Below, one piece after another: positions 1 to 64,000 of a stretch of 64,000 nt of DNA. The position numbers were made by a program, and so were the translations under genes. The number at the start of each line of letters is the position of its first letter. The stretch's first letter is position 1. Below the pieces are notes generated by a model. That model had not been told where the DNA came from, ran no database searches, and saw only the letters and a list, made by a program, of their open reading frames with translations. Source of the DNA: Azolla caroliniana (lineage: Eukaryota > Plantae > Polypodiophyta); the NCBI GenBank assembly GCA_043228905.1, contig JBHGNT010000010.1, positions 4,836,001 through 4,900,000 of the forward strand, in the 5' to 3' direction.

Positions 1-175
1 CTCTAAGCTTCACATTGTATTTCTCTATTTCATGTGTTTTGGTTCGGAGTTAGAAAACTCCTGTGGTTTTGCCTCGAGGTTTTCCACTTTAATATCCTAT
101 ATCAATCTACTTGTTTTGTTTGTTTCTTCCATCGTGTGTTTGAGACTCAGTTGTGGCCGAACACTATTTGTATCA
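1..175 (+). repeat. 3' part of the 5' LTR of Copia F1 (truncated by the window edge)
   Basis: Ends in ...TATCA and is followed by a degenerate Met PBS (TGGTATCAAAAC, 179-190). Shares the GGTTTTCCAC and TTGTGGCCGA motifs with the Copia E LTR. Confidence 0.75.
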
Positions 176-218
176 ATATGGTATCAAAACATTTTTTGGT
201 TTCAAGCCTAAATTGAAA

Positions 219-3200
219 ATGGAAGATCCATTCGGCGGCATGTTCAAGCTCACTAGCTCCAACTACTCAGTGTGGAAGTCGAAGATGAAGGACATGGTGG
301 TGGTAAAAGATCTCTAGTTGCCGGTGCAGTTTGGAGATACAAAACCAGACAAAATAGATGCACCGACCTAGGAGGTGATGCATATGAAGATGATAGCCTA
401 CATTCAATGCTTCATCGACATGAGCCTGTACAACAACTTCAACAAAGAGAGTAAGGCTCATGAACTCTGGGAGGAGATAAGCATTATGTTTTAGAACAAG
501 AATGTCATAAATCGAGTCTCAATATTCCAGAAGTTAGTGAAACTCAGATATCATGGCGGCTCCAACATGGTGGAGCACATGAATGCCTTCTAGGGGCTTA
601 TAAATCAGATATCAATCAATACGGCTCTAGTTGACGAGGTACTCGTGTTGTTATTGCTCGGTTCCCTCCCGAATAGTTGGGAGATGTTAGTTGTCACTTT
701 GGGCAACGCTGGGTCGGAAGGTAAACACCTATCCCTAGTGAGAGTAAAATCAAGCTTGCTAGATGAAGAGGCTTGTCGGAAAGACAAGGAAGTGATCTCC
801 GACTCAAAAACCCTAGTTACCGGAACCGACACACAACGAGGGAGAGGCTGGAATCGAGGTCCCTAGAACCTGGAAAAGTCGGGGATGAGGTCTAAGTCAA
901 GGGGGAGGCCCACATGCTTCTAGTGTGGGAAGTCGGGGCACTTTTAGAAGAACTGCCGACACTTCCGGAATGAGAAAGGGGGAGACGAAAATCCCGACTC
1001 GAAGAAGGGTCTGGATCGGAAAGGAACATCGGCAATCGCGACAAGTGAAGAAGAACTGCTACTTATCACCGAGGAGAGTGAGCTACAACATGTAAGCGAC
1101 GAAATGACGTGGGTGGTCGACTCCGGAGCGTCGTTGCATTTGACTCCCAAATGTAAGTGCTTCGCATCCTGTAGAGCCGGAGATCACGACTGTGTGAGAA
1201 TGGGGAATGAAGGTGCATGCCGAATTGTCGGCATAGGAGACGTGTGGCTGACAACGTCAACCGGGTGCAAGTTACTGTTGAAAGATGTCCAACATGTTCT
1301 GGAGGTTCGCTTGAACCTGATATTAGCCGGTTGGCTAGATGATGAAGGCTACACTAGGAGCATCTGGAATGGAGTCATGAAGTTCACCAAAGGGACCTTG
1401 ATCGTGGCTCGAGCCCGAAAGATCAACACCTTGTACTTGATGCATGCCCAGATCTGTTGGGAGGAAGTAAATGTTGCATCCGACACTGTCGGTGAGCTGT
1501 GACACAAGAGTTTGTGTCACATGAACCAGAAAGGGATGAGAAGACTTGCCGAGGATAAACTCATTCCGGAGGTGAAAGACGTGCAGCTTGAGAGGTGCAC
1601 CGATTCTTTGGACGACACGCAGAATCGAATCTCTAGAGCTCGTGCATGCTGATGTATGCCAAGTGGACATGAAGTCACATGCTGGGTCGCAATACTTCGT
1701 GACGTTCATAGATGACCAAAGCCGGAAGTTGTGGGTCTCACTGCTAAAGACGGAGGATCAGGTATTGACCGTCTTCAAGGAGTTCCATGAAACCAATTGA
1801 AAGCTGAAGGCAGTTCGAGCCGACAATGGTGGAGAGTATTGGGGGTAGTTCGAGGAATACTGCCAATCAAAAGGAATATGGCTAGAATTTACTGTGCCCA
1901 GGACGCCGGAGTTGAATGGATTGGCCGAAAGGATGAACCAGATAGTGATAGAGAGAGTCCAGAGCATGTTGGCACATGTTAAGCTGCCCAAGACGTTTTG
2001 GGTTGAGGCGTTGATGACGACGACCTATGTGATAAACAGATCACCCTTAGTGCCCTTGGACGGAGACACACTACAGAGAGTATGGACCGGTAAAGACGTG
2101 TCTTACCGGCATCTGAAAGATGTTTGGTTGTCTTGCTTATGTGCATGTAGCAAAGGACAAGAGAGTGAAATTGGACCCGAAATCCCGACCATGCTTATTC
2201 CTTGGATATGACGATGATGAGTTCAACTATCGAGTGTGGGACTTGGTCGACAAGAAGGATTTCGAGAGTTGAGACATAGTCTTCATGGAAGACAAAATCA
2301 TTGCCGACTAGGAGTCAGAGAAGAAGACAACAGATTCCGGGTTGATCAACAGAGATCGATCAAAGGATACATGGACCTATCTGGTCGGAAACCAGATGAC
2401 ACTCGATGAACCAGCCGGTTCCGGACAAGGAACCGAATTGACTGAAGAAGATTTGAACACCGAAACTGGACAAGATCCCGAACTAGATTCGGATGAAGAA
2501 CCAGTGTTAGAGAACCAAGGAAGAAGATATCCTCTCAGGTAGAGAAGAGCTCCCCGAAGATTTACGGAAGAAGAGTGTATATTGTTGACCGACGAGGGGG
2601 AGCCGGAAAGCTTTGAAGAAGCAACAAAAGACACCCACAACCGAAAGTGGTTGAGTGCCATGCAGGATGAAATGGATTCTCTGCATGAGAACCATACATA
2701 TGAATTGACGGAGTTGTCGAAAGGAAAGAGTGCGCTCCAGAACAAGTGGGTGTACAAGTTAAAACTGGGAGATGCCGGAAATCCACCAAGATACAAAGTC
2801 CGGATCCTGGTGAAGGGATTTCAGAAGAAGAAAGGAGTGGATTTCAACAAGATCTTTACCCCGGTAGTAAAGATGACATCCATTCGAACAATGCTGAGCA
2901 TAGCGGTAAGCATAGATTGACCCATGCGTGAAATTCATAATATTCGACATTCGTAAAATTCGTAAAATTCGAGAATACAAAATGACCCCACGAATATTAC
3001 AGAACCATTTGTTTATTTATTTATTATTAAAAAAAATAATTTTATATATTATTAGGCTAAGGTCCCCTTTTTAATGTCAAGAGAGTAAAAAGGGGGGAAT
3101 TAATGAACCTTTTATTTATTATTTATTTATTTTATTAAAAATAAAACAAATACTTTAAATTTTTTCATCTATTATAAGAATATTATTAGTGTGAGGTCCC

Positions 3201-4330
3201 CTTTTTAATGTGAGATAAAAATATAAAATTTTGTGGGAACCTTTTATTTATTCTATTTATTTTGCATATATTTTATTTATTTTTTGTTTTATTAAAAATT
3301 AAAACATATACATCTATGTTTGATAAATATTATAAAAATATTATTAGTGTGAGTTCCCCTTTTTAATGTGAAATAAAAATATGAAATTTATGGGAACCTT
3401 TTATTTAGTTAATTTATTTACATTTATTTTTCGTTTTATTAAAAAAGAAAACAAATACATTTAAGTTTTATATATATTATAAAAATATTATTAGTATGAG
3501 GTTTCCTTTTAATAACAGATAAAAATATCAATTTTTGTGGGAGACTAAAGTGAGAAATTAATGAACCTTTTATTTATTATTAATTATTTTTTTATATTTA
3601 TTAAAAATAAAACAAATACTTTTAACTTTTAAGTTTTCCATTTATTATATAAAAATATTATTTAGTGTAAGCCTCCTTTTTAATGTGAAGTTAAATATCC
3701 CATATTTAATGTGAAAGTCTCTTTGTTATATGATATATTAATATATATATTAGAAACTAAAAAGTAGGAACTCTTTTTTTTCTTTTTTTTTAATGAATAT
3801 TTTTTCATGTATTCTTATGCATATTCGTATGTATTCGTATGGTAACCCCCAGGAATGCGAACATGTCAATCTATGGCGGTAAGCATGGACCTCAAGGTCG
3901 AGCAACTAGACATCAAAACAATGTTCCTACACGACGACCTCAAGGAAGAGTGCAGTAGCCGGAGGGATTCGTCAAGAAAACAAAGGAGAACTTAGTGTAC
4001 CGGTTGAAGAAGAGCTTATACGAATTGAAGCAAGGCCCCCGACAATGGTACCAGAAGTTCAACTCCATGACCGATCAAAGATACCAGAAGATGTAGGCTG
4101 ACCACTGCATATTCGTGAAGAAGTTCGACGAAGGAGACTTCCTGATACTACTGCTATACGTGGAAGACATGTTGATCGTCGGACGGGACCGTATCAAAAT
4201 CGGGATGCTGAAGAAGGCCTTGAGCCGGTCATTCGCAATGAAAGATATGGGTCTCGTGAGATAGATTTTAGGGATGCGCATAATTTGGTACCGGTTGAAG
4301 AAACAATTATGGATGTCACAGGAGAATTAT
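219..4330 (+). pseudogene. Degenerate Ty1/Copia gag-pol (element F1, Tnt1/Tork-like), interrupted by a MITE
   Basis: Fragments carry gag (LLLLGSLPNSWE), protease (WVVDSGAS), integrase (LELVHADVC, NGLAERMN) and RT (KWVYKLK, FTPVVKMTSIR). Many stops and frameshifts. Colinear with element E. Confidence 0.92.
2911..3875. mobile_element. Non-autonomous hAT-type DNA transposon (MITE 1), 965 bp, AT-rich
   Basis: 11-bp TIR CATAGATTGAC / GTCAATCTATG. Perfect 8-bp TSD GCGGTAAG (2903-2910, 3876-3883). ATTCGTA subterminal repeats and internal ~150-bp diverged repeats. The host RT sequence resumes after it. Confidence 0.93.
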
Positions 4331-5544
4331 ATGATAAATAGATCACCCTCAGCGCCCTTGGACGGAGACACACCATAGAGAGTATGGATTGGTAAAGATG
4401 TGTCTTACTGGAACTTGAAGGTGTTCGACTGTCTCGCCTACGTACATGTAGCAAAGGACAAGAGAGAAAAATTAGATCCGAAGTCCTGACCATGTATATT
4501 CCTTGGATACGGTGATGATGAGTTTGGCTATCGAGTGTGGGACTTGGTCGACAAGAAGGTGTTCCGAAGTCGGGACATAGTCTACATGGAAGACAAGCCC
4601 ATTACCGACTGGGGATCAGAGAAGAAGATAGTGAACTCCGGATCGACCGACAAAAATCAGTTGGAAGATGCAAGGATACATCCGATTGGAAGCCGGATGT
4701 CAACCGAAGATCATGATGAACCGGTCGGATTCGCAAAAACCAAACTGACCGAAGAAGAATCAAATACCAGAATCGGACAAGACCCCGAATCAGATTCAGA
4801 TGAAGAACAGACGGAGGAGCCAGTGGTCGAAGATCAAGGATGGAGATACCCTCTAAGAGAGAGAAGCCCCCACCGGAGATTTCCAGATGTAGAGCATGTT
4901 TTATTGACCGACGAGGGGGAGCCGGAAAGCTTCGAAGAAGAAAAGAAAGTCACCCACAACCACAAGTCTTTTAGTGCCATGCAGGATGAGATGGATTCCT
5001 TGCATGAGAACCACACATATGAATTGACGGAGTTGCCGAAAGGAAAGAGAGCGCTCCGGAACAAGTGGGTGTACAAGCTGAAACCGGGAGACGTCGGAAA
5101 CCCACCGAGATACAAACCCAGATCATGATGAAGGGTTTCCAGCAGAAAAAGGGAGTGGACTTCGATGATATCTTTGCCCCGATAGTCAAGATGACATCCA
5201 TCTGGACAATGTTGAGCATAGCGGCAAGCATGAACCTCGAGGTAGAGCAACTAGACGTCAAGACAACGTTCCTACATGGTGACCTCGAAGAAGAGATCTA
5301 CATGCAAGAACCGAAAGGATTTGTGAAGAAAGGGAAGGAGAACCTGGTATGCCGGTTGAAGAAGAGCCTATACGGACTGAAGCAAGCTCCTTGGGAATGG
5401 TACAGGAAGTTTGACTCCTTCATGACTGACCAAGAATACCACAAGACGCAGGCCAACCACTGCGTGTTTGTGAAGAAGTTTGACGGAGGAGACTTCTTGA
5501 TACTACTGCTGAATGTGGACGACATGTTGATCATCAGACGGGAC
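4331..5544 (+). pseudogene. Second degenerate Copia pol segment (F2: integrase C-terminus to RT), left part
   Basis: Restarts at the INRSPS integrase region. ORFs 4535-5128 and 5065-5556 carry LDVKTTFLHG and NVDDMLI. It has no MITE and is diverged from F1. Confidence 0.9.
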
Positions 5545-5793
5545 TGTAAAGAATAGCGTGCGGAAGCAAGTAGAAAACCGAACATAGAAAATATGCAGGT
5601 TTAATGGAGAACTTGAATATACACAGTACGTGGGAGAGAGAGAGACACACACACACACACACGAAAATTCAATTCAAAATAATTCTCATTCTGTACATAG
5701 GATGTGCTCAGTGAGCACTTTTATACAAGTGTTGGCACCTCTTCTGCTGGCACCTCTTCTGCTGCCTTCTCTTCCGCTTGGCCCTTGGCTGAT

Positions 5794-6857
5794 TCAGCGT
5801 ATCCGAATCAAACATCCAAACCGACTCGACTTCCTCGGATCGGTTTCGCTCTCGTCCGAGTTGGTTGTCTCCAACTCGTCTTTGGTTTTCTTGCCCTTGA
5901 AGTCTTCGTCTCCCCCACGCTTGGTTGGCTTCGGCTCTTTCTTTGGGCTGCTCCCCTTATGTCCGCTTTCAGAATCTTCCGCGGATCCGCCCTCAACTTC
6001 TTCAGCCGATTCGAAATCGAATTCTTCATCCGACTCGGCGTTGCGGTCTTCCGGAACTTCTCTCCCCATTCCATGGACATTCGGGACGTCTCTCCCCCTC
6101 AAGTTCGGCATGTTGAGGTGACGCAACCCAAGTGCACCCGAGAATTGCCGCAACTTGTCTAGACCAAGAGGCTTGGTGAAGATGTCGGCGGTTTGCCGAT
6201 CCGTCGGTACATACTGAAGTTCAACTTCATCGGAGAGGACACGCTCACAGAAGAAATGGCAGTGCACCTCAATGTGCTTAGTCCAAGCATGGAAGATGGG
6301 GTTCTTTGCTAGCTGGATGCTACTGAGGTTATCGTAGTAGATTGTCATTGGATCAGATACCTCCACCTCCAGATCCTTATTAAGTAGCTGCTTCAACCAT
6401 ATGGCTTCGCATGTCGCGACAACCGCTCCTCTATACTCTTTGGTGCTCGATAGCACAATTGTCGGCTGTTTCTTGATACTCCACGTGATCGTGGTACTCC
6501 CGAGAGAGAACACGAAACCGGACGTGGATCAACGATCGGCGACATTGCCGGCCTAGTCGGCATCGGTGTAGCCGACCAACTACGGGGCTGTACCGGTCCG
6601 ATATAGTAGCCCCCGATCCTTAGTGCCGCTTACGTACCGCAGTACGTGTTGTGCACACTAAAGATGCTCCTCGGTAGGTCACGCCATGAACTGACTAATC
6701 ACCTCGACTGAGTATATAAGGCTTTTGACTATCTGTCGGAACCTCGTCGAGTCGCATACCTTTCCAGAATCGGGACAAAGCTTGAAAGTTGTATCCAGAG
6801 GAGTTGAGACAGACTTACAATCAGCCATCCCGAATTTGAAGAGCATACTCAACATGT
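5794..6857 (-). pseudogene. Copia D RT C-terminus and RNase H, with an acidic C-terminal extension
   Basis: Motifs DNLSSIQLAKNPIFHAWTKHIEVH and ADIFTKPL. PPT-like TTGAGGGGGAGA (minus) near 6091-6102. Confidence 0.85.
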
Positions 6858-7521
6858 TGTCATGGAGAAAACCGTCCCCAGGCAAAAACTGGGTATAACG
6901 TGCGTAAACCGGCCCTTACACATGGGCACAAGTTTTGTTGTATAGTACGTAGATAGGTACAAGTCGGAAGAGGTGAAATCCTAGGTAACACGCATTCATT
7001 AGGGAGAAAATCGAGGCGTATCCCTGTTCGAAAAGACAGGGAATAAACATGATGTAATGGGTGGTAACGGCCTCCCTCCTTGGGCTATAAAAGAGATGGA
7101 GAGGTAATGTGCAGGGGATCGCGTTTTTGTGGAGGACAAAGTGCTGCCAGACTAGAACCGAGGTCTTCTCCTCTGTCTTCTCCATAGTCGTTCTGTGCAG
7201 GTTTCGGGAGGCTGACTCTGCTCCGCGGAATGCCCGAGTGCTTCCGGTAGAGTCTCCATCTCGCGCTCTCTATGTGTTTGTGCAAGCGTCGGAGCCTATC
7301 ACTTGTCGGATTGCCGGTTGTAACCCCTTGATTTATATATATGCATACATTCATTCTGTCTCCATTGTTCGGAGTTAGTTGCAACTCCTGTGAATCCGTG
7401 TGTCTGTGCGCGTGCGGAGTACATTGGTAGTTTCCTTCCCCTTGTCTCATTCGGTTATTTCTCGGTCCAAGGCCCCCGTGATCCTGCCTCGTTCTCCACG
7501 CACGCGCGTAACAACGCGACA
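6858..7521 (+). repeat. 5' LTR of Gypsy A
   Basis: Direct repeat of 31384-32049. TATA (GGCTATAAAA) near 7083-7092. Confidence 0.93.
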
Positions 7522-7525
7522 TATT

Positions 7526-7542
7526 TGGTGAACTCGACGTGA
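7526..7542 (+). promoter_or_regulatory. Primer binding site complementary to the 3' end of tRNA-Trp
   Basis: Consensus TGGTGAACCCGACGTGA is the reverse complement of the plant tRNA-Trp 3' end as I recall it (...TCACGTCGGGTTCACCA). The same PBS occurs at 18279-18295, 45238-45254 and 52927-52943. Confidence 0.85.
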
Positions 7543-7565
7543 ATAGACGGCAAAGGAATAGAAAG

Positions 7566-8667
7566 ATGAGAGGGTCGGATCTTGCAGAAGCCATGGCTTC
7601 GACTGTTGATCGGATAGTGAGTGCGCGCGAAGGCACAGGCGCCCTCGATAGTGCTATTGAAGCAGTCGTCGGCACGATAGGCCGGTTTGGTGGGAAGGAC
7701 GCCACGAGCTATCTGGAGGCTTACCTAGCCGAACTGGTGATGAGGGACATCCCGGAGGACAGGCGACTGACTGGATTCCCTCGGGTGGCAATGCCGGGCA
7801 TCCACGTGGAGGTGCTTGAGGTACGGGTTGAGAGTCGGACCTGGGAAGAGTTTGAAGGTCGGCTCCTTGAAAAATACGGGCTTGATGACGCGCTTCGGCT
7901 ATTAAAGCGGGACTTCATGGAATGGGTGGAGACCCCCGAAAAGGGGAGAAACACGTCGGTGCTCCTTCGAGAGTTTGAAGAACGCTTCGCACGTCTTTCG
8001 GCGCTAGACCGAACCGTACTGGACACAAGTTGTGTCCTATTGTTAGTTAGATCGGTGGACATAAGGGACTGGGAGCAAGTGGGCTTCCTGCTGGAGACCG
8101 ATGACGGCCTAACAACCGACTGGGCCGTGGTAAAAAGAGTTTGTAGCCGTTTTGACAAATGGCGTGAGTGGGTCGATAAAGGCTTGATGGGGGCAGGTTC
8201 TGTTGCAACAAGGAAGGTCGAGGTACCCCCACCGACGCAAAGGGAAGAGACCCGAGACTTGCTCAAGACTGGCTCGACTTCAACCAGCATGGTCAAAGGC
8301 TCATCTGGAGGAGTTGACTCGGATGGTGAGGGACATCTAGATTGCACATGCATGGAGGGACGACGGCGAACAAGCCTGTGACCGAAGGCCTCCGACTAGG
8401 AACCAGTGCTTGTGGTGTGACGCGGTTGACGACGCCCGAAAGGACTGTGGGGACTTCGCCGAAGCGATAAGAGCTAATGGGGTGTACCTATGGAATGGTC
8501 GGGTGCACGCTAGCAAGACCCGAGGGGCCTTGGATCTGAATGTCGGATGAGGGGGTATGAAACGGCTGATGGAAGAAGCGGCGGCTCGCCACGCGGAGAC
8601 CGTCCACTACTCGGCGTCGGCTTGAATCCGGGCCGGAAGTGATGAAGTCCGGAAGATGAAGGAAGCC
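7566..8667 (+). pseudogene. Gypsy A gag, 5' part (continues at 26833-27853 with the protease)
   Basis: ORF 7539-8381 followed by a degenerate CX2CX4HX4C knuckle (CLWCDAV...). Colinear with the gag of element H. Confidence 0.85.
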
Positions 8668-9155
8668 TGTTACCCGGCCGGCAAGAAGGCTTAAGGATGT
8701 CCAGACCAGAGTGTGAAAGGAATAGTTTATTCGGGAACTGTTGTAATTATTTTATTAATATGGATGGACGGACCGGAATCGGTATGCCGATCCAGATTCG
8801 GACCGATTCTGAATAGGTGCCGGTTGGCACCGTTTTGTACTTCGCACCGGAGACCTATATAAAGGCCCGGTTACAATGTAATTAACAGCGGATAATTAAT
8901 AGAACTTATTGCCTTAACCTTTCAGTATTGATTACCTTTCTGTGCTTATTGCATATCTTACGCGTGTTAATGATGTATTGTTAAGTAACCAATTAAGGTC
9001 TAATTAAGCGTTGTGTCGCAAGTCATCTTGCCATAACACCCTTTGGTGAAGTGTCTTAAGTGGACACCTTGTGTTAGGCTGTTGTCCGGCCCTAGGATTA
9101 ACACAGTTTTTGGCGACCACGATTCTTGCACAATCGCAGTGAACAACGGCAGGAA

Positions 9156-12100
9156 TGGATGACTAGGCCAACAGACGACCCGGTTACGGAGAGAGCACGA
9201 AGACTTGCTGAACGGCGAAGGCGGCGGGAGGCTTTCAAGCAAGCAGCGGAAGAAATCCGATAGGATCGATCATTTTCCAAAGTGATCCGGAAAGTGGCGG
9301 AGGAGTCGCTCCGTCTGCAACAAAACGCCTACCCGGATGAAGGAAGCAACTTAAGCAGCCTCCGGGAAGCGGAATCCCTTCTCTAGGCCTTGGCCGTAAG
9401 AGCTGGCGAATCTGAAGCATTTTCAACGTTGGAATCGAATTCAGAACGGGGTTATAGCGCGCACACGAACTATCGCAGCAGTAACGACACCCTAGGAGGA
9501 CCGGAGGACGAGGAGTCGGATACATTACCGACACTGGAACTAGAGTTGTTAGACCGGGAACCCCCGACGTGGAGCAACCTCCGGAGACTGAAGAAGACAA
9601 AGGAAGACCTCTGACACCGGAAGTTGAGCCGACAACACCAAAGGAAGACCGACAAAGACCTCCGACGCCGACGGAACAACAAGAAAGACCACCGACACCG
9701 CCAGTCCGCGTACCGACACTGGACGATGACATGTCGTTCTAGTACTCCAAGTATAGGGATGACCCGGATGCGGAGGCTCATGTTCACGTGTTTCAATAAA
9801 CATGGGAGGTGAACCATGTGTCACAACGGTTAACTGCGACCGAAGAGGAAGGATCTAAGATAGCCGAATTCGGCGTGACATTGGAAGGACCGGCCGCCAG
9901 ATGGCACCGGATGCAGGACCCTAGCACCATCACCACCTTTGCGGACCTGAAATATAAATTCGTGCACTTCTTTCAGAAGGAGGTGGACCAGAGAGAAATG
10001 GTGGGCCTATTTTACACCATCCGGCAGGACCCCGGGGAGAGCATTCTGCAGTTTGTCATCCGGTTTCAGCGGATGCACAGTCAGCTTACCCGCGCACCTC
10101 CGGAGGAAGAAACACGAGCTATATTCTTAGCCGCGCTCCGGGAACCTCTACGAATGGTATGCACGGTCATCGACTTTCGCACAAGCATCGTCGACCAGGT
10201 CATCGACCGGGTTAGAGAAATGGAGAAAACGAGCTCTTGGCTAACAATGGGAGCCCTCCAACGAGCGTTACAAACCAATGAGGATCTCCGGTTCCGGCAA
10301 GCAATCTAATGCACGACCTGCTTGAATTCCGGACACTTGTCACTGGAGTGCACCATGCGGACGCACTGCTTACTTTGCCAATCTACGAGCCAGATGATGA
10401 ACTGGTGCGAATATAACTTATTGAATTGGCAAGCACCACCAGTCCGGCAAATCGAGCCACGTAGCAGCCGAGACGAAGAAGACGAACGCTGGCGGCGAGA
10501 GGAGCGATATCGACCGGGACAGGATGTCCGGTACGACGATTGGCGAGACAACTATGACCGGTACAAGAGATATGATAGGTACCGAGATTACAATGGACGG
10601 TACAAGCATCACAACTGGGATCACTCCCCTGGGTATCACCAACGACGGGAAGATTACGGGAGATATGACGACCAACCCCGTCAAGGGTACCGCAACAAAA
10701 AGAACTTTAATAAAAAACGGCATTTCAAAAAAGGGAGCCACCCACGTGAACTGGAAAAAGGCACCTCAAGCAGCCAACCAGACCAAAGCCCCGCGGTTAC
10801 CACGGGTCCTCCACTGGGTACAGGAAACAATGCCGAATCCAGCAATACCCGGAAAGCATATTGCTATTATTGCCGAGAAGAAGGACATTATAGTAATAAA
10901 TGTCCGGCAAAGATCTATGACAAGCAACCAGCAGTAAACATGGTAGTCGCCGAAGTCGCAGACCTGCAGCAGGATACCACAAGGTCGAAGGGCAGGATGA
11001 CGGAATGGGAGACACAAGAGGCCATCTGGAAGCAGGCAACGGAATGGGTGAAAAAGGCAAATGAGCGAAACGTAGCAAAACTTGCGCAACAAAAGGAGAA
11101 CACCGAAGAGCTCGCCGGCGGTAGTCAGACCGAAAATGCGACATGGCAGGCATTGCAGGAGTGCCAGATCACGCTGCCATTAGGACGGCTCCTGCAACTA
11201 GTGCCCAGATTCACAAAAGGACTCAAGACAGGCATGACGGCAGGAGAAACACCACCAACACCAACATTCTTCTCAAATCCGGAGGAGGGACCGGCGGTGG
11301 TAGACACAAATAGTCCGGCGATCACAGCCATCGTGAAGGGAAAGGAGTTACCCGGAACAGTAATAGATGGAGGATCCGGCGTCAATGTGATTAGCCTCCG
11401 AACATGTACCACCTTGGGAATCCAAGAGTGGGAACCATGCCCGTTCTGGCTACGGATGGCGGATACAAGCTTAGTACGACCGACCAGCTTAATACGAGAT
11501 TTGGAAGTAACAATCGGCGGCCACACATTTTGCATCACGGCAGTAGTGCTACAATTACAAGCACAAGGAGCTTACCCGCTATTATTGGGGCGGCCGTGGC
11601 TAAAAACGGCGCACATTAAACAAAACTGGAGAAAGAATATAATCACCTTCCGGCAGGGAAAAGCAAAAGTACGGGTACCGACACAACCACGGACGGGTAC
11701 TGGGAAGGAATTAACACCCCTATATGCCGAATGTGTCAATATGCTGGACGGATTAGTAGACGAAGAGGTGGATCAATACTTGCAAGATAATCCGAAGATA
11801 GTACCCCTGTTCGAAATTGACGTAGTTGAAGCCGTATCACCATACATACTGCCACCGGATGGAGCGGACGAAGAACCAAATAAAGAAGCGATCCGGGAGC
11901 TACAACAAGCACAAGAAGCGCTGGAAATAGAAATGGCCGTATCACAACTAGAGGAGGTAAATCTAGGAACTACGCAAGAGGTGAGACCGGTGCAAATAGC
12001 CAAGGAAATGACTACGGAGAACAGAACGACGATGATTACACTTCTCAAAGAGTTTCAGGACGTGTTTGCCTGGCCGTACGAGGATATGAGAGGGCTCGAT

Positions 12101-15100
12101 CCTCAGCTCTATCAGCATCAGATACATTTGAGCAAAGACGCCAAACCGGTAGCACAACGACGGTACCGAATGAATCCAAACTACGCCGCCAAAGTCAAGG
12201 AGGAAATCGACAAGTTGCTGAGAGTTGGCTTTATCCGTCCCGTAAAGAAATCTACATGGCTGAGCCTGATAGTAGTCGTTACAAAGAAAAACGGCAAAAT
12301 TAGAGTATGTGTCAACTACCGGAAGCTTAATGCGGCGACGGTAATTGATACATTTCCACTTCCATTTACGGATGGAGTTTTGGGCGCAATCGCTGGCCAT
12401 GAGGTATACAGTTTTTTAGACGGATTCAACGGATACAACCAGATCCGGATGCACCCTGATGACCAGGAGAAAACGACTTTCGTCACAGAATGGGGAGTGT
12501 TGCCGTAGTGATGATGTTTAGACTCAAAACGGCGCCACCAATGTTCTAGAGGATCATCATGGAAATTTTTGGAGAATTTGACGGGAACTCAACGCTCCTT
12601 ATGCACAAAGCTCGGCCACAACCGAGATTCTTTTCATACATAGAAAACAGGAAACAAAAAAAAAAAAACACGACACAAAGGAGAGGAAAATACACAGGAG
12701 GTTTACGTGGAAAACCCAAAGAGGGAAAAAACCACGGCAGCCCACAGGCTGCAAACTGTCACTATGTGAGAATGTACAACAGTGAGTTCACTGAGGCAAC
12801 GACCTCGTGCTCACAGATCTTCACCACACACGGCGGTTACAACAGAGGCAACGACCTCTTTCTCTCTCTCTCTCTCTATACACTATTACGTGCTCTCTCT
12901 TCTTCTTGCACCAACTAGGAAGAATGACAACAAACAACCATTTAGTAAAAGTTTGCCCTAAGTCATATTTATACTAATATGACTTTTCGGCTTTTTACAA
13001 ATGTAACCTGGATGGGCTCTCAGAAACATATTTACGAATATGTCTCTTCATCCGGTTCTCACCGGGTCTGTACCATCCAGCTCTCCGTAGTCGGCTACTC
13101 CTCATCCGGTTCATACCGGGCCTGCACCATCCGGCTCTCCGTAGCCGGGTACTCCTCATCCGGTTTCCCAACAGAATTCATACTGTTCTTCTTCCTTCCC
13201 ATCCAGAGGGACCTAATTCCCAACAGAATTCATACTGGCGTTCATGCAGGTGTTCCTCGACGACTTCGCCGTTTACAGCCGAGAAGGAGACCACCTTCAA
13301 CACCTCCGACTGTGTCTAGAAAAGTGTAGGGCTTACCGGCTAAGCCTGAATCCGGCGAAGTGTGTATTCGGCGTGTCCAACGGAACGCTATTGGGGCACA
13401 TTGTGAGCAAGGAGGGCATCGCCGTGGATCCGTACAAAGTAAAAGCAATCCTGGAGGCACCGACACCAAAAACGGCAAAGGCATTGAGCCGTTTCTTAGG
13501 CCAAATCCGTTCGCATAGCCGTTCATGCTCTAGTATTTGGCGAACCTAGCTACACCACTGCATGTTGTGGTACACCGAACACCGTTCCAGTGGACCGACA
13601 CTGAAGACAAGGCGTACCGGGCACTCAAAGTTCTATTGTCGCAAGCGCCGATAGTGCAACCCCCGGATTGGGCGAAGGAATTTCATGTGTTCGTGGATGC
13701 GTCCGACATTGCAATCGGGAGTGCGCTGATGCAACTTACGAAGCCAAAATGGTACCGGCCTGTATATTACGCAAGCCGAAAGTTATCCCAAGTCGAACGA
13801 AATTATTCCACCACGGAAAGGGAAGCTTTAGGCATGATCTACAACATAACAAAATTCAAGCATTGTTTATTGGGAAGAAAGTTTTCCTTCCATGTAGATC
13901 ATTCGGCACTCCTCTACCTAGTGTCCAAAGCGTCACTTACCGGTAAGCTGGCCCGGTGGACTTTGCTATTACAGGAATTCGAATTCGAGATATTCCACCG
14001 ACCCGACATACAGCATGCGGTAGCAGATTATTTAAGCTGGTTAGATTCCGGCGAAACCGGCGACGGAGTACCAGACGAGTTTCCGGATGCTGAGCTATTT
14101 CGAGTCACCGCGGAAACGACAACAGATGAAATGGTGGCACCAGAAGATAAGTGGCTAACAAATATGCACCAATTTCTGAGCACCGGATTGCCTCCGGAGG
14201 AGATGAACCAGGACGAGAGGAAACGCCTAGCGGTACAAAGCCGACACTTCTGTTTATTACGGGACACGTTGTACCACAAAGGTGCGGACGGTATATGGCG
14301 ACGAGCGGTGCGCAACGACGAGAAAGAGGTAATACTATGGGAAGCACAATGCGGAGTCACCGGAGGCCATTATGCCGGGGATGCTACAGAAAGGAAGATA
14401 TGGCAAAGTAGCCTATGGTGGCCGATTACATTGAAAGACGCAGTCCGGTACGCGAAAGAGTGTGATCTATGCCAGCAAATGGGCTAGCCAACGGAACAAG
14501 CTAGGATGCCACACCAACCAGTACTACCGCTAGAACCATTTCAGAAATGGGGACTGGATTTTGTCGGACCATTTAAAGCACCGGCAATGAGAACTGGCAA
14601 CCGGTATGTGATCGTCGCGACGGACTACTGCACTAAATGGGTGGAAGCCAAAGCCCTACGAGACAACACCGCGGCGTCGACGGAAAAATTCTTATACGAA
14701 TACATTTGGTGCCGGTACGGATGCCCCATAGAGCTAATAAGCGACCAAGGAGGGCACTTTCTTGGACAGGTAGTGGAGAGCTTGACGTCATTCTATGCGG
14801 TAGTTCATAAACGGAGCACCCCGTACTACCCACAAGCCAACGGATTAGTTGAGTCAACAAACAAAATGCTATAGAATATCCTGCACAAGATCGTCAATGA
14901 GAATCAGACAGATTGGGACACGAAGCTGCACAGTGCGCTCTGGGCTTACCAGACGGCGTACAAAACAAGCATCCGAACAACGCCGTTCCGGTTAGCATTC
15001 GGATTAGAGGCAGTCATGCCGGTCGAGTTCCAGGTACCGAGCTTACGGATCCAAATTCGGGAATGACTTAATGAAAAGGAATCAGAGGCAATTCGGTTAA

Positions 15101-15429
15101 AGGCTCTGTGTGAACTAGAAGAACACCGACTGGTGAGCATCATGCATCTGGAATTGGAACAACGGCGACGGAACGCGTTTGTAGATCGGCACCGGAAGGG
15201 AAATGAAAAGATGTTCAAAATCGGCAAGCCGGTACTAGTGTTCCAGACCCGGATGGGTAAAATGCCAGGCAAACTACGGTTTAGATGGACCGGACCGTAC
15301 TGGATCACACGCGAGTTCAATGGATCCTACCAGTTAGGGACACTTGCCGGCGAGGTGCTGGGTAAATGGGTCAACGGTTTTAGACTAAAGCCATACAAAG
15401 GACCTATGCCCAAGAACCCATTTGAATGA
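9156..15429 (+). pseudogene. Gypsy B gag-pol, degenerate and split by a solo LTR
   Basis: Zinc knuckles, protease VIDGGSGVN, RT (LDGFNGYNQI, VFLDDF), RNase H (VDASDIAIG), integrase (WGLDFVGP, PQANG, WTGPY). Confidence 0.92.
12579..13225 (-). mobile_element. Copia-family solo LTR inside the RT of element B
   Basis: TG...CA ends and perfect 5-bp TSD GAATT. Reverse-complement homologue of 33792-34689, with about 2.7 copies of the 54-bp U3 repeat. Confidence 0.92.
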
Positions 15430-17736
15430 AGGGCCGACACCGAATCGGACGCCGACAGGCCAACCAAGACGGCAACCTGTGAGGAAAATGGCTACCACCA
15501 AGCCGGTAAGGAGGAGCACGAGCCGGCAACCGGGGAGAGCAAAACGACGGCAAACCATTACGATGCCGGGAAGATTCTTCATTCGGGTAAGGGTTCGTTA
15601 GGACCGGAGAAAAATTAACCACACAATTAATTAAAAATAAAAATAAAAGGTACGAGGAGGCTATGAATAGGGCATTAAAACACCGCCACATGGCACGTAA
15701 TGCTATTATAGTACACGACCTGCACACGAGTAGGCTCGAAAAAGGTGCCAAGATGCAGAGAGAAAAACCCGCACGCATCGAGACCTTCTTCTTTCGCGAA
15801 CCGAGGAGAACAGACGCAGACAGACGTGTGAAGATCAATTGAAGAGAGCTCGTGCACAAAGAACCCCCTCACTCAGAACTTTCTCTCTCACACTCTCACC
15901 ACCGTCAAACCTCCCCAACGCTCTCCGACCTCGACGCAGAGATGGACTGCCAAACACTGTCTGAAGCCGCCAAGAAATGGCTACGGCAACACGGACTGGA
16001 GGGTTTCTTGACAATCATGGAGGTGGCGCCACACAAGGAGGCCGAAACGATTATCAAAGAAATCGACACAGAGTTGATCACGGAGGAGGCGATCCGTGCG
16101 TTAACAGGCCTTCCGGAGGGGGGCATCTACACGATTGACAATCCGACCTCCGAGCAGCTCATCAAATATTTCGGTGAGTATTCTCTCGCCAGCAAGGGCT
16201 ACAGGACACAGGGTGGCGAGAGAATACTCAGTGGCGGCCGGCAAAGAGAACTGCAGAATCAGCCGGGAAGCGTTCAGACCCACAGAAGGATGGAACGCCT
16301 GTAACCCACATTGAGACTCCCACGCTAAGGGAGGCACCGGAACCGGTTCGGATGGAACCGGTCACAGAAGTCCTTGCACAACAGGCAGCACCAGCAAGCT
16401 CCGTAACTCAAGAGCCGGTTATACAAATGCCAACCTCCTCAATCGGCCAAGAACAAGCAGAACAAGTGCGGCTAGCCGAAACACAACCGGAACCTAAACG
16501 GCAAAGTGGTCAGCAGGTAGAGCCGGAATTGCCGCTCGACGCAAAAAGGCAGGACCAGCCACCGACAAGTGAACCCATCAGCCAACCTGCCGTGCAGACG
16601 CAACAACAGGGCACCGACAGCCAATGGCTTCGGTGGATAGGAGAACAAATTGCTGGAGTAGTCGGATACATAGAGGCGGAAGAAAGAGCGCAAACAGAAT
16701 GGTTGCTAGTCACAACCGATGAACTAGAGACGGCCTGGTCAAGGATCCGGTGCCTCGAACAAGACTTGGATCGGGTCACAGAACACATGGCCAAAATGGC
16801 CTTAACCGCAACACAGATCCAAGCACCGGTGACTACGGTGGATGTACATACGAATAAGACCCCGGAGACAGAAACTGTTCTGGAGAAAGATGCGGCGCAA
16901 GCCTAAGAGCTTGCTGACTTAAGAGACGAACTTGCCGCACAAAAAGCATTACCGAGCCGCGAACGAGACTTGAAGAAGGCGGCCGAAGAAGAATTAAAGA
17001 AGACCACTGAGAACCTCCGCCGGGCAGAGGAAAACCTGCGTAAAGGACATCATGCTTACGACCGGCTAAAGGAGGAAAAAGAGTAATTGCTGTAGGAGAA
17101 AGACAAGCTGTGACGGATGGCGGAGAAGGAAATCGAAAGGCTGAAAGAAGAACTCCGTCAACAGAAGGACCGGGAGGACCGCGCGCTGTTGTGAAGATTT
17201 TCGGCAATAGTGTGAAAATCCCATAAAACGTACAAAATCGAATATGAATCACATAATACAATAATTGTGAAGATAACATTTTAAATAAATTTAATATCTA
17301 AGTAAAAATGATGGAGGTTTCGAATGCACTTTATTACACGAGAAACGGACAACTAAATGTCAAGATATGAGGGTATAAAGTTTGTGAAAGGAAAAGAGAA
17401 AATTGTGAGATATCCCACATAGGCACAACAAATACGGCTCTCATCATATATAAGATAGAGCAAAACATATTATCTTTATGTCTATGTGTGGAGCATAGAG
17501 AGTTCAAGATAACTTGAACTAAGAGTGGAGGTGGGCTAGCTACTCGTAAAGGGTTTTGGCCAACCAAAACCGGACCGGCGATGGAGCCGGTGATCCGGTA
17601 GCAATCCGGTGAGGCACCGGTATCTGACGGCAATCAGCGACAGCATCCGGCGAGGCACCGGTAACCCACGACATCCGACGAACCGGCGTCCGGTGACTAG
17701 ATAAATAAATATATAAATATATATACATATACAAGG

Positions 17737-17808
17737 AGGGCAAGTAAGGATTCGAACCTTGCACCTCCGAGTTAGGAGTCAATTGGCTTACCATTAAGCC
17801 ATGCCATT
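17737..17808 (-). ncRNA. tRNA-like (SINE-head-like) sequence in U3 of the element C 5' LTR
   Basis: On the minus strand: A box TGGCTTAATGG with D-stem GCTT/AAGC, CTCCTAA loop, and B box GGTTCGAATCC with stem AAGG/CCTT. The acceptor stem is poor. An AT-rich tail follows. Confidence 0.65.
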
Positions 17809-18337
17809 TAGTTGAATTTATATTTCTATCATTGTACTTTTACGTGTAAATTCTCATACATGAGAGCTAAAATGAGTGACATGGTTATCATGCACCACAT
17901 GTAATACATAAGCGCCAAATGGCAAGCATGCATTTTATGCATGTCTTGTACCCTCACATGCATCATATGCATGAGAGCATCTATAAAAGAAGGAAGGGGG
18001 AGGAGAAAAAACGCGTTTTTTTTTGTTATGAAATTAAGAAGAAGAAATTCGTTATCAAATTGATCGTGTAACTTGTTTCTTAAATCTAAAGATAAAAGTT
18101 CAATCAATCTCTCTCAATCGTTTAATCTCAACTTCTCTCTTTCCCAATCTATCTTAAGTACTTTCTCGCCAAAGCTTGCGCCAAAGCTTGTACCGACTTT
18201 GAATCCTTCCGGTCTAGAACCCCGGCGGTTTCGCCTCACGATCCGCGCGTAGTGACGGATCTTCACGACATAATTAAGTGGTGAACCCGACGTGAAAGAG
18301 GCGGTAGGAAGGATCAAGTCGAGATTAATACTTGGAG

Positions 18338-21300
18338 ATGGTGTCCTCAAGCAACCAAGCGGGAGAGCTCGAAAGGATGATGCTAATCGTCGAGCAAATG
18401 ATGAGATCTCGGGACAACAACACGAGCGTGGAGAAGGCTATCGATCGTGTCGTAGAGCTCGAGGGCCAATTCGATGGAAGGAACGTTACGAAGTTCCTTG
18501 ATGCATATAGAAGGGAGATGAATCAGAGGGACGTGTCCGACGCACGTCAAATCGTAAGCTTCAAGAGAGTTGTCGCCAACAACATCCAAAGACGCGTCAT
18601 CGAGCTTCAAGAAGGTAAGACAACATGGTCCGAGTTCGAGAAAACGATACTAGCAGAGTTCGTGACTGAAGACTCAACGAGGATGATTCGACATGCCCTG
18701 ATGAAGTGGATAGAGAAGAAGAATAAGAAGATGAGCATCTCGAGGGTGTACGACGAATTCGACCAAATGTTTGGTCGTCTCCCCAATACGGACCAAGTGT
18801 TGCTTGAAGAGGACAAGACTTTGTACTTCTTGAAGGCCGTGGACATAAAGGATAGACGGGAGTTGGGGACTCTTCTCGAAGATGATACCCAAGCAAATGG
18901 GCTCGTAGTGGACTAGATCGCGGTGAAGCGGGCATGCAATAGGCTCGACAAGCGTCGCCAATGGGTTGATGACACCGACTTGACGGGATCGACTACCACA
19001 GAGAAAGCAAGACTGCCGAAAGTAGCTTAGCCGCCAAGACAAAGTAACGTGGAAGAAAAGAAGATTGATGACGACATCATTGAAGAGCTAGCGAAGAAGT
19101 TCAAGAAGGTCACACTAGCCAACATGAATCGTCGGGGCCCTAAAGGAAAAGAACCCTTTAGATGCGTGTGGTGCGATAGCATGGACCACATGAGAAGGGA
19201 TTGTGCGAGCCTTCGAGAGGCGATTCGACAAAATATCGTATACATAGAGGACAACATGATCTGCTCAAGCGTGACTAGAAGACCCCTACGGGTGAATTTC
19301 GGAAGAGGAGGAATGAAGAAATCTATGGAGGATGCCGATGCGACTCATGTGGATGCGATGCACTATGCTGCGTCGGCTGGAATAAGAGTCGGGAAAGACA
19401 AGACTGAAGCTGCTAGAGCGAGAGCAAAGTTTTGGACTTTCGTTCTTGAATATGAGAAGAACGAGGTAGAGCTTGCAGACCGAAGCGTGCAAAGCATAAC
19501 CGGGTGGTCGGATCCGGTGGACGACAACACCATACTCGCAGAGGTGATGTGCGACAACCACGAGGTGTTCGTCGAAGAAAAGAGAAGGACGATGCGGAGA
19601 CGAGTTGACCTTTACAAACGGAGGAACGAGAATCAAGCCGAAAAGGGGAGCCGAGCATACGAGTTGAAGAAACGGTTCGGGCCATGAAGGTTGGTGTCGA
19701 AGACCCCGCTTGGAGGACAAGGACTATACCTACCTATAAGCTAAGGTCGGACATAGAGCAGACGACGAACCTAAAGAAGATTCTCGAAGAACGAGTTCTT
19801 GATAGCCACGTAACTTTTTCCTTGAGGGAATTGCTTGGCATTACGAAGAAGGAGTTCCATGACATGATCATGGACCTTGTAAAGAGAAAGAGACAACAAT
19901 CGGACGAGGAAGAAGAGAAGCCGCAAAAAGCAAAAACGAATGCCATAACGATGGCAAGAGACGAAGTCGATGAAGATATGGTGGACAGCCACTATACTCG
20001 ACCTCATTGGGCACGAGCGACAACGGAGACGCCGGTGAAGATAGGGGAGAAGAAAGAGACCGTGGTAGCCTTGATCGACCACGGCTCGGAGATCAACCTC
20101 ATGTCAACCGACTTCTACAAAAAAGGAAGATGGCCAATCAATACAAACCACGGATGGAAGATTCGCGCGGCAACAAAGTCTACGGAGGACTTGTACGGAG
20201 CTTGTCCCAATATCAAAGTCACAATCAGGGATGTGGAGATGGATCAACACTTCTTCATACAAGAATCGGCGTCGCATCCTGTCATCCTAGGGCAACCTTA
20301 TATCACATCATCTCGGATGGAGACCAAAGTGTTCGATAATGGAGCAACCTTCGCACGAATAAAGAGTCTTGACAACCAAAGATTGGTCCAATTCCTAACG
20401 GTGCGAGCCAATCATGAAAGGAATCGAGATAGTCCGAGCAATAACAAGACCCCACAAGAAAGAAGAGTGCGTGGATTGCGAGGAGAAGCAACATGTGTCA
20501 CACCTAGTGGCGTATGTAAACTAGTACTACCCGACAAGAAGCACAAGCACCGGATACAAGAATTTGAGAAGATGCTGAAAGAAGAAAACATAATAGAAGA
20601 AGGAGAGTTCGTGACTCATATTATGGAAGAAGCCTCATTTAACGACACCATCGGTGAAATTGAGGACGTCGTGGACTTGAGCTATCTTCACAACCAACGC
20701 GTGATTTCGGTTAACTTCGTCAACATGTACGCTATCATCAATGAATACAGTCGTGGCATCTCAATGAAGGAAGCTGACATCAACACGAAATATAAAACGG
20801 TGGATAAGAAGATCAAGCCAGTTGCGGTTCCGCTACCAGAAGATAGCTGGCAAAAGATGAAGGAAGTTGCTAACGATCCAAGCTTAAGAGATCCGAAGAA
20901 GATAGGTCATGTCTTCACCAAAGAGACGAAGGGGAAGCTACGAGTTGGAAAGGAGGATTTCCTTCTCCCTAAAGAGGAGCAAATGTTTCGCGATATGCTT
21001 GAGAGACATGGGAAGGCTTTCGCATTCTCTACACGAGAAATCAGATGCGCCGACCCAAAGGTTATAGAGCCGATGGTGATCTTCACGGTGCCTCATGTGC
21101 CTTGGAATTTGAAACCGATACCGGTTCCGAGAGCACACCTTCTGAAGCTGATCGAGCTCTTAAAGGAGAAGGTGAGTATGGGAATTCTAGAACCGTCGAA
21201 TGCTCCTTATTCCAATAGGTGGTTCACGGTGCCAAAGAAGAATGGATCATTGCGATTCATCCAAGATCTTCAACCCGTCAACAAGGTGACAATTCAAAAT

Positions 21301-24058
21301 GCTGGAATCGGTCCGAGCGTGGACGAATTTGCCGAAGTGTTTGCAGGCCGGTCCATCTACTCCATTGACGATCTCTACTCCGGATATGACCAATTCCAAT
21401 TGGCGATTGACAGTCGGGACATTACAACCATGAGGACTCCGATCGGGCTTGTGCGGATGTGTACCTTACCCCAAGGCGCAACGAACTCAGTGGCTCATAT
21501 GGTGAATGCCATGAATAAAGTCTTGAAGGATTGCATCTCGGACATCACGATGCCATTCTTGGATGATATTCCGATAAAAGGATGTTCGGATGAGGAGAAA
21601 GATGAATCGAAAGATAAGGAAGGTTGTAGAAAGTTCGTTGCGGATCATATGAAAGATTGCGAGAAGGTGCTTCAAAGGCTCGAAGATGTGAATTTGACAT
21701 TTTTGGGAGAAAAATCCGCATTCGGGCAACCAGAGATCTTGGTGGTAGGTCACTTGTGTGGAGCATACGGCTGGAAGCCCTCACCATCCAAAGTGAATGC
21801 AATCCAAGACATGAAAGAAGAATGCGAAAACCAAACGGAGGTTCGAAGGTTCCTTGGAGTGTGCGTGTTTGATCATATATGGATTCCTCACTACGCTCAT
21901 GTCGCCGAACCGTTATATGGACTACTAAAGAAAAGAATGAAGTTTGAATGGCGAGACGAGCACACAAATGCGATGCGAAGATTAAAGAAATTGCTTCTTG
22001 AAGCTCCGGCACTAAGGAAGGCCAACTATGCCGAAGGGAAACCAATTTACGTGACCGTAGATACGAGCCCAACCGGAATCGGGTGGATCATCAATCAAGA
22101 AGGTGAAGATAATGTGCAATATGCCGTCCGGTTCGGAGCAAAGGTTCTCAGTGAACGGCAACAAAGATATGCCCAAGTCAAGCGGGAACTTTGGGGGTAT
22201 TGTGTCGGTAGTGAAGACGGACAAAGATTACCTGATCGGGTCAGAAGTGATAATAGAGACAGATTGTCTCCCAATTCTCGGAATGGTCTCGGGATGTGCG
22301 ACCCCAGATCTTGCTATGCTAAGGTGGATCGCCTACATCAAGTCTTTAAACCCAGAGATCCGTCACATTGCAGGGAAGAAGAATGCCATGGCTGACATGC
22401 TGTCGAGGGCAAGATTTTCAAATGGAAGTAACATGGTTTCGGAAGATGAAGATGTCTCCCTCGACTTCTTCAAGATGGCTCGATTGTCGGCAGAAGACCA
22501 GGACACGCAAACCCTCCATGCCTTCAACGAGAACGAGTACGAAGGAGAGTGGTTACTCATCGGTAGATTCCTAAGAACATTGACGATAGATGCTTCGTTG
22601 ACAAAGGAGGAGGCCCTACGAATCCGAATGAAAGCTTACCGATACTTCTTGAAGGGAGGATTCCTTTGGCGACATCCAAAAAGAAGGACAGGAATACCAC
22701 GACGAGTGGTGGTAAAGAAAGAAGAGCAAGAGACGCTAATGACCGAATTCCACGAGAGTGCTTGGGCAGGTCATAGAGGAACATGGGCGACGTTCGAAAA
22801 GTTGAAGGAGAAGTATTGGTGGCCAAGCATGTACAAAGATGTACTCCATTTCGTGTCCACATGCGAAACTTGCCAAATATATTCAAATATATGTCATCGT
22901 GATGAGTTACAGCCGACATACCCACTCACCATACACTTCAAATGGATGGTGGATCTGGTCTCAATGCCAATGGGAGTGGGACAAATGAAGTACTTAGCAC
23001 TGGCAAGGGAAGACTTGACAAATCAAGTGGAAGGACGAGCCTTGACAAATAAGATGACTTCAACTGTTTGCAAATTTTTTCTTGAAGAGGTTGTTTGCCG
23101 ATATGGATGTGTAGGGAAGATAGTGGCCGACCGAGGGGAGTTGGACACGCACGAAGCAACGGAGCTCTTCGAAAGACTAGGCGTGAAGCTCTCCCTGATG
23201 ACTGCCTACAATCCGGAAGCAAATGGGAAGATCGAGCGAGGGCATGGACCTATCGTTAAAGCCATCGTACGGGCATGCAACGGTCGAGTCGGGAATTGGC
23301 CATGACTATTACCCTATGCCTTGTGGGCCGATAGAACGACACATAGCTCGGTGACAGGGTATATGCTGACGGAGCTTATGTATGGACAAAAGCCGATTAT
23401 GCCCATTGAAAGGACGATCGTCTCATTGAAAGCCATCGTACGGGCATGCAACGGTCGAGTCGGGAATTGGCCATGACTATTACCCTATGCCTTGTGGGCC
23501 GATAGAACGACACATAGCTCGGTGACAGGGTATATGCTGACGGAGCTTATGTATGGACAAAAGCCGATTATGCCCATTGAAAGGACGATCGTCTCATGGG
23601 TAGTGATACCGTGGGAGAACGAGATGAGCAGAGAAGAGTTATTAGCGGCGCGGATAAGGCAACTTGAAAGAAGACCTGAAGATTTAGAAAAAGTGCGAAA
23701 GATGATGGAGGCAACCCGAGTAAAGAACAAAGTTCGGTTCGACAACACGCATCGACTTTGTCCCAAGAAGATTGAAGAAGGAGATTGGGTTTTGGTTTAC
23801 GACAGCACCCTTGACAATCAACATAGTACAACAAGGAAGTTCGCAAGAAGATGGTTCGGGCCGTATGTGGTGACAAGTGCCAACGATAATGCCACATACC
23901 ACCTTGCGGAACTAGACGGATCAAGGTTGGCCGTACCCATTGCGGGAAAAAGAGTAAAGATTTTCAAGGAAAGACAAGACAAGGATCCTGACCTCAATTA
24001 CCTCGACGATGAACATAATAGGGTGGATGTAAATGAAGACATGCAGGAATCTAATTGA
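18338..24058 (+). pseudogene. Gypsy C gag-pol
   Basis: Gag knuckle CVWCDSMDHMRRDC, protease LIDHGSEIN, RT MPFLDDIPIKG, RNase H VDTSPTGIG, integrase ADRGE and WFGPY. A few stops and frameshifts. Confidence 0.93.
23258..23597 (+). repeat. 171-bp tandem duplication in the element C integrase
   Basis: 23258-23426 is repeated at 23429-23597; both copies contain the same TGA stop. Confidence 0.9.
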
Positions 24059-24775
24059 TCACCGTAGCCGAAATATCACTTTCTCTCTTCTTGGCACGTA
24101 CCGGAGGACGTGCGGTTTGGTGGGGGTGGATGTCGTGAAGATTTTCGGCAATAGTGTGAAAATCCCATAAAACATACAAAATCGAGTATGAATCACAAAA
24201 TACAATAATTGTGAAGATAACATTTTAAATAAATTTAATATCTAAGTACAAAATGATGGAGGTTTCGAATGCACTTTATTACACGAGAAACAGACAACTA
24301 AATGTTTAGATATGAGGGTATAAAGTTTGTGAAAGGAAAAGAGAAAATTGTGAGATATCCCACATAGTCACAACAAATACGGCTCTCATCATATATAAGG
24401 TAGAGCAAAACATATTATCTTTGTGTCTATATGTGGAGCATAGAGAGTTCAAGGTAACTTGAACTAAGAGTGGAGGTGGGCTAACTACTTGTAAAGGGTT
24501 AAATGGCCAACCAAAACCGGACCGGCGATAGAGCCGGTTATCCGGTAGCATCCGATGGCAATCCGGCAATGGCGGCATAATAGGGTGGATGTAAATGAAG
24601 ACATGGAGGAATCTAATTGAATCCGGCGACGGTGAGACGACGGCATCCGGCGAGGCACCGGTATCCGACGGCAATCGGCAACGGCATCCGGCGAGGCATC
24701 GGTAACCGACGAACTGGCGTTCGGTGACTATATAAATAAATATATAAATATATATACATATATACATATACAAGG

Positions 24776-24847
24776 AGGGCAAGTAAGGATTCGAACCTTG
24801 CACCTCCGAGTTAGGAGTCAATTGGCTTACCATTAAGCCATGCCATT
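24776..24847 (-). ncRNA. tRNA-like sequence in U3 of the element C 3' LTR
   Basis: Appears identical to 17737-17808. Confidence 0.65.
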
Positions 24848-26832
24848 TAGTTGAATTTATATTTCTATCATTGTACTTTTACGTGTAAATTCTCATACAT
24901 GAGAGCTAAAATGAGTGACATGGTTATCATGCACCACATGTAATACATAAGCGCCAAATGGCAAGCATGCATTTTATGCATGTCTTGTACCCTCACATGC
25001 ATCATATGCATGAGAGCATCTATAAAAGAAGGAAGGGGGAGGAGAAAAAACGCGTTTTTTTTTGTTATGAAATTAAGAAGAAGAAATTCGTTATCAAATT
25101 GATCGTGTAACTTGTTTCTTAAATCCAAAGATAAAAGTTCAATCAATCTCTCTCAATCGTTTAATCTCAACTTCTCTCTTTCCCAATCTATCTTAAGTAC
25201 TTTCTCGCCAAAGCTTGCGCCAAAGCTTGTACCGACTTTGAATCCTTCCGTTCGAGAACCCCGGCGGTTCCGCCTCACGATCCGCACGTAGTGACGGATC
25301 TTCACGACAGTGCACCGGAAGATCAACCAGAGGCTGAAGCAGAAGATCGATTATTTTGATCATCTGCACCGGGACTATAAGCAGTTGGAGGCGGAGTATA
25401 AGCAACAGCATGAAAGGATGGCCGAGCTCCGGCAAGAAGTTGATAGGGCCAGAATGGCACTCGCCGATGAACGAGCTTAGAGATCAAAGCTATTGGAGGA
25501 AGCGACGATGGACCGGATGGACCTCCACAAACAGAACCATGAAGAAAAGGAAAGGGCGACAATGGTATTACAGAGGTTGCAAACAACCTATCAAAGTCAA
25601 TTGTCGCATTATAGGGAGCAGGAGGCGGACATGGTCAAAATCATCAAGCAATTGAAAGAGGAGCGACAAGCCGCAGAGAACAAATCACGGATGGGAACCG
25701 AACGGATCCAGTGCATCCTCCGAGCATGGCTCACCAAGACCAAACGCTTGATTGACGAGAGCTCTGTGCAATGGTGGACGAAATGGGCGCAAAATACGGC
25801 GGAACTCCAATTGCTCAGGGTGGACGTGGAAAACCGGCGGAAGGAAGGTGATGATTGTTATACGCTGACATCGGAGGACTTCACTGCCATAAGGGATGAG
25901 TTGGCCGAAGATTTCACAGCCTTGGCGGATGAACAATTGGTGCAGGTCCGATAGCTCATAGCTCAACTGGACGACGATCGGCTGGAGGCTCAAATCTAGT
26001 TTGAGAGCTATGAGCAGTCCCGGCTCCGGGAAGAAAAAGCAAGGAAGGCGGCAACAGTGATGAAGAACCGTCGCCGGTACAAGGACCAAACGGGGACTAG
26101 GCCGGGATCAGTCAGCCAACGACAACTCCGACGGAGGAGACAACGAAGGAAACGCCGGTGCCAGAGCAACAAACGGAGCAGCAGCCCCAAATGGAGAAGG
26201 CACAAACAGAGCAACCACCGCAGCAGCCACAAACGGAACAGTAGCCACAACAGCAGCAGCCAAACCAGCAACAATAGATTCCCGACGAGCCATTGGAAAT
26301 TCTGGAGCAAAGCATTCTGGACATTTTGGACGAAGAGTAGCAGGGCCGGATAATGGGTTCAATGTACAAGGTACTGTCCCACGGGCGTGCCATGTGTTAC
26401 CCGGCCGGCATGTCCAGACCAGAGTGTGAAAGGAATAGTTTATTCGGGAACTGTTGTAATTATTTTATTAATATGGACGGACAGACCGGAATCAGTATGC
26501 CGATCCGGATCCGGACCGATTCTGAATAGGTGCCGGTTGGCACCGTTTTGTACTTCGCACCGGAGACCTATATAAAGGCCCGGTTACAATGTAATTAATA
26601 GCGGATAATTAATAGAACTTATTTCCTTAACCTTTCACTATTGATTACCGTTCTGTGCTTATTGCATATCTTACGCGTGTTAATGATGTATTGTTAAGTA
26701 ACCAATTAAGGTCTAATTAAGGTCTAATTAAGCGTTGTGTCGCAAGTCATCTTGTTGTAACACCCTTTGGTGAAGTGTCTTAAGTGGACACCCTGTGTTA
26801 GGCTGTTGTCCAGCCCTAGGATTAACAAAGCC

Positions 26833-27853
26833 AGATTCTAGTCGTTGATACTAGAAGGCCTCGCCGACGTACGGTTGAGGAAAGAGGAAGTGGACCACGC
26901 AGAAAGACGGGTCTAGGAGGCAACCGGGTGGAGCGACCTAGTCGAGGAGAAGACGGGCTTTGTTGAAGATGGGCTTCGTTGAAGCCGCTTGCCAAAACTA
27001 CGAGGTTCTGGTGGAGGACAAGCGTGCGGGTAAGACCGGAGGGGCCGGACCCTCACAACGGTATCGGTTCGGGCAAAAGCAGAATGATGCTGGTGCGACC
27101 GGCGCACCGGATAAAGCCAAGAGGGTCGGGTACCGATTGCGCACGGAGATCGAGAGGACCACAAACCTACGAAAGGTCCTCGAGGAACATATCCTCAACA
27201 ACAAAGTGGAGCTATCACTGAGGGAAGTGCTCGGAATCGCCAAGAAGGAGTTCCACGACTCCATCGTGGACTTGATGAAGTAGAAAAGGCTTTCGACAGA
27301 GCTGGAGCCGGAGAAGCCGGTGGAGGTGCGAACGATGCACCTAGAAGACACGGCTCTAGAAGATGAGTTGACCGAGAGCCACTATTCAAGGCCACATTGG
27401 GCCAGAGCAACCATGGAGACCCCCGTTAAGATCAGAGATGTTCAAGAGCCCGTGGTGGCGTTAGTGGACCACGGTTCAGAAATCAACTTGATGTCCACAG
27501 TCTTCTACAAGAAAGGGAAGTGGCCGATCAACACCAAGTACGGGTGGAAAATACGGGCAACAACGCGCGCCACAGAAGAGCTGCATGCAGCCTGCCCGAA
27601 TGTACGAGTGAAAATCGATGATGTTGAGATCGATCAGCACTTCTTTGTGCATGAGACGTCCTTGCATTCGGTTATACTCGGGGAACCGTACATCACAGCG
27701 GCACAGATGGAGACAAAGGTGCTGGACAACGGTTCGGGATATGCACGAATCAAGAGCCAGGATGGGTGTCACTCGGTCCAATTACTGACAGTGTGACCGA
27801 ACCATGAGCGTAACCGCGAGACCCTTGGTGCCGAAAACCGAGGGGATTTTTAG
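26833..27853 (+). pseudogene. Gypsy A gag C-terminus and aspartic protease
   Basis: Protease LVDHGSEIN. The frame ends at GAT TTT TAG. Confidence 0.85.
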
Positions 27854-27898
27854 AGAGGGCTATCAAGGCCTGGGGCCACGATAGTCCGGACACCCCGG
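27844..27898 (+). promoter_or_regulatory. Predicted -1 ribosomal frameshift signal (G_GAU_UUU plus pseudoknot), element A
   Basis: The gag-PR frame stops right after the heptamer and the -1 frame is open into pol. Stem GGGCTATC/GATAGTCC, with loop TGGGG able to pair with CCCCG. Conserved in element H at 47245-47299. Confidence 0.75.
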
Positions 27899-30800
27899 AA
27901 AAACCCCACAAATGTACTATAGGCAAAAAGACCTGTACCATAGGTAGGAAATTTTGGTTCTCTGATAGCGGAGGTTGTATGATAGCCGGCATAGTTGGCC
28001 GGGAAAAGAAGCGGGCGGAGGAGCGACTTCGGGCATGCGGTGTCCTTGGCCCTGAAGAGGAAATCAATGGAGCCGTGGAGGCGATCTCTTTCGATGACAC
28101 CTTGGGGAAGTTACAGGAGGTGTTTAGAGAAGGCCTTAATGAGGACTGGACGATTCCGGTAAGTTCGGAAAAGATGTACAAAGTCATTGCCAACTTCGGT
28201 AATGGACTCGAGTCGGATCGGACGGCCCGAGTGGATGCGAAGAAACAGACTGTGGACCGGAAGGTGAGGCCAATCGCGACACCCTTGCCGAAGGGCAGCG
28301 AGTTATGGATAAAGGGGGTCACGTCGGACCCAACTTTTCGAGATCCGTCCAGCATAGGACACACGTTCACCAACATAGGACACACGTTCACCCAAGATCG
28401 GTGGGGTGACTTTCTATTGCTGGTGGAAGAGGACCGGTTTCGGAGGATGCTCGGGAGGAAGGCGAAGGCTTTCGCATTCTCACCGGAGGAGATCGGGTGC
28501 GTAGACCCGATGGTTGTGGAACCAATGGTGATCTTCATGGTACTGCATGTGCCATGGAATCTCAAACCGATTCCGGTACCCAGAGCTCACATCCCGAAGT
28601 TGATGGAGCTACTGAAACAGAAGGTGGAGATGGGCATCCTCGAACCGTCGAGTGCCCCATACTCAAATCAGTGGTTTACCGTGCCAAAGAAGAACGGCAC
28701 GTTGCGCTTTATTCAAGACCTGCAGACGGTCCACAAGGTGACCATTCGGAATGCACGAATCAGACCGACCATAGACGAGTTCGCGGAGGCATTCGCCGGA
28801 AGGTTGATTTACTCAGTCGGTGATCTATACTCGGGGTACGATCAGTTCCAACTAGCCGTGGAGAGCAAGGACATTACGACGATGTGGACTCCTCTCGGCC
28901 TAGTACGGATGTGTACCCTTCCTCAAGGAGGGACGAACTCGGCAACCCACATGGTGAACGCAATGAGCAAAGTGCTGAGGGATTGTATCCCGGGCATCAC
29001 CATGCCATTCTTAGACGACATCCCGATCAAAGGATGTCTGGTGGAGGACAAGGACGAGTCAGTCGGGCCCGACGGTTGCCGGAGGTTCGTGACGGATCAC
29101 ATCCGCGACTGCGAGAAGGTGCTACAAAGACTCGAGAGCGCGCGACTCACCTTCTCTGGAGAAAAATCCGCCTTCAGACAGCCAGAGATCCTGATAGTCG
29201 GACACCTATGCGGGCCTTACGGCCGGAAGCCGTCCCCGGCGAAGGTAGAGCCCATCTCCGCGATGAACCAAGACTGCAATTCGGTTACGGAGGTTCGGAG
29301 ATTCCTAGGGGCATGTGCGTTCTACCACTTCTGGATCCCGCATTACGCCCACGTCGCGGAGCCACTCTATGGGTTGCTAAAGAAAGGGCGTATATTCGAG
29401 TGGAGAGACGAGCATACAGAGTCGATCCGAAAGATGAAAGAAGCACTTGTCGCGGCATCGACGCTCCGAAAGGCTGTCTACGGCAAATACACTCCGATTT
29501 ACGTGACCGTAGACACGAGTCCGACCGGGATCGGATGGGTGATCAACCAAGAGAATGACGAAGACGCGAGGTTCCCCATCCGGTTCGGCGCGAAAGTCCT
29601 CAGTGAGCAACAACGAGGATACGCCCAGGTTAAACGTGAACTCTGGGGTATCGTTTCGGTGGTCAAGGCCGATAAAGACTACCTGATCGGGACAGAGGTG
29701 ATAATCAAGGCAGACTGCCTGCCGATTCTCGGCATGGTTTCCGAATGCGCGACGCCTGACCTGGCAATGCTCAGGTGGATAGCATACATCAAGTCCCTGA
29801 ATCCAGAAATACGACACATTTCGAGGGCGAGGTTTGATGACGAGGACGGCATGGTTTCAAAGGACAAGGAAGTCGATGTGGACTTCTTCAAGGTGGCTTA
29901 CGTAACAACAAGAAGGGGGAGCACTCTGGTGCTTAACGAATTCAACGAGAGCAAGTACGACGGGGAGTGCCTCCAGATCGACGGGTTCCTGAAGACAATG
30001 ACACCGGACGCGGAGTGGACGAAGGAAGAGACCAACCGGATTTGGAAGAAAGCATACCGATTCTTCCTATGGGACAGGAGCATATGGAAGCACCCGAAGA
30101 AGAGAAACAACATCCCGCTCCGAGTAGTGGCGAAGAAAGAGGAACAGGAAGAATTGCTGACAGCATACCATGAGAGTCCCTGGGCCGGGCACCGCGGGAC
30201 GTGGGCCACATTCGAGAAGCTAAAGGGGAAGTACTCGTGGTTGGGACTATATCGGGACGTGCATTGGTTCGTGACGACTTGCGAAAACTGTCAGGTGCAC
30301 TCCATAGTCCAACATCGGGACGAGCTTCACAGGATCTACCCTCTGACCGTCCACTTCAAGTGGATGGTGGATGTGGTGGCGATGCCGATGGGGGTAGGGC
30401 AGATGCAGTATCTAGTATTGGCTCGGGAGGACCTGACGAACCAGGTGGAAGGCAAAGCGTTGCAGAACAAAACGACCGCGGCTGTGTGCCGATTTCTGAT
30501 CGAAGCAGTGGTATGCCGGTACGGGTGCGTAGGTAAGATCGTGGCCGACCGCGGAGAATTGGACGCGCAAGAGGCGGAAGAGCTATTTGACCGGCTAGGA
30601 ATTAAACTCTCGCTCACAACAGCGTACAATCCAGAGGCTAACGGGAAGGTGGAACGCGGACACGGGCCGATCATCAAAGCGTTAGTACGGGCGTGTGGAG
30701 GCCAAGTCAGGAACTGGCTGCGGCTCTTACCCTATGCGTTGTGGGCAGACCGAACTACGCACAATTCGGTAACCGGGTTCATGCCCGCAGAGCTAATGTA

Positions 30801-31308
30801 CGGGCAGAAGCCGATCATGCCAACAGAGCAGACAATCTCCTCATGGGCCATGGTGGACTGGAAAGATGAGATGAGCCAAGAGGAGCTGTTAGAGGCACGG
30901 ATTCGACAGCTGGAGCAAAGACCGGAGGACGTGGACCGAGCCGCGGAGAAGCTACGGGTGGCGAGGGTAAAGAACAAAGGACGGTTTGACTGGACTCACT
31001 GACTGAGAGGTCCGAAGAAGATCGAGGAAGGCAATTGGGTTCTAGTGTATGACAGTAGCCTCAACAACCAGCACAGGGCAATGCGAAAGTTTGCAAGAAG
31101 GTGGTTCGGGCCTTATGTGGTGACAAGCGCCAATGACAATGGGACCTACGACCTCGTGGAGCTCGACGGGACAAGGATGGCGGTACCGGTGGCGGGGAAA
31201 AGGATCAAAGCATTCAAAAAATGGCATGAGCCTGAACCGAACCCGAACGACCTGGATGGTGACAACGACTGGCTCGGAACGGATGACGATCCAGAGGACG
31301 AAGGATAA
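27850..31308 (+). pseudogene. pol: Gypsy A pol (RT-RNase H-integrase)
   Basis: 1007-aa ORF 27979-31002 with FLDD, DTSPTGIG, GHRGTWAT and ADRGE; GPY module at 31045-31308. Confidence 0.93.
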
Positions 31309-31383
31309 GCGTGGGTCGGTCTTCTCCGGCAAAGACTCTAATTTTGGCACATACCGGTGGATGCACGGTTAGGTGGGGGCAGA

Positions 31384-32049
31384 TGTCGTGGAGAAAACCT
31401 TCCCCAGGCGGAAACCGGGTATAACGTGCGTAAATCGGCCCTTACACGTGGGCGCAAGTTTTGTTGTATAGTACATAGATAGGTACAAGTTGGCAAAGGT
31501 GAAATCCTAGGTAGCATGCATTCATTAGGGAGAAAATCGAGGCGTATCCCCGTCCGAAAGGACAGGGAATAAACATGATGTAACGGGTGGTAACGACCTC
31601 CCTCCTTGGGCTATAAAATAGAGCCCAAGAGGTAATGTGTAGAGGATCACGTTTTTGTGGAGGACGAAGTGCTGCCAGACTGGAACCAAGCTCTTCTCCT
31701 CTGTCTTCTCCGTAGTTGTTCTGTGCAGGTTTCGGGAGGCTGACTCTGCTCTGCGGAACGCTCGAGTGCTTCCGGTAGAGTCTCCATCTCCCGTTCTCTG
31801 TGTGTGTGTGCAGGCGTCGGAGCCTATCACTCGCCGGCTTGTCGGTTGTAACCCCTTGATTTATATATATGCATACATTCATTCGGTCTCCATTGTTCGG
31901 AGTTAGTTGCAACTCCTGTGAATCCGTGTGTTTGTGCGCGTGCGGAGTACATTGGTAGTTTCCTTCCCCTCGTCTCATTCGGTTATTTCTCGGTCCAATG
32001 CCCCCGTGGTCCCGCCTCGTTCTCCACGCACGTGCGTAACAACGCGACA
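31384..32049 (+). repeat. 3' LTR of Gypsy A
   Basis: Direct repeat of 6858-7521. Confidence 0.93.
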
Positions 32050-33791
32050 ACGTAATGACGTTGGCTGATTAGTATGCCCTCGGGGGTGCGGATCACTTCG
32101 ATCCTGAGGAAGTAATGAAGGCCACCCAGATCCTTCATGTTGAATGATGCCGCAAGCTGGAGCTTTACGCGGTCAATTTCACCTAGGTTGGCGCCGGTAA
32201 TTGCCAAGTCATCAACATAAAGTAAACTACTAACCGGCCCGAGTCGACCTTTTTGGATGAACAGTGAGGAGTCTGATTTTGACGTTGCAAAACCTATCCG
32301 ACGCAATCATTGCCTGATCTTTGCGTTCGAGGCACGCGAGGTTTGCTTTAGTCCGTAACGGGACTTCTTCAACCGGCACACCACCGAAGTGTTCGTTCCG
32401 GAGTGAAATCCGGGGGGTTGTACCATGTACACCTGTTCCTCAAGCTCACCTTGCAGGAACACATTCTTTACATCCATCTGATGTAAGTGCCACCCCTTTG
32501 CCGCAACTACCACGAGCAAAACACGGATGGTCGTCATCTTCGCGACCGGTGCAAACGTCTCATCGTAGTCGATGCCGTGTTGCTGCGCGTAACCTTTTGC
32601 TACTAACCAAGCCTTGTATCGGTTGACCCAACCGTCAGTGTTGTACTTGACCTTGTACACCCACCTACATCCGATCGGCTTCACACCCTTCGGTGCGTCA
32701 ACTACGTCCCAGGTTTCATTTTGAGCCAATGCGTGCATCTCTTCCTCCATTGCGGCACGCCAATTTACGTCTTTCGCTGCTTCTGCGTAGCTCTCTGGCT
32801 CACGTACTTCCGCTACACGCGTCATGTACATATAGTGATGCGCCATGTACTCGTTGTATCCGAACCGCACAATAGGGTTCTTCTAGCGGGTAGATCAGCG
32901 TAATTGTTCATTAGCCGATGTTGAGGCTTTCTTAGCCGACGCGGACTTCTCTCTCGAACACCTGTCATCACTTCCCTCAGAGTCAGACTTGCGTCGATCC
33001 GACTCATTCCTATCCGTGCCATAATCCAACACCTTCTTCTTCCCTTTTTCCTTGTGTGTAAGCCGTCTCCTCAGCTTCCTGCGTGGGGAATGCACGATCG
33101 AGTCTCCACTACTCATCGGCTCTACATTGGATTGGTCGAACTGACTCAGTCGTCCATTCAGTCCCCTTAACCGAAACGAAATTGAACTCTCTTCGTGGAT
33201 CTCGATTTCAGGCTCATCTGGAGGCATCTTGGCCTCGCTGACCTCATGGTCAAAACTCAGATTGGAGGTGAGGTCCGGAGTCGAAGGCAAGTACTAGGAC
33301 GCAGACTCGTCAAACACAACGTCGCGGCTCACGCGCACTTGTTTGGTGCGAGGGTTATAACACTTATAACCCTTCTGCTCGTCCGAATAGTCGACCAAGG
33401 TACACTTCTCAGCTTTCGCATCCAACTTCCTCTGTTTCTCCTTCAACACATGCACATACGCAATGCTACCGAAAACTCTCAAGTGTGGTAGATTCGGCTT
33501 CCTTCCGAAATACTACTCATGCGCCGACACTTTGTCTCCGATCCGATTCTGGATGTATATTGCGGTTCGTACCGCCTCGGCGCAATAGAACATGGGCAAG
33601 CTCTTTTCTTCCAACATTGCCCGCGGCGCTTCCACAACCGACAAATTTTTCCTTTCGACCACGCCGTTTTGCTCTAGCGTATATCTGCAGCTGAATTCGC
33701 GTCGAATTCCCATCTATTGCATATACCTGTTGAATTGACCGGCAAAGTACTCTTTTCCGCCATCCAACCGCAAACACTTGATCTTTGTTTC

Positions 33792-34689
33792 TGTTGGGAG
33801 ACAGGTCCCTCCGGATGGGAAGGGAGAAGACCGGATGAGGAGTACCCGGCTATGGAGAGCCGGATGATGCAGACCCGGTGAAGACCGGATGAGGAGTACC
33901 TGGCTACGGAGGGTCGGATGGTGCAGACCCGGTATGAACCGGATGAGGAGTACCTGGCTACGGAGAGCCGGATGATGCAGACCCGGTGAAGACCAGATGA
34001 GGAGTACCTGGCTACAGAGGGCCGGATGGTGCAGACCCGGTATGAACCGGATGAGGAGTACCCGGCTACGGAGAGCCGGATGATGCAGACTCGGTGAAGA
34101 CCGGATGAAGAGTACCTGGCTACAGAGGACCGGATGGTGCAGACCCGGTATGAACCGGATGAGGAGTACCCGGCTACGGAGAGCCGGATGATGCAGACCC
34201 GGTGAAGACCGGATGAGGAGTACCCGGCTATGGAGAACCGGATGAAGAGACATATTCGTAAATATGTTTCTGATAGTCCATCGAGGCTATATTTATAAAT
34301 AGCCGAAAAGTCATATTAGTATAAATATGACTTAGGGCAAACTTTTAGTTGTTGTCATTTCTGTTTTGCATGAGATCAGTGTGCGTAACTGTACACAGAG
34401 AGAGAGAGAGAAAGAGGTCGTTGCCTCTGTTGTAACCGCCGCCTGTGGCGAAGATCTGTGAGCATGAGGTTGGTGCCTAAGTGAACTCACTGTTGTATAT
34501 TCTTACATAGTGACAGTTTGCAGCCTGTGGGCTGCCGTGGTTTTTCCCCTAGTTTGGGGTTTTCCACGTAAACCTCCTGTGTATCCTCCTCTTCTTCTAT
34601 TCGTGTTTTATTTCCCATTTTTTTCTGTGTATCATTCTAAGCTTGGTTGTGGCCGAGCGTTGCGCATAAGGAACGACCAGTTCCCGTCA
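33792..34689 (+). mobile_element. Copia-family solo LTR inside the element D integrase
   Basis: TGTTGG...CCGTCA ends and TSD GTTTC/GTTTT. The host frame VERETETKIKCLR is restored. Homologous to the LTR of element E. Confidence 0.92.
33831..34246 (+). repeat. 54-bp tandem repeat (~7.7 copies) with 108-bp alternation in U3
   Basis: CCGGATGAGGAGTACC recurs every 54 bp. Units alternate between GGTGAAGA and GGTATGAA variants. Confidence 0.9.
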
Positions 34690-36531
34690 GTTTTTGTTTC
34701 CCTCTCGACGAAACTCTTGAGGTCTCGGAAACAGTTGAAGACTTCACTCTTCTTCTCAATGAGGTAGATCCACGCATGCCGCGTATAGTCGTCGATGAAG
34801 GAGACAAAATATCAACTCCCGCCAAGACTAGCGTTCTATGTTGGCCCCCATACATCGGAATGTATCAAGTTGAGCTTGTTCTGGCTCCGGTTACACTCGT
34901 TGGGGAAAGGAAGTCAGGGTTGCTTCCCTAGCTGGCAAGCTTCACAAATTTCTGCCTTCCGGCCACTAAATTTGGGCATTCCGAACACCACCTGTTTCGA
35001 TTGCAGGTCCTGAAGCCGTTGATAGTTGACGTGGCCTATTCGCTTGTGCCATAAGTCGATATCTGACTCGATTTTTTGTCCTTTCGTGAACATCACGGTG
35101 CCACTGTCACTAGAGTCAAGAATAAACATCCTCCCGTCTCTACGCCCTTGCGCAATAACTCGGCCTTCTTCCTCAATGAAGCACCCGAGATGCGTGAACC
35201 GGACTTGCATCCCCTGGTCGACGATCTGCCTGACCGACACCAGATTCTTTGTTATTGTCGGGACGTGTAACACGTTCATGAGTTTCCCTTTCTACCCAAT
35301 ATGGCTTAGGGGAACTTCACCGACATTCACAATCGGATGCAGAGTGTCGTCTCCGGTTGCGACTACTCCCGGTTGCATCGGTATCTCAAGGTATGACAAC
35401 CACTCCTTCTGGCACGTCATGTGGTTTGACGCGCCGGAGTCCACGTACCACACCTCGTCCGTTTTCGGGGTGGACTTCTTCATTGAGTTCTCTTCATGTC
35501 TCGTCACGAAGGTTGACCCTTTTCCGGCTTTTCCGAATCCTTCGGCGTAGTGCGATCGCTACCGATTACCTTGTCGGTTTGTTCGGATCCGGTCCTCTCC
35601 AAATCGGCGCGCTTCTTCCAGCACTCGCTCTCCTTGTGGCCTTTCTTGCCATAGTACCAGCATTCCGTGGTGGGTTTCCCTTGTCGGTTCTCATCGCCTC
35701 GACTCCCCTTGTTTCCTGAGGGTCTGGAATTGTTGTCGGCATCACTTTGGTGCCTTCTTCCTTGATCCCATCGGCCGCCTCCATTGCACACCGACTCGCC
35801 TTGTCCGCCGCGACCACATGTCCTATCTCCCTCCGTGTACAACATCTTGCTATTGGTGTGTGTGCTCGTCGACGCACCCACATGGTTCTCCTCTATAAGG
35901 AGCATCGATTGTAGGTCGAAAAACGACAGTGTATTCTCCCATGTACACACAGCAGTTCGGAATGCTCCAAACTTCGACACCAATCCCCCAAGACAAATTT
36001 GCACCATCTCGCCTTCCTCGACGTTCACATCGATAGAGGCTAAGGAGTCACATATCTCTTTGATCTTCGAGGTGTAATCAGCCACCGACAAGTCGTGTTG
36101 TCGTAGGTTGCTCAGCTCCTGTCGAAGTTGAAGCTTCCTGGCTGTAGTGCTTGCGGCGAAAATCTTCTTCAGATTTCCCCAAGCATCTTTCAGCGGTTTT
36201 GCATCCCAAATGTAGCTTAGGAGTTGTTCGCCCACACAAGATGCGAAGCAGTACAGTATTGTGCTCATCGACTGTTCCCACGCCTGGAAATCTCCGTGTG
36301 TCGATTCGGGTGCTGTGTCATTTGCTCCGTCGACATAGCTCCAGTAATCGTGCCTGAGCAAGTACTAGTGCATCTTGTAGGACCAAGACGCGTAGTTGCT
36401 TCTGTCGAGCTTCTCCGTTGGAAGCGAGCTAGCCATTCCTCTATCCATCTGTTTTACCTGTTCTTCTTGGTTGATTTTCCTTTCAAGCTATGTCGGCTGC
36501 AGAGATTCTCAACCCTCGCTCTTTGATACCA

Positions 36532-36952
36532 TGTAAAGAATAGTGTGCGGAAGCAAGTAGAAAACCGAACACAGAAAATACACAGGTTTAATGGAGAGCT
36601 TGAATATACATAGTATGCGGGAGAGACACAAGGAAATTCAATTCAAAATAATTCTCAATCTATACATAGGATGTGCTCAGTGAGCACTTTTATACAAGTC
36701 CATATGGACTGGCAGAAGTACTGACACGTACTTCAATGCTCATAAATGAGCTCTACACTAACTCCCAAAATATATTCCTACTCGGAATATCTTTCCAATG
36801 GCCTCGCGGTTTACGCATCGCTACGCCATCTCGTTGCCCACCGGTTTACGCACCCGGTTTACGCACTAGACCGGCCTAATTGATCGATCCCAACCGATTT
36901 GGTTCTCGGTTTGCACAGCCGATCCGGCCAATGTTGAGCTTGTATCTCAACA
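36532..36952 (-). repeat. 5' LTR of Copia D
   Basis: TG...CA ends with the Met PBS adjacent. Confidence 0.85.
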
Positions 36953-36957
36953 ATGAC

Positions 36958-37476
36958 CGTATCAAAATCGGAATGATGAAGAAGGCACTGAACCGGTCCT
37001 TCTCAATGAAAGATATGGGTCTGGCGAGATAGACCCCAGGGATGCACATAATTCGGGACCAAACGAAGAAGTTGTTGTGGTTGTCATAGGAGAAGTACAT
37101 GACAAAGGTGCTTCAAAGGTTCAACATGTCGAAAGCGAAGCTGGTCGGATCGACACTCCCAGAAAATTGCAAGTTTTCCGGAAAACAAAGCCCGAAGATC
37201 AAGGCTAAGAAGTCGAAAATGATGAAAATATTGTATGCCTCTGTAGTCGGAAGTCTCATGTATGCAATGGTGTGTACATGATCGAACATTGGATACGTAG
37301 TCGGAGTGGTAAGCCGGTTCATGAGCAATTCGGGAAAGGACCACTGGGGACCAATCAAGTGGATACTCTAATACCTAAAAGGCACCTTGAGCCTATGCCT
37401 CTAATTCGACTCCGGTAAACCCCTATTGGAAGGCTTCACCAATTCAAACATATCGTCTGATGCAAATACCAGCCGT
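36958..37476 (+). pseudogene. Copia F2 RT C-terminus (right part), truncated at the start of RNase H
   Basis: Motif YASVVGSLMYAMVCT. Continues the sequence interrupted at 5544. Confidence 0.88.
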
Positions 37477-39100
37477 CTATATCCGGAAAGTGTTATCAAT
37501 TGCATGGTTGTACCTAAAGGGAGGTAGGTTATTAATGTCTAGACCGTTTGCAAGAATCCAACTCACCATCATATCATACCATAAGCTACTATAACCAGAC
37601 TCATACAGTGACCGAGTGGCCTCAAAGGCTTGATAGAATATCCTATCATGTGGTTGGCCATGTATCCTATGAATAAAGACTACAAGTTGAAAAAGTGCCT
37701 CTACTAGCATCGGGGGTAAAGTGAACTCAACTCTAATAATGTCATGTGGTACAGTCCATTTGCTTTGGAGTTGGCGTGATAACATCATCACCAATGGTCT
37801 CTCTAATTGCTTCCACATTAAAGATGGTAGCCTTGGACCCCAAACCATTGATGCATACATGAGAGAGGGGGTTAATAATGAGTCAAAGATTCACCCCTTA
37901 GTCCGTGGCTCTTGGAAGTATGCTTGGTGACATTGTCTCTCTAGGAGTGAGAGGGATGCATGTCCTCTTGTAAGTCTATCCTTCGCTGCCTATGTCATCG
38001 AAAATTTACCTGAAAGTGACACCGAGATAGACATATGATCCAACCACCTCAACTGGGCTATGGGAGATGGTTAGGTGACATTTAGCTCTAACTTGGGCCA
38101 TTGTGTGAAAGATAAGGACTTTAGTTTTCCCTAGATTTACTACCAATCCTCGTTGTTTGCAAAAGTCATCTAAGGCATTTAGGTGCCTTTGTAGGTCGTG
38201 TTCGGATTCAGAGAGCAAAACTATGTCGTCCGCATAGAATAAGATACGAACCTGCGTATTCCCAAGGACTACTCCATTGCCTCCCTTACGAGCGATAAAA
38301 TATGTGATCTCATCAATGTAGATCCCAAAAAGAGTCGGTGATAGGGGGCAACCTTGTTTTACACCAATAGTGCGAGTGAAGCAATTGGATAGGCCACCTG
38401 GGCATCTGATGCACCTGGAAACTTGCTCATATAGCGTGTAGATGACCCAAATCATGTCATCTGGTATCCTCAAGCTTTTAAGCCTATCAAACAACCGCTC
38501 TCTAGGAAACGTGTCAAATGCCTTGCGGAAATCCACAAAACAACAATATAATTTCTTCTTGCGAGCCTTAGTCTCGTCAATTAAGCATCTAAGTGTGAAG
38601 ATATGATCAATAGTAGAAAAAGCTCGCCTAAAGCCAGCTTGTTCAGGTGCGCGAAGATTTAGGGTCTCCATATAATCACTAAGCTTTGCTTCTATTATTG
38701 CAAGTGTATGACCTATCATAATGGTCCTATATGTATTTGGGTCCATGGGGTCCCCTCCTTTATGTATGGGGGTCCTTGTGTTCATAGTCCATTGTGGTGG
38801 AAAACCCTGAGCGAGGGCACAATTAAATATTAGACTTAGAAAGGGAGTTAGGTACTCTCGCGCATATATGATGTGTTCTGCTCACAATCCTATGTGGTCC
38901 ATGAACTTCCTATGTTGTAATTTCTTTATTACCTTCAAGACCCTAGAGGTCGTGAAAAGCGTCCCCATGGTAGGTCGGGGTGTAGAAGGCATCGAAATGG
39001 GTGGCTGGTTTGGGATTTGGTAAAGTCTCTATGTATATGTGTGCCACGTGTTGAGATACCTCGATAGGTGTCTGTGGTCTTGGTTCCTGTAATCTCTTCC
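37477..39100 (-). mobile_element. Non-LTR retrotransposon (LINE, RTE/RTEX-like) RT region, degenerate
   Basis: Motifs QAGFR, FVDFRKAFD, GVKQGCPLSPTLF, YADDIVL and YVYLGV. Confidence 0.9.
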
Positions 39101-39561
39101 ACGTTGTCATGGAGAAAACCGTCCCTAGGCGGAATCGGAGAAAAATGTGCGCGAACTGGCCCTTATACGTAGGCACAAGTTTTGTTGTAATATATATATT
39201 TAGGTACAAGTCGGCATATGTGAATATCCTAGGTAGCATGCATTTGTTAGGTAGAAAATCGAGGCGTATCTCTGTCCGAAAAGGACAGAGAGTAAAGATG
39301 ATGTAACGGGTTGTGACGGCCTCCCTCCTTGGGCTATAAAAGAGAGGGAGAGGAATCGAAAAAAGGGACCGCTTTTGACGAGGACGAAGTGTTGTCGGAC
39401 TAGGACCGAGCTCTTCTTCTCTGTCTTTCTCTGTATTTGCTCTGTGCAGGTTTTCGGGAGGCTGACTCTACTCCACGGAACGCCCGAGTGCTTCCGGCCG
39501 AGTCTCCATCTCACGTGTGTGTGCGTGTGTGCGTGTGTGCGTCAGGGCTCATCGCTCACCG

Positions 39562-42500
39562 TGTTGGGATTACGGTCCCTCCGGATGGGATGGTCGGATG
39601 TCCGGGAATCGGGAATGAAGACCCGAATGAGGAGTACCCGATTCGGGATCCGGATGATGAAGACCCGGTTCCGGAGCCGGATGATGAAGACCCCGGTTTC
39701 GGATCCGGATGATGAAGACCCCGGCTACGGAGCCGGATGATGAGGACCCCGGCTACGGAGCCGGATGACGAATGTACCCGGAGAGAGATCCGGATGCGGG
39801 GACATATTTGTGAATATGTTTGCCAAGGGCCCTCGAGGCTATATTTGTAAATAGCCCGAAAGTCATATGTGTATAAATATGACTTAGGGCAAACAGTTTT
39901 GGTGCTGTTACTCATTTTTCTGGTTTCTACTTAGAGGGAGCTAAGTGAGCAGTAGAGAGAGAGAGAGAGAGAGACGAAGAGGTCGTTGCCTCTGTGTATT
40001 ACCGCCGCTTGTGGCGAAGACAGTGAGCTCAAGGTTGTTGCCTTGTAGCTTCACCATTGTACATCTCTGTTTTAGTGATAGTTGGAGTTTGAGGACTCCC
40101 GTGGTTTTTTCCCATTTAGGGTTTTCCACGTAAAACATCCAGTGTATTCTTCTCTCTATTGTCTTCGTGCATTTTGTATTTCCTGTTTTCTGTGAGTAGA
40201 TCCTATTCCTCGGTTGTGGCCGAGCGCTCTCTTTAACAAAGTGGTATCAGAGCGACGGTAACACAGAAAATGGAAGGCGGCGGTAGTGGGCCTCCGGGCA
40301 TGATGGTGTTGAACTCACAGAACTACGCCGACTGGAAGATAAAGATGGAAGACCTTCTCATCGTCCGAGACCTGTACGAACCGATCGACAATGCCGAGAT
40401 ACCCAAGGGGGTAATAGAGACGGAATGGAGGTTTCTGAACCGGAAAGCCGTTGCAACCATTCGGCAATACGTCGACGTGAGCGTTCTACAACATGTGGCG
40501 AACGACACCAACGCATATAAGATGTGGCGGAAGCTGTCGGGCCTCTACGAGAGGAAGAATGCGTTGAACCGAACCTCCCTGATGAGGAAGATAGTGAACC
40601 TCAAGTACCGGGACGGCGAGAGTATGGTGGAACACGTAAGCACGTTCATGGGATTCGTGAACCAGCTTGCGGCGATCAAGTTCCCATTGGAGGATGCAAT
40701 GCAAGCCATCATCCTGATGTGTACATTGCCGGAAAGCTGGGAGAACTTGGTGGTGACTCTCAGCACCTCCTGCACCGAAGATAACTTGTCCCTACAAACG
40801 GTAAAGACAAGTATTTTGAACGAAGAAGCGCGTCGGAGAGATAAAGAACCGGCCTCCGATCCGAAGATGCTGCTTACCGAATCGGATCGGGGAAGACAAC
40901 GGAACCGGAGTCCGCAAAGACGGGAGAAGTCGGGGACCCGGTCGTAGTCAAGAGGAAGGCCCACATGCTTCCACTGTGGGAAGCCGGGGCACTTCCGGAA
41001 GAATTGTCGGCATTACCGAAAAGACAACGGAGCCGACGACACCGATTCGAAGAAGTCACCGGAGCGAAACGGTGCATATCGGGGAGCCACGGACCGGAGA
41101 GGTCCGGATCGGCGAGGGCAGGACCGGAAAGGAACGACGGCACTCGCGGCAAGTGAAGAAGAGATAATGCTCATTACCGAAGAGAGGGAGCTGAACCTTG
41201 CCGGTGAAGAGATGACCTGGGTGGTCGATTCCGGAGCGTCGTTCCACCTGACCCCGGAGAAGAAATACTTCTCATCCTGCACAGCCGGTGAGCACGGCTG
41301 TGTCCGGATGGGAAATGAAGGTACATGCCGGATTGCCGGCATAGGAGACGTGTGGCTGATGACATCAACCGGATGCAAGATGCTGCTGAAGGATGTTCGA
41401 CACGTTCCGGAGGTTCGATTGAACCTGATTTCGGCCGGGAGGCTAGACGATGAAGGCTACACGGGTAGCATCCGGAACGGTGTCATGAAGTTTAGCAAAG
41501 GGAGCCTGATAGTGGCTCGGGCCCGGAAGGTCAACACACTGTACCTGATGAATTCCCGGCTATGTCCGGAGGAGCTGAACGTGGCAGCTGACGCTGCCGG
41601 TGAGCTGTGGCACAAGAGACTGTGCCACATGAGCGAGAAGGGGATGAAGAGGCTTGCAGAAGACAACCTTATTCCAGTGAAGCATGTGCATCTGGAGAAG
41701 TGCACCGATTGCCTGGCCGGTAAGCAGAACCGAGCCTCCTTCCACTCAAGGCCACCGATGAGACGTAGCGCACCATTAGAGTTGGTGCACACTGACGTGT
41801 GTCAAGTAGAAACGAAGTCACATGGTGGAGCCCAGTACTTCGTGACATTCATTGATGACCACAGCCGGAAGCTGTGGACGGCACCGTTGAAGACAAAGGA
41901 CCAAGTGTTGTGCGTCTTCAAAGAACTCCACGCGAGAGTGGAAAGAGAATCCGGCAAGAAGCTGAAAGCACTACGAGCGGATAACGGAGGAGAATACCGA
42001 GGGCAATTTGAGGAGTATTGCCGTTCGATGGGAATCCGGCTCGAGTTTACTGTGCCGAAGACACCGGAACTGAACGGGTTGGCCGAGAGGATGAACCGGA
42101 CCATAATGGAGAGGGTCCGGAGTATGCTAGCACATGCGAAATTACCCAAGGGATTTTGGGCTGAGGCAATGTCGACGGCGACATATGTGATAAATAGATC
42201 ACCCTCAGTACCCCTGGATGGAGACACGCCACAGAGAGTGTGGACCGGTAGGGAAGTATCCTACCGGCATCTGAAGGTGTTCGGATGTCTCGCATACGTG
42301 CATGTGGCAAAGGACCGGAGAGGAAAGTTAGATCCAAAGACCCGGCCATGCATATTCCTCGGTTACGGCGACGACGAGTTCGGCTACCGAGTATGGGACC
42401 CGGTCGACAAGAAGATATTCAGGAGTTGTGATATCATCTTCATGGAGGACAAGACACTCGCTGACTGGGAGTCAGAGAAGAAGATGAAGAGCTCCAAGTC

Positions 42501-45003
42501 GACCGGTGAGAATCAACTCTACGAAGAGCAGTCCCGACCGGCAAGGGACCGGTTAGCACTCGAGGATCCGGCCGAGGAAGATGAAACTGATACCGGAACC
42601 GGCCCCGATCCCGAAATGGATTCGGATGAAGAGGAAACGGAGGAGCCGGTTACCGAAGCTCCGGAACGGAGATATCCTCTAAGAGAGAGAAGGGCCCCCC
42701 GGAGATTTCCGGAACCAGAGCACGTGTTGCTAACCGACGAGGGGGAGCCGGAGAGTTTTGAAGAAGCAAAGCTTGACACCCATAGCCGCAGGTGGTTAAG
42801 TGCCATGCAGGAGGAGATGGATTCTCTGCATGAGAACCACACATATGAACTTGTGGAGTTGCCGAAAGGAAAGCGGGCACTTCGAAACAAGTGGGTGTTC
42901 AAGCTGAAACCGGGAGATGCCGGAAACCCCCCGAGATACAAAGCCAGGATCGTGGTGAAGGGGTTCCAGCAGAAGAAGGGCGTCGACTTCGACGAGATAT
43001 TTGCCCCGGTAGTGAAGATGACCTGCATCCGGACGGTGTTGAGCATAGCGGCAAGCATGGACCTCGAGGTAGTACAGATGGACGTGAAGACGGCATTCCT
43101 TCACGGTGACCTCGAAGAAGAGATCTACATGCAGCAACCGGAAGGATTCGAGAAGAAAGGGAAGGAGCACCTGGTATGCCGGTTGAAGAAGAGCCTTTAC
43201 GGACTGAAGCAGGCTCCCCGGCAATGGTACCGGAAGTTCGACTCTTTCATGACCGACGAAGGGTACCACAAAACGCAGTCCGATCACTGCGTGTTTGTGA
43301 AGAAGTTCGAAGGAGGAGACTTTCTAATACTCCTCCTGTACGTGGACGACATGTTGATCGTCGGACGAGACCAGGTCAAGATACGGATGCTGAAGAAAGA
43401 GCTTCACCGAACCTTCTCAATGAAGGACCTGGGTCCGGCGAGGCAAATACTGGGGATGCACATCATCCGGGACCGGAAGAAGAAGCAGTTGTGGCTGTCA
43501 CAGGAGAAGTACGTGACAAAGGTGCTTCACCGGTTCAACATGTTGGAAGCAAGACCGGTCGGGTCACCCCTCCCGGCAAACTGCAAGTTGTCCAGCAAGC
43601 AAAGCCCCAAGACAAGGGCTGAGAAGGAGGACATGATGAAAGTACCATATGCCTCTGCCGTCGGAAGCTTGATGTACGCGATGGTGTGTACAAGACCGGA
43701 CATAGGATATGCAGTCGGAGTGGTGAGCCGGTACATGAGCAATCCCGGCAAAGAGCACTGGAACGCGGCCAAGTGGATACTCCGATACCTGAAGGGCACG
43801 GCAAACGTATGCCTCCGATTCGGCTCCGGTAAGCCCGAACTCGACGGCTTTACCGATTCGGATATGTCGGCTGATGCAGATACCAGCCGGTCCACATCAG
43901 GGTATGTGATGACGTATGCAGGTGGAGCTGTTTCGTGGCAGTCGAGGCTGCAGAAGACGGTTGCGTTGTCAACCACGGAGGCGGAGTACATAGCGGCTGT
44001 TGAAGCCGGAAAGGAAATAATATGGATGAAGGACTTCATTAGAGAGCTCGGTATCCGGCAGGAGGAGTACCGGCTCTACTGCGATAGTCAGAGTGCCATC
44101 CACCTTGCGAAGAACGCGGCCTACCATTCCCGGATGAAACACATCCAGCGTAGATACCACTGGATCCGGGAAAGGATAGAAGACAAGGAGTTCGTGCTGA
44201 CGAAGATCCACACGGACGAGAACGGGTCAGATATGCTGACCAAAGTGCTCACACCCGACAAGCTGGAAGCGTGCCGGAAGAGGGTCGGACTGGAAAGACA
44301 TCCCATGCCGAAGTGAAGGGGGAGTTTGTTGGGATTACGGTCCCTCCGGATGGGATGGTCGGATGTCCGGGAATCGGGAATGAAGACCCGAATGAGGAGT
44401 ACCCGGTTCGGGATCCGGATGATGAAGACCCGGTTCCGGAGCCGGATGATGAAGACCCCGGTTTCGGATCCGGATGATGAAGACCCCGGCTACGGAGCCG
44501 GATGATGAGGACCCCGGCTACGGAGCCGGATGACGAATGTACCCGGAGAGAGATCCGGATGCGGGGACATATTTGTGAATATGTTTGCCAAGGGCCCTCG
44601 AGGCTATATTTGTAAATAGCCCGAAAGTCATATGTGTATAAATATGACTTAGGGCAAACAGTTTTGGTGCTGTTACTCATTTTTCTGGTTTCTACTTAGA
44701 GGGAGCTAAGTGAGCAGTAGAGAGAGAGAGAGAGAGAGACGAAGAGGTCGTTGCCTCTGTGTATTACCGCCGCCTGTGGCGAAGATAGTGAGCTCAAGGT
44801 TGTTGCCTTGTAGCTTCACCATTGTACATCTCTGTTTTAGTGATAGTTGGAGTTTGAGGACTCCCGTGGTTTTTTCCCATTTAGGGTTTTCCACGTAAAA
44901 CATCCAGTGTATTCTTCTCTCTATTGTCTTCGTGCATTTTGTATTTCCTGTTTTCTGTGAGTAGATCCTATTCCTCGGTTGTGGCCGAGCGCTCTCTTTA
45001 ACA
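39562..45003 (+). mobile_element. Young full-length Ty1/Copia element E (Tnt1/Tork-like)
   Basis: 677-bp LTRs 39562-40238 and 44327-45003, with three differences found by eye. Perfect TSD CACCG. Met PBS TGGTATCAGAGC at 40242-40253. PPT GAAGGGGGAG at 44315-44324. Confidence 0.97.
40270..44316 (+). CDS. gag-pol: Copia E gag-pol polyprotein in a single frame with one internal TAG (40945-40947)
   Basis: ORFs 40270-40947 and 41167-44316 share a frame. Contains CCHC knuckle, DSGAS, integrase HHCC and DDE, YVDD, and RNase H. Confidence 0.93.
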
Positions 45004-45277
45004 CACCGGCCCTCCGGCTGTAACCCCTTTCATCTGATATATATACATACACATACACACATTCATCTTGTTTCAATCAGTTGCGGTTTCTGTGTATTTG
45101 TGCGTGTGCGAAGCACGGTCATCGCTAGCACGGCCATTGTCTTTCTTGCTCCCCTCTCTCTCTCTCTTATCCCTCAGACCAAGACCCTCGCGGTCCCGCC
45201 TCGTTCTACATGCACGCACGTAATAAGGCGACATATTTGGTGAACCTGACGTGAATAGGCGGCAGAGGAATAGGAAG

Positions 45278-48200
45278 ATGAGGGGATTGGAGCTTGCAGA
45301 AGCCATGGTTTCAGTTGTGGATCGGATAGTGAGTGTGCGCGAAGGCCTAGGTGCCCTCAATAGGGCCATTGAAGCGATCGTTGGCACAATAGGACGGTTC
45401 GGCGGAAAGGATGCCACAAGCTATTTGGTGGCCTACCGAGCCGAAATGATGATGAGGGACATTCCGGAGGACAGGCGACTGACCGGATTCCCTCAGGTGG
45501 CAATGTCGAGCATCCATGCGGAGGTGCTCGAGGTACGAGCTGAGAGCCAGACCTAGGAAGAATTTGAAGGTCAACTCCTTGAGAAATACGGGCTTGATGA
45601 CGTGCTTTGGCTATCGAAGCAGGACTTCATGGACTGGGTGGAGACCCCTCAAAAGGGGAGAAACGTGTCGGTGCTCCTCTAGGAGTTTGAAGAACGCTTC
45701 GCGCGTCTTTCGGCGCTAGACCGGACCGTACTGGACACAAGTCGTGTTCTATTGTTTGTTAAATCGGTGGACGTGAGGAACTGGGAGCAAGTGGGCCTCC
45801 TGCTGGAGACTTACGACAGGCTGACGGCTGACTGGGCCGTGGTGAAGAGAGTTTGCGGGCATTTCGACAAATGACGAGATTGGGTCGATAAAGGCTTGGC
45901 GGGGGCAGGCTCTGTTGCGCCAAGGAAGCTCAAGGTACCCCCACAGACGCGAAGGGAGGAGACCCGAGATTGGCTTGAGACTGGCTCGACTTCGACCAGC
46001 GTGGTCAAGGGCCCGTCCGGAGGTGCGGCTCTAGAGGAGCTGACTCAGATGGTCAGGGACCTCCAGATTGCACAGGCACGGAGGGATAGCGGCGAACAAG
46101 CCCGCGACTGAATGCCTCCTGCCGGGCATCGGTGCTTGTGGTGCGACGCGGTCGGCCACGCTCGGAAGGAGTGCGGGGATTTCCCCGAAGCTATAAGGTC
46201 TAACGTGGTGTACCTGTGGAACGGGCGTGTACACGCTAGCGAAACTAGGAGGGCCCTGCAACTGAACGTGGGACGAGGGGGGATGAAGCGGCTGATGGAA
46301 GAAGCGACGGCTCGCCACACGGAGACCGTCGACAGGAATCCGGGTCGAGAGCGACGAAATCCGGAAGATGAAAGACTCCGGGTTATGGCCATTGATGCTA
46401 GAAGGCCTCGCCGGTGTACAATTGAGGAAAGAGGAAGCGGACCACGCAGAAAGACGGGTCCGGGAGGTAATCGGGTGGAGTGACCTAGTCGAAGAAAAGA
46501 CGGGCTTCGTAGAAGCCGCGTGCCACAACTACGAGGTTCTGGTGGAAGAGAAGCATGCGGGAAAGACCGGAGGGTCTGGACCCTCGCAACAGTATGAGAC
46601 CCGGTTTGGGCAGAGGCAGAATGACGTCGGTGCATCCAGCGTGCTGGACAAGGCCAAGAAGGCCGGTTACCGGTTGAGCATAGCGATCGAAAGGACCACG
46701 GACCTACGAAAGGTCCTGGAGGAACAGATCCTCGACAGCAAAGTGGAGTTGTCGCTGAGGGAAGTGCTTAGCATCGCCAAAAAGGAGTTCCACGACTCCA
46801 TCGTAAACTTGGTAAAACGGAAGAGGCTTTCAACGGAACTGGAGCCGAAGTCGGATAAGCGTAGGTGGACCACGGTTTGGAAATCAACATGATGTCCATG
46901 GACTTTTACAAGAAGGGCAAGTGGCCAATCAACACCAAGCATGGGTGGAAAATATGAGCGGCGACGCGCGTCAAGGAGGAGCTACATGGAGCATGCCCAA
47001 ACGTACAAGTGAAAATCAATGATGTCGAGATCGATCAGCACTTCTTTGTGCAGGAGACATCCTCGCATCCGGTGATACTCGAGGAATCGTACATCACAGC
47101 GGCGCGAATGGAGACGAAGGTGTTGGACAACGGTTCGGCGTACGCGCGAGTCAAGAGCCAGGACGGGCGTCACTTCGTCCAATTTCTGACGGTACGACCG
47201 AACCATGAACGAAACCGAGAGACCCTCGGCAGCGAAAGTCAAGGGGATTTTTAGAGAGGGCTATCAAGGCGTGGGGCCACAATAGTCCGGACACTCCGGA
47301 GAAACCCCACACGTGTGCAGTAGGCAGAAGAACCTGTAACATAGGTAGGAAGTTTTGGTTCTCCAACAATGGAGGTTGTACAATAGCCGGCGTCGTTGGC
47401 CGGGAGAAGAAGCGGACAGAAGAGCGACTCAGGGCATGCGGAGTCCTCGGCCCCGGAGAGGATATCAACGGAGCCGTGGAGGCGGTCTCTTTCGACGACA
47501 CCTTGGGGAAGCTACGGGAGGTGTTCGGAGAGGACCTTAGTGGAGACCGGACAATTCCGGTATGTACGGAAAAGATGTACGAAGTCATCGCCGACTTCGG
47601 TAGAGGACTCGAGTCGGATCGGACGGCTCGAGTGGATATGAAGTACAAGACTGTGGACCGGAAGGTGAGGCCAGTCGTGGCACCCTTGCCGGAGGGCAGC
47701 GAGTTACGGATGAAGGCGGTCGCGTCAGACCCAAGTTTACGAGATCCGGCTGGCATAGGACACCGATTCATCGACACAATGCTATGGGAGCTCAAGGTCG
47801 GGGGGGCGGCTTTCTACTGCTGACGGAGGAGAGCCAGTTTCGGAGAATGCTCGGGAGGCATGAGAAGGCCTTCGCATTCTCGCCGGAGGAGATCGGGTGC
47901 GTAGACCCGATGATTGTGGAATCGATGGTGATCTTCACAGTACCGCATGTATCGTGGAATCGCAAACCGATTCCAGTACCCAGAGCTCACATCCCGAAGC
48001 TGATGGAGCTGTTGAAACAAAAGGCGGATATGGGCATCCTCGAACCATCGAGCGCCCTGTATTCTAATCGGTGGTTTATTGTGCCCAAGAAGAACGGCAC
48101 GTTGTGCTTCATTCAGGACCTGCAACCGGTCAACAAGGTGACCATTCGGAACGCAGGAATCGGACCGACCATAGATGAGTTCGCGGAGGCCTTCGCCAGA

Positions 48201-50736
48201 AGGTTAATTTACTCGGTCGGTGATCTGTACTCGGGATACGATCAGTTCCAGCTAGCCGTGGAGAGCAGGGACATTACAACGATGCGGACTCCCCTCGGCC
48301 TAGTACGGATGTGTACCCTTCCGCAAGGAGGGACGAATTCGGTAGCCCACATGGTGAACGCAATGAACAAGGTGCTAGGGGATTGTATCCCGGATGTCAC
48401 CATGCCGTTCTTAGACGACATCCCGATCAAGGATGCCCGGTGGAGTATAAGGACAAGACAATCGGACCGGACGGATGCCGGAAATTCGTAGCGGACCACG
48501 TCGCTGACTGCGAGAAGGTGCTGCGAAGACTAGAAGGCGTGAGGCTCACCTTCTCCAGGGAAAAATCGTCCTTCGGGCAATCGGAGATCATGGTCGTCGG
48601 ACACCTATGCGGGCCATATGGTCGGAAACCATCACCGGCCAAGGTAGAGGCCATCTCTGCGATGAAGCGCGACTGCAATTCGGTCACAGAAGTCCGGAGA
48701 TTCTTGGGAGCATGTGCGTTCTACCATATCTGGATCCCGCATTACGCCCACGTCGTGGAGCTGCTCTATGGACTGTTGAAGAAAGGGCGTATATTCGAGT
48801 GGAGAGAGGAGCATACGGAGTCGGTCCGGAAAATGAAAGAAGCACTTGCTGCAGCACCGGCACTCCGGAAAGCGGTCTACGGTAAAGACATTCCAATTTA
48901 CATGACCGTAGACACAAGTCCGACCAGAATCAGATGGGTAATCAACCAGGAGGATGAGAGCAGCACAAGGTTCCCCATTCGGTTCGGTGCGAAAGTTCTT
49001 GGTGAACGACAATGAGGTTACTCCTAGGTTAAACGCGAACTCTGGCGTATCGTTTCGGCGGTCAAGGCCAACAAAGACTACCTCATCGGGACGGAGGTGA
49101 TAATTGAGACAGACTGCCTATTGATTCTCGGCATGGTTTCCGGATGCGCGATGCCAGACCTGGCAATGCTCAGGTGGATAGTGTACGTCAAGTCCCTGAA
49201 TCTGGAATTACGACACATTTCCGGAAAGGACAACACCATGGCCGACATGCTTTCGAGGGCGAGATTCAATGATGAGGACGGCATGGTTTTGGAGGACAAA
49301 GAACTCAACGTGGACTTCTTCGAGACGGCATACGTAACGACAAGGAAGGGGAGCACTCCGGCGCTTAACGAGTTCGATGAGAGCAAGTACGATAGGCAGT
49401 GGCTCCGGATCGGCGGGTTCCTGAAGACAATGACATCGGACGTGGTGTGGACAAAGGAAGAGACCAACCAGGTTCGGAAGAAAGTGTACCGATTCTTCCT
49501 ACGGGATGGGTGCATATGGAAGCACCCGAAGAAGAGAAACGGCATCCCGCTCCGGGTTGTGGCGAAGAAAGAGGAACAGGTGGAACTGTTGACGGCATAC
49601 CACGAGAGTTCCTGGGCCGGACACCGCGGGACGTGGGCCACATTCGAGAAGTTGAAGGGGAAGTACTGGTGGCTAGGACTATACCGGGATGTGCATCGGT
49701 TCATGACGACTTGCGAAAGCTGTCAGATGCACTCCATAGTCCAACATCGGGACGAGCTTCACCCAACCTACCCTCCGATCGTCCACTTCAAGTGATTGGT
49801 GGATCTGGTGACAATGTCGATGGGGGTAGGGCAAATGCGATATTTGGTGTAGGCTCGAGAGGACCTGACGAACCAGGTGCAAGGCAAAGCGTTGCAAAAC
49901 AAAACGATCGCGACCGTGTGCCGAGTTCTGATCGAAGAAGTGGTATGCCGGTACGGGTGCGTAGGAAAGATCGTAGCCGACCGCGGAGAACTGGACGCAC
50001 AAGAGGCTGAAGAGTTGTTTGACCGACTAGGGGTTAAACTCTCACTTACCAGGTGTACAATCCGGAGGCGAACGGGAAGGTGGAACGCGGACACAGGCCG
50101 ATTGTCAAAGCGTTAGTGCAAGCATGTGGCGGCCAAGTCGGGACCTGGCCACAGCTCTTACCCTATGCATTGGGGGCCGACCGAATTACGCACAGTTCGG
50201 TAACCGGGTTCATGCCGGCGGAGCTTATGTACGGACAGAAGCCGGTCATGCCAATGGAACGAACGATCTCCTCATGGGCCACAGTGGACTGGAGAGACGA
50301 GATGAGCCGGGAGGAGCTATTAGCAGCGCAGATCCGGCAACTCGAGCGAAGACCGGAGGATGTGGAGCGAGCCGCGGAAAAGTTGCGGGTCGCGAGGGTA
50401 AATAACAAGGGACGATTCGACCGAACTCACCGACTAAGGCCGAAGAAAATCGAGGAAGGCGACTAGGTTGTGGTTTATGACAGCAGCCTCGACAACCAGC
50501 ACAAGGCGATGCGGAAGTTCGCAAGGAGGTGGTTCGGGCCTTACGTGGTGACAAGCGCCAACGACAACGGGACCTACCATCTCGCGGAGCTTGACGGGAT
50601 AAGGATGGCGGTACCGGTGGGGGGAAAAAGGGTCAAAGTGTTCAAAAAGCGGCATCACGATGAACCAGACCCGGACGACTTGGATAGCGAGGACGACCAT
50701 TTCGGAGCGAATGACGATTCGGAGGACGAAGGGTAA
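45278..50736 (+). pseudogene. Gypsy H gag-PR and pol, degenerate
   Basis: Colinear with element A. Carries FLDD and DTSP motifs and the integrase, with several stops and frameshifts. Confidence 0.92.
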
Positions 50737-51500
50737 GCACGGGCCGGTCTTCTCCGGCAAGAGTCTATTTTGGCGCATACTGGTGGATGCGTAGTTAGGT
50801 GGGGGCGGATGTCGTGGAGAAAACTGTCCCTAGGCAGAATCGGAGAAAAATGTGCGCGAACTGGCCCTTATACGTAGGCACAAGTTTTGTTGTAATATAT
50901 ATATTTAGGTACAAGTCGGCAAATGTGAATATCCTAGGTAGCACGCATTTGTTAGGTAGAAAATTGAGGCGTATCTCTGTCCTTTCGGACAAAGAGTAAA
51001 GATGATGTAACAGGTTGTGACGGCCTCCCTCCTTGGGCTATAAAAGAGAGGGAGAGGAATCGAAAAAAGGGATCACTTTTGTCGAGGACGAAGTGTTGTC
51101 GAACTAGGACCGAGCCCTTCTTCTCTGTCTTTCTCTGTATTTGCTCTGTGCAGGTTTTCGGGAGGCTGACTCTGCTCCGCAGAACGCCCGAGTGCTTCCG
51201 GCCGAGTCTCCATCTCGCGTTTGTGTGAGTGTGTGCATGTGTGCATGTAGGCATCAGAGCTCGTCGCTCACCAGCCCATCGGTTGTAACCCCTTTCATCT
51301 GATATATATACATACACATACACACATTCATCTTGTTTCAATCAGTTGCAGTTTCTGTGTATTTGTGTGTGTGCGAAGCACGGCCATCGCCAGCACGGCC
51401 ATTGTCTTTCTTGCTCCCCTCCCTCTCTCTTGTCCCTCGGACCAAGACCCCCACGGTCCCGCCTCGTTCTACACGCACACGCGTAATAAGGCGACAATGC

Positions 51501-52021
51501 AGTGGCGCAATCTCTACTCATGAGCATATGGTAGAGTTCCCAATATTGGGATGCCTCCCACGCTCGCCTCCTCCGGTGTCTCATCTTGCACATTTCTTTG
51601 CGAGCTTGTATTGATATAATAGTACCATTGAGTTGCGATATTGTAAGTTGTCTATGTAGGTCCCTACAATCCTCATCATACCATCTATTTTGTGGCATAG
51701 ATCCTAATCTACCTTGATTGGAGTGTTTTGTATGTCGGAAACTACTCACTGCTGCGGAGTGAAGGATGTGTGTAAGTTCTGTGGTAAGGCTCTCTAAAGG
51801 CAAAGAGAGATCAAGAGAGGAGAGATGGACCTGAACATGTCGAGAGTATATGTCGGAGAGCTCATGTGTGAAATCTATTGTGGTGTGATGACTTGGTTGA
51901 CTAGAGTTGGTGATGTCCAAGATATCGCATTTGAGCTCAAAGTATAAGAAACTATGATCCGTGCCAATAGGACATGGGGCCACCCAGAAGGAGTTAATCA
52001 TGTGGGTAGCTTCAAGGCACC
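51501..52021 (-). mobile_element. LINE continuation (endonuclease C-terminus and linker); the last few codons lie at 57395-57405
   Basis: Motifs GTDHSFL and WYDEDC. IDYLIG is restored across solo LTR K. Confidence 0.85.
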
Positions 52022-52418
52022 CTATGTGTTAGGAAACGGGTCCCTCCGGATGGGAAGAGAAGAGCCGAGTTGATGAGAAACTCAAATCGTGTAGACAGCC
52101 AACTCGGAAGACTATACTTGTAAATAGTCTAAATATGCCCTTATGGGCTACACTTGTAAATAACCCAAAAGGTGTACTAGTATAAGTACTTAAGGCAATC
52201 ATAATGTTACTATTATTATGAGTTGTTGTTAAAAAGGTGACTTAGAAGGTTGTTGCCTCTGTAACTGTGTAACAGTAAGTGAGTGAGAGTGAGAGCGTGT
52301 GTAACTCTGTAGCCGTCTGTTGACGAAGTTGAATCTCGAGGTTGTTGCCTCAGAGCTTCTAGTTGTACTCCTCCTTTTAGCATAGTGATTATGTTTCTCG
52401 GGGTTTGTGAACCCCCGT

Positions 52419-55400
52419 TGTCGTGAAGATTTTCGTCCATAGGCGGAAACCGGGGTGGAATAAGCAAATCGGTGGTGTGCACCATGTGCACATGTATACT
52501 AGGAAATGGTGCATAGAAATAAGAGGGGAAATTCTATCCCACATTGTAAGGTTCCTCCCTCCTCGGGCTATAAAAGGAAGGGAGGGGTCACTTATGAGGA
52601 GTTGCCTATTTTGAGGGAGAGAGGCATACCACTTAGGTCGAGGGTTTCCTATTCGGTTTTAGGGTTTCGGTTAGGGTTTTCTTCTAGGGTTTTCCTTTAG
52701 GGTTTTTGATATAGTCGTTTGGTGCGGCCATGGCGGCCACCATTGTTATAATCATTCGCTTGTTTTTAATATAGCTTGTTGTGGATCTTGCTTCCATCTA
52801 TTTTGGTCTATGCTTATGTGCTACTCATCCACTTCTCATATCTTATTCTTTCTCCTCTACTCCCTAGTCCAAGACCCCTGTGGTCCCGCCCCTTCTACAC
52901 GCACGCGCGTAACAGCGCGACATCTTTGGTGAACCCGACGTGAAGGGCGACAAGGGAGCATGGAGATAGAAGAAGACTTCGACTTCGAGGAGATGATGGC
53001 AAAGATCGTGATGGAAGCCGGACGGAAGATGGCGAAGCGAGATGCGGCTTAACAAGCCGTCGAAAGGGTGGTCAATTGAGTCGGCCGGTTCAATGGGAAT
53101 GAGGTCCTAAAAATTTTGGGAGCCTACAAGGCCGAGATGGTGAAAAGGGGCGTAGACGAGGCGATGCGGCTAGAGTATTTTCCTCGAGTGGCGGCCGTAT
53201 CGGTGCACAAGGAGGTCAAGGAGCTACGAGAAGCTCACGAGTCATGGGTGTCCTTTGAGGGAGCCCTATTGGAGGCGTACGGGTACACGGAACCGGAAGG
53301 AAGAGGTCGACATGAATTCGATCGGTGGGTGTGCCGGCAACATGATGCGAGGCGGTCGGCCACAACACGGCCCGCGAGCGGCGGAGAAGAGAGAACGGCG
53401 AGTGAGTACGCACTACCGCCGGAAGAGAGTTCAACGCAAAACGGTTCGGAGGAGCTCGACCTAGAGGTGCTAATACGGGAGGCATGCGAGCTTGTGAAGG
53501 CGAAAATCGGAGCCGAAGAAGGGCTTGTTATGGAGTCGGGCCGGAGGTGATCGAAGGATGCGGACGAAGAAGCCTCCCTAGACGTAGAAGACCGGGCCTA
53601 TACAGAGGCCGAAAGAGCGTACGACGGCAACATGGGAGAGGGTGCGGAGCAAGCGACCCTCTTGCCTTGCGGTGAAGGGACGGCCATGGAGGCCGGTAAC
53701 TACGGATTCGGGACACGGCGGCCCAAAACATCAAGCGGGAAGGCGAGTGGCTGAAACGACAACGAAGGGAAGGCGGCAAGCATAATTGAGGCTTGCATAA
53801 TCGGAGGCAGGTTAGCCGCAGACAACGACATCCGAACGGAAGCGGCTACGGACACAATGAGCGGCGGTGCCGGGTCCTTACCCACACCGGTCCTAGAGGC
53901 TCCGGCGGCCGGCCCGAGTGCCGGCATGAGACCTAGAGCGACGGGCGGCAAGGCGGCAAGGCGGGCTACCACGACGGCGAGAACGACGAGGAAAAGGTGG
54001 TGGCAAGCGTAAACGGAGACGGGGTAGCCACGGACGACGATGACCAAATGGAGGTGGCTACGAACGAAACGAGGGGCGGTGCCAAGTCCTTACCCACAAT
54101 GGTCCTGGAGGCTCCGGCGGCCGGCCCGAGTGCCGGCGTGAGACCTAGAGCGAGGGGCGGTGGCGGCGACAAGGAGGGCAACCAAGACAACGGCAAGGAA
54201 AGCGAGGAAGAAGGGGCGGCAAGCATAATCGAGGCTTGCGGAATCGGAGATGGGGGAGCCGCAGACAACGACGTCCGGACGGAGGCGGCTACAGCAACGA
54301 CGAGTGGAGGTGCCGGGACCTTACCCACACCTATTCTAGAGATTTCGGCGGTCGGTCCCGAGAGCCCATGTGAGGCCGGAGAGACAGAAGGTGGCGGCGG
54401 CAATGCGGACGATCGAAACAACGGCGAGGAAGGTCATAGCGGACAGAGGAGAGACCCCTCGACATCGGGGCCGGAGACTACGGCGGTTGCACTCGAATGC
54501 CAACATAAGACCGAAGAGAAGGACAGTGGCCGTGAGGAGGAATGACCCGGAGCGAACACGTGAGAAGATGAGGATGTGAGGCCCGTAACGGGGATATACA
54601 AGAGGAACGATGGAGAGGTCGGGAGCGGCAAGGAGGAGAGAGTCGGGAACCGACCCGACCGGAAGATGAACCGGTCGATAATCCGACACGACTGGAAGAC
54701 GAGGTGGAAGAAGATTGGAGCGGGGTCCGATCAACCGGGCCCGAACCGAAGAAGAGCCGGCAAGGCCGGATTTGTGCAGGCAAACATGTACCGGCCAGTT
54801 ACGATTATGGAAGGGAGCCGACCAAACCGGAACTCGATCGACCGAGACCAATCCGGGCGAAGGCTAAGTCGTCATGATTGGAGGTTGATGCATACGAGCC
54901 ACAACACACGATGGGAGCCGGTGAGCGCGAGAGCGAGGAGGCTAACCGAGCACGACGAGTACGGATCGGTGAGAGGCCGAGAGCAAGAGGGACCCTCCCC
55001 ACCTATTCTAGAGACTTCGGCGGTTGCGGATCAACATAAGACCGAAGAGACGGCGGGTGGCGGCGAGGAGTCGGGGACTGGAACAAACAAGGCTACTGGA
55101 ACGGGTAGCCGGTGCGTGCAGACGGACGAGCACGGCCCAAACGGCAAGCCGGAGTCAGAAGAGGCTACGGCAACAAAGGACAAAGAGACCAACGCGGAGG
55201 TTGGGTCTACGGCGGATGAAGCGTGTAACACGAAGCATGCATTACGGACGGCAAAGGGCCAAGAAGCAAGCATGCACCCAGAAGAGCGGCAATGAGTGAC
55301 CGGCAACGGCGGACAGGTTGAGCCTTTGAGAGGCAAGCACGCGGCAAGAAACGGAGCGGTGAGTTGCTGGGATCGGCGGATGAACGACGAGAGCGAAGGA

Positions 55401-57228
55401 TGGTGCACGGAGAACAACGGGGTACACACCGGGAAGAGAAGACGCGGCGGCTTCCCGAAGGGCATGCAAGGCCAAGTGGGCCAAGAGGGTGCAAGTCGAG
55501 GCGAGGCGGTAACGAGAGCCTCGAGGGACACCAACACGGAGGTCGGGATGACGATACGCTCTACGACGAGAGAGCACGACGGGCAAAGGAGAGGCAAGGA
55601 ACGCGGAATGGGGTCGCCTAAGAGCAAAAGAATGAGCGCATATTCGGGGGACAACATCGGCGCACGAGAAGAGCCTATGGAAGGCAAGTGTGGAGCAGGA
55701 AGAGTTGACACGCCGAGGTGTTCGGCATGCGGAGACGATAAAACCAAAGGAGGAACATACGCAACACGGAAAGGGCGGAATCCGGAGTGCGATCGGAGAG
55801 ATCAGGAGCGCACCCGGAAGACATACGAGCCTTTGCGAGGAATGCACGCGGCGAGAGACGGAGCGGTGAGGTGTCGGTATCAGCGGATGATCGGCGACCA
55901 TGGAAGGCTATGTCTTCAGAACCGGAGGAGGTGCGTGGAGAGCAACGAGCTACGCGCCGGGAAGAGGAAGCGCGGCGTCCTGGAAGGCATGCGAGGCCAA
56001 GCGGGCCAAGAGGACGAGAGTCGGGATGAAGCGGTAACGGGAGTCGCGAAGGACACTGACATGATGGTCGGAATGACGGTACGCTCTACGGAAAGAGAGC
56101 ACGGTGAGCAAAGGAGAAACGAGGAGCGTGTAATGAGGTCGCCGAGGGACCAAAGAACGAGTGCATGTTCGGGAGACAACAAGGGCACACGGAAAGAGCC
56201 TACGGAAGGTGAGCGCGGAATGGAGGGAATCGGCACGAGGTGTTCGAGACGAAGAGAGGATCAAGCCGGAGATAGAACACAAGCGGTACGCAAGGGACGG
56301 AATCCGGTGAGCAAATGGGGTGACCGAGGGCCTAATCGGAGGACCTACGTGGCGGACAAAAAAAGAGTGACCGGATCGGCAATGGCGTTCAGGAGGACCG
56401 ACCGGGGAGGAAGGCGAACGCGGTGGATATGGCAGTTCAGATGGAATCGATGTTTCGGGGACACACGGTGAACGTGGTGGATCGGGTGGAGCCGTCGGCT
56501 CGAGGACATGCGACGGATACGGTGGAACGGGATGCTACGACGGTTCGTGTGGAAGGGACGGGCATGCTCGAAATAGAAAACGAAGCGAGCAAGGCCAACG
56601 AGGACACGGCGGACCTCGGTTTTATCACCATGGCCGAAAAATCTCACCTCTTCTCCCTTCTTGGCACATATTGGTGGATGTGCGGTTTGGTGGGGGCGGA
56701 TGTCGTGAAGATTTTCGTCCATAGGCGGAAACCGGGGTGGAATAAGCAAATCGGTGGTGTGCACCATGTGCACATGTATACTAGGAAATGGTGCATAGAA
56801 ATAAGAGGGGAAATTCTATCCCACATTGTAAGGTCCCTCCCTCCTTGGGCCATAAAAGGAAGGGAGGGGTCACTTATGAGGGGTTGCCTATTTTGAGGGA
56901 GAGAGGCATACCACTTAGGTTGAGGGTTTCCTATTCGGTTTTAGGGTTTTGGTTAGGGTTTTCTTCTTGGGTTTTCCTTTACGGTTTTTGATATAGTCGT
57001 TTGGTGCGGCCATGGCGGCCACCATTGTTGTAATCATTCGCTTGTTTTTAATATAGCTTGTTGTGGATCTTGCTTCCATCTATTTTGGTCTATGCTTATG
57101 TGCTACTCTTCATCTTCTCATCCGGTGTTAAGCTACCACTTCTCATATCTTATTCTTTCTCCTCTACTCCCTAGTCCAAGAACCCGTGGTCCCGCCCCTT
57201 CTACACGCACGCGCGTAACAACGCGACA
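52419..57228 (+). mobile_element. Non-autonomous Gypsy-type element I (gag remnant, no pol)
   Basis: LTRs 52419-52922 and 56701-57228, Trp PBS 52927-52943, PPT 56684-56700, perfect 4-bp TSD CCGT. Gag-like region 52960-53550. No RT or integrase motifs seen. Confidence 0.92.
52636..52708 (+). repeat. Degenerate telomere-like (TAGGGTTT, telo-box) cluster in the element I LTR; second copy near 56918-56990
   Basis: TTTTAGGGTTTCGGTTAGGGTTTTCTTCTAGGGTTTTCCTTTAGGGTTTT. Confidence 0.7.
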
Positions 57229-57405
57229 CCGTGGTTTTTCCCATTTCAGGTTTCCACATTAAAATCGCGTGTTTTTGTCTCTTGTGCTATTTCTGTTTTT
57301 GTACTCTGTCTGAGTGCATTCTATTTTACGTTCCCTGCACCCAAACATCGGAACGAGAAGCCGGTTGTGGCCGGTCACGATTCTCAACACTATGAGATAA
57401 TCAAT

Positions 57406-57756
57406 TGTGCTTTAGAGAGAGAGAGAGCTCGGCACTCAATCCGACATCACTTCCTCCTCCATATTGTGGGTCCTCAAAACAATCTCGAACCTCCCCTTTT
57501 ATAGAACAAGGGGAGGCCGTTACATCGCCAATAAAGACATTCACTTTCGGGCAGAGATTTCCCGTGATTCCCTCCATTAGATATTATTATTATTATTCTC
57601 TCTACATGTGGCCTTAAATTACTCTACCTAGTATTCAACACACATATGTATCTACATCTGTTTGTGGATAAAGCCTAGTTTGTGTGCATCCGTGTACACC
57701 CTTGTTCACGCGCTCTCTGCTCCCCTTTCTCTTAATAGTCAAAATTTGTCACGACA
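57406..57756 (-). repeat. Truncated LTR related to the Trp-Gypsy family
   Basis: Starts TGTCGTG on the minus strand. Contains TAACGGCCTCCCC...CTATAAAAG as in the A and H LTRs. Flanked by CCGT. Confidence 0.6.
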
Positions 57757-59481
57757 CCGTGTAAGAACGTCGTTTTTACGTCCATATGCTCGGTCTCTAG
57801 GTCTTTCTACGATGTCTCTATTGACTTCGAAGGAGACGTTCTTACCAATTATTTTCTGTTGGTTCCTCTCAGAGAGAATAGAGTCTTCATTGAAGACCAC
57901 ATCACTACTCCAGATCAATTTCCAGTTCTTTGGGTCCCATAGCTTGTAGCCGAATTCCCCATATGTTCCATAACCAAGAAATATGCATTTCGTTGCATGC
58001 GGTGCCAGCGTAGTCCTTTTTTCCGTGGGGATGAACGTGTAAGCTTCGCATCCGAATATACGAATTCTATCATAGGTCGGTTGTTTGCCTGACCATAGTG
58101 CCTATGGCACTTTTAACCTTATTGCTTTCAACGGCGATAGATTGATCAGATATGTTGTCGTCTGCAATGCTTTGGCCCAGAACTCCAGCTTTAGTTAGGC
58201 TTGTTGGAGCATTACTATCACCCTCACTTGGATCATTCTGATGATCCGTTCGACCACTCCATTCTGCATGGGTGTGTAAGGAACAGTTTTTTGGTGTCTA
58301 ATCGCTTTCTCGGACAAGTATTGTTTGAAGATTCGGGAGTTGTATTCTCCTCCCCTGTTGGATTGGAGTGTCTTCACTCTGTGCCTTGACCGGTTCTCCA
58401 CTTCAGTTATCCACCGAGTAAAGACCTCACGCGCTTCGTCTTTGGACCTAATCAAGTAGGCCCAAACCTTCCATGTACAGTCATCTACAAATGTGATGAA
58501 GTATCGGGAACCACCTAGTGATTGCTCAGGCATAGGCCCACATATATCTGTGTGAACGAGCTCTAGGGGTTGTCGTACTATCTCATAGTGGAGAGAGTGT
58601 GGACTTTGGGTCTGTTTCCCGTATCGACAATGCTTGCAGAAGTTCGTCTTTGCTTGGAGTTTTGGAATGTAGCCAACCGCCATCGGCCGATCTAGGCCGG
58701 CTTGAGACATATGGTTGAGTCGGCCATGCCATAGGTTCGGGTTGGTCTTTTCGACTACGTTCACGGCCCCTTCTAGATTGATCGCCATCATTGGATACAA
58801 GTTATTGTACTTGTGTCTATTCCCAATCTTTAGATTTCCACGGCTGATCATCCTTGTCGACTCACTCAGAGTCATTTTGTATCATTTTCGGCTAGCATGC
58901 CGATGGAGACCAGACTCCTTTTTAGTGCGGGTACATGCCAAACTTGGCGCAAGGTGATCATATTGCCATTTGACAATTGGATTGGTACTTCGCCAATTCT
59001 TGCGATTCTGCCCTCCTGCCCATTGCCTAGTTGGATTGTGCTGCTGTCACGGACACACCAACCTTAGACTATGACAAAGCACAGATGACGAGGCTACAAG
59101 TGTGGAACTTAAGAAGCAATGAGACTAGGAACTGTACAAGTTGCGAGTGATGAGACTATGAACTTAGGAAGCTAGGATTAACTAGAGAGCATGAAGACAA
59201 ACATGAAAATCACAGAGACAATACCGCACGAAACGAGGAAACTAGATTAATGTGTCAATGACTGGCGTTGAATCCCTTGAAAGGGACCAAGGAAGTTACA
59301 AGTATTTATAGATGTTCCGAGATTGAATATCTCTAGAATATACTCGAGAAATATCTCTAGAATATACTCATCTAGAATATGTCGTACAATATTTCTAGAA
59401 TATACTACTAACTAGAATATTCTAATTCTGAAATGTATTATATGCTAGACTATAGAATATCAAACCATTATATACAACTGC

Positions 59482-59545
59482 ATGCTCATAACAAAGTGGT
59501 TGAACATGACATCTTGTAGTTGTGAGATTGCAGGTTCAATCATTA
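59482..59545 (+). ncRNA. Degenerate tRNA-like sequence in U3 of element J (second copy near 61582-61643)
   Basis: A-box-like TAACAAAGTGG, CTTGTAG loop and B-box-like GGTTCAATC(C), at tRNA spacing. Confidence 0.4.
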
Positions 59546-59634
59546 ACTACGCATTTGACATCGTTGTGTCGTGACATTAGCTTCCCTTTTATGGTCGCCT
59601 TTTCAAAAGCGTGGTGTAGGGGTGGACGGGAATT

Positions 59635-59983
59635 GGAACATGAACAACAGCAGGCATGAACGACCATGTCGGTCCTCGCCAGGATCCGGAACACGAACAA
59701 TAGCTAGAGTGAGCGACCATGTGCAATCCTCACCGGAGACTAGAACACGAATACCAACGGGTGTGGCTAACCATGTGCGATCCTCACAGGGAACACAAAC
59801 ACCAACAGGCATGAGAGACAATGTCGGTCCTCGTCGAGAGTTGGAACACGAACACCAACGGGCATGAGCAACCATGCGGCCCTCATCGAGAACTGGAACA
59901 CGGACGAACGTGATCAACCATGTGTGGCCCTCATCGAGAACTAGAACATGAATGGACGTGAGCGACCATGTGTGGTCCTCGCC
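59635..59983. repeat. About 7 diverged ~50-bp tandem repeats inside element J
   Basis: Recurrent RGAACACGAA...ACCATGT...CCTC unit. Confidence 0.8.
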
Positions 59984-60556
59984 ATCAGAAAGTGGTGCGA
60001 GACTTGAACTATAACGAAAATGCAATGCAAACTAAGCAATGATCTGATCCCCACTACGAAAGTGAGCAATTGTGACCCCCATCGGAACTGGGAAGGTGCG
60101 CAATCGAAAGCACTCCTCACCAAAACCGTGATGCAAAATGATACCTAAAAATGATGAGAAGTAGTGTTGATGACGAAGATGGTTGGGCAAAGAGGTGTTG
60201 AAAATGATGACGACGAAGACAAGGATGTTGATGACTGTAACTCCGGAAGCAAGGATGGTGATGATGGTAACTCTAGAAGCAAAGGCGATGACGAAGACGG
60301 GTGGTGCTCTCAGTTGGAAGGGATTCAAACTGTCATAGACACACCAACCACGGACTAGGATGGAGCACAGATGATGGGGCTACGAGCGACGGATGCACTT
60401 GGAGGTAGATGTGACGAGGCTAGGAACTCTAGATGTTGTGAGGGACATGAGGGCATGAAGACAAAAATAAAGATCAAGGAGACAAAGATGAGGCGAAACA
60501 AGAATACTAGATTGATGTGTCAATGACTGGCGTTGAATCCCTTGAACGGGACCAAG

Positions 60557-61384
60557 CAAGGTTGTTAGGTACGTTAGATACGATACGGATACCATACGTA
60601 TTTAACGTATTAATACCCGTATAGTACCTCCCAATTTAAAAATACGTTAAATACGTTTTCTTAATATGTTAAATACTTATAAAATACGTATTTTACGTAT
60701 AGTACGTTAAATGCTTCTAGAATTTGAAAATGATTTACCTTTCTAAAAAATATCTATAATATTGAAAAAAACATCTATGTTTACACAATTTTGTGATGTA
60801 CAATATAATTCTATATCCTAAAATGCATATAAGACATTTGAACATTTCACATCCTAAAATACTTGTAGTAATATGGATGTCGACATTTCCTTATTCTATA
60901 AATCAGTGTAAGTGTGTATCACGATGTTCTACTTCAAATTGTAATTATTTACAATTATGCCTTCATAGATTGAGGAATCGTCTACAATTATCACACTCAT
61001 GACAGGTTTCTCTTTTCTTCGTTTTCTTCTTCTATCTTCTACGATTATCACACTCAAAACAGGTTTATGTCTTCTTTTCTCTCTCTCTTCTTCTTCTTCT
61101 TCTTCATCATCTTCTTCATCGTCATCTCTTCTATTCTTCTTTCTTCCTTCCTTTGGCTTCTTCTTCACTAAAATCTTTTTTTTCTTTTGCTTTTTGTTAG
61201 GGTTTTACTTACATTTTCTTTATAAATACGTATTATACCTGTTTTTTTATAAATACATTAAATACTGTATTGGACAAATGTACATGATATTTGATTGAAC
61301 AACATTGAGGTATAGTATGTACTATACAAACGATGAGGTACTATACGTATTTAAACGTTAAATACGGGTACGTAAACAACCATG
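60557..61384. mobile_element. Non-autonomous hAT-type DNA transposon (MITE 2), 828 bp
   Basis: Perfect 8-bp TSD GGACCAAG. TIR CAAGGTTGTT / AACAACCATG. Many TACGT subterminal repeats. The empty site is visible in the sister LTR at ~59284. Confidence 0.92.
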
Positions 61385-64000
61385 GGACCAAGGAGGTTAC
61401 AAGTATTTATACATGTTCCAAGATTGAATATCTCTAGAATATACTCGAGAAATATCTCTAGAATATACTCATCTAGAATATGTCATACAATATTTCTAGA
61501 ATATAATACTGACTAGAATATTCTGATTCTGAAATGTATTATATGCTAGACTATAGAATACTAAACCATTATATACAAGTGCATGCTCATATCAAGTTGA
61601 GCATGACATCTTGTAGCTGTGAGGTTGTAGGTTCAATCCTCACTAACTACGCATTTGACATCGTTGTGTCATGATAGTTGTTGGCGCCAATTGAATAGTT
61701 AAAAAACCATTCGATGTTCGGGGTTATGTGGAATGTGGCCCCGGAGTCCAATAACCACATATGTGCATCTTGCGCATTCTAAAGGACTTTTCCGATCATC
61801 GAGTCCTCTAAGGAGAGGATTTTCCCGATCGGGTGTCGGCAACATTGACTTGGTTGCCGACTAGAGCGTGGTTCGAGTCAGATCATCCTGGATTCCATTC
61901 AAATCACTGACTACTCTCTTTCCTCCTGATTGACCAGCAGTCGGAAACGTTGTTACCGGGTTTTCTATAGTGGGTGTAGAAGTCGCTTGGTCGCTTGGTC
62001 TAACTCTCTCATCTTCATGTTGAATAGTTGTCTAATCAATATCAATTTCGAAGATGAGGACTTCTTTTCGTACACCACCTACGGCTTCGCCCATAATGAG
62101 AATGTTGTCATCTCCTTGGCCATGCTAAAGTAGATGTTTTCGACCAGATGCATTCGGATGGTGGAGCGCGCGATTTCATCTATAGATCTCTCATCTTCGA
62201 CTGACATCGTAATGGGTTTTTTGCTTTGTGGAATGGCTTCGACTTGTCTTCTGATGATCAGCACATCCTGCATCATCTCCTTCCACAAAGCAAAATTTTT
62301 TCCATCGAACTTTCGGATTTCAACTCGTGTTCTAGATGTGAAGCCATGTTCTGTAGGAAGTAAGATTTAACTGACCTGGTCTTTTCTTTCAATCGGATAG
62401 CTTCTCCTCTTTTCTATTATTCGTCATTGTTGAACAGCAGGTCGCTCTGATACTAGTTGTTGGTTATGGTGTTCGAATATGTATGGGAACCTGTTGAGCA
62501 ATGCTCGACAAACAATAACAAAAAGAGTGAGGGCAAGAATATGAACAAAAGATGGACGCGCACTTAAGCTTTAATGGAAGCTTTGTTATTTCTGCAACTC
62601 TCTCTCTACAAGACCCAAGATAAAAAGAATTCATAGTATTACAACATTACGTTAGGACTTATATACGCAAGCCCTAATTATTGTACGTGTTCACACTAGT
62701 AAGGATACAAAGTGGAAGGAATCAGCCTTTTATGCGGCGCAACACCTCGATGGTGTATCCTGGATCTTCTAAAGGTCGCACGAAACCCTTGTGTTGACCC
62801 GGGGACTCCACTATACATAAGAAGGTTGTATCACGTGCGTTCATGACATCATTTATAAACCCCTTATACATATGGTTTTTACTATTTTAGTAACCCTTGT
62901 GTAGAAAAAAGATTAATAAAAATACCCCTTATTACCAATATATTTTTTGATAACCACCCATTTTAAATACCCTTACATATAAAATATACATGCACACATA
63001 GGTTGCAATCCTAGAAGGGATCAATGACCACCTTTACAATTGATGACTCGCAAAATTATGAATCGACATTAAACATCATATGCAAATTCCTAGAAATGCT
63101 TCATCAAGTGCCACATAGATTGAAAACACAATGTGTAAAGTACAAAGTAATGTACACACAATTAGGAAACATTACCCAAAAACACTACAGGTATAACATA
63201 TACAAGCCACATATAAGCTTTTGTTTTTAGTTTATTGAGACGTATTAAGAACATTGAGTGATAAAAAACAATGTAATTTACAATAAAACAATCTTGAACT
63301 TAACACATACATCTCAAAGAGCACATATGGAACAATCCAAAATGCATATCAATAATGAAATTACTAACAAATTAACATTATGTCTGGTTTCATGGATATA
63401 GACTCATATAAAGCCATAATATTATTTTTTCTCAACACATTGATCAAACAAATGGCAACCTACTTCATATTTCCATTTGAAATGTAAGACATCATCTATT
63501 CACATACTCTTACCCAAATCAAAATGAAATAAAATAAATCATTTTGTTATTGCAATATCTACTTAAAAACTTATTGCAATAAAGGTTACCCTTATAAAGA
63601 TTGAGTATATAAAAAGAAAACCCTAAGAAGTTCATTTTAGGCTGTAAATTTCATGTCGTTTCCATCTTCAACATTGGACCTATATCATAAAATGTAACAA
63701 CAAAAGCAAGAAATCTTAATATACATGGAAGTAAATATTATCTTAATATACATGGAAGTAAAGAAATCAGAAAATATATTTGGAATACCGTAGGTTTATA
63801 TTTGGTTTCTACTCTTTTCTCCTTTTCCTGTTAAAATAAAAAGCATAAATATTAAGTTACTTTAATATATATTATATATGTACATGTATGCAAGTATATA
63901 ATTCAAAATAGCTTATATATACATACCTGGATTTCATTTCCAAAAGAAAATCGTTGAAAACTTTACAATCGCTTTCATCTAACAAATAGTTATCACATTT

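What the first reader, a model, noticed from the sequence alone, without database searches (positions are those of the whole stretch)
6854..57760. tRNA-Trp-primed Gypsy family makes 4-bp, CpG-centred target duplications
Seen: A has ATGT/ACGT, C has GCGC/GTGC, H has ACGT/ATGC, I has CCGT/CCGT, and the truncated LTR ending at 57756 is flanked by CCGT. Host reading frames of A, C and H are restored with a 4-bp duplication. All five sites fit NCGY once C-to-T decay is allowed, whereas every other LTR element here has a 5-bp TSD. Established: plant LTR elements mostly make 5-bp TSDs with weak preference, while CGCG targeting is known in Drosophila ZAM and Tirant. Inference: the integrase is sequence-specific and possibly methyl-CpG guided, which would steer insertions into other TEs.
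Basis: partly seen in the sequence, partly recalled or inferred. Interest (0 to 1): 0.75.

Follow-up and report, generated by a model that had tools for sequence, protein, structure and literature searches.

The report
Phygy-type retrotransposons inserting at CG
These plant jumping genes leave four-base duplications centred on CG, a habit already published for the moss Phygy lineage to which they likely belong; their integrase likely reads the CG sequence itself, and guidance by DNA methylation is untested.

Summary
Four related Gypsy elements (A, C, H, I) have 4-bp target duplications, while six LTR insertions of other lineages have 5-bp ones. Empty host copies confirm the 4-bp length for C and H. 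In 57 independent flanks of relatives from metagenome contigs, 44 read NCGN and 11 more read CA/TG, the decay products; background CG is 3.8%. The motif is not NCGY: 11 of 44 are NCGG. It is the palindromic VCGB, most often ACGT. It is not new. Neumann et al. 2019 list Phygy with 186 elements, 4-bp TSD (100%, NCGN) and tRNA-Trp PBS (81%). These elements meet those features, but I had no Phygy reference for a tree. The likely mechanism is direct reading and bending of a central CG step by a 4-bp integrase related to that of foamy virus. Methyl-CpG guidance is unsupported: no reader domain was found, and CG density alone favours TEs. It is also not excluded. The scan noted NCGN duplications before, in a fungal genome (e1-10582392).

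The parts
6858..32049 (+). Element A (LTRs 6858-7521 and 31384-32049, 92.7% identical; about 7.0 kb without nested B), inserted in the RT region of a minus-strand Copia
6854..6857 (+). A left TSD copy ATGT
32050..32053 (+). A right TSD copy ACGT
7526..7543 (+). A primer-binding site, one mismatch to the 18-nt small RNA
27814..31002 (+). A pol frame: RT, RNase H, integrase
17187..25309 (+). Element C (8123 bp; LTRs 17187-18270 and 24131-25309, 97.1% identical), inserted in the extra ORF of element B
17183..17186 (+). C left TSD copy GCGC
25310..25313 (+). C right TSD copy GTGC
18279..18296 (+). C primer-binding site, exact complement of an 18-nt CCA-ended small RNA (tRNA-Trp identity recalled)
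19609..23305 (+). C gag end (DUF4100), RT, RNase H and integrase in two frames
39105..51496 (+). Element H (5' LTR split by Copia F; 3' LTR 50810-51496; LTRs 93.7% identical; about 6.9 kb without F), inserted in a minus-strand RT-coding element read as a LINE
39101..39104 (+). H left TSD copy ACGT
51497..51500 (+). H right TSD copy ATGC
45238..45255 (+). H primer-binding site, one mismatch
52419..57228 (+). Element I (4810 bp; LTRs 97.6% identical; no Pfam family in the four internal frames scanned, likely non-autonomous), inserted in a Copia solo LTR
52415..52418 (+). I left TSD copy CCGT
57229..57232 (+). I right TSD copy CCGT
52927..52944 (+). I primer-binding site, exact complement
57395..57756 (-). 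5' half of a related LTR on the minus strand; start at 57756, lower end approximate
   Evidence: same-strand similarity to the H and A LTRs, best E 1e-5
57757..57760 (-). its single flank, ACGG on the element strand (CCGT on +)
8668..26827 (+). Control: element B, another Gypsy lineage (23-25% protein identity to A/C/H), 5-bp TSD AAGCC
39562..45003 (+). Control: young Copia F (LTRs 99.6% identical), 5-bp TSD CACCG
52027..57389 (+). Control: Copia solo LTR that hosts I, 5-bp TSD CTATG

Best explanation
A, C, H, I and the truncated LTR are copies of one non-chromovirus Gypsy lineage, likely Phygy, that makes 4-bp target duplications centred on CG with the symmetric preference VCGB (most often ACGT), and whose integrase likely selects that site by reading and kinking the DNA sequence itself rather than a methyl mark. 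Shown: the 4-bp length, the CG centre, the V/B edge rule, the PBS, the domain order and the lack of a chromodomain. Inferred: a 4-bp intasome bends the target at its central pyrimidine-purine step, as foamy virus integrase does, and lineage-specific residues narrow that step to CG. Candidates are Glu334 at the position of PFV Ala188 and a conserved loop in the C-terminal SH3 domain. Also inferred: CG-rich TE DNA then receives most insertions, and the duplicated CGs decay afterwards by methyl-C deamination.
For: Target flanks: 44 of 57 NCGN, 11 CA/TG, 2 other; background 3.8%; non-family matches 2 of 45. CG lies at offset -3 in 44 of 57 and at 0-6 of 57 at every other offset tested; both subfamilies show it (20 of 28, 24 of 29); no near-duplicate flanks. 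VCGB in 43 of 44 against 230 of 578 background CGs (p 1.5e-15); ACGT 15 of 44 against 33 of 578. 3' flanks: 7 of 8 CG, 1 TG. Published Phygy features match. The integrase has D272-D331-E366 conserved in 99-102 of 100-102 rows; its best solved relatives are the PFV and Ty3 integrases. Serrao 2015: 4-bp viruses favour a central YR step and disfavour T at the first and A at the last TSD base, and the preference was largely independent of chromatin in PFV and HIV-1 (passages). That is the same edge rule as seen here. ZAM integrase binds CGCGCg directly in vitro (abstract). Ginger1 uses CCGG/CCGT/ACGG. CG density is 65/kb in the TE zone against 8-27/kb in three short AT-rich stretches.
Against: No Phygy reference sequence was available, so membership rests on features; no Physcomitrium-named hit is among the rows shown. 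The 57 flanks come from relatives (LTRs about 72-85% identical), not from this genome, and an exact 17-mer search favours young copies. At H the empty host copies look like ATGC. Of five loci with both LTR flanks, two match exactly, two differ at one base and one (CTAT/CCGC) does not match. Three of four window TSD pairs show CG decay against 1.1 expected from the LTR pairs (P 0.06). The roles of Glu334 and the SH3 loop are untested; the model is modest (pLDDT 72, pTM 0.47). All five window sites lie inside other elements.
Confidence: 0.78

Rival explanations
1. The integrase or a host cofactor reads methylated CG, so insertion is steered into already silenced TE DNA.
For: All five window sites are inside other elements. 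21 of 54 outside flanks match TEs of this window, a lower bound. Target CGs decay to CA/TG (11 of 55), so they were likely methylated at some time. P. patens TEs carry about 80% CG methylation (PMC9994747). Phygy in Tcn1 was the commonest case among 26 repeated nested pairs, most of them in P. patens (PMC6911290).
Against: No chromodomain, MBD, SRA or CXXC match in five relatives at E<=1; a full-length pol ends about 50 residues after its SH3-like domain. Decay is explained by methylation after insertion. 17 of 54 flanks are under 38% GC. CG density alone gives the TE bias. CG-centred targeting exists for ZAM in Drosophila, which has little CG methylation (recalled).
Confidence: 0.12
2. The elements work like Phygy but form a separate lineage (for example TatI-like, or a fungal-related DUF4100 branch) that shares or converged on 4 bp, CG and tRNA-Trp.
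For: TatI also has a 4-bp TSD and tRNA-Trp. The gag-protease of a C relative has look-alike clusters in Basidiomycota as well as Streptophyta (a lead only). A and H are 6.9-7.0 kb, below the Phygy range of 7.66-9.97 kb.
Against: No archaeal RNase H, which all TatI elements have. Only 23-25% identity to the Athila/Tat-like element B. Neumann names Phygy as the only lineage with a TSD motif. Named relatives are liverwort proteins at 52-66% identity.
Confidence: 0.08
3. The pattern is chance in a CG-rich region, or the duplications are 5 bp and misread.
For: Only four TSD pairs in the window, three with mismatches; the TE zone has CG at 6.5%.
Against: Empty-site joints give exactly 4 bp. 44 of 57 outside flanks, p about 4e-51. 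0 of 5 two-flank loci match at 5 bp.
Confidence: 0.02

Closest known systems
Phygy, non-chromovirus Ty3/gypsy lineage (Neumann et al. 2019, PMC6317226; passages, Results parts 2-3 and Additional file 5 read; Additional file 1 and the REXdb FASTA were too large to read)
   Same: 4-bp TSD, NCGN motif, tRNA-Trp-type PBS, no extra domain, no extra ORF, GAG-PROT-RT-RH-INT filling the internal region; C (8.1 kb) lies in the size range.
   Different: The motif is refined here to VCGB. A and H are shorter (about 7 kb), and I is a 4.8-kb derivative. No sequence comparison was possible.
TatI (same paper, Additional file 5)
   Same: 4-bp TSD (100%), tRNA-Trp (75%).
   Different: TatI has an archaeal RNase H and no reported TSD motif; none was found here.
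Prototype foamy virus and other 4-bp integrases (Serrao et al. 2015, PMC4422553; passages)
   Same: 4-bp TSD, central YR step, T and A disfavoured at the first and last base; best structural and sequence match of the integrase.
   Different: Their preference is weak and covers any YR step; here it is nearly always CG.
Drosophila ZAM subgroup (Faye et al. 2008, PMC2527525, abstract; PMC5408687, passages)
   Same: Integrase-intrinsic choice of a CG-centred palindrome.
   Different: Errantiviruses with env; the target is CGCG; relationship not tested here.
Ginger1 DNA transposons (Bao et al. 2010, PMC2836005; passages)
   Same: Gypsy-type integrase, 4-bp TSD CCGG (75%) or CCGT/ACGG (24%).
   Different: DNA transposons with terminal inverted repeats; the mode is CCGG, here ACGT.

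Membership tests
Phygy (REXdb) | Clusters in the Phygy clade by RT, RH and INT | not testable with these tools
   The REXdb FASTA could not be read. My quick tree (69 rows, RT N-half, careful search unfinished) puts A, C and H in one set of 24 rows (SH-aLRT 98) beside Riccia groups, far from B, but holds no Phygy reference.
Phygy (REXdb) | 4-bp TSD | tested here: met
Phygy (REXdb) | NCGN target motif | tested here: met
   44 of 57 CG, 11 CA/TG; the window sites fit once decay is allowed
Phygy (REXdb) | PBS for tRNA-Trp | tested here: inconclusive
   The 18-nt PBS of C and I is the exact complement of a CCA-ended small RNA listed as miR894. That it is the tRNA-Trp end is recalled; two scans for the tRNA gene found nothing.
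Phygy (REXdb) | No chromodomain, no aRH, no extra ORF | tested here: met
   Pfam on window frames and five relatives; the 3' LTR follows within about 100 bases of the end of pol
Phygy (REXdb) | Size 7.66-9.97 kb | tested here: inconclusive
   C 8123 met; A 7027 and H 6945 (both decayed) and I 4810 fall below
Phygy (REXdb) | Host among mosses or other bryophytes | tested here: inconclusive
   Named relatives are Riccia proteins; a Tcn1/RLG1-like LTR start occurs in the window; Phygy is also annotated in a liverwort.
TatI (REXdb) | Archaeal RNase H domain | tested here: not met
   One RNase H only, at E<=1
Chromoviruses (Tcn1, Galadriel) | Chromodomain after the integrase | tested here: not met
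Selgy (REXdb) | tRNA-Ala PBS and 4.4-6.7 kb | tested here: not met
   The coding elements are 6.9-8.1 kb; the PBS is of another type (recalled)
Methyl-CpG-guided integration | Preference for methylated over unmethylated CG | not testable with these tools
   No methylome and no new insertions; no reader domain found

The most novel reading that the evidence does not exclude
This integrase lineage, spread over mosses and liverworts and with DUF4100 look-alikes in basidiomycete fungi, senses 5-methylcytosine at the central CG with its catalytic core and SH3 loop alone. It would then home to silenced TE DNA without a chromodomain or host tether: a plant LTR retrotransposon targeted by DNA methylation itself.
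Probability: 0.12. Interest if true: 0.72.

Novelty: new member of a known kind. Interest (0 to 1): 0.2.

Why it matters
The core fact is published, so this mainly extends and sharpens it: the motif is VCGB with ACGT as its mode, it likely holds beyond P. patens, and its edge rule equals that of 4-bp retroviral intasomes. Phygy is the one plant LTR lineage reported with a strict target motif. My searches showed no paper on its mechanism. If the integrase sensed methylation, it would be a new way for a transposon to stay out of genes. Moss lines without CG methylation exist, so the question can be tested.

Tried and rejected
No own genome is held, so no genome-wide count was possible; metagenome flanks were used instead. 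NCGY was rejected. A 5-bp TSD was rejected. An LTR-end pattern in viral contigs gave 0 hits. Scans for the primer tRNA gene in viral and prokaryote contigs gave 0 hits. Loose-end tables of laid contigs did not list the LTR junctions, so they gave no flank logo. No Phygy reference came from cluster members, three homologue searches or the RLG2 supplement, whose cells are cut at 400 letters. DUF4100 occurs in 0 papers. Rfam gave 0 matches. The atlas search with pol was uninformative. Strand asymmetry of decay (left flanks CA 8, TG 3) is not significant (p 0.23; 11:4 pooled, p 0.12). A comparison with B's integrase failed on stop codons and was dropped. Of 124 pattern matches, 9 duplicates, 45 non-family and 13 PPT-preceded ones were set aside before the count of 57.

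Full report
Verdict. The motif needs correcting to VCGB, and methyl-CpG guidance is unsupported but untested.

Anatomy. The window is a stack of nested retroelements. A (6858-32049), C (17187-25309), H (39105-51496) and I (52419-57228) share LTR ends, PBS and PPT. A, C and H have 79-85% RT identity to each other and 23% to element B. C and H carry DUF4100 in gag. The LTR pairs are 92.7, 97.1, 93.7 and 97.6% identical. No whole genome is held. Named relatives are Riccia proteins at 52-66% identity (120 of 399 hits shown), so the host is likely a bryophyte, probably a moss.

Duplication length. Empty copies of the hosts settle it. For C, five listed joints all net to 8127 = 8123+4. For H the joint skips 12396 = 12392+4 in both runs. 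For A the codon phases of the two host RT pieces fit four duplicated bases. For I the flanks overlap by four bases on two in-window homologues. Six insertions of other lineages have 5-bp duplications, four perfect, one with one and one with two mismatches. The end at 57756 is the start of a minus-strand LTR, so it has one flank, ACGG, and is no TSD.

Motif. Of 124 matches, 9 were duplicates and 45 unrelated DNA; membership was judged on downstream letters only. 13 followed a PPT and 57 were target flanks. Of the 57, 44 read NCGN, 11 CA/TG and 2 other; background CG is 3.8% (p about 4e-51), and the unrelated matches give 2 of 45. No other offset tested exceeds 6 of 57, both subfamilies agree, and no flanks are near-duplicates. 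The first base is A35 C11 G10 T1 and the last T36 G13 C8 A0, a mirror image. NCGY fails (11 NCGG); VCGB holds in 43 of 44 against 230 of 578 background CGs. Against: these are relatives, not this genome; the search favours young copies; one of five two-flank loci does not match; and the empty copies at H look like ATGC.

What is known. Neumann et al. [quoted passage not shown] Their Additional file 5 gives Phygy 186 elements, 4 bp (100%) (NCGN), 7.66-9.97 kb and tRNA-Trp 81%. PMC6911290 (passages) also finds 4-bp TSDs commonest in Phygy and GC-rich centres in 4-bp TSDs. TSD length, motif and lack of extra domains are met here. The PBS is the exact complement of a CCA-ended small RNA, and its tRNA-Trp identity is recalled. 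TatI, the other 4-bp tRNA-Trp lineage, is excluded by the missing archaeal RNase H. The defining tree test could not be run: the REXdb file was too large, and my quick tree has no Phygy reference.

Mechanism. Shown: a DDE integrase (D272, D331, E366) whose best solved matches are the foamy virus and Ty3 integrases. It ends in an SH3-like domain and a short acidic tail, with no chromodomain, MBD or SRA match. Known: 4-bp intasomes favour a flexible central YR step and avoid T first and A last, largely independent of chromatin (PMC4422553, passages). ZAM integrase binds its CG target directly (PMC2527525, abstract), and Ginger1 uses CCGG/CCGT/ACGG (PMC2836005, passages). Inferred: this integrase kinks the target at the central step, and lineage-specific contacts narrow YR to CG; Glu334 and the conserved SH3 loop are candidates. 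TE DNA here has 65 CG per kb against 8-27 in three short AT-rich stretches, so nesting in other TEs needs no methyl reader. The mismatched TSD copies are what later methyl-C decay gives; 3 of 4 pairs are hit against 1.1 expected (P 0.06).

Rival. Methyl-CG sensing fits the nesting (21 of 54 outside flanks match window TEs) and the high CG methylation of moss TEs (PMC9994747, passages). Nothing here requires it, and 17 of 54 flanks are AT-rich. I give it 0.12. My searches (listings) showed no paper testing it. An unreviewed note of this scan reports NCGN duplications in fungal retrotransposons (e1-10582392), and the gag-protease has basidiomycete look-alikes. A shared plant-fungal lineage is a lead that I did not test.

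Score. New member of a known kind, interest 0.2. The additions are the VCGB refinement, the likely range beyond P. patens and candidate residues.

Noticed in passing
window 26350-26395 (element B, 8668-26827): B has no purine tract before its 3' LTR. A stretch ending in GCCA, like a tRNA 3' end, sits 2 nt before the LTR, as earlier notes report for this genome (e1-10598439, e1-10597996). B's true ends give a 5-bp TSD.
   Followed up: partly
about 40-20 nt before each 3' LTR (31384, 24131, 50810, 56701) and 11 loci: A 6-bp hairpin with an 8-nt loop lies just 5' of the PPT. It is fully paired in 13 of 15 scored copies (2 more not scored), with one pair changing on both sides (A-T to G-C). It may position plus-strand priming.
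   Followed up: partly
window 7522-7525, 18271-18278, 45234-45237, 52923-52926: The spacer between LTR and PBS is long: 4 nt in A, H and I, 8 nt in C. 1-3 nt is usual (recalled). This implies longer cDNA overhangs for the integrase to trim.
   Followed up: no
L116:290-320 (oriented copy): An LTR end, ACGT and an LTR start follow each other directly: likely an insertion into the CG of an earlier element's TSD.
   Followed up: no
P0135 residues 334 and 498-515: Glu at the position of PFV Ala188 in 99 of 102 rows, and a conserved S-L-x-x-Q-H-S-T loop before the GPY/F motif: candidate specificity residues.
   Followed up: partly
window 23258-23597 and 24576-24620: C carries a perfect 169-bp tandem duplication in its integrase and a 45-bp copy of 24014-24058 inside its 3' LTR.
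   Followed up: no
window 59045-61676: A small minus-strand LTR element with an RLG1/Tcn1-like terminus and a decayed 5-bp TSD, with an AT-rich insert at about 60575-61383.
   Followed up: partly
window 52927-56700: I keeps the PBS, PPT and LTR ends of the family, but its interior is internally repeated and matches no Pfam family in the four frames scanned.
   Followed up: no
window 18279-18296: The PBS is the exact complement of the abundant plant small RNA filed as miR894, which another study mapped to gypsy repeats (PMC5846777).
   Followed up: partly

Follow-up and report, generated by a model that had tools for sequence, protein, structure and literature searches.

A probably tRNA-derived, promoter-like unit in the U3 of a Gypsy retrotransposon of Azolla caroliniana and of related LTRs

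Organization of the window

The window, i.e. the whole stretch of 64,000 nucleotides of Azolla caroliniana DNA analysed here (contig JBHGNT010000010.1, positions 4,836,001 to 4,900,000 of the forward strand), contains plant-type LTR retrotransposons nested within one another. Nesting is three levels deep at 6858-32049, where Gypsy B holds element D (8698-26829) and D in turn holds Gypsy C together with a solo LTR. In addition, the element B2 (39105-51496) carries a young Copia element (39562-45003; 3 LTR mismatches) inside its 5′ LTR. Flanking 4-bp duplications of the NCGN type are observed as GCGC/GTGC, ATGT/ACGT and CCGT/CCGT, while the pair ACGT/ATGC of B2 fits less well. The Copia-type LTRs at 33776-34298, 39640-39800 and 13044-13165 contain GC-rich 54-nt (27-nt) tandem arrays in their U3 regions.

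Gypsy C and the non-coding element J contain the tRNA-like units described below (Table 1). A scan with a box matrix reveals no such unit in the remaining LTR families of the window, and the B-type LTRs are also devoid of it. The element at 52419-57228 was considered as J and rejected; it is a separate element, without the unit.

Table 1. Features of Gypsy C and element J (window coordinates). Box mismatches refer to what we take to be the textbook tRNA-promoter consensus.
Feature	Coordinates	Strand	Remarks
Gypsy C, whole element	17187-25309	+	8.1 kb; RT, RNase H and integrase present
Gypsy C 5′ LTR	17187-18270	+	TG...CA ends
A/T-rich simple-repeat tract behind C unit	17698-17735	-	SINE-tail-like
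tRNA-like unit, U3 of C 5′ LTR	17737-17808	-	stems decayed
B box of C 5′-LTR unit	17748-17758	-	0 mismatches; 32 nt from A box
A box of C 5′-LTR unit	17791-17801	-	0 mismatches
A+T-rich leader (78%) of C unit	17809-17848	-	TFIIIB would be positioned here
Conserved block, C unit to TATA	17860-17975	+	CATGCA repeats; GCGCCAAA at 17912-17919
TATA box, Pol II promoter of C LTR	17982-17988	+	motif-based assignment
C primer-binding site (PBS)	18279-18296	+	tRNA type, presumably tRNA-Trp (isotype)
C gag-pol region	18329-24058	+	several frames; DUF4100, RT, RNase H, integrase; this copy broken
Gypsy C 3′ LTR	24131-25309	+	flanks GCGC / GTGC, a 4-bp TSD with one transition
Identical unit, C 3′ LTR	24776-24847	-	A box at 24840; B box 24797-24787
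Element J	61676-59045	-	non-coding LTR element; ~1.8 kb without its insertion
J 3′ LTR	59045-59576	-	TATA 59310
Decayed unit, J 3′ LTR	59482-59548	+	A-like 59489-59499; damaged B-like 59533-59543; spacing 33
J 5′ LTR	60331-61676	-	interrupted by MITE-like insertion
Decayed unit, J 5′ LTR	61582-61648	+	A side hit by 4-nt gap; B side 61630-61640 mostly kept

Gypsy C and its tRNA-like unit

The coding frames of Gypsy C fill its internal part (18271-24130), and no match to the chromodomain family is found in its gag-pol region at E<=0.001. The reverse transcriptase (RT) is 66-75% identical to Riccia proteins; among the best 120 of 310 matches, no other relatives carry a name. At the end of the integrase region an exact 169-nt tandem duplication is present (23258-23597).

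According to the original prediction, both LTRs of Gypsy C carry an apparently identical antisense unit with good A and B boxes, which lies 174 bp upstream of the TATA box and is replicated with the element. All of this is borne out: the two copies are letter-identical and their boxes have 0 mismatches, the distance from 17808 to 17982 is 174 bp, and the unit, being present in both LTRs, is a heritable part of the C LTR. With one mismatch allowed, 16 B-box matches occur in the window, of which only those of the two C units are free of mismatches. Under a box matrix whose training set consisted solely of other loci, the C unit scores 47.4 bits, compared with a maximum of 21.2 over 30 shuffled windows.

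The C unit is not a functional tRNA gene, as the cloverleaf is lost and the tRNA finders are silent. ARAGORN reports 0 tRNA genes in the window, C units included, and 0 in all 27 of the relatives' loci scanned (27/27), and with a lowered threshold it returns noise only. The Rfam tRNA scan gives no tRNA call on the unit, the Rfam scans of the window contain no 5S match, and folding of the unit yields part of a cloverleaf, without significance (z -1.35).

The block between the unit and the TATA box contains CATGCA repeats and the motif GCGCCAAA, which we take to be RY-like and E2F-like, respectively. The two C LTRs differ at 31 of 1074 aligned sites, with 0 differences among the 386 sites of 17701-18086, a block that comprises the tail, the unit, the promoter block and the TATA box and has no counterpart in the window's other LTR pairs of like divergence. 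Gene conversion, a recombinant element and shelter from methylation-driven change are alternative explanations of this difference-free block.

In two sequencing runs that are presumed to be RNA, contigs extend over the U3 (17217-17681 and 17322-17656) and over the unit together with the TATA box (17739-18010 and 17739-18024); since contigs give neither strand nor start, they are uninformative on transcription of the unit. In 4/4 DNA runs the contig depth over the unit is about that of the rest of the LTR, where depth is no copy number. This comparison covered 40 of 110 variants and 24 of 1083 loose ends, and among the latter 24 no large pile is found at the unit borders.

Element J and its decayed unit

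Element J contains a PBS-like stretch (60330-60318) that pairs with a stretch (59278-59267) beginning 32 nt after the TATA box. The PBS-like stretch would thus match the beginning of J's own transcript, as is characteristic of self-priming, and J, which is without a coding part, would be of the self-priming type (Tcn1/Tf1 kind), unlike C in its mode of priming. The MITE-like insertion in the 5′ LTR (~60557-61384) shows short inverted ends and an 8-bp duplication, is located at the predicted transcription start of this LTR, and is probably hAT-like. Between the unit and the TATA box (59330-59430) J contains GAAnnTTC / TTCnnGAA repeats, presumably heat-shock-element-like; a similar short stretch is present in the related locus L034 (4365-4390).

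A more decayed tRNA-like unit had been predicted for J, antisense in U3 and 172 bp from the TATA box, which is where it is found (TATA at 59310), but its score as a whole unit is not significant window-wide: the two copies reach 12.9 and 13.1 bits, and 13.0 is attained by 10/30 shuffled windows. Whether the J motif merely scores at background therefore has a divided answer. The whole unit does so over the window, whereas within U3 none of 2000 shuffles of either U3 attains the score of the J unit, and the B-side half of the 5′-LTR unit, at 25.2 bits, exceeds the maximum of 20.0 over 50 shuffled windows. The damage is at different places in the two LTRs. Searches with nhmmer and BLAST using the C unit miss the J unit, which is detected by the box matrix alone.

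Occurrence of the unit among related LTRs

The distribution of the unit was analysed in a sample of 80 loci with an RT 66-94% identical to that of C (best 80 of 184), on contigs that are collapsed repeats and may include chimeras. A quick RT tree (83 rows, 11 starred forks) served solely to group families. In an untrained scan with textbook boxes, 26/33 A/B pairs in 90,147 nt of flanking DNA show a spacing of 32-33 nt, compared with 0/14 pairs in the coding DNA of the 80 loci (310,765 nt) and with 3 such pairs in total over 20 runs of flank shuffles. The 26 flank pairs comprise 18 in antisense orientation and 8 in sense, the latter located in U3 (L010-L012) or downstream of the TATA box. A matrix built from 23 units yields 34 positions of at least 20 bits, spread over 21 loci and all outside coding DNA, a result that is circular for the 23 seeds; C is no seed. 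The module is therefore wider than first noted, being lineage-wide and present in many LTR families.

Some units stand alone. Tandem pairs 136-183 bp apart occur in L043, L058 and L078, and an extra sense unit 74-192 bp downstream of the TATA box is found in L018, L028, L043, L049, L058 and L078, while L010-L013 have a sense unit in U3. In L043 (6573-7054) and L078 (3207-3727) two antisense units lie upstream of the TATA box and a sense unit lies downstream, and all three face away from it.

The loci L020 and L060 have unit-bearing LTRs with different starts, and L020 contains an 11-nt motif of J at an equal TATA offset. In L029 a weak unit (25.7 bits) is located in an LTR-like stretch behind a Copia RNase H sequence (E=3e-6). 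These three cases suggest that the module crosses lineage lines, although the assignments rest on short evidence; accordingly graded, the unit appears to be present in Phygy-like and in self-priming-type Gypsy LTRs and, weakly, in one Copia-linked LTR. The promoter-side motif of C is likewise found in LTRs of different lineages. A GCGCCAAATGGC motif and CATGCA repeats, presumably E2F-like and RY-like, are common to the window block 17860-17975 and to L018, L020, L038, L047, L058 and L060, and are reversed in L019 and L030.

A free-standing source was sought as well. No clear case of a free-standing unit occurs in 28 kb of non-element DNA from the distal parts of the loci, save the Copia-linked LTR-like case; no free-standing copy of a tRNA-type SINE is seen in the window, and an exact-pattern scan of metagenome contigs with the middle part of the unit gives 0 matches. 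The proposed capture of a tRNA or SINE head is thus upheld in part: the unit would be a captured tRNA-type head and is inherited with the LTR, but a parent SINE was not found in those 28 kb.

Absence of the unit and mosaic LTRs

The unit is absent from the U3 of L001, L002, L003, L007, L008, L017, L037, L041, L042, L046, L049 and L064. L001 and L002 are the closest RT relatives of C (94%), yet lack a unit in U3, and L037 and L041 share their promoter block with L043 and have no unit. By a by-eye tally, a U3 unit is present in about 10 of the 20 RT groups with visible U3. The distal U3 of C resembles that of the unit-free L002, L003 and L005, while its proximal U3 resembles that of L018, L038, L047 and L058; this mosaic suggests that C acquired unit and core promoter as one block via recombination. 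The unit is a dispensable, optional and mobile accessory, which in J is decaying.

Repeats of AAACCCTAA, presumably telo-box-like, are frequent downstream of the TATA box in unit-free LTRs (L001:2010-2060, L007:1180-1360, L008, L017 and window 52640-52710), where they are possibly a substitute promoter aid.

Conservation of the boxes

LTRs were gathered by the promoter-side motif and not by the boxes, which gave 13 matches, 11 of them forward. A unit is present at the expected place in 10/11 forward LTRs, and the reversed L019 and L030 carry units too. In the six LTRs that can be aligned with C from unit to TATA box, the pairwise identity is 0.81 for the A box and 0.82 for the B box, compared with 0.52 for the D/anticodon spacer, 0.66 for the leader and 0.45 for the 3′ side; the neighbouring promoter block is conserved like the boxes (0.81-0.82). 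The key box positions, which we take to be the tRNA invariants, are invariant in 11/11 cases, versus 26/129 of the other positions. When each of four RT clades is represented by a single LTR, these figures are 10/10 and 45/130 (Fisher p=5e-5, a value that is too small, since the rows are related, the key positions were picked after viewing the alignment, the TATA boxes were placed by eye and the collapsed contigs are possibly chimeric). The original prediction had asked whether the boxes are more conserved than the flanking U3 across copies, as a test against passive insertion; as they are kept better than the surrounding DNA, the outcome of this test is against a passive insertion.

The tRNA fold is not retained in the same way. 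Over 27 units the cloverleaf positions pair at 47.0%, versus 48.2% in shuffled sequences, and 389/500 shuffles are as high; pairing at shuffle level indicates that selection does not act on the tRNA fold. In L047, 11 nt of the anticodon arm are gone and both boxes are retained. In columns 50-51 of alignment A1 the B box is directly preceded by two G residues, at the variable-loop position of a tRNA, whose invariance over 27 units is at least 90%; this near-invariant GG falls outside the textbook boxes. With the sampling caveats given above, the unit appears to be a DNA promoter element under purifying selection, and its pattern is neither that of a tRNA nor that of neutral decay.

Distance to the TATA box, leader and terminator

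In 15 LTRs the distance between A box and TATA box is 146, 148, 156, 158, 160, 162, 164, 166, 179 (J), 181 (C), 183, 189, 191, 198 and 262 bp; the proximal unit, which faces away from the TATA box, thus lies 146-198 bp from it in 14/15 LTRs, with L021 (262 bp) as outlier. The TATA boxes were placed by eye, the automatic pick having miscalled two and missed three, and L058, L060 and L029 were excluded from the set because their contig is without a TATA box. The spacers of J, L028, L034 and L066 show no alignment with any other. For seven groups whose spacers are unalignable beyond 38 nt the distances cover a range of 33 bp, with p=5e-6 against uniform placement in U3 and p=0.008 once the outlier L021 is included, both values being too small owing to shared ancestry. 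The band of 146-198 bp would correspond to about one nucleosome plus linker. The predicted equality of the distances in C and J holds as to the figures, 174 and 172 bp, but their near-identity is partly luck, since the relatives span a band.

The leader has an A+T content of 68-85% in 17/18 units. The position of a terminator is not conserved: the first T4 run occurs 3-266 nt from the B box in 18 units, only 178 nt past it in C, and within 45 nt of it in 10/18 units, a figure without a null. A CAA start, which we take to be the plant-type Pol III start motif, is found in just 2/18 units.

Proposed role of the unit and alternative explanations

To explain these observations we propose that the unit is a tRNA-derived Pol III promoter, which as a heritable part of U3 would be kept as a TFIIIC site that holds the Pol II promoter open in heterochromatin; by our estimate this proposal has about an even chance of being right. 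The unit may have been captured long ago from a tRNA gene or a tRNA-type SINE, and may have spread through exchange of U3 blocks between co-packaged elements. TFIIIC bound to the boxes would load TFIIIB in the A+T-rich leader, i.e. toward the TATA box, with a gap of one nucleosome length between unit and TATA box. The benefit would be that nucleosomes are cleared or phased and silencing is blocked at the Pol II promoter. The genomic RNA is presumably made by Pol II, as suggested by the TATA box and in J by the self-primer 32 nt after it, which would make the unit an accessory and not the element's promoter. That the unit faces away from the element body also argues against its making the genomic RNA.

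The roles of TFIIIC and TFIIIB in this proposal are borrowed from the behaviour of tDNAs in yeast and animals. tRNA genes are nucleosome-free with a positioned nucleosome upstream (PMC11346459), and in yeast the spreading of Sir proteins is limited by TFIIIB/C (PMC9540200). CpG methylation is reported to exclude TFIIIC (PMC11346459), so that the site would be restricted in copies that are methylated. Conservation of the boxes cannot separate activation from repression. A broader version, which is possible but which we consider doubtful, is that several lineages of LTR retrotransposons in a group of land plants carry and trade a portable candidate TFIIIC module at about one nucleosome from the TATA box, sometimes doubled or bracketing the TATA box, that would insulate the Pol II promoter against silencing.

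If the unit were instead an active divergent Pol III gene, its transcription or a short antisense RNA could dampen or tune the element, by interference, by silencing of the tRNA-gene type or as a source of small RNA. The retained boxes, tRNA spacing and A+T-rich leader agree with this, as does, lacking a null, the T4 run within 45 nt in 10/18 units; Pol III units that give small RNAs have a precedent in the LTR of a coding retroelement, the foamy virus (PMC3993851), and in Arabidopsis, Pol III on one strand is anti-correlated with Pol II on the other (PMC11346459). However, RNA fold, body sequence and terminator position (178 nt in C) are unconserved and the CAA start occurs in 2/18 units, which leaves an active gene unlikely. 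Conservation of DNA motifs as such could also mean that tRNA-derived sequences were co-opted as binding sites of a conventional Pol II transcription factor, in the manner of CATGCA and GCGCCAAA, with Pol III factors uninvolved. The boxes are indeed conserved like the adjacent promoter block (0.81-0.82), and the extra invariant GG lies beyond the textbook B box. This reading is nevertheless very unlikely, as two separate motifs are kept with the spacing of a tRNA, the residues fixed in them are precisely those invariant in tRNAs, and this holds for either orientation.

The patchy presence of the unit, the sister families without it, the decay in J, the sense orientation of some copies and the A/T tail in C would all be expected of neutral relics, i.e. 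of tRNA-type SINEs that inserted in LTRs on one occasion or on several and then spread as passengers of successful families, and fresh captures of different tRNA-type sequences would have box residues in common too. We consider this quite unlikely: in LTRs that derive from a single capture, as judged by both flanks being alike, the boxes do not vary, yet identity falls to 0.45-0.52 in the spacer and on the 3′ side, fresh tRNA copies would retain stems, which the units do not, the spacing is nearly free of indels and the position is confined, and the 28 kb of other DNA contain no free-standing copy. A role as landing pad or tether, in which bound TFIIIB/C directs integration of retroelements beside the unit, as for Ty3 at tRNA genes, is hardly probable at all. 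Nested insertion is common in the window, but the few insertions or breaks seen near a unit are at unlike distances from the A box (~66 in L029, ~200 in J and ~227 in L066), and the junctions of the lineage obey the NCGN motif instead, which precedes the LTR in 6/6 Trp-type locus junctions examined. An origin of the unit by read-through copying of the primer tRNA is unsupported, as in 18 units the 3′ part fits the PBS complement at just 1-8 of 14 positions. Our preferred reading remains that of an accessory TFIIIC site.

Implications

Searches of open-access papers found no account of a divergent tRNA-type promoter that is conserved in full-length LTR families of plants, although Repbase and the Helenus supplement may list some. 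Known Pol III promoters in plant LTRs belong to tiny non-coding elements and make the element RNA, whereas the present units occur in full-length families, with boxes under apparent selection for another job beside an intact Pol II promoter. If the unit does protect the promoter in chromatin, it would represent a new anti-silencing device of transposons, a tRNA-derived barrier that they carry with them, and unit-bearing LTRs would scatter TFIIIC sites through heterochromatin. The thousands of copies with and without the unit per genome would then be a natural test of tRNA-type barriers in plants; whether tRNA-type elements act as barriers in plants is left open in the relevant passage of a review (PMC9540200).

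Comparison with known systems

In yeast and animals, tDNA and TFIIIC barriers are, under our working model, comparable to the unit in that B-box-type sites act on nearby chromatin, but these are host loci and not transposon-borne, and the passages on them in PMC9540200 and PMC11346459 contain no plant example. The foamy virus LTR resembles those of C and its relatives in having Pol III units with A and B boxes in a coding retroelement transcribed by Pol II; it differs in that its units are miRNA hairpins with terminators (PMC3993851), whereas the units described here have tRNA geometry and no conserved fold, body or terminator.

In Cassandra and Ajax, which are non-coding, a 5S-type promoter has taken the place of the Pol II promoter and drives synthesis of the genomic RNA (PMC10853983, PMC10886601). 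These elements contain a captured internal Pol III promoter that has become fixed and conserved in the LTR, as the unit described here would be, but the C and J units have tRNA-type A/B geometry and no 5S match, and the TATA box is kept. The analogy to Cassandra that was drawn originally is thus a loose fit: it holds for a Pol III promoter within an LTR, and fails in that the TATA box is retained here and the unit is directed away from it.

The element that contains the unit is itself probably of a known kind. Phygy is a non-chromovirus Ty3/gypsy clade described from Physcomitrella (Neumann 2019, PMC6317226), and the features of C, as matched to that description, fit this clade: C is short and filled by its polyprotein, shows no chromodomain match and has the NCGN target motif. 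The passages on this clade (PMC6317226) make no mention of a Pol III unit.

The closest known kind is Helenus (TRIMp3; Kojima 2024), a group of non-coding TRIMs of 311-1263 bp with a Pol III promoter that is proposed to transcribe the element; an origin by SINE insertion has been proposed, a functional tRNA is considered unlikely, and one lycophyte family is known (PMC10886601). Its autonomous partners are expected to use Pol II and to have no long LTR stretches in common with it, and 'not a few' LTRs in Repbase are said in a passing remark to have tRNA-like parts, of which only the TRIMs were followed up (PMC10886601). Like Helenus, C contains a tRNA-derived sequence with conserved A and B boxes in both LTRs. 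Unlike Helenus, which is short, C is a coding element of 8.1 kb, and J, although non-coding, measures ~1.8 kb without its insertion; moreover, the units of gag-pol families are mostly antisense and face off the element body, and the TATA box is retained in C and J. Helenus is thus the nearest relative in kind of the LTR units described here, and C lies outside its definition.

What the first reader, a model, noticed from the sequence alone, without database searches (positions are those of the whole stretch)
59045..61676. Miniature non-coding LTR element with an 11-nt self-priming site instead of a tRNA PBS
Seen: element J (minus strand) has no TGG-type PBS. Two nt after its 5' LTR it reads TTGAATCCCTT (plus 60318-60328). 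This is exactly complementary to AAGGGATTCAA inside the LTR (plus 59268-59278 and 60533-60543), which begins 32 nt downstream of the TATA box, at the expected transcription start. Established: Tf1/sushi-type elements prime reverse transcription by pairing the first 11 nt of their RNA with the PBS. Inference: J is a TRIM-like parasite (~1.8 kb without the MITE) of a self-priming, probably Tcn1-like, chromovirus. The plant TRIMs I know of are tRNA-primed.
Basis: partly seen in the sequence, partly recalled or inferred. Interest (0 to 1): 0.8.

Follow-up and report, generated by a model that had tools for sequence, protein, structure and literature searches.

The report
Self-priming gene-less bryophyte LTR retrotransposon family
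This is one old, promoter-broken copy of a multi-copy family of gene-less jumping elements, likely from a moss or liverwort, whose primer site matches the predicted first 11 letters of its own RNA, so it likely starts copying itself without a borrowed tRNA, a trick known from yeast Tf1 and predicted for full-size moss elements but not found described for a plant parasite element.

Summary
The element (59045-61676, minus strand; 1,796 bp without an 828-bp MITE and its target duplicate) has LTRs of 510/532 bp, a PPT, a decayed 5-bp TSD and no protein domain. Its PBS (TTGAATCCCTT) is the exact complement of an LTR 11-mer lying 32 nt behind a TATA box. It is a family, not a one-off: relatives occur in runs of four organism labels and in 10 metagenome contigs. 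Four of 5 copies holding both sites pair 11/11; one has a compensatory double change (single event, chance about 0.06-0.09). A second duplex (R against the U5 end) flanks the primer duplex, as in Tf1. Corrections: the MITE separates TATA from the 11-mer in this 5' LTR, so this copy is likely dead; units of 1.8-2.4 kb exceed typical TRIMs; no autonomous partner was found, so Tcn1 is inferred from a bryophyte-like neighbourhood only; no RNA data test the start site. Self-priming is already predicted for plant Tcn1 and TAR elements, and this scan noted self-priming mini-elements in other genomes, several fungal. Verdict: new variant of a known kind, modest interest.

The parts
59045..61676 (-). 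Whole element J (LTR-internal-LTR, with a MITE in the 5' LTR); 1,796 bp without the MITE and one TSD copy
61677..61681 (-). Left target-site copy (ACAAC); two transitions from the right copy
   Evidence: 5-bp TSDs are perfect around solo LTRs L010 and L004
59040..59044 (-). Right target-site copy (GCAGC)
   Evidence: both flanks lie in one frame of a copia Pol_BBD domain, profile 1-22 and 29-79
61385..61676 (-). 5' LTR, U3 part, with TATA box at 61411-61404; start decayed (TATCATGA against TGTCACGA)
   Evidence: 18 mismatches in 281 columns against the 3' U3
60557..61384 (.). 828-bp MITE, about 10-bp imperfect TIRs, 8-bp TSD CTTGGTCC (61392-61385 and 60556-60549); hAT-like by TSD length (label recalled); separates TATA from the predicted start
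   Evidence: multi-copy by itself; the MITE-free junction is in 25-31 contigs per run
60331..60556 (-). 5' LTR, end of U3 plus R/U5, ending TGACA
   Evidence: 22-39 contigs per run leave the stretch at 60331 into unlike flanks, agreement 0.36-0.39
60533..60543 (-). Predicted self-primer AAGGGATTCAA (predicted RNA nt 1-11) in the 5' LTR
   Evidence: the start site is inferred from TATA spacing, not mapped
60511..60527 (-). R nt 17-33, predicted to pair with the last ~19 nt of U5 (60349-60331)
60318..60328 (-). PBS TTGAATCCCTT, 2 nt (GT) after the 5' LTR
   Evidence: compensatory variant in L003
59577..60330 (-). 754-bp internal domain, no Pfam domain; conserved ~110-nt leader with 30-nt repeats
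59627..59985 (-). Array of about 7 degenerate 46-54-nt repeats (48-nt units in relatives)
59581..59590 (-). Polypurine tract (AAAAGGGAAG), 4 nt before the 3' LTR; relatives read AAAGGGGAGG
59045..59576 (-). 3' LTR, 532 bp, TGTCAC...GTGACA; TATA 59310-59303; 11-mer 59278-59268
58198..59039 (-). Host Ty1/copia pol remnant, right of the insertion (Pol_BBD, gag_pre-integrs, rve)
61677..61766 (-). Host Ty1/copia pol remnant, left of the insertion (start of Pol_BBD)

Best explanation
J is an old copy of a multi-copy, protein-less LTR retrotransposon family, likely of a bryophyte, that likely primes its own reverse transcription in the Tf1 manner using enzymes borrowed from an autonomous element, likely of the Tcn1 chromovirus clade. 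Shown: LTR ends, PPT, 5-bp TSDs, many insertion sites, no coding domain, exact PBS/11-mer complementarity across copies. Inferred steps: Pol II starts 32 nt behind the TATA box at the first A of AAGGGATTCAA; RNA nt 1-11 pair with the PBS while nt 13-33 pair with the GT spacer and the U5 end, leaving nt 12 bulged; the helper's RT/RNase H cuts between nt 11 and 12; the 11-mer primes the minus strand; the PPT primes the plus strand, which would recopy the PBS from the primer and so keep the two sites matched; the helper's integrase makes the 5-bp TSD. This copy is likely inert because a MITE has moved its 5' TATA box 836 bp away from the primer. My odds: self-priming family 0.85; helper Tcn1, given that, about 0.65.
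For: Exact 11/11 match with chance 5e-4 to 1.5e-5; the 5 other LTR pairs of the window reach 4-5 nt. The scan pattern covered R nt 12-33 and fixed neither 11-mer: 9 of 13 R starts are exact, and 4 of 5 copies with both sites pair 11/11, the fifth 10/11. L003 has A>G in the primer and T>C in the PBS at the paired position; a loose end from 6 contigs of run X4 shows a PBS with the same change plus one more (its R is not seen). TATA-like box at -32 in 9 of 11 LTRs, across U3 types only 50-62% alike. In all 4 copies with a perfect match, nt 3-9 pair with the PBS at probability 0.97-1.0, and nt 12 is unpaired in all 5 folds, the position cut in Tf1 (PMC7175516 passage). The R/U5-end duplex keeps 165 of 176 cells paired in 11 LTRs, including 2 that lost about 70 nt of U5 between the arms, like one flanking duplex of the Tf1 'pretzel' (10.1101/2022.12.06.519325 passages). 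Summed contig depth peaks over the PBS and the R start in 4 of 4 runs; none of the 40 shown variant rows (57 in all) lies in either 11-mer; in X4, 22 of 23 variable places are shown. All 30 bins are covered in 4 of 4 runs. 71 of 73 frames give no Pfam match at E 0.01, 2 give unrelated sub-cutoff matches. Host: all 31 organism-named hits among the 120 listed for a neighbouring gypsy pol are Riccia; Tcn1 occurs in moss and club-moss, 83% predicted self-priming, 100% 5-bp TSD (PMC6317226).
Against: No RNA evidence for the start site. The compensatory change is one event in one low-coverage (2x) short-read contig; chance about 0.06-0.09 by my reasoning (1 of 11 positions, times the chance of the matching base). 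The whole 251-nt leader is not unusually stable: z = -1.28, 24 of 200 shuffles fold as well. The flanking duplex has no two-sided change; its R side was fixed by the search pattern in the loci, and 5 of its 16 pairs use the LTR end, which integrase constrains anyway. Tf1's third duplex is not clearly present (only 4-5-bp candidates, variable between copies; read). 17 variant rows are hidden, and absence of variants in 22 of about 287 positions is weak by itself. No partner element found. The neighbouring copia pol has only seed-plant names among its named hits (50-62% identity), so the host clade is inferred from one of two searches.
Confidence: 0.8

Rival explanations
1. Same self-priming family, but the helper is not Tcn1: a TAR-like Ty1/copia or an undescribed bryophyte lineage supplies the enzymes.
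For: TAR copia elements are 89% predicted self-priming with 95% 5-bp TSDs. The internal domain has an antisense D/E/K/R-rich frame and repeat periods of 30, 33/63 and 48 nt, which hints at a decayed extra ORF; the REXdb table lists no extra ORFs for Tcn1 or TAR. No partner seen.
Against: The neighbourhood looks bryophyte (Phygy-like 4-bp CCGT TSD), where Tcn1 is the described self-priming clade. TGTCAC...GTGACA ends with a spacer after the PPT look gypsy-like and TAR is a seed-plant lineage (both recalled, untested). The antisense frame shows no excess of synonymous change in 5 of 5 comparisons.
Confidence: 0.25
2. The 11-bp match is one end of a structural stem (packaging, dimerisation or promoter palindrome) and priming uses a host tRNA or tRNA fragment at or near this site.
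For: The match is part of a longer R-U5 stem. The spacer plus PBS resembles the sense strand of a tRNA T-arm/B box (recalled consensus). No host tRNA set was available, so internal or half-tRNA complementarity was not tested (no tRNA in the window or in 10 of 10 loci).
Against: No TGG after the LTR. The match sits exactly at the PBS position and ends exactly at the TATA-predicted start. The compensatory change in L003 would break pairing with a fixed tRNA. A sense-strand likeness to a T-arm cannot pair with that tRNA.
Confidence: 0.1
3. J is a chance deletion derivative of a full-length element; the primer signature is inherited and the short form never transposed by itself.
For: Internal domains differ in length and modules between copies (754 bp in J, 1,459 in L009, about 1,500 in L007). 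No laid contig spans the whole element.
Against: L009 holds a whole 2,436-bp LTR-to-LTR unit with no Pfam domain. Contigs of three runs are collinear with J's compact 5' internal arrangement (X1 60086-60303 and X11 60159-60387 without gaps, X4 60058-60366 with 18 gap letters). J has its own TSD within a copia gene.
Confidence: 0.06

Closest known systems
Tf1/Tf2, Tj1, Tosmo1-3 (Tf1/sushi group; PMC7175516, PMC4600332, 10.1101/2022.12.06.519325, passages)
   Same: 11-nt primer at the predicted RNA 5' end complementary to a PBS just behind the LTR; unpaired nt 12; a flanking duplex between LTR sequence and the PBS-adjacent U5 end; U3 types that differ sharply up to near the U3-R junction.
   Different: No gag/pol; plant host; start site and cleavage untested; third pretzel duplex not clearly found.
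Plant Tcn1 chromoviruses of moss and club-moss (REXdb, PMC6317226 passages and Additional file 5; PMC2864245 passages)
   Same: Predicted self-priming (83% of 1,500 elements), 5-bp TSD, non-seed-plant host, pyrimidine-rich leader.
   Different: Those are 5.5-9.4-kb coding elements with a chromodomain; J has no coding domain, so clade membership cannot be tested. Per-element PBS sequences (Additional files 1 and 3) were too large to read.
Plant TRIMs (PMC4717578 passages; definition in PMC6934838 passage)
   Same: Non-coding, LTR-PBS-internal-PPT-LTR, 5-bp TSD, solo LTRs, possible tandem units sharing an LTR (L007, L008, L009).
   Different: One Selaginella TRIM has a gypsy partner (SmoLTRA4) whose priming mode I did not see.
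TAR Ty1/copia (Houba, Osr-1; PMC6317226)
   Same: Predicted self-priming in plants (89%), 5-bp TSD.
   Different: Coding copia elements; no sequence link to J tested.

Membership tests
Tf1/sushi-type self-priming (works like) | PBS next to the 5' LTR is complementary to an LTR segment, not TGG-type | tested here: met
   11/11 in 4 of 5 copies, 10/11 in 1; one compensatory pair
Tf1/sushi-type self-priming (works like) | The complementary segment is the 5' end of the RNA | tested here: inconclusive
   TATA-like box at -32 in 9 of 11 LTRs; start site not mapped
Tf1/sushi-type self-priming (works like) | Three-duplex pretzel around the PBS | tested here: inconclusive
   primer duplex and upstream duplex found; downstream duplex only 4-5 bp and variable; whole-leader z -1.28
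Tf1/sushi-type self-priming (works like) | RNase H cleavage after the primer and priming from it | not testable with these tools
   needs cDNA intermediates or a mutational assay
Tcn1 chromovirus clade | RT/RH/INT phylogeny and chromodomain | not testable with these tools
   no coding sequence in J or relatives; no partner found
Tcn1 chromovirus clade | 5-bp TSD | tested here: met
   perfect in solo LTRs L010 and L004, 3 of 5 in J; shared with most lineages, so not diagnostic
Tcn1 chromovirus clade | Non-seed-plant host | tested here: inconclusive
   31 of 31 organism-named hits are Riccia for the gypsy neighbour; named hits of the copia neighbour are seed plants
TRIM | No coding capacity; LTRs, PPT, TSD; multiple copies | tested here: met
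TRIM | Small size (under 1 kb with 100-250-bp repeats in PMC6934838; mean 685 bp, LTR at most 500 bp in the search of PMC4717578) | tested here: not met
   1,796 bp (J) and 2,436 bp (L009); LTRs 510/532 and 491/486 bp
TRIM | PBS complementary to a tRNA (PMC6934838 definition) | tested here: not met
   no TGG-type site after the LTR; half-tRNA pairing not tested

The most novel reading that the evidence does not exclude
A land-plant parasite element that self-primes, in which self-priming also leaves a trace in the LTRs: because the second packaged RNA carries no bound tRNA, the minus strand would run through that RNA's PBS into its R/U5, so that new copies are born with matching U3 but different R/U5 halves. 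J (U3 18/281 mismatches, R/U5 38/201) and L009 show this pattern. If general, LTR-divergence dating overestimates the age of self-priming elements.
Probability: 0.12. Interest if true: 0.65.

Novelty: new variant of a known kind. Interest (0 to 1): 0.38.

Why it matters
Self-priming in plants is so far a prediction from sequence for coding Tcn1 and TAR elements. A gene-less family that keeps the primer, the PBS and the pairing U5 end while most else drifts points to the minimal cis-signals, supplies a compensatory change, and shows that non-autonomous elements can live on a self-priming helper. PBS-dependent annotation tools would tend to miss such families, which may bear on the reported lack of TRIMs in P. 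patens (inference). It extends known biology and does not overturn it.

Tried and rejected
No whole genome is held, so copies came from contigs only. Viral-contig scans: 1 hit and 2 hits were chance matches in unrelated DNA; the PPT-plus-LTR-start pattern gave 0. Prokaryote genome scans gave 0 twice. No RNA holder listed. Rfam: 2 matches far below gathering score. tblastn of 8 retro-ORFs of the window against J and the 10 loci hit only flanks of L011 and L005. The Pfam scan covered 26 frames of J, 14 of L009, 22 of L007, 10 of L008 and 1 of L003; the internal part of L003 was not in it. Coding by the internal repeats was rejected: no codon-phase bias in 32 repeat units (0.19/0.17/0.20), and synonymous changes in the antisense frame match expectation (P 0.12-0.56 in 5 comparisons), although the first 105 nt have more variable third positions (15 against 7 and 8). 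J as a proven mosaic was not upheld: a J5+J3 clade in R/U5 is not rejected (p-AU 0.31), whereas L009a+L009b is (p-AU 0.006), but L009 is a collapsed short-read contig. Tandem units in L007-L009 are not counted as proven because short-read assembly can loop through LTRs. The protein atlas gave no answer. Two primary Tf1 papers are not held. Sequence look-ups in earlier findings gave nothing.
Full report
1. Observation. On the minus strand the element runs from 61676 to 59045. The 3' LTR is 532 bp, TGTCAC...GTGACA. The 5' LTR is 510 bp once an 828-bp MITE and one copy of its 8-bp TSD are set aside. After the 5' LTR come GT and TTGAATCCCTT, the exact complement of AAGGGATTCAA in both LTRs; the 11-mer occurs nowhere else in the window. 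A chance match is unlikely (5e-4 anywhere in the LTR; 1.5e-5 near the predicted start), and 5 other LTR pairs of the window give 4-5 nt. A purine tract lies 4 nt before the 3' LTR. The target copies ACAAC/GCAGC differ by two transitions; the insertion splits a copia Pol_BBD domain, with profile positions 1-22 on the left and 29-79 on the right. The 32-nt TATA spacing is seen directly only in the 3' LTR, because the MITE sits between TATA and 11-mer in the 5' LTR.

2. It is a family. No genome is held. Contigs of 4 runs cover all 30 bins of the element, internal domain included. Over two calls, 5 of the 14 holding runs were laid, of four organism labels. At the 5' LTR end, 22-39 contigs per run go on into unlike flanks, which marks independent insertion sites; at the MITE edge, 25-31 contigs per run go straight on to the TATA box, so the MITE is not a family feature. 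A metagenome scan with R nt 12-33 gave 10 loci. They hold 11 further LTRs: two solo LTRs with perfect 5-bp TSDs (L010, L004), four LTRs followed by a PBS (L003, L007, L008, L009), and one whole 2,436-bp unit (L009). These are short-read contigs at 1.5-14x and may include chimeras.

3. No coding. 71 of 73 stop-to-stop frames from J and four loci match no Pfam family at E 0.01; two give unrelated sub-cutoff matches. Retro-ORFs of the window find nothing inside the elements. The internal domain is a conserved ~110-nt leader, variable low-complexity repeats and a 48-nt array. An antisense D/E/K/R-rich frame is visible but shows no excess of synonymous change.

4. Test of self-priming. The scan pattern fixed neither 11-mer. 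Of 13 R starts 9 are exact; of 5 copies with both sites 4 pair 11/11 and 1 pairs 10/11. L003 changes both sides at the paired position (A-U to G-C). This is one event, with a chance of about 0.06-0.09 by simple reasoning; a loose end in run X4 (6 contigs) shows a PBS with the same change plus one more, without its R. A TATA-like box is 32 nt upstream in 9 of 11 LTRs, although the U3 types are only 50-62% alike. In folds from the predicted start to 25 nt past the PBS, nt 3-9 pair with the PBS at probability 0.97-1.0 in the 4 perfect copies, nt 12 is unpaired in 5 of 5, and nt 13-33 pair with the spacer and the U5 end. That second duplex keeps 165 of 176 cells in 11 LTRs, also in two that lost about 70 nt between the arms. 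Against: the whole leader folds no better than shuffles (z -1.28); the second duplex has only one-sided changes, its R arm was fixed by the pattern and 5 of its pairs use the integrase end; the third Tf1 duplex is not clear. In laid contigs, depth peaks at the PBS and the R start and none of the 40 shown variant rows (of 57) falls in an 11-mer; for X4, 22 of 23 variable places are shown. The start site itself is unmapped.

5. Mechanism. In Tf1 the first 11 bases pair with the PBS and RNase H cuts between bases 11 and 12 (PMC7175516, passage), within a three-duplex structure (10.1101/2022.12.06.519325, passages). J's family has the same primer length, the bulge at nt 12 and two of the three duplexes. 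I infer that MITE-free copies are transcribed from the TATA promoter, packaged by a helper, self-primed, and integrated with a 5-bp TSD. J itself is old (U3 6% diverged between its LTRs) and likely silent.

6. Helper and host. No coding partner was found. The host looks like a bryophyte: all 31 organism-named hits among 120 listed for a neighbouring gypsy pol are Riccia, and a neighbour has the 4-bp NCGN TSD listed for Phygy. The named hits of the copia neighbour are seed plants at 50-62% identity, which neither supports nor excludes this. In REXdb self-priming is predicted for Tcn1 (83%, moss and club-moss) and for TAR copia (89%) (PMC6317226 passages and Additional file 5); an earlier study saw no priming signal in Selaginella SM-Tcn1 (PMC2864245 passage). 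Tcn1 is the best guess, not a result.

7. LTR mosaicism. U3 and R/U5 types reassort across copies, as shown for Onsen (PMC5668417 passages). Within J, R/U5 is three times as diverged as U3 (p 4e-5), but a J5+J3 clade is not rejected (p-AU 0.31); for L009 it is (p-AU 0.006). Tf1 cDNA recombines with resident copies to give hybrids and tandems (PMC11042837 passages), which is the plainest known route; a heteroduplex made during reverse transcription is the more novel one.

8. Novelty. Searches for a self-priming non-autonomous or TRIM element listed no such plant case; only listings were seen for most of those papers, the one hit with both terms (PMC6934838, passages) mentions self-priming only as background, and the library lacks most subscription journals. 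The TRIM survey found none in P. patens and has no 'PBS' in its main text (PMC4717578 passages; supplements not opened). PMC4600332 and PMC3350952 were seen as passages, PMC5651808 as abstract. This scan has noted self-priming non-coding LTR elements in other genomes, several fungal (unchecked notes), and no look-alike of this family. J fails the TRIM size and tRNA-PBS criteria, so it is a TRIM-like, mid-sized non-autonomous element that works like Tf1. Verdict: real; new variant of a known kind; interest 0.38.

Noticed in passing
window 59292-59268 (minus) and the same place in 9 locus LTRs: A 6-9-bp hairpin is predicted across the U3/R border in 10 of 10 LTRs folded; it hides the first 4-9 nt of the 11-mer. 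It can form only in RNA that contains U3, that is the 3' copy of R or read-through RNA, and would keep that copy from competing for the PBS.
   Followed up: partly
LTRs of J and L002-L011: U3 types (50-62% alike) and R/U5 types combine freely, e.g. L009a shares 89% R/U5 with L002 and L004 but 58-59% U3. This fits recombination at the first strand transfer as shown for Onsen (PMC5668417 passages); assembly chimeras are not excluded.
   Followed up: partly
window 61676-61393 against 59576-59292; 60543-60331 against 59278-59045: J's two LTRs differ far more in R/U5 (38 of 201, 8 gap runs) than in U3 (18 of 281); Fisher p 4e-5, transversions alone p 0.013; the control pair L007/L008 shows no such contrast (p 0.72). 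Unexplained: gene conversion, cDNA recombination as in Tf1 (PMC11042837 passages) or a heteroduplex.
   Followed up: partly
L007, L008, L009: PPT-LTR-PBS junctions, that is tandem units sharing one LTR; may be real arrays or assembly loops.
   Followed up: partly
L009:541-1115 (minus) and the matching parts of J, L003, L007, L008: An antisense frame rich in D/E/K/R with few stops runs almost to the PBS; repeat periods in the internal domain are mostly multiples of three. Possibly a decayed antisense ORF; no present selection seen.
   Followed up: partly
window 60330-60318 (minus): Spacer plus PBS resembles a tRNA T-arm/Pol III B box in sense orientation (recalled consensus; two mismatches).
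   Followed up: no
window 60500-60545 against 60314-60335: Summed contig depth over the R start is about 5-9 times that over the PBS in X1, X4 and X11, about 3.5 times in X14, which suggests many solo LTRs; 2 solo LTRs with perfect 5-bp TSDs are among the 10 loci.
   Followed up: partly
window 26385-26410: A gypsy element (LTR match 8697-9106 / 26410-26830) has GCGTGCCA and no purine tract before what looks like its 3' LTR start; this resembles the PPT-less family in earlier notes on this genome.
   Followed up: no
window 39562-45003: Young Ty1/copia element, LTRs 99.6% identical, 1,122-aa open pol frame, TGGTATCAGAGC PBS.
   Followed up: partly
window 17188-25309, 52420-57228, 6859-32049: Nested gypsy elements with a TGGTGAAC(C/T)CGACGTG PBS (tRNA-Trp type, recalled) and, for 52420-57228, a 4-bp CCGT TSD, as listed for Phygy.
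   Followed up: partly
window 60535, loose ends in X6, X11, X14: A palindromic sequence holding a one-letter variant of the 11-mer joins the R start in 2-7 contigs per run; perhaps another small insertion or family.
   Followed up: no
L002:1749-2294: A reverse-transcriptase-like frame in the flank that looks Penelope-like by recalled motifs; not tested.
   Followed up: no
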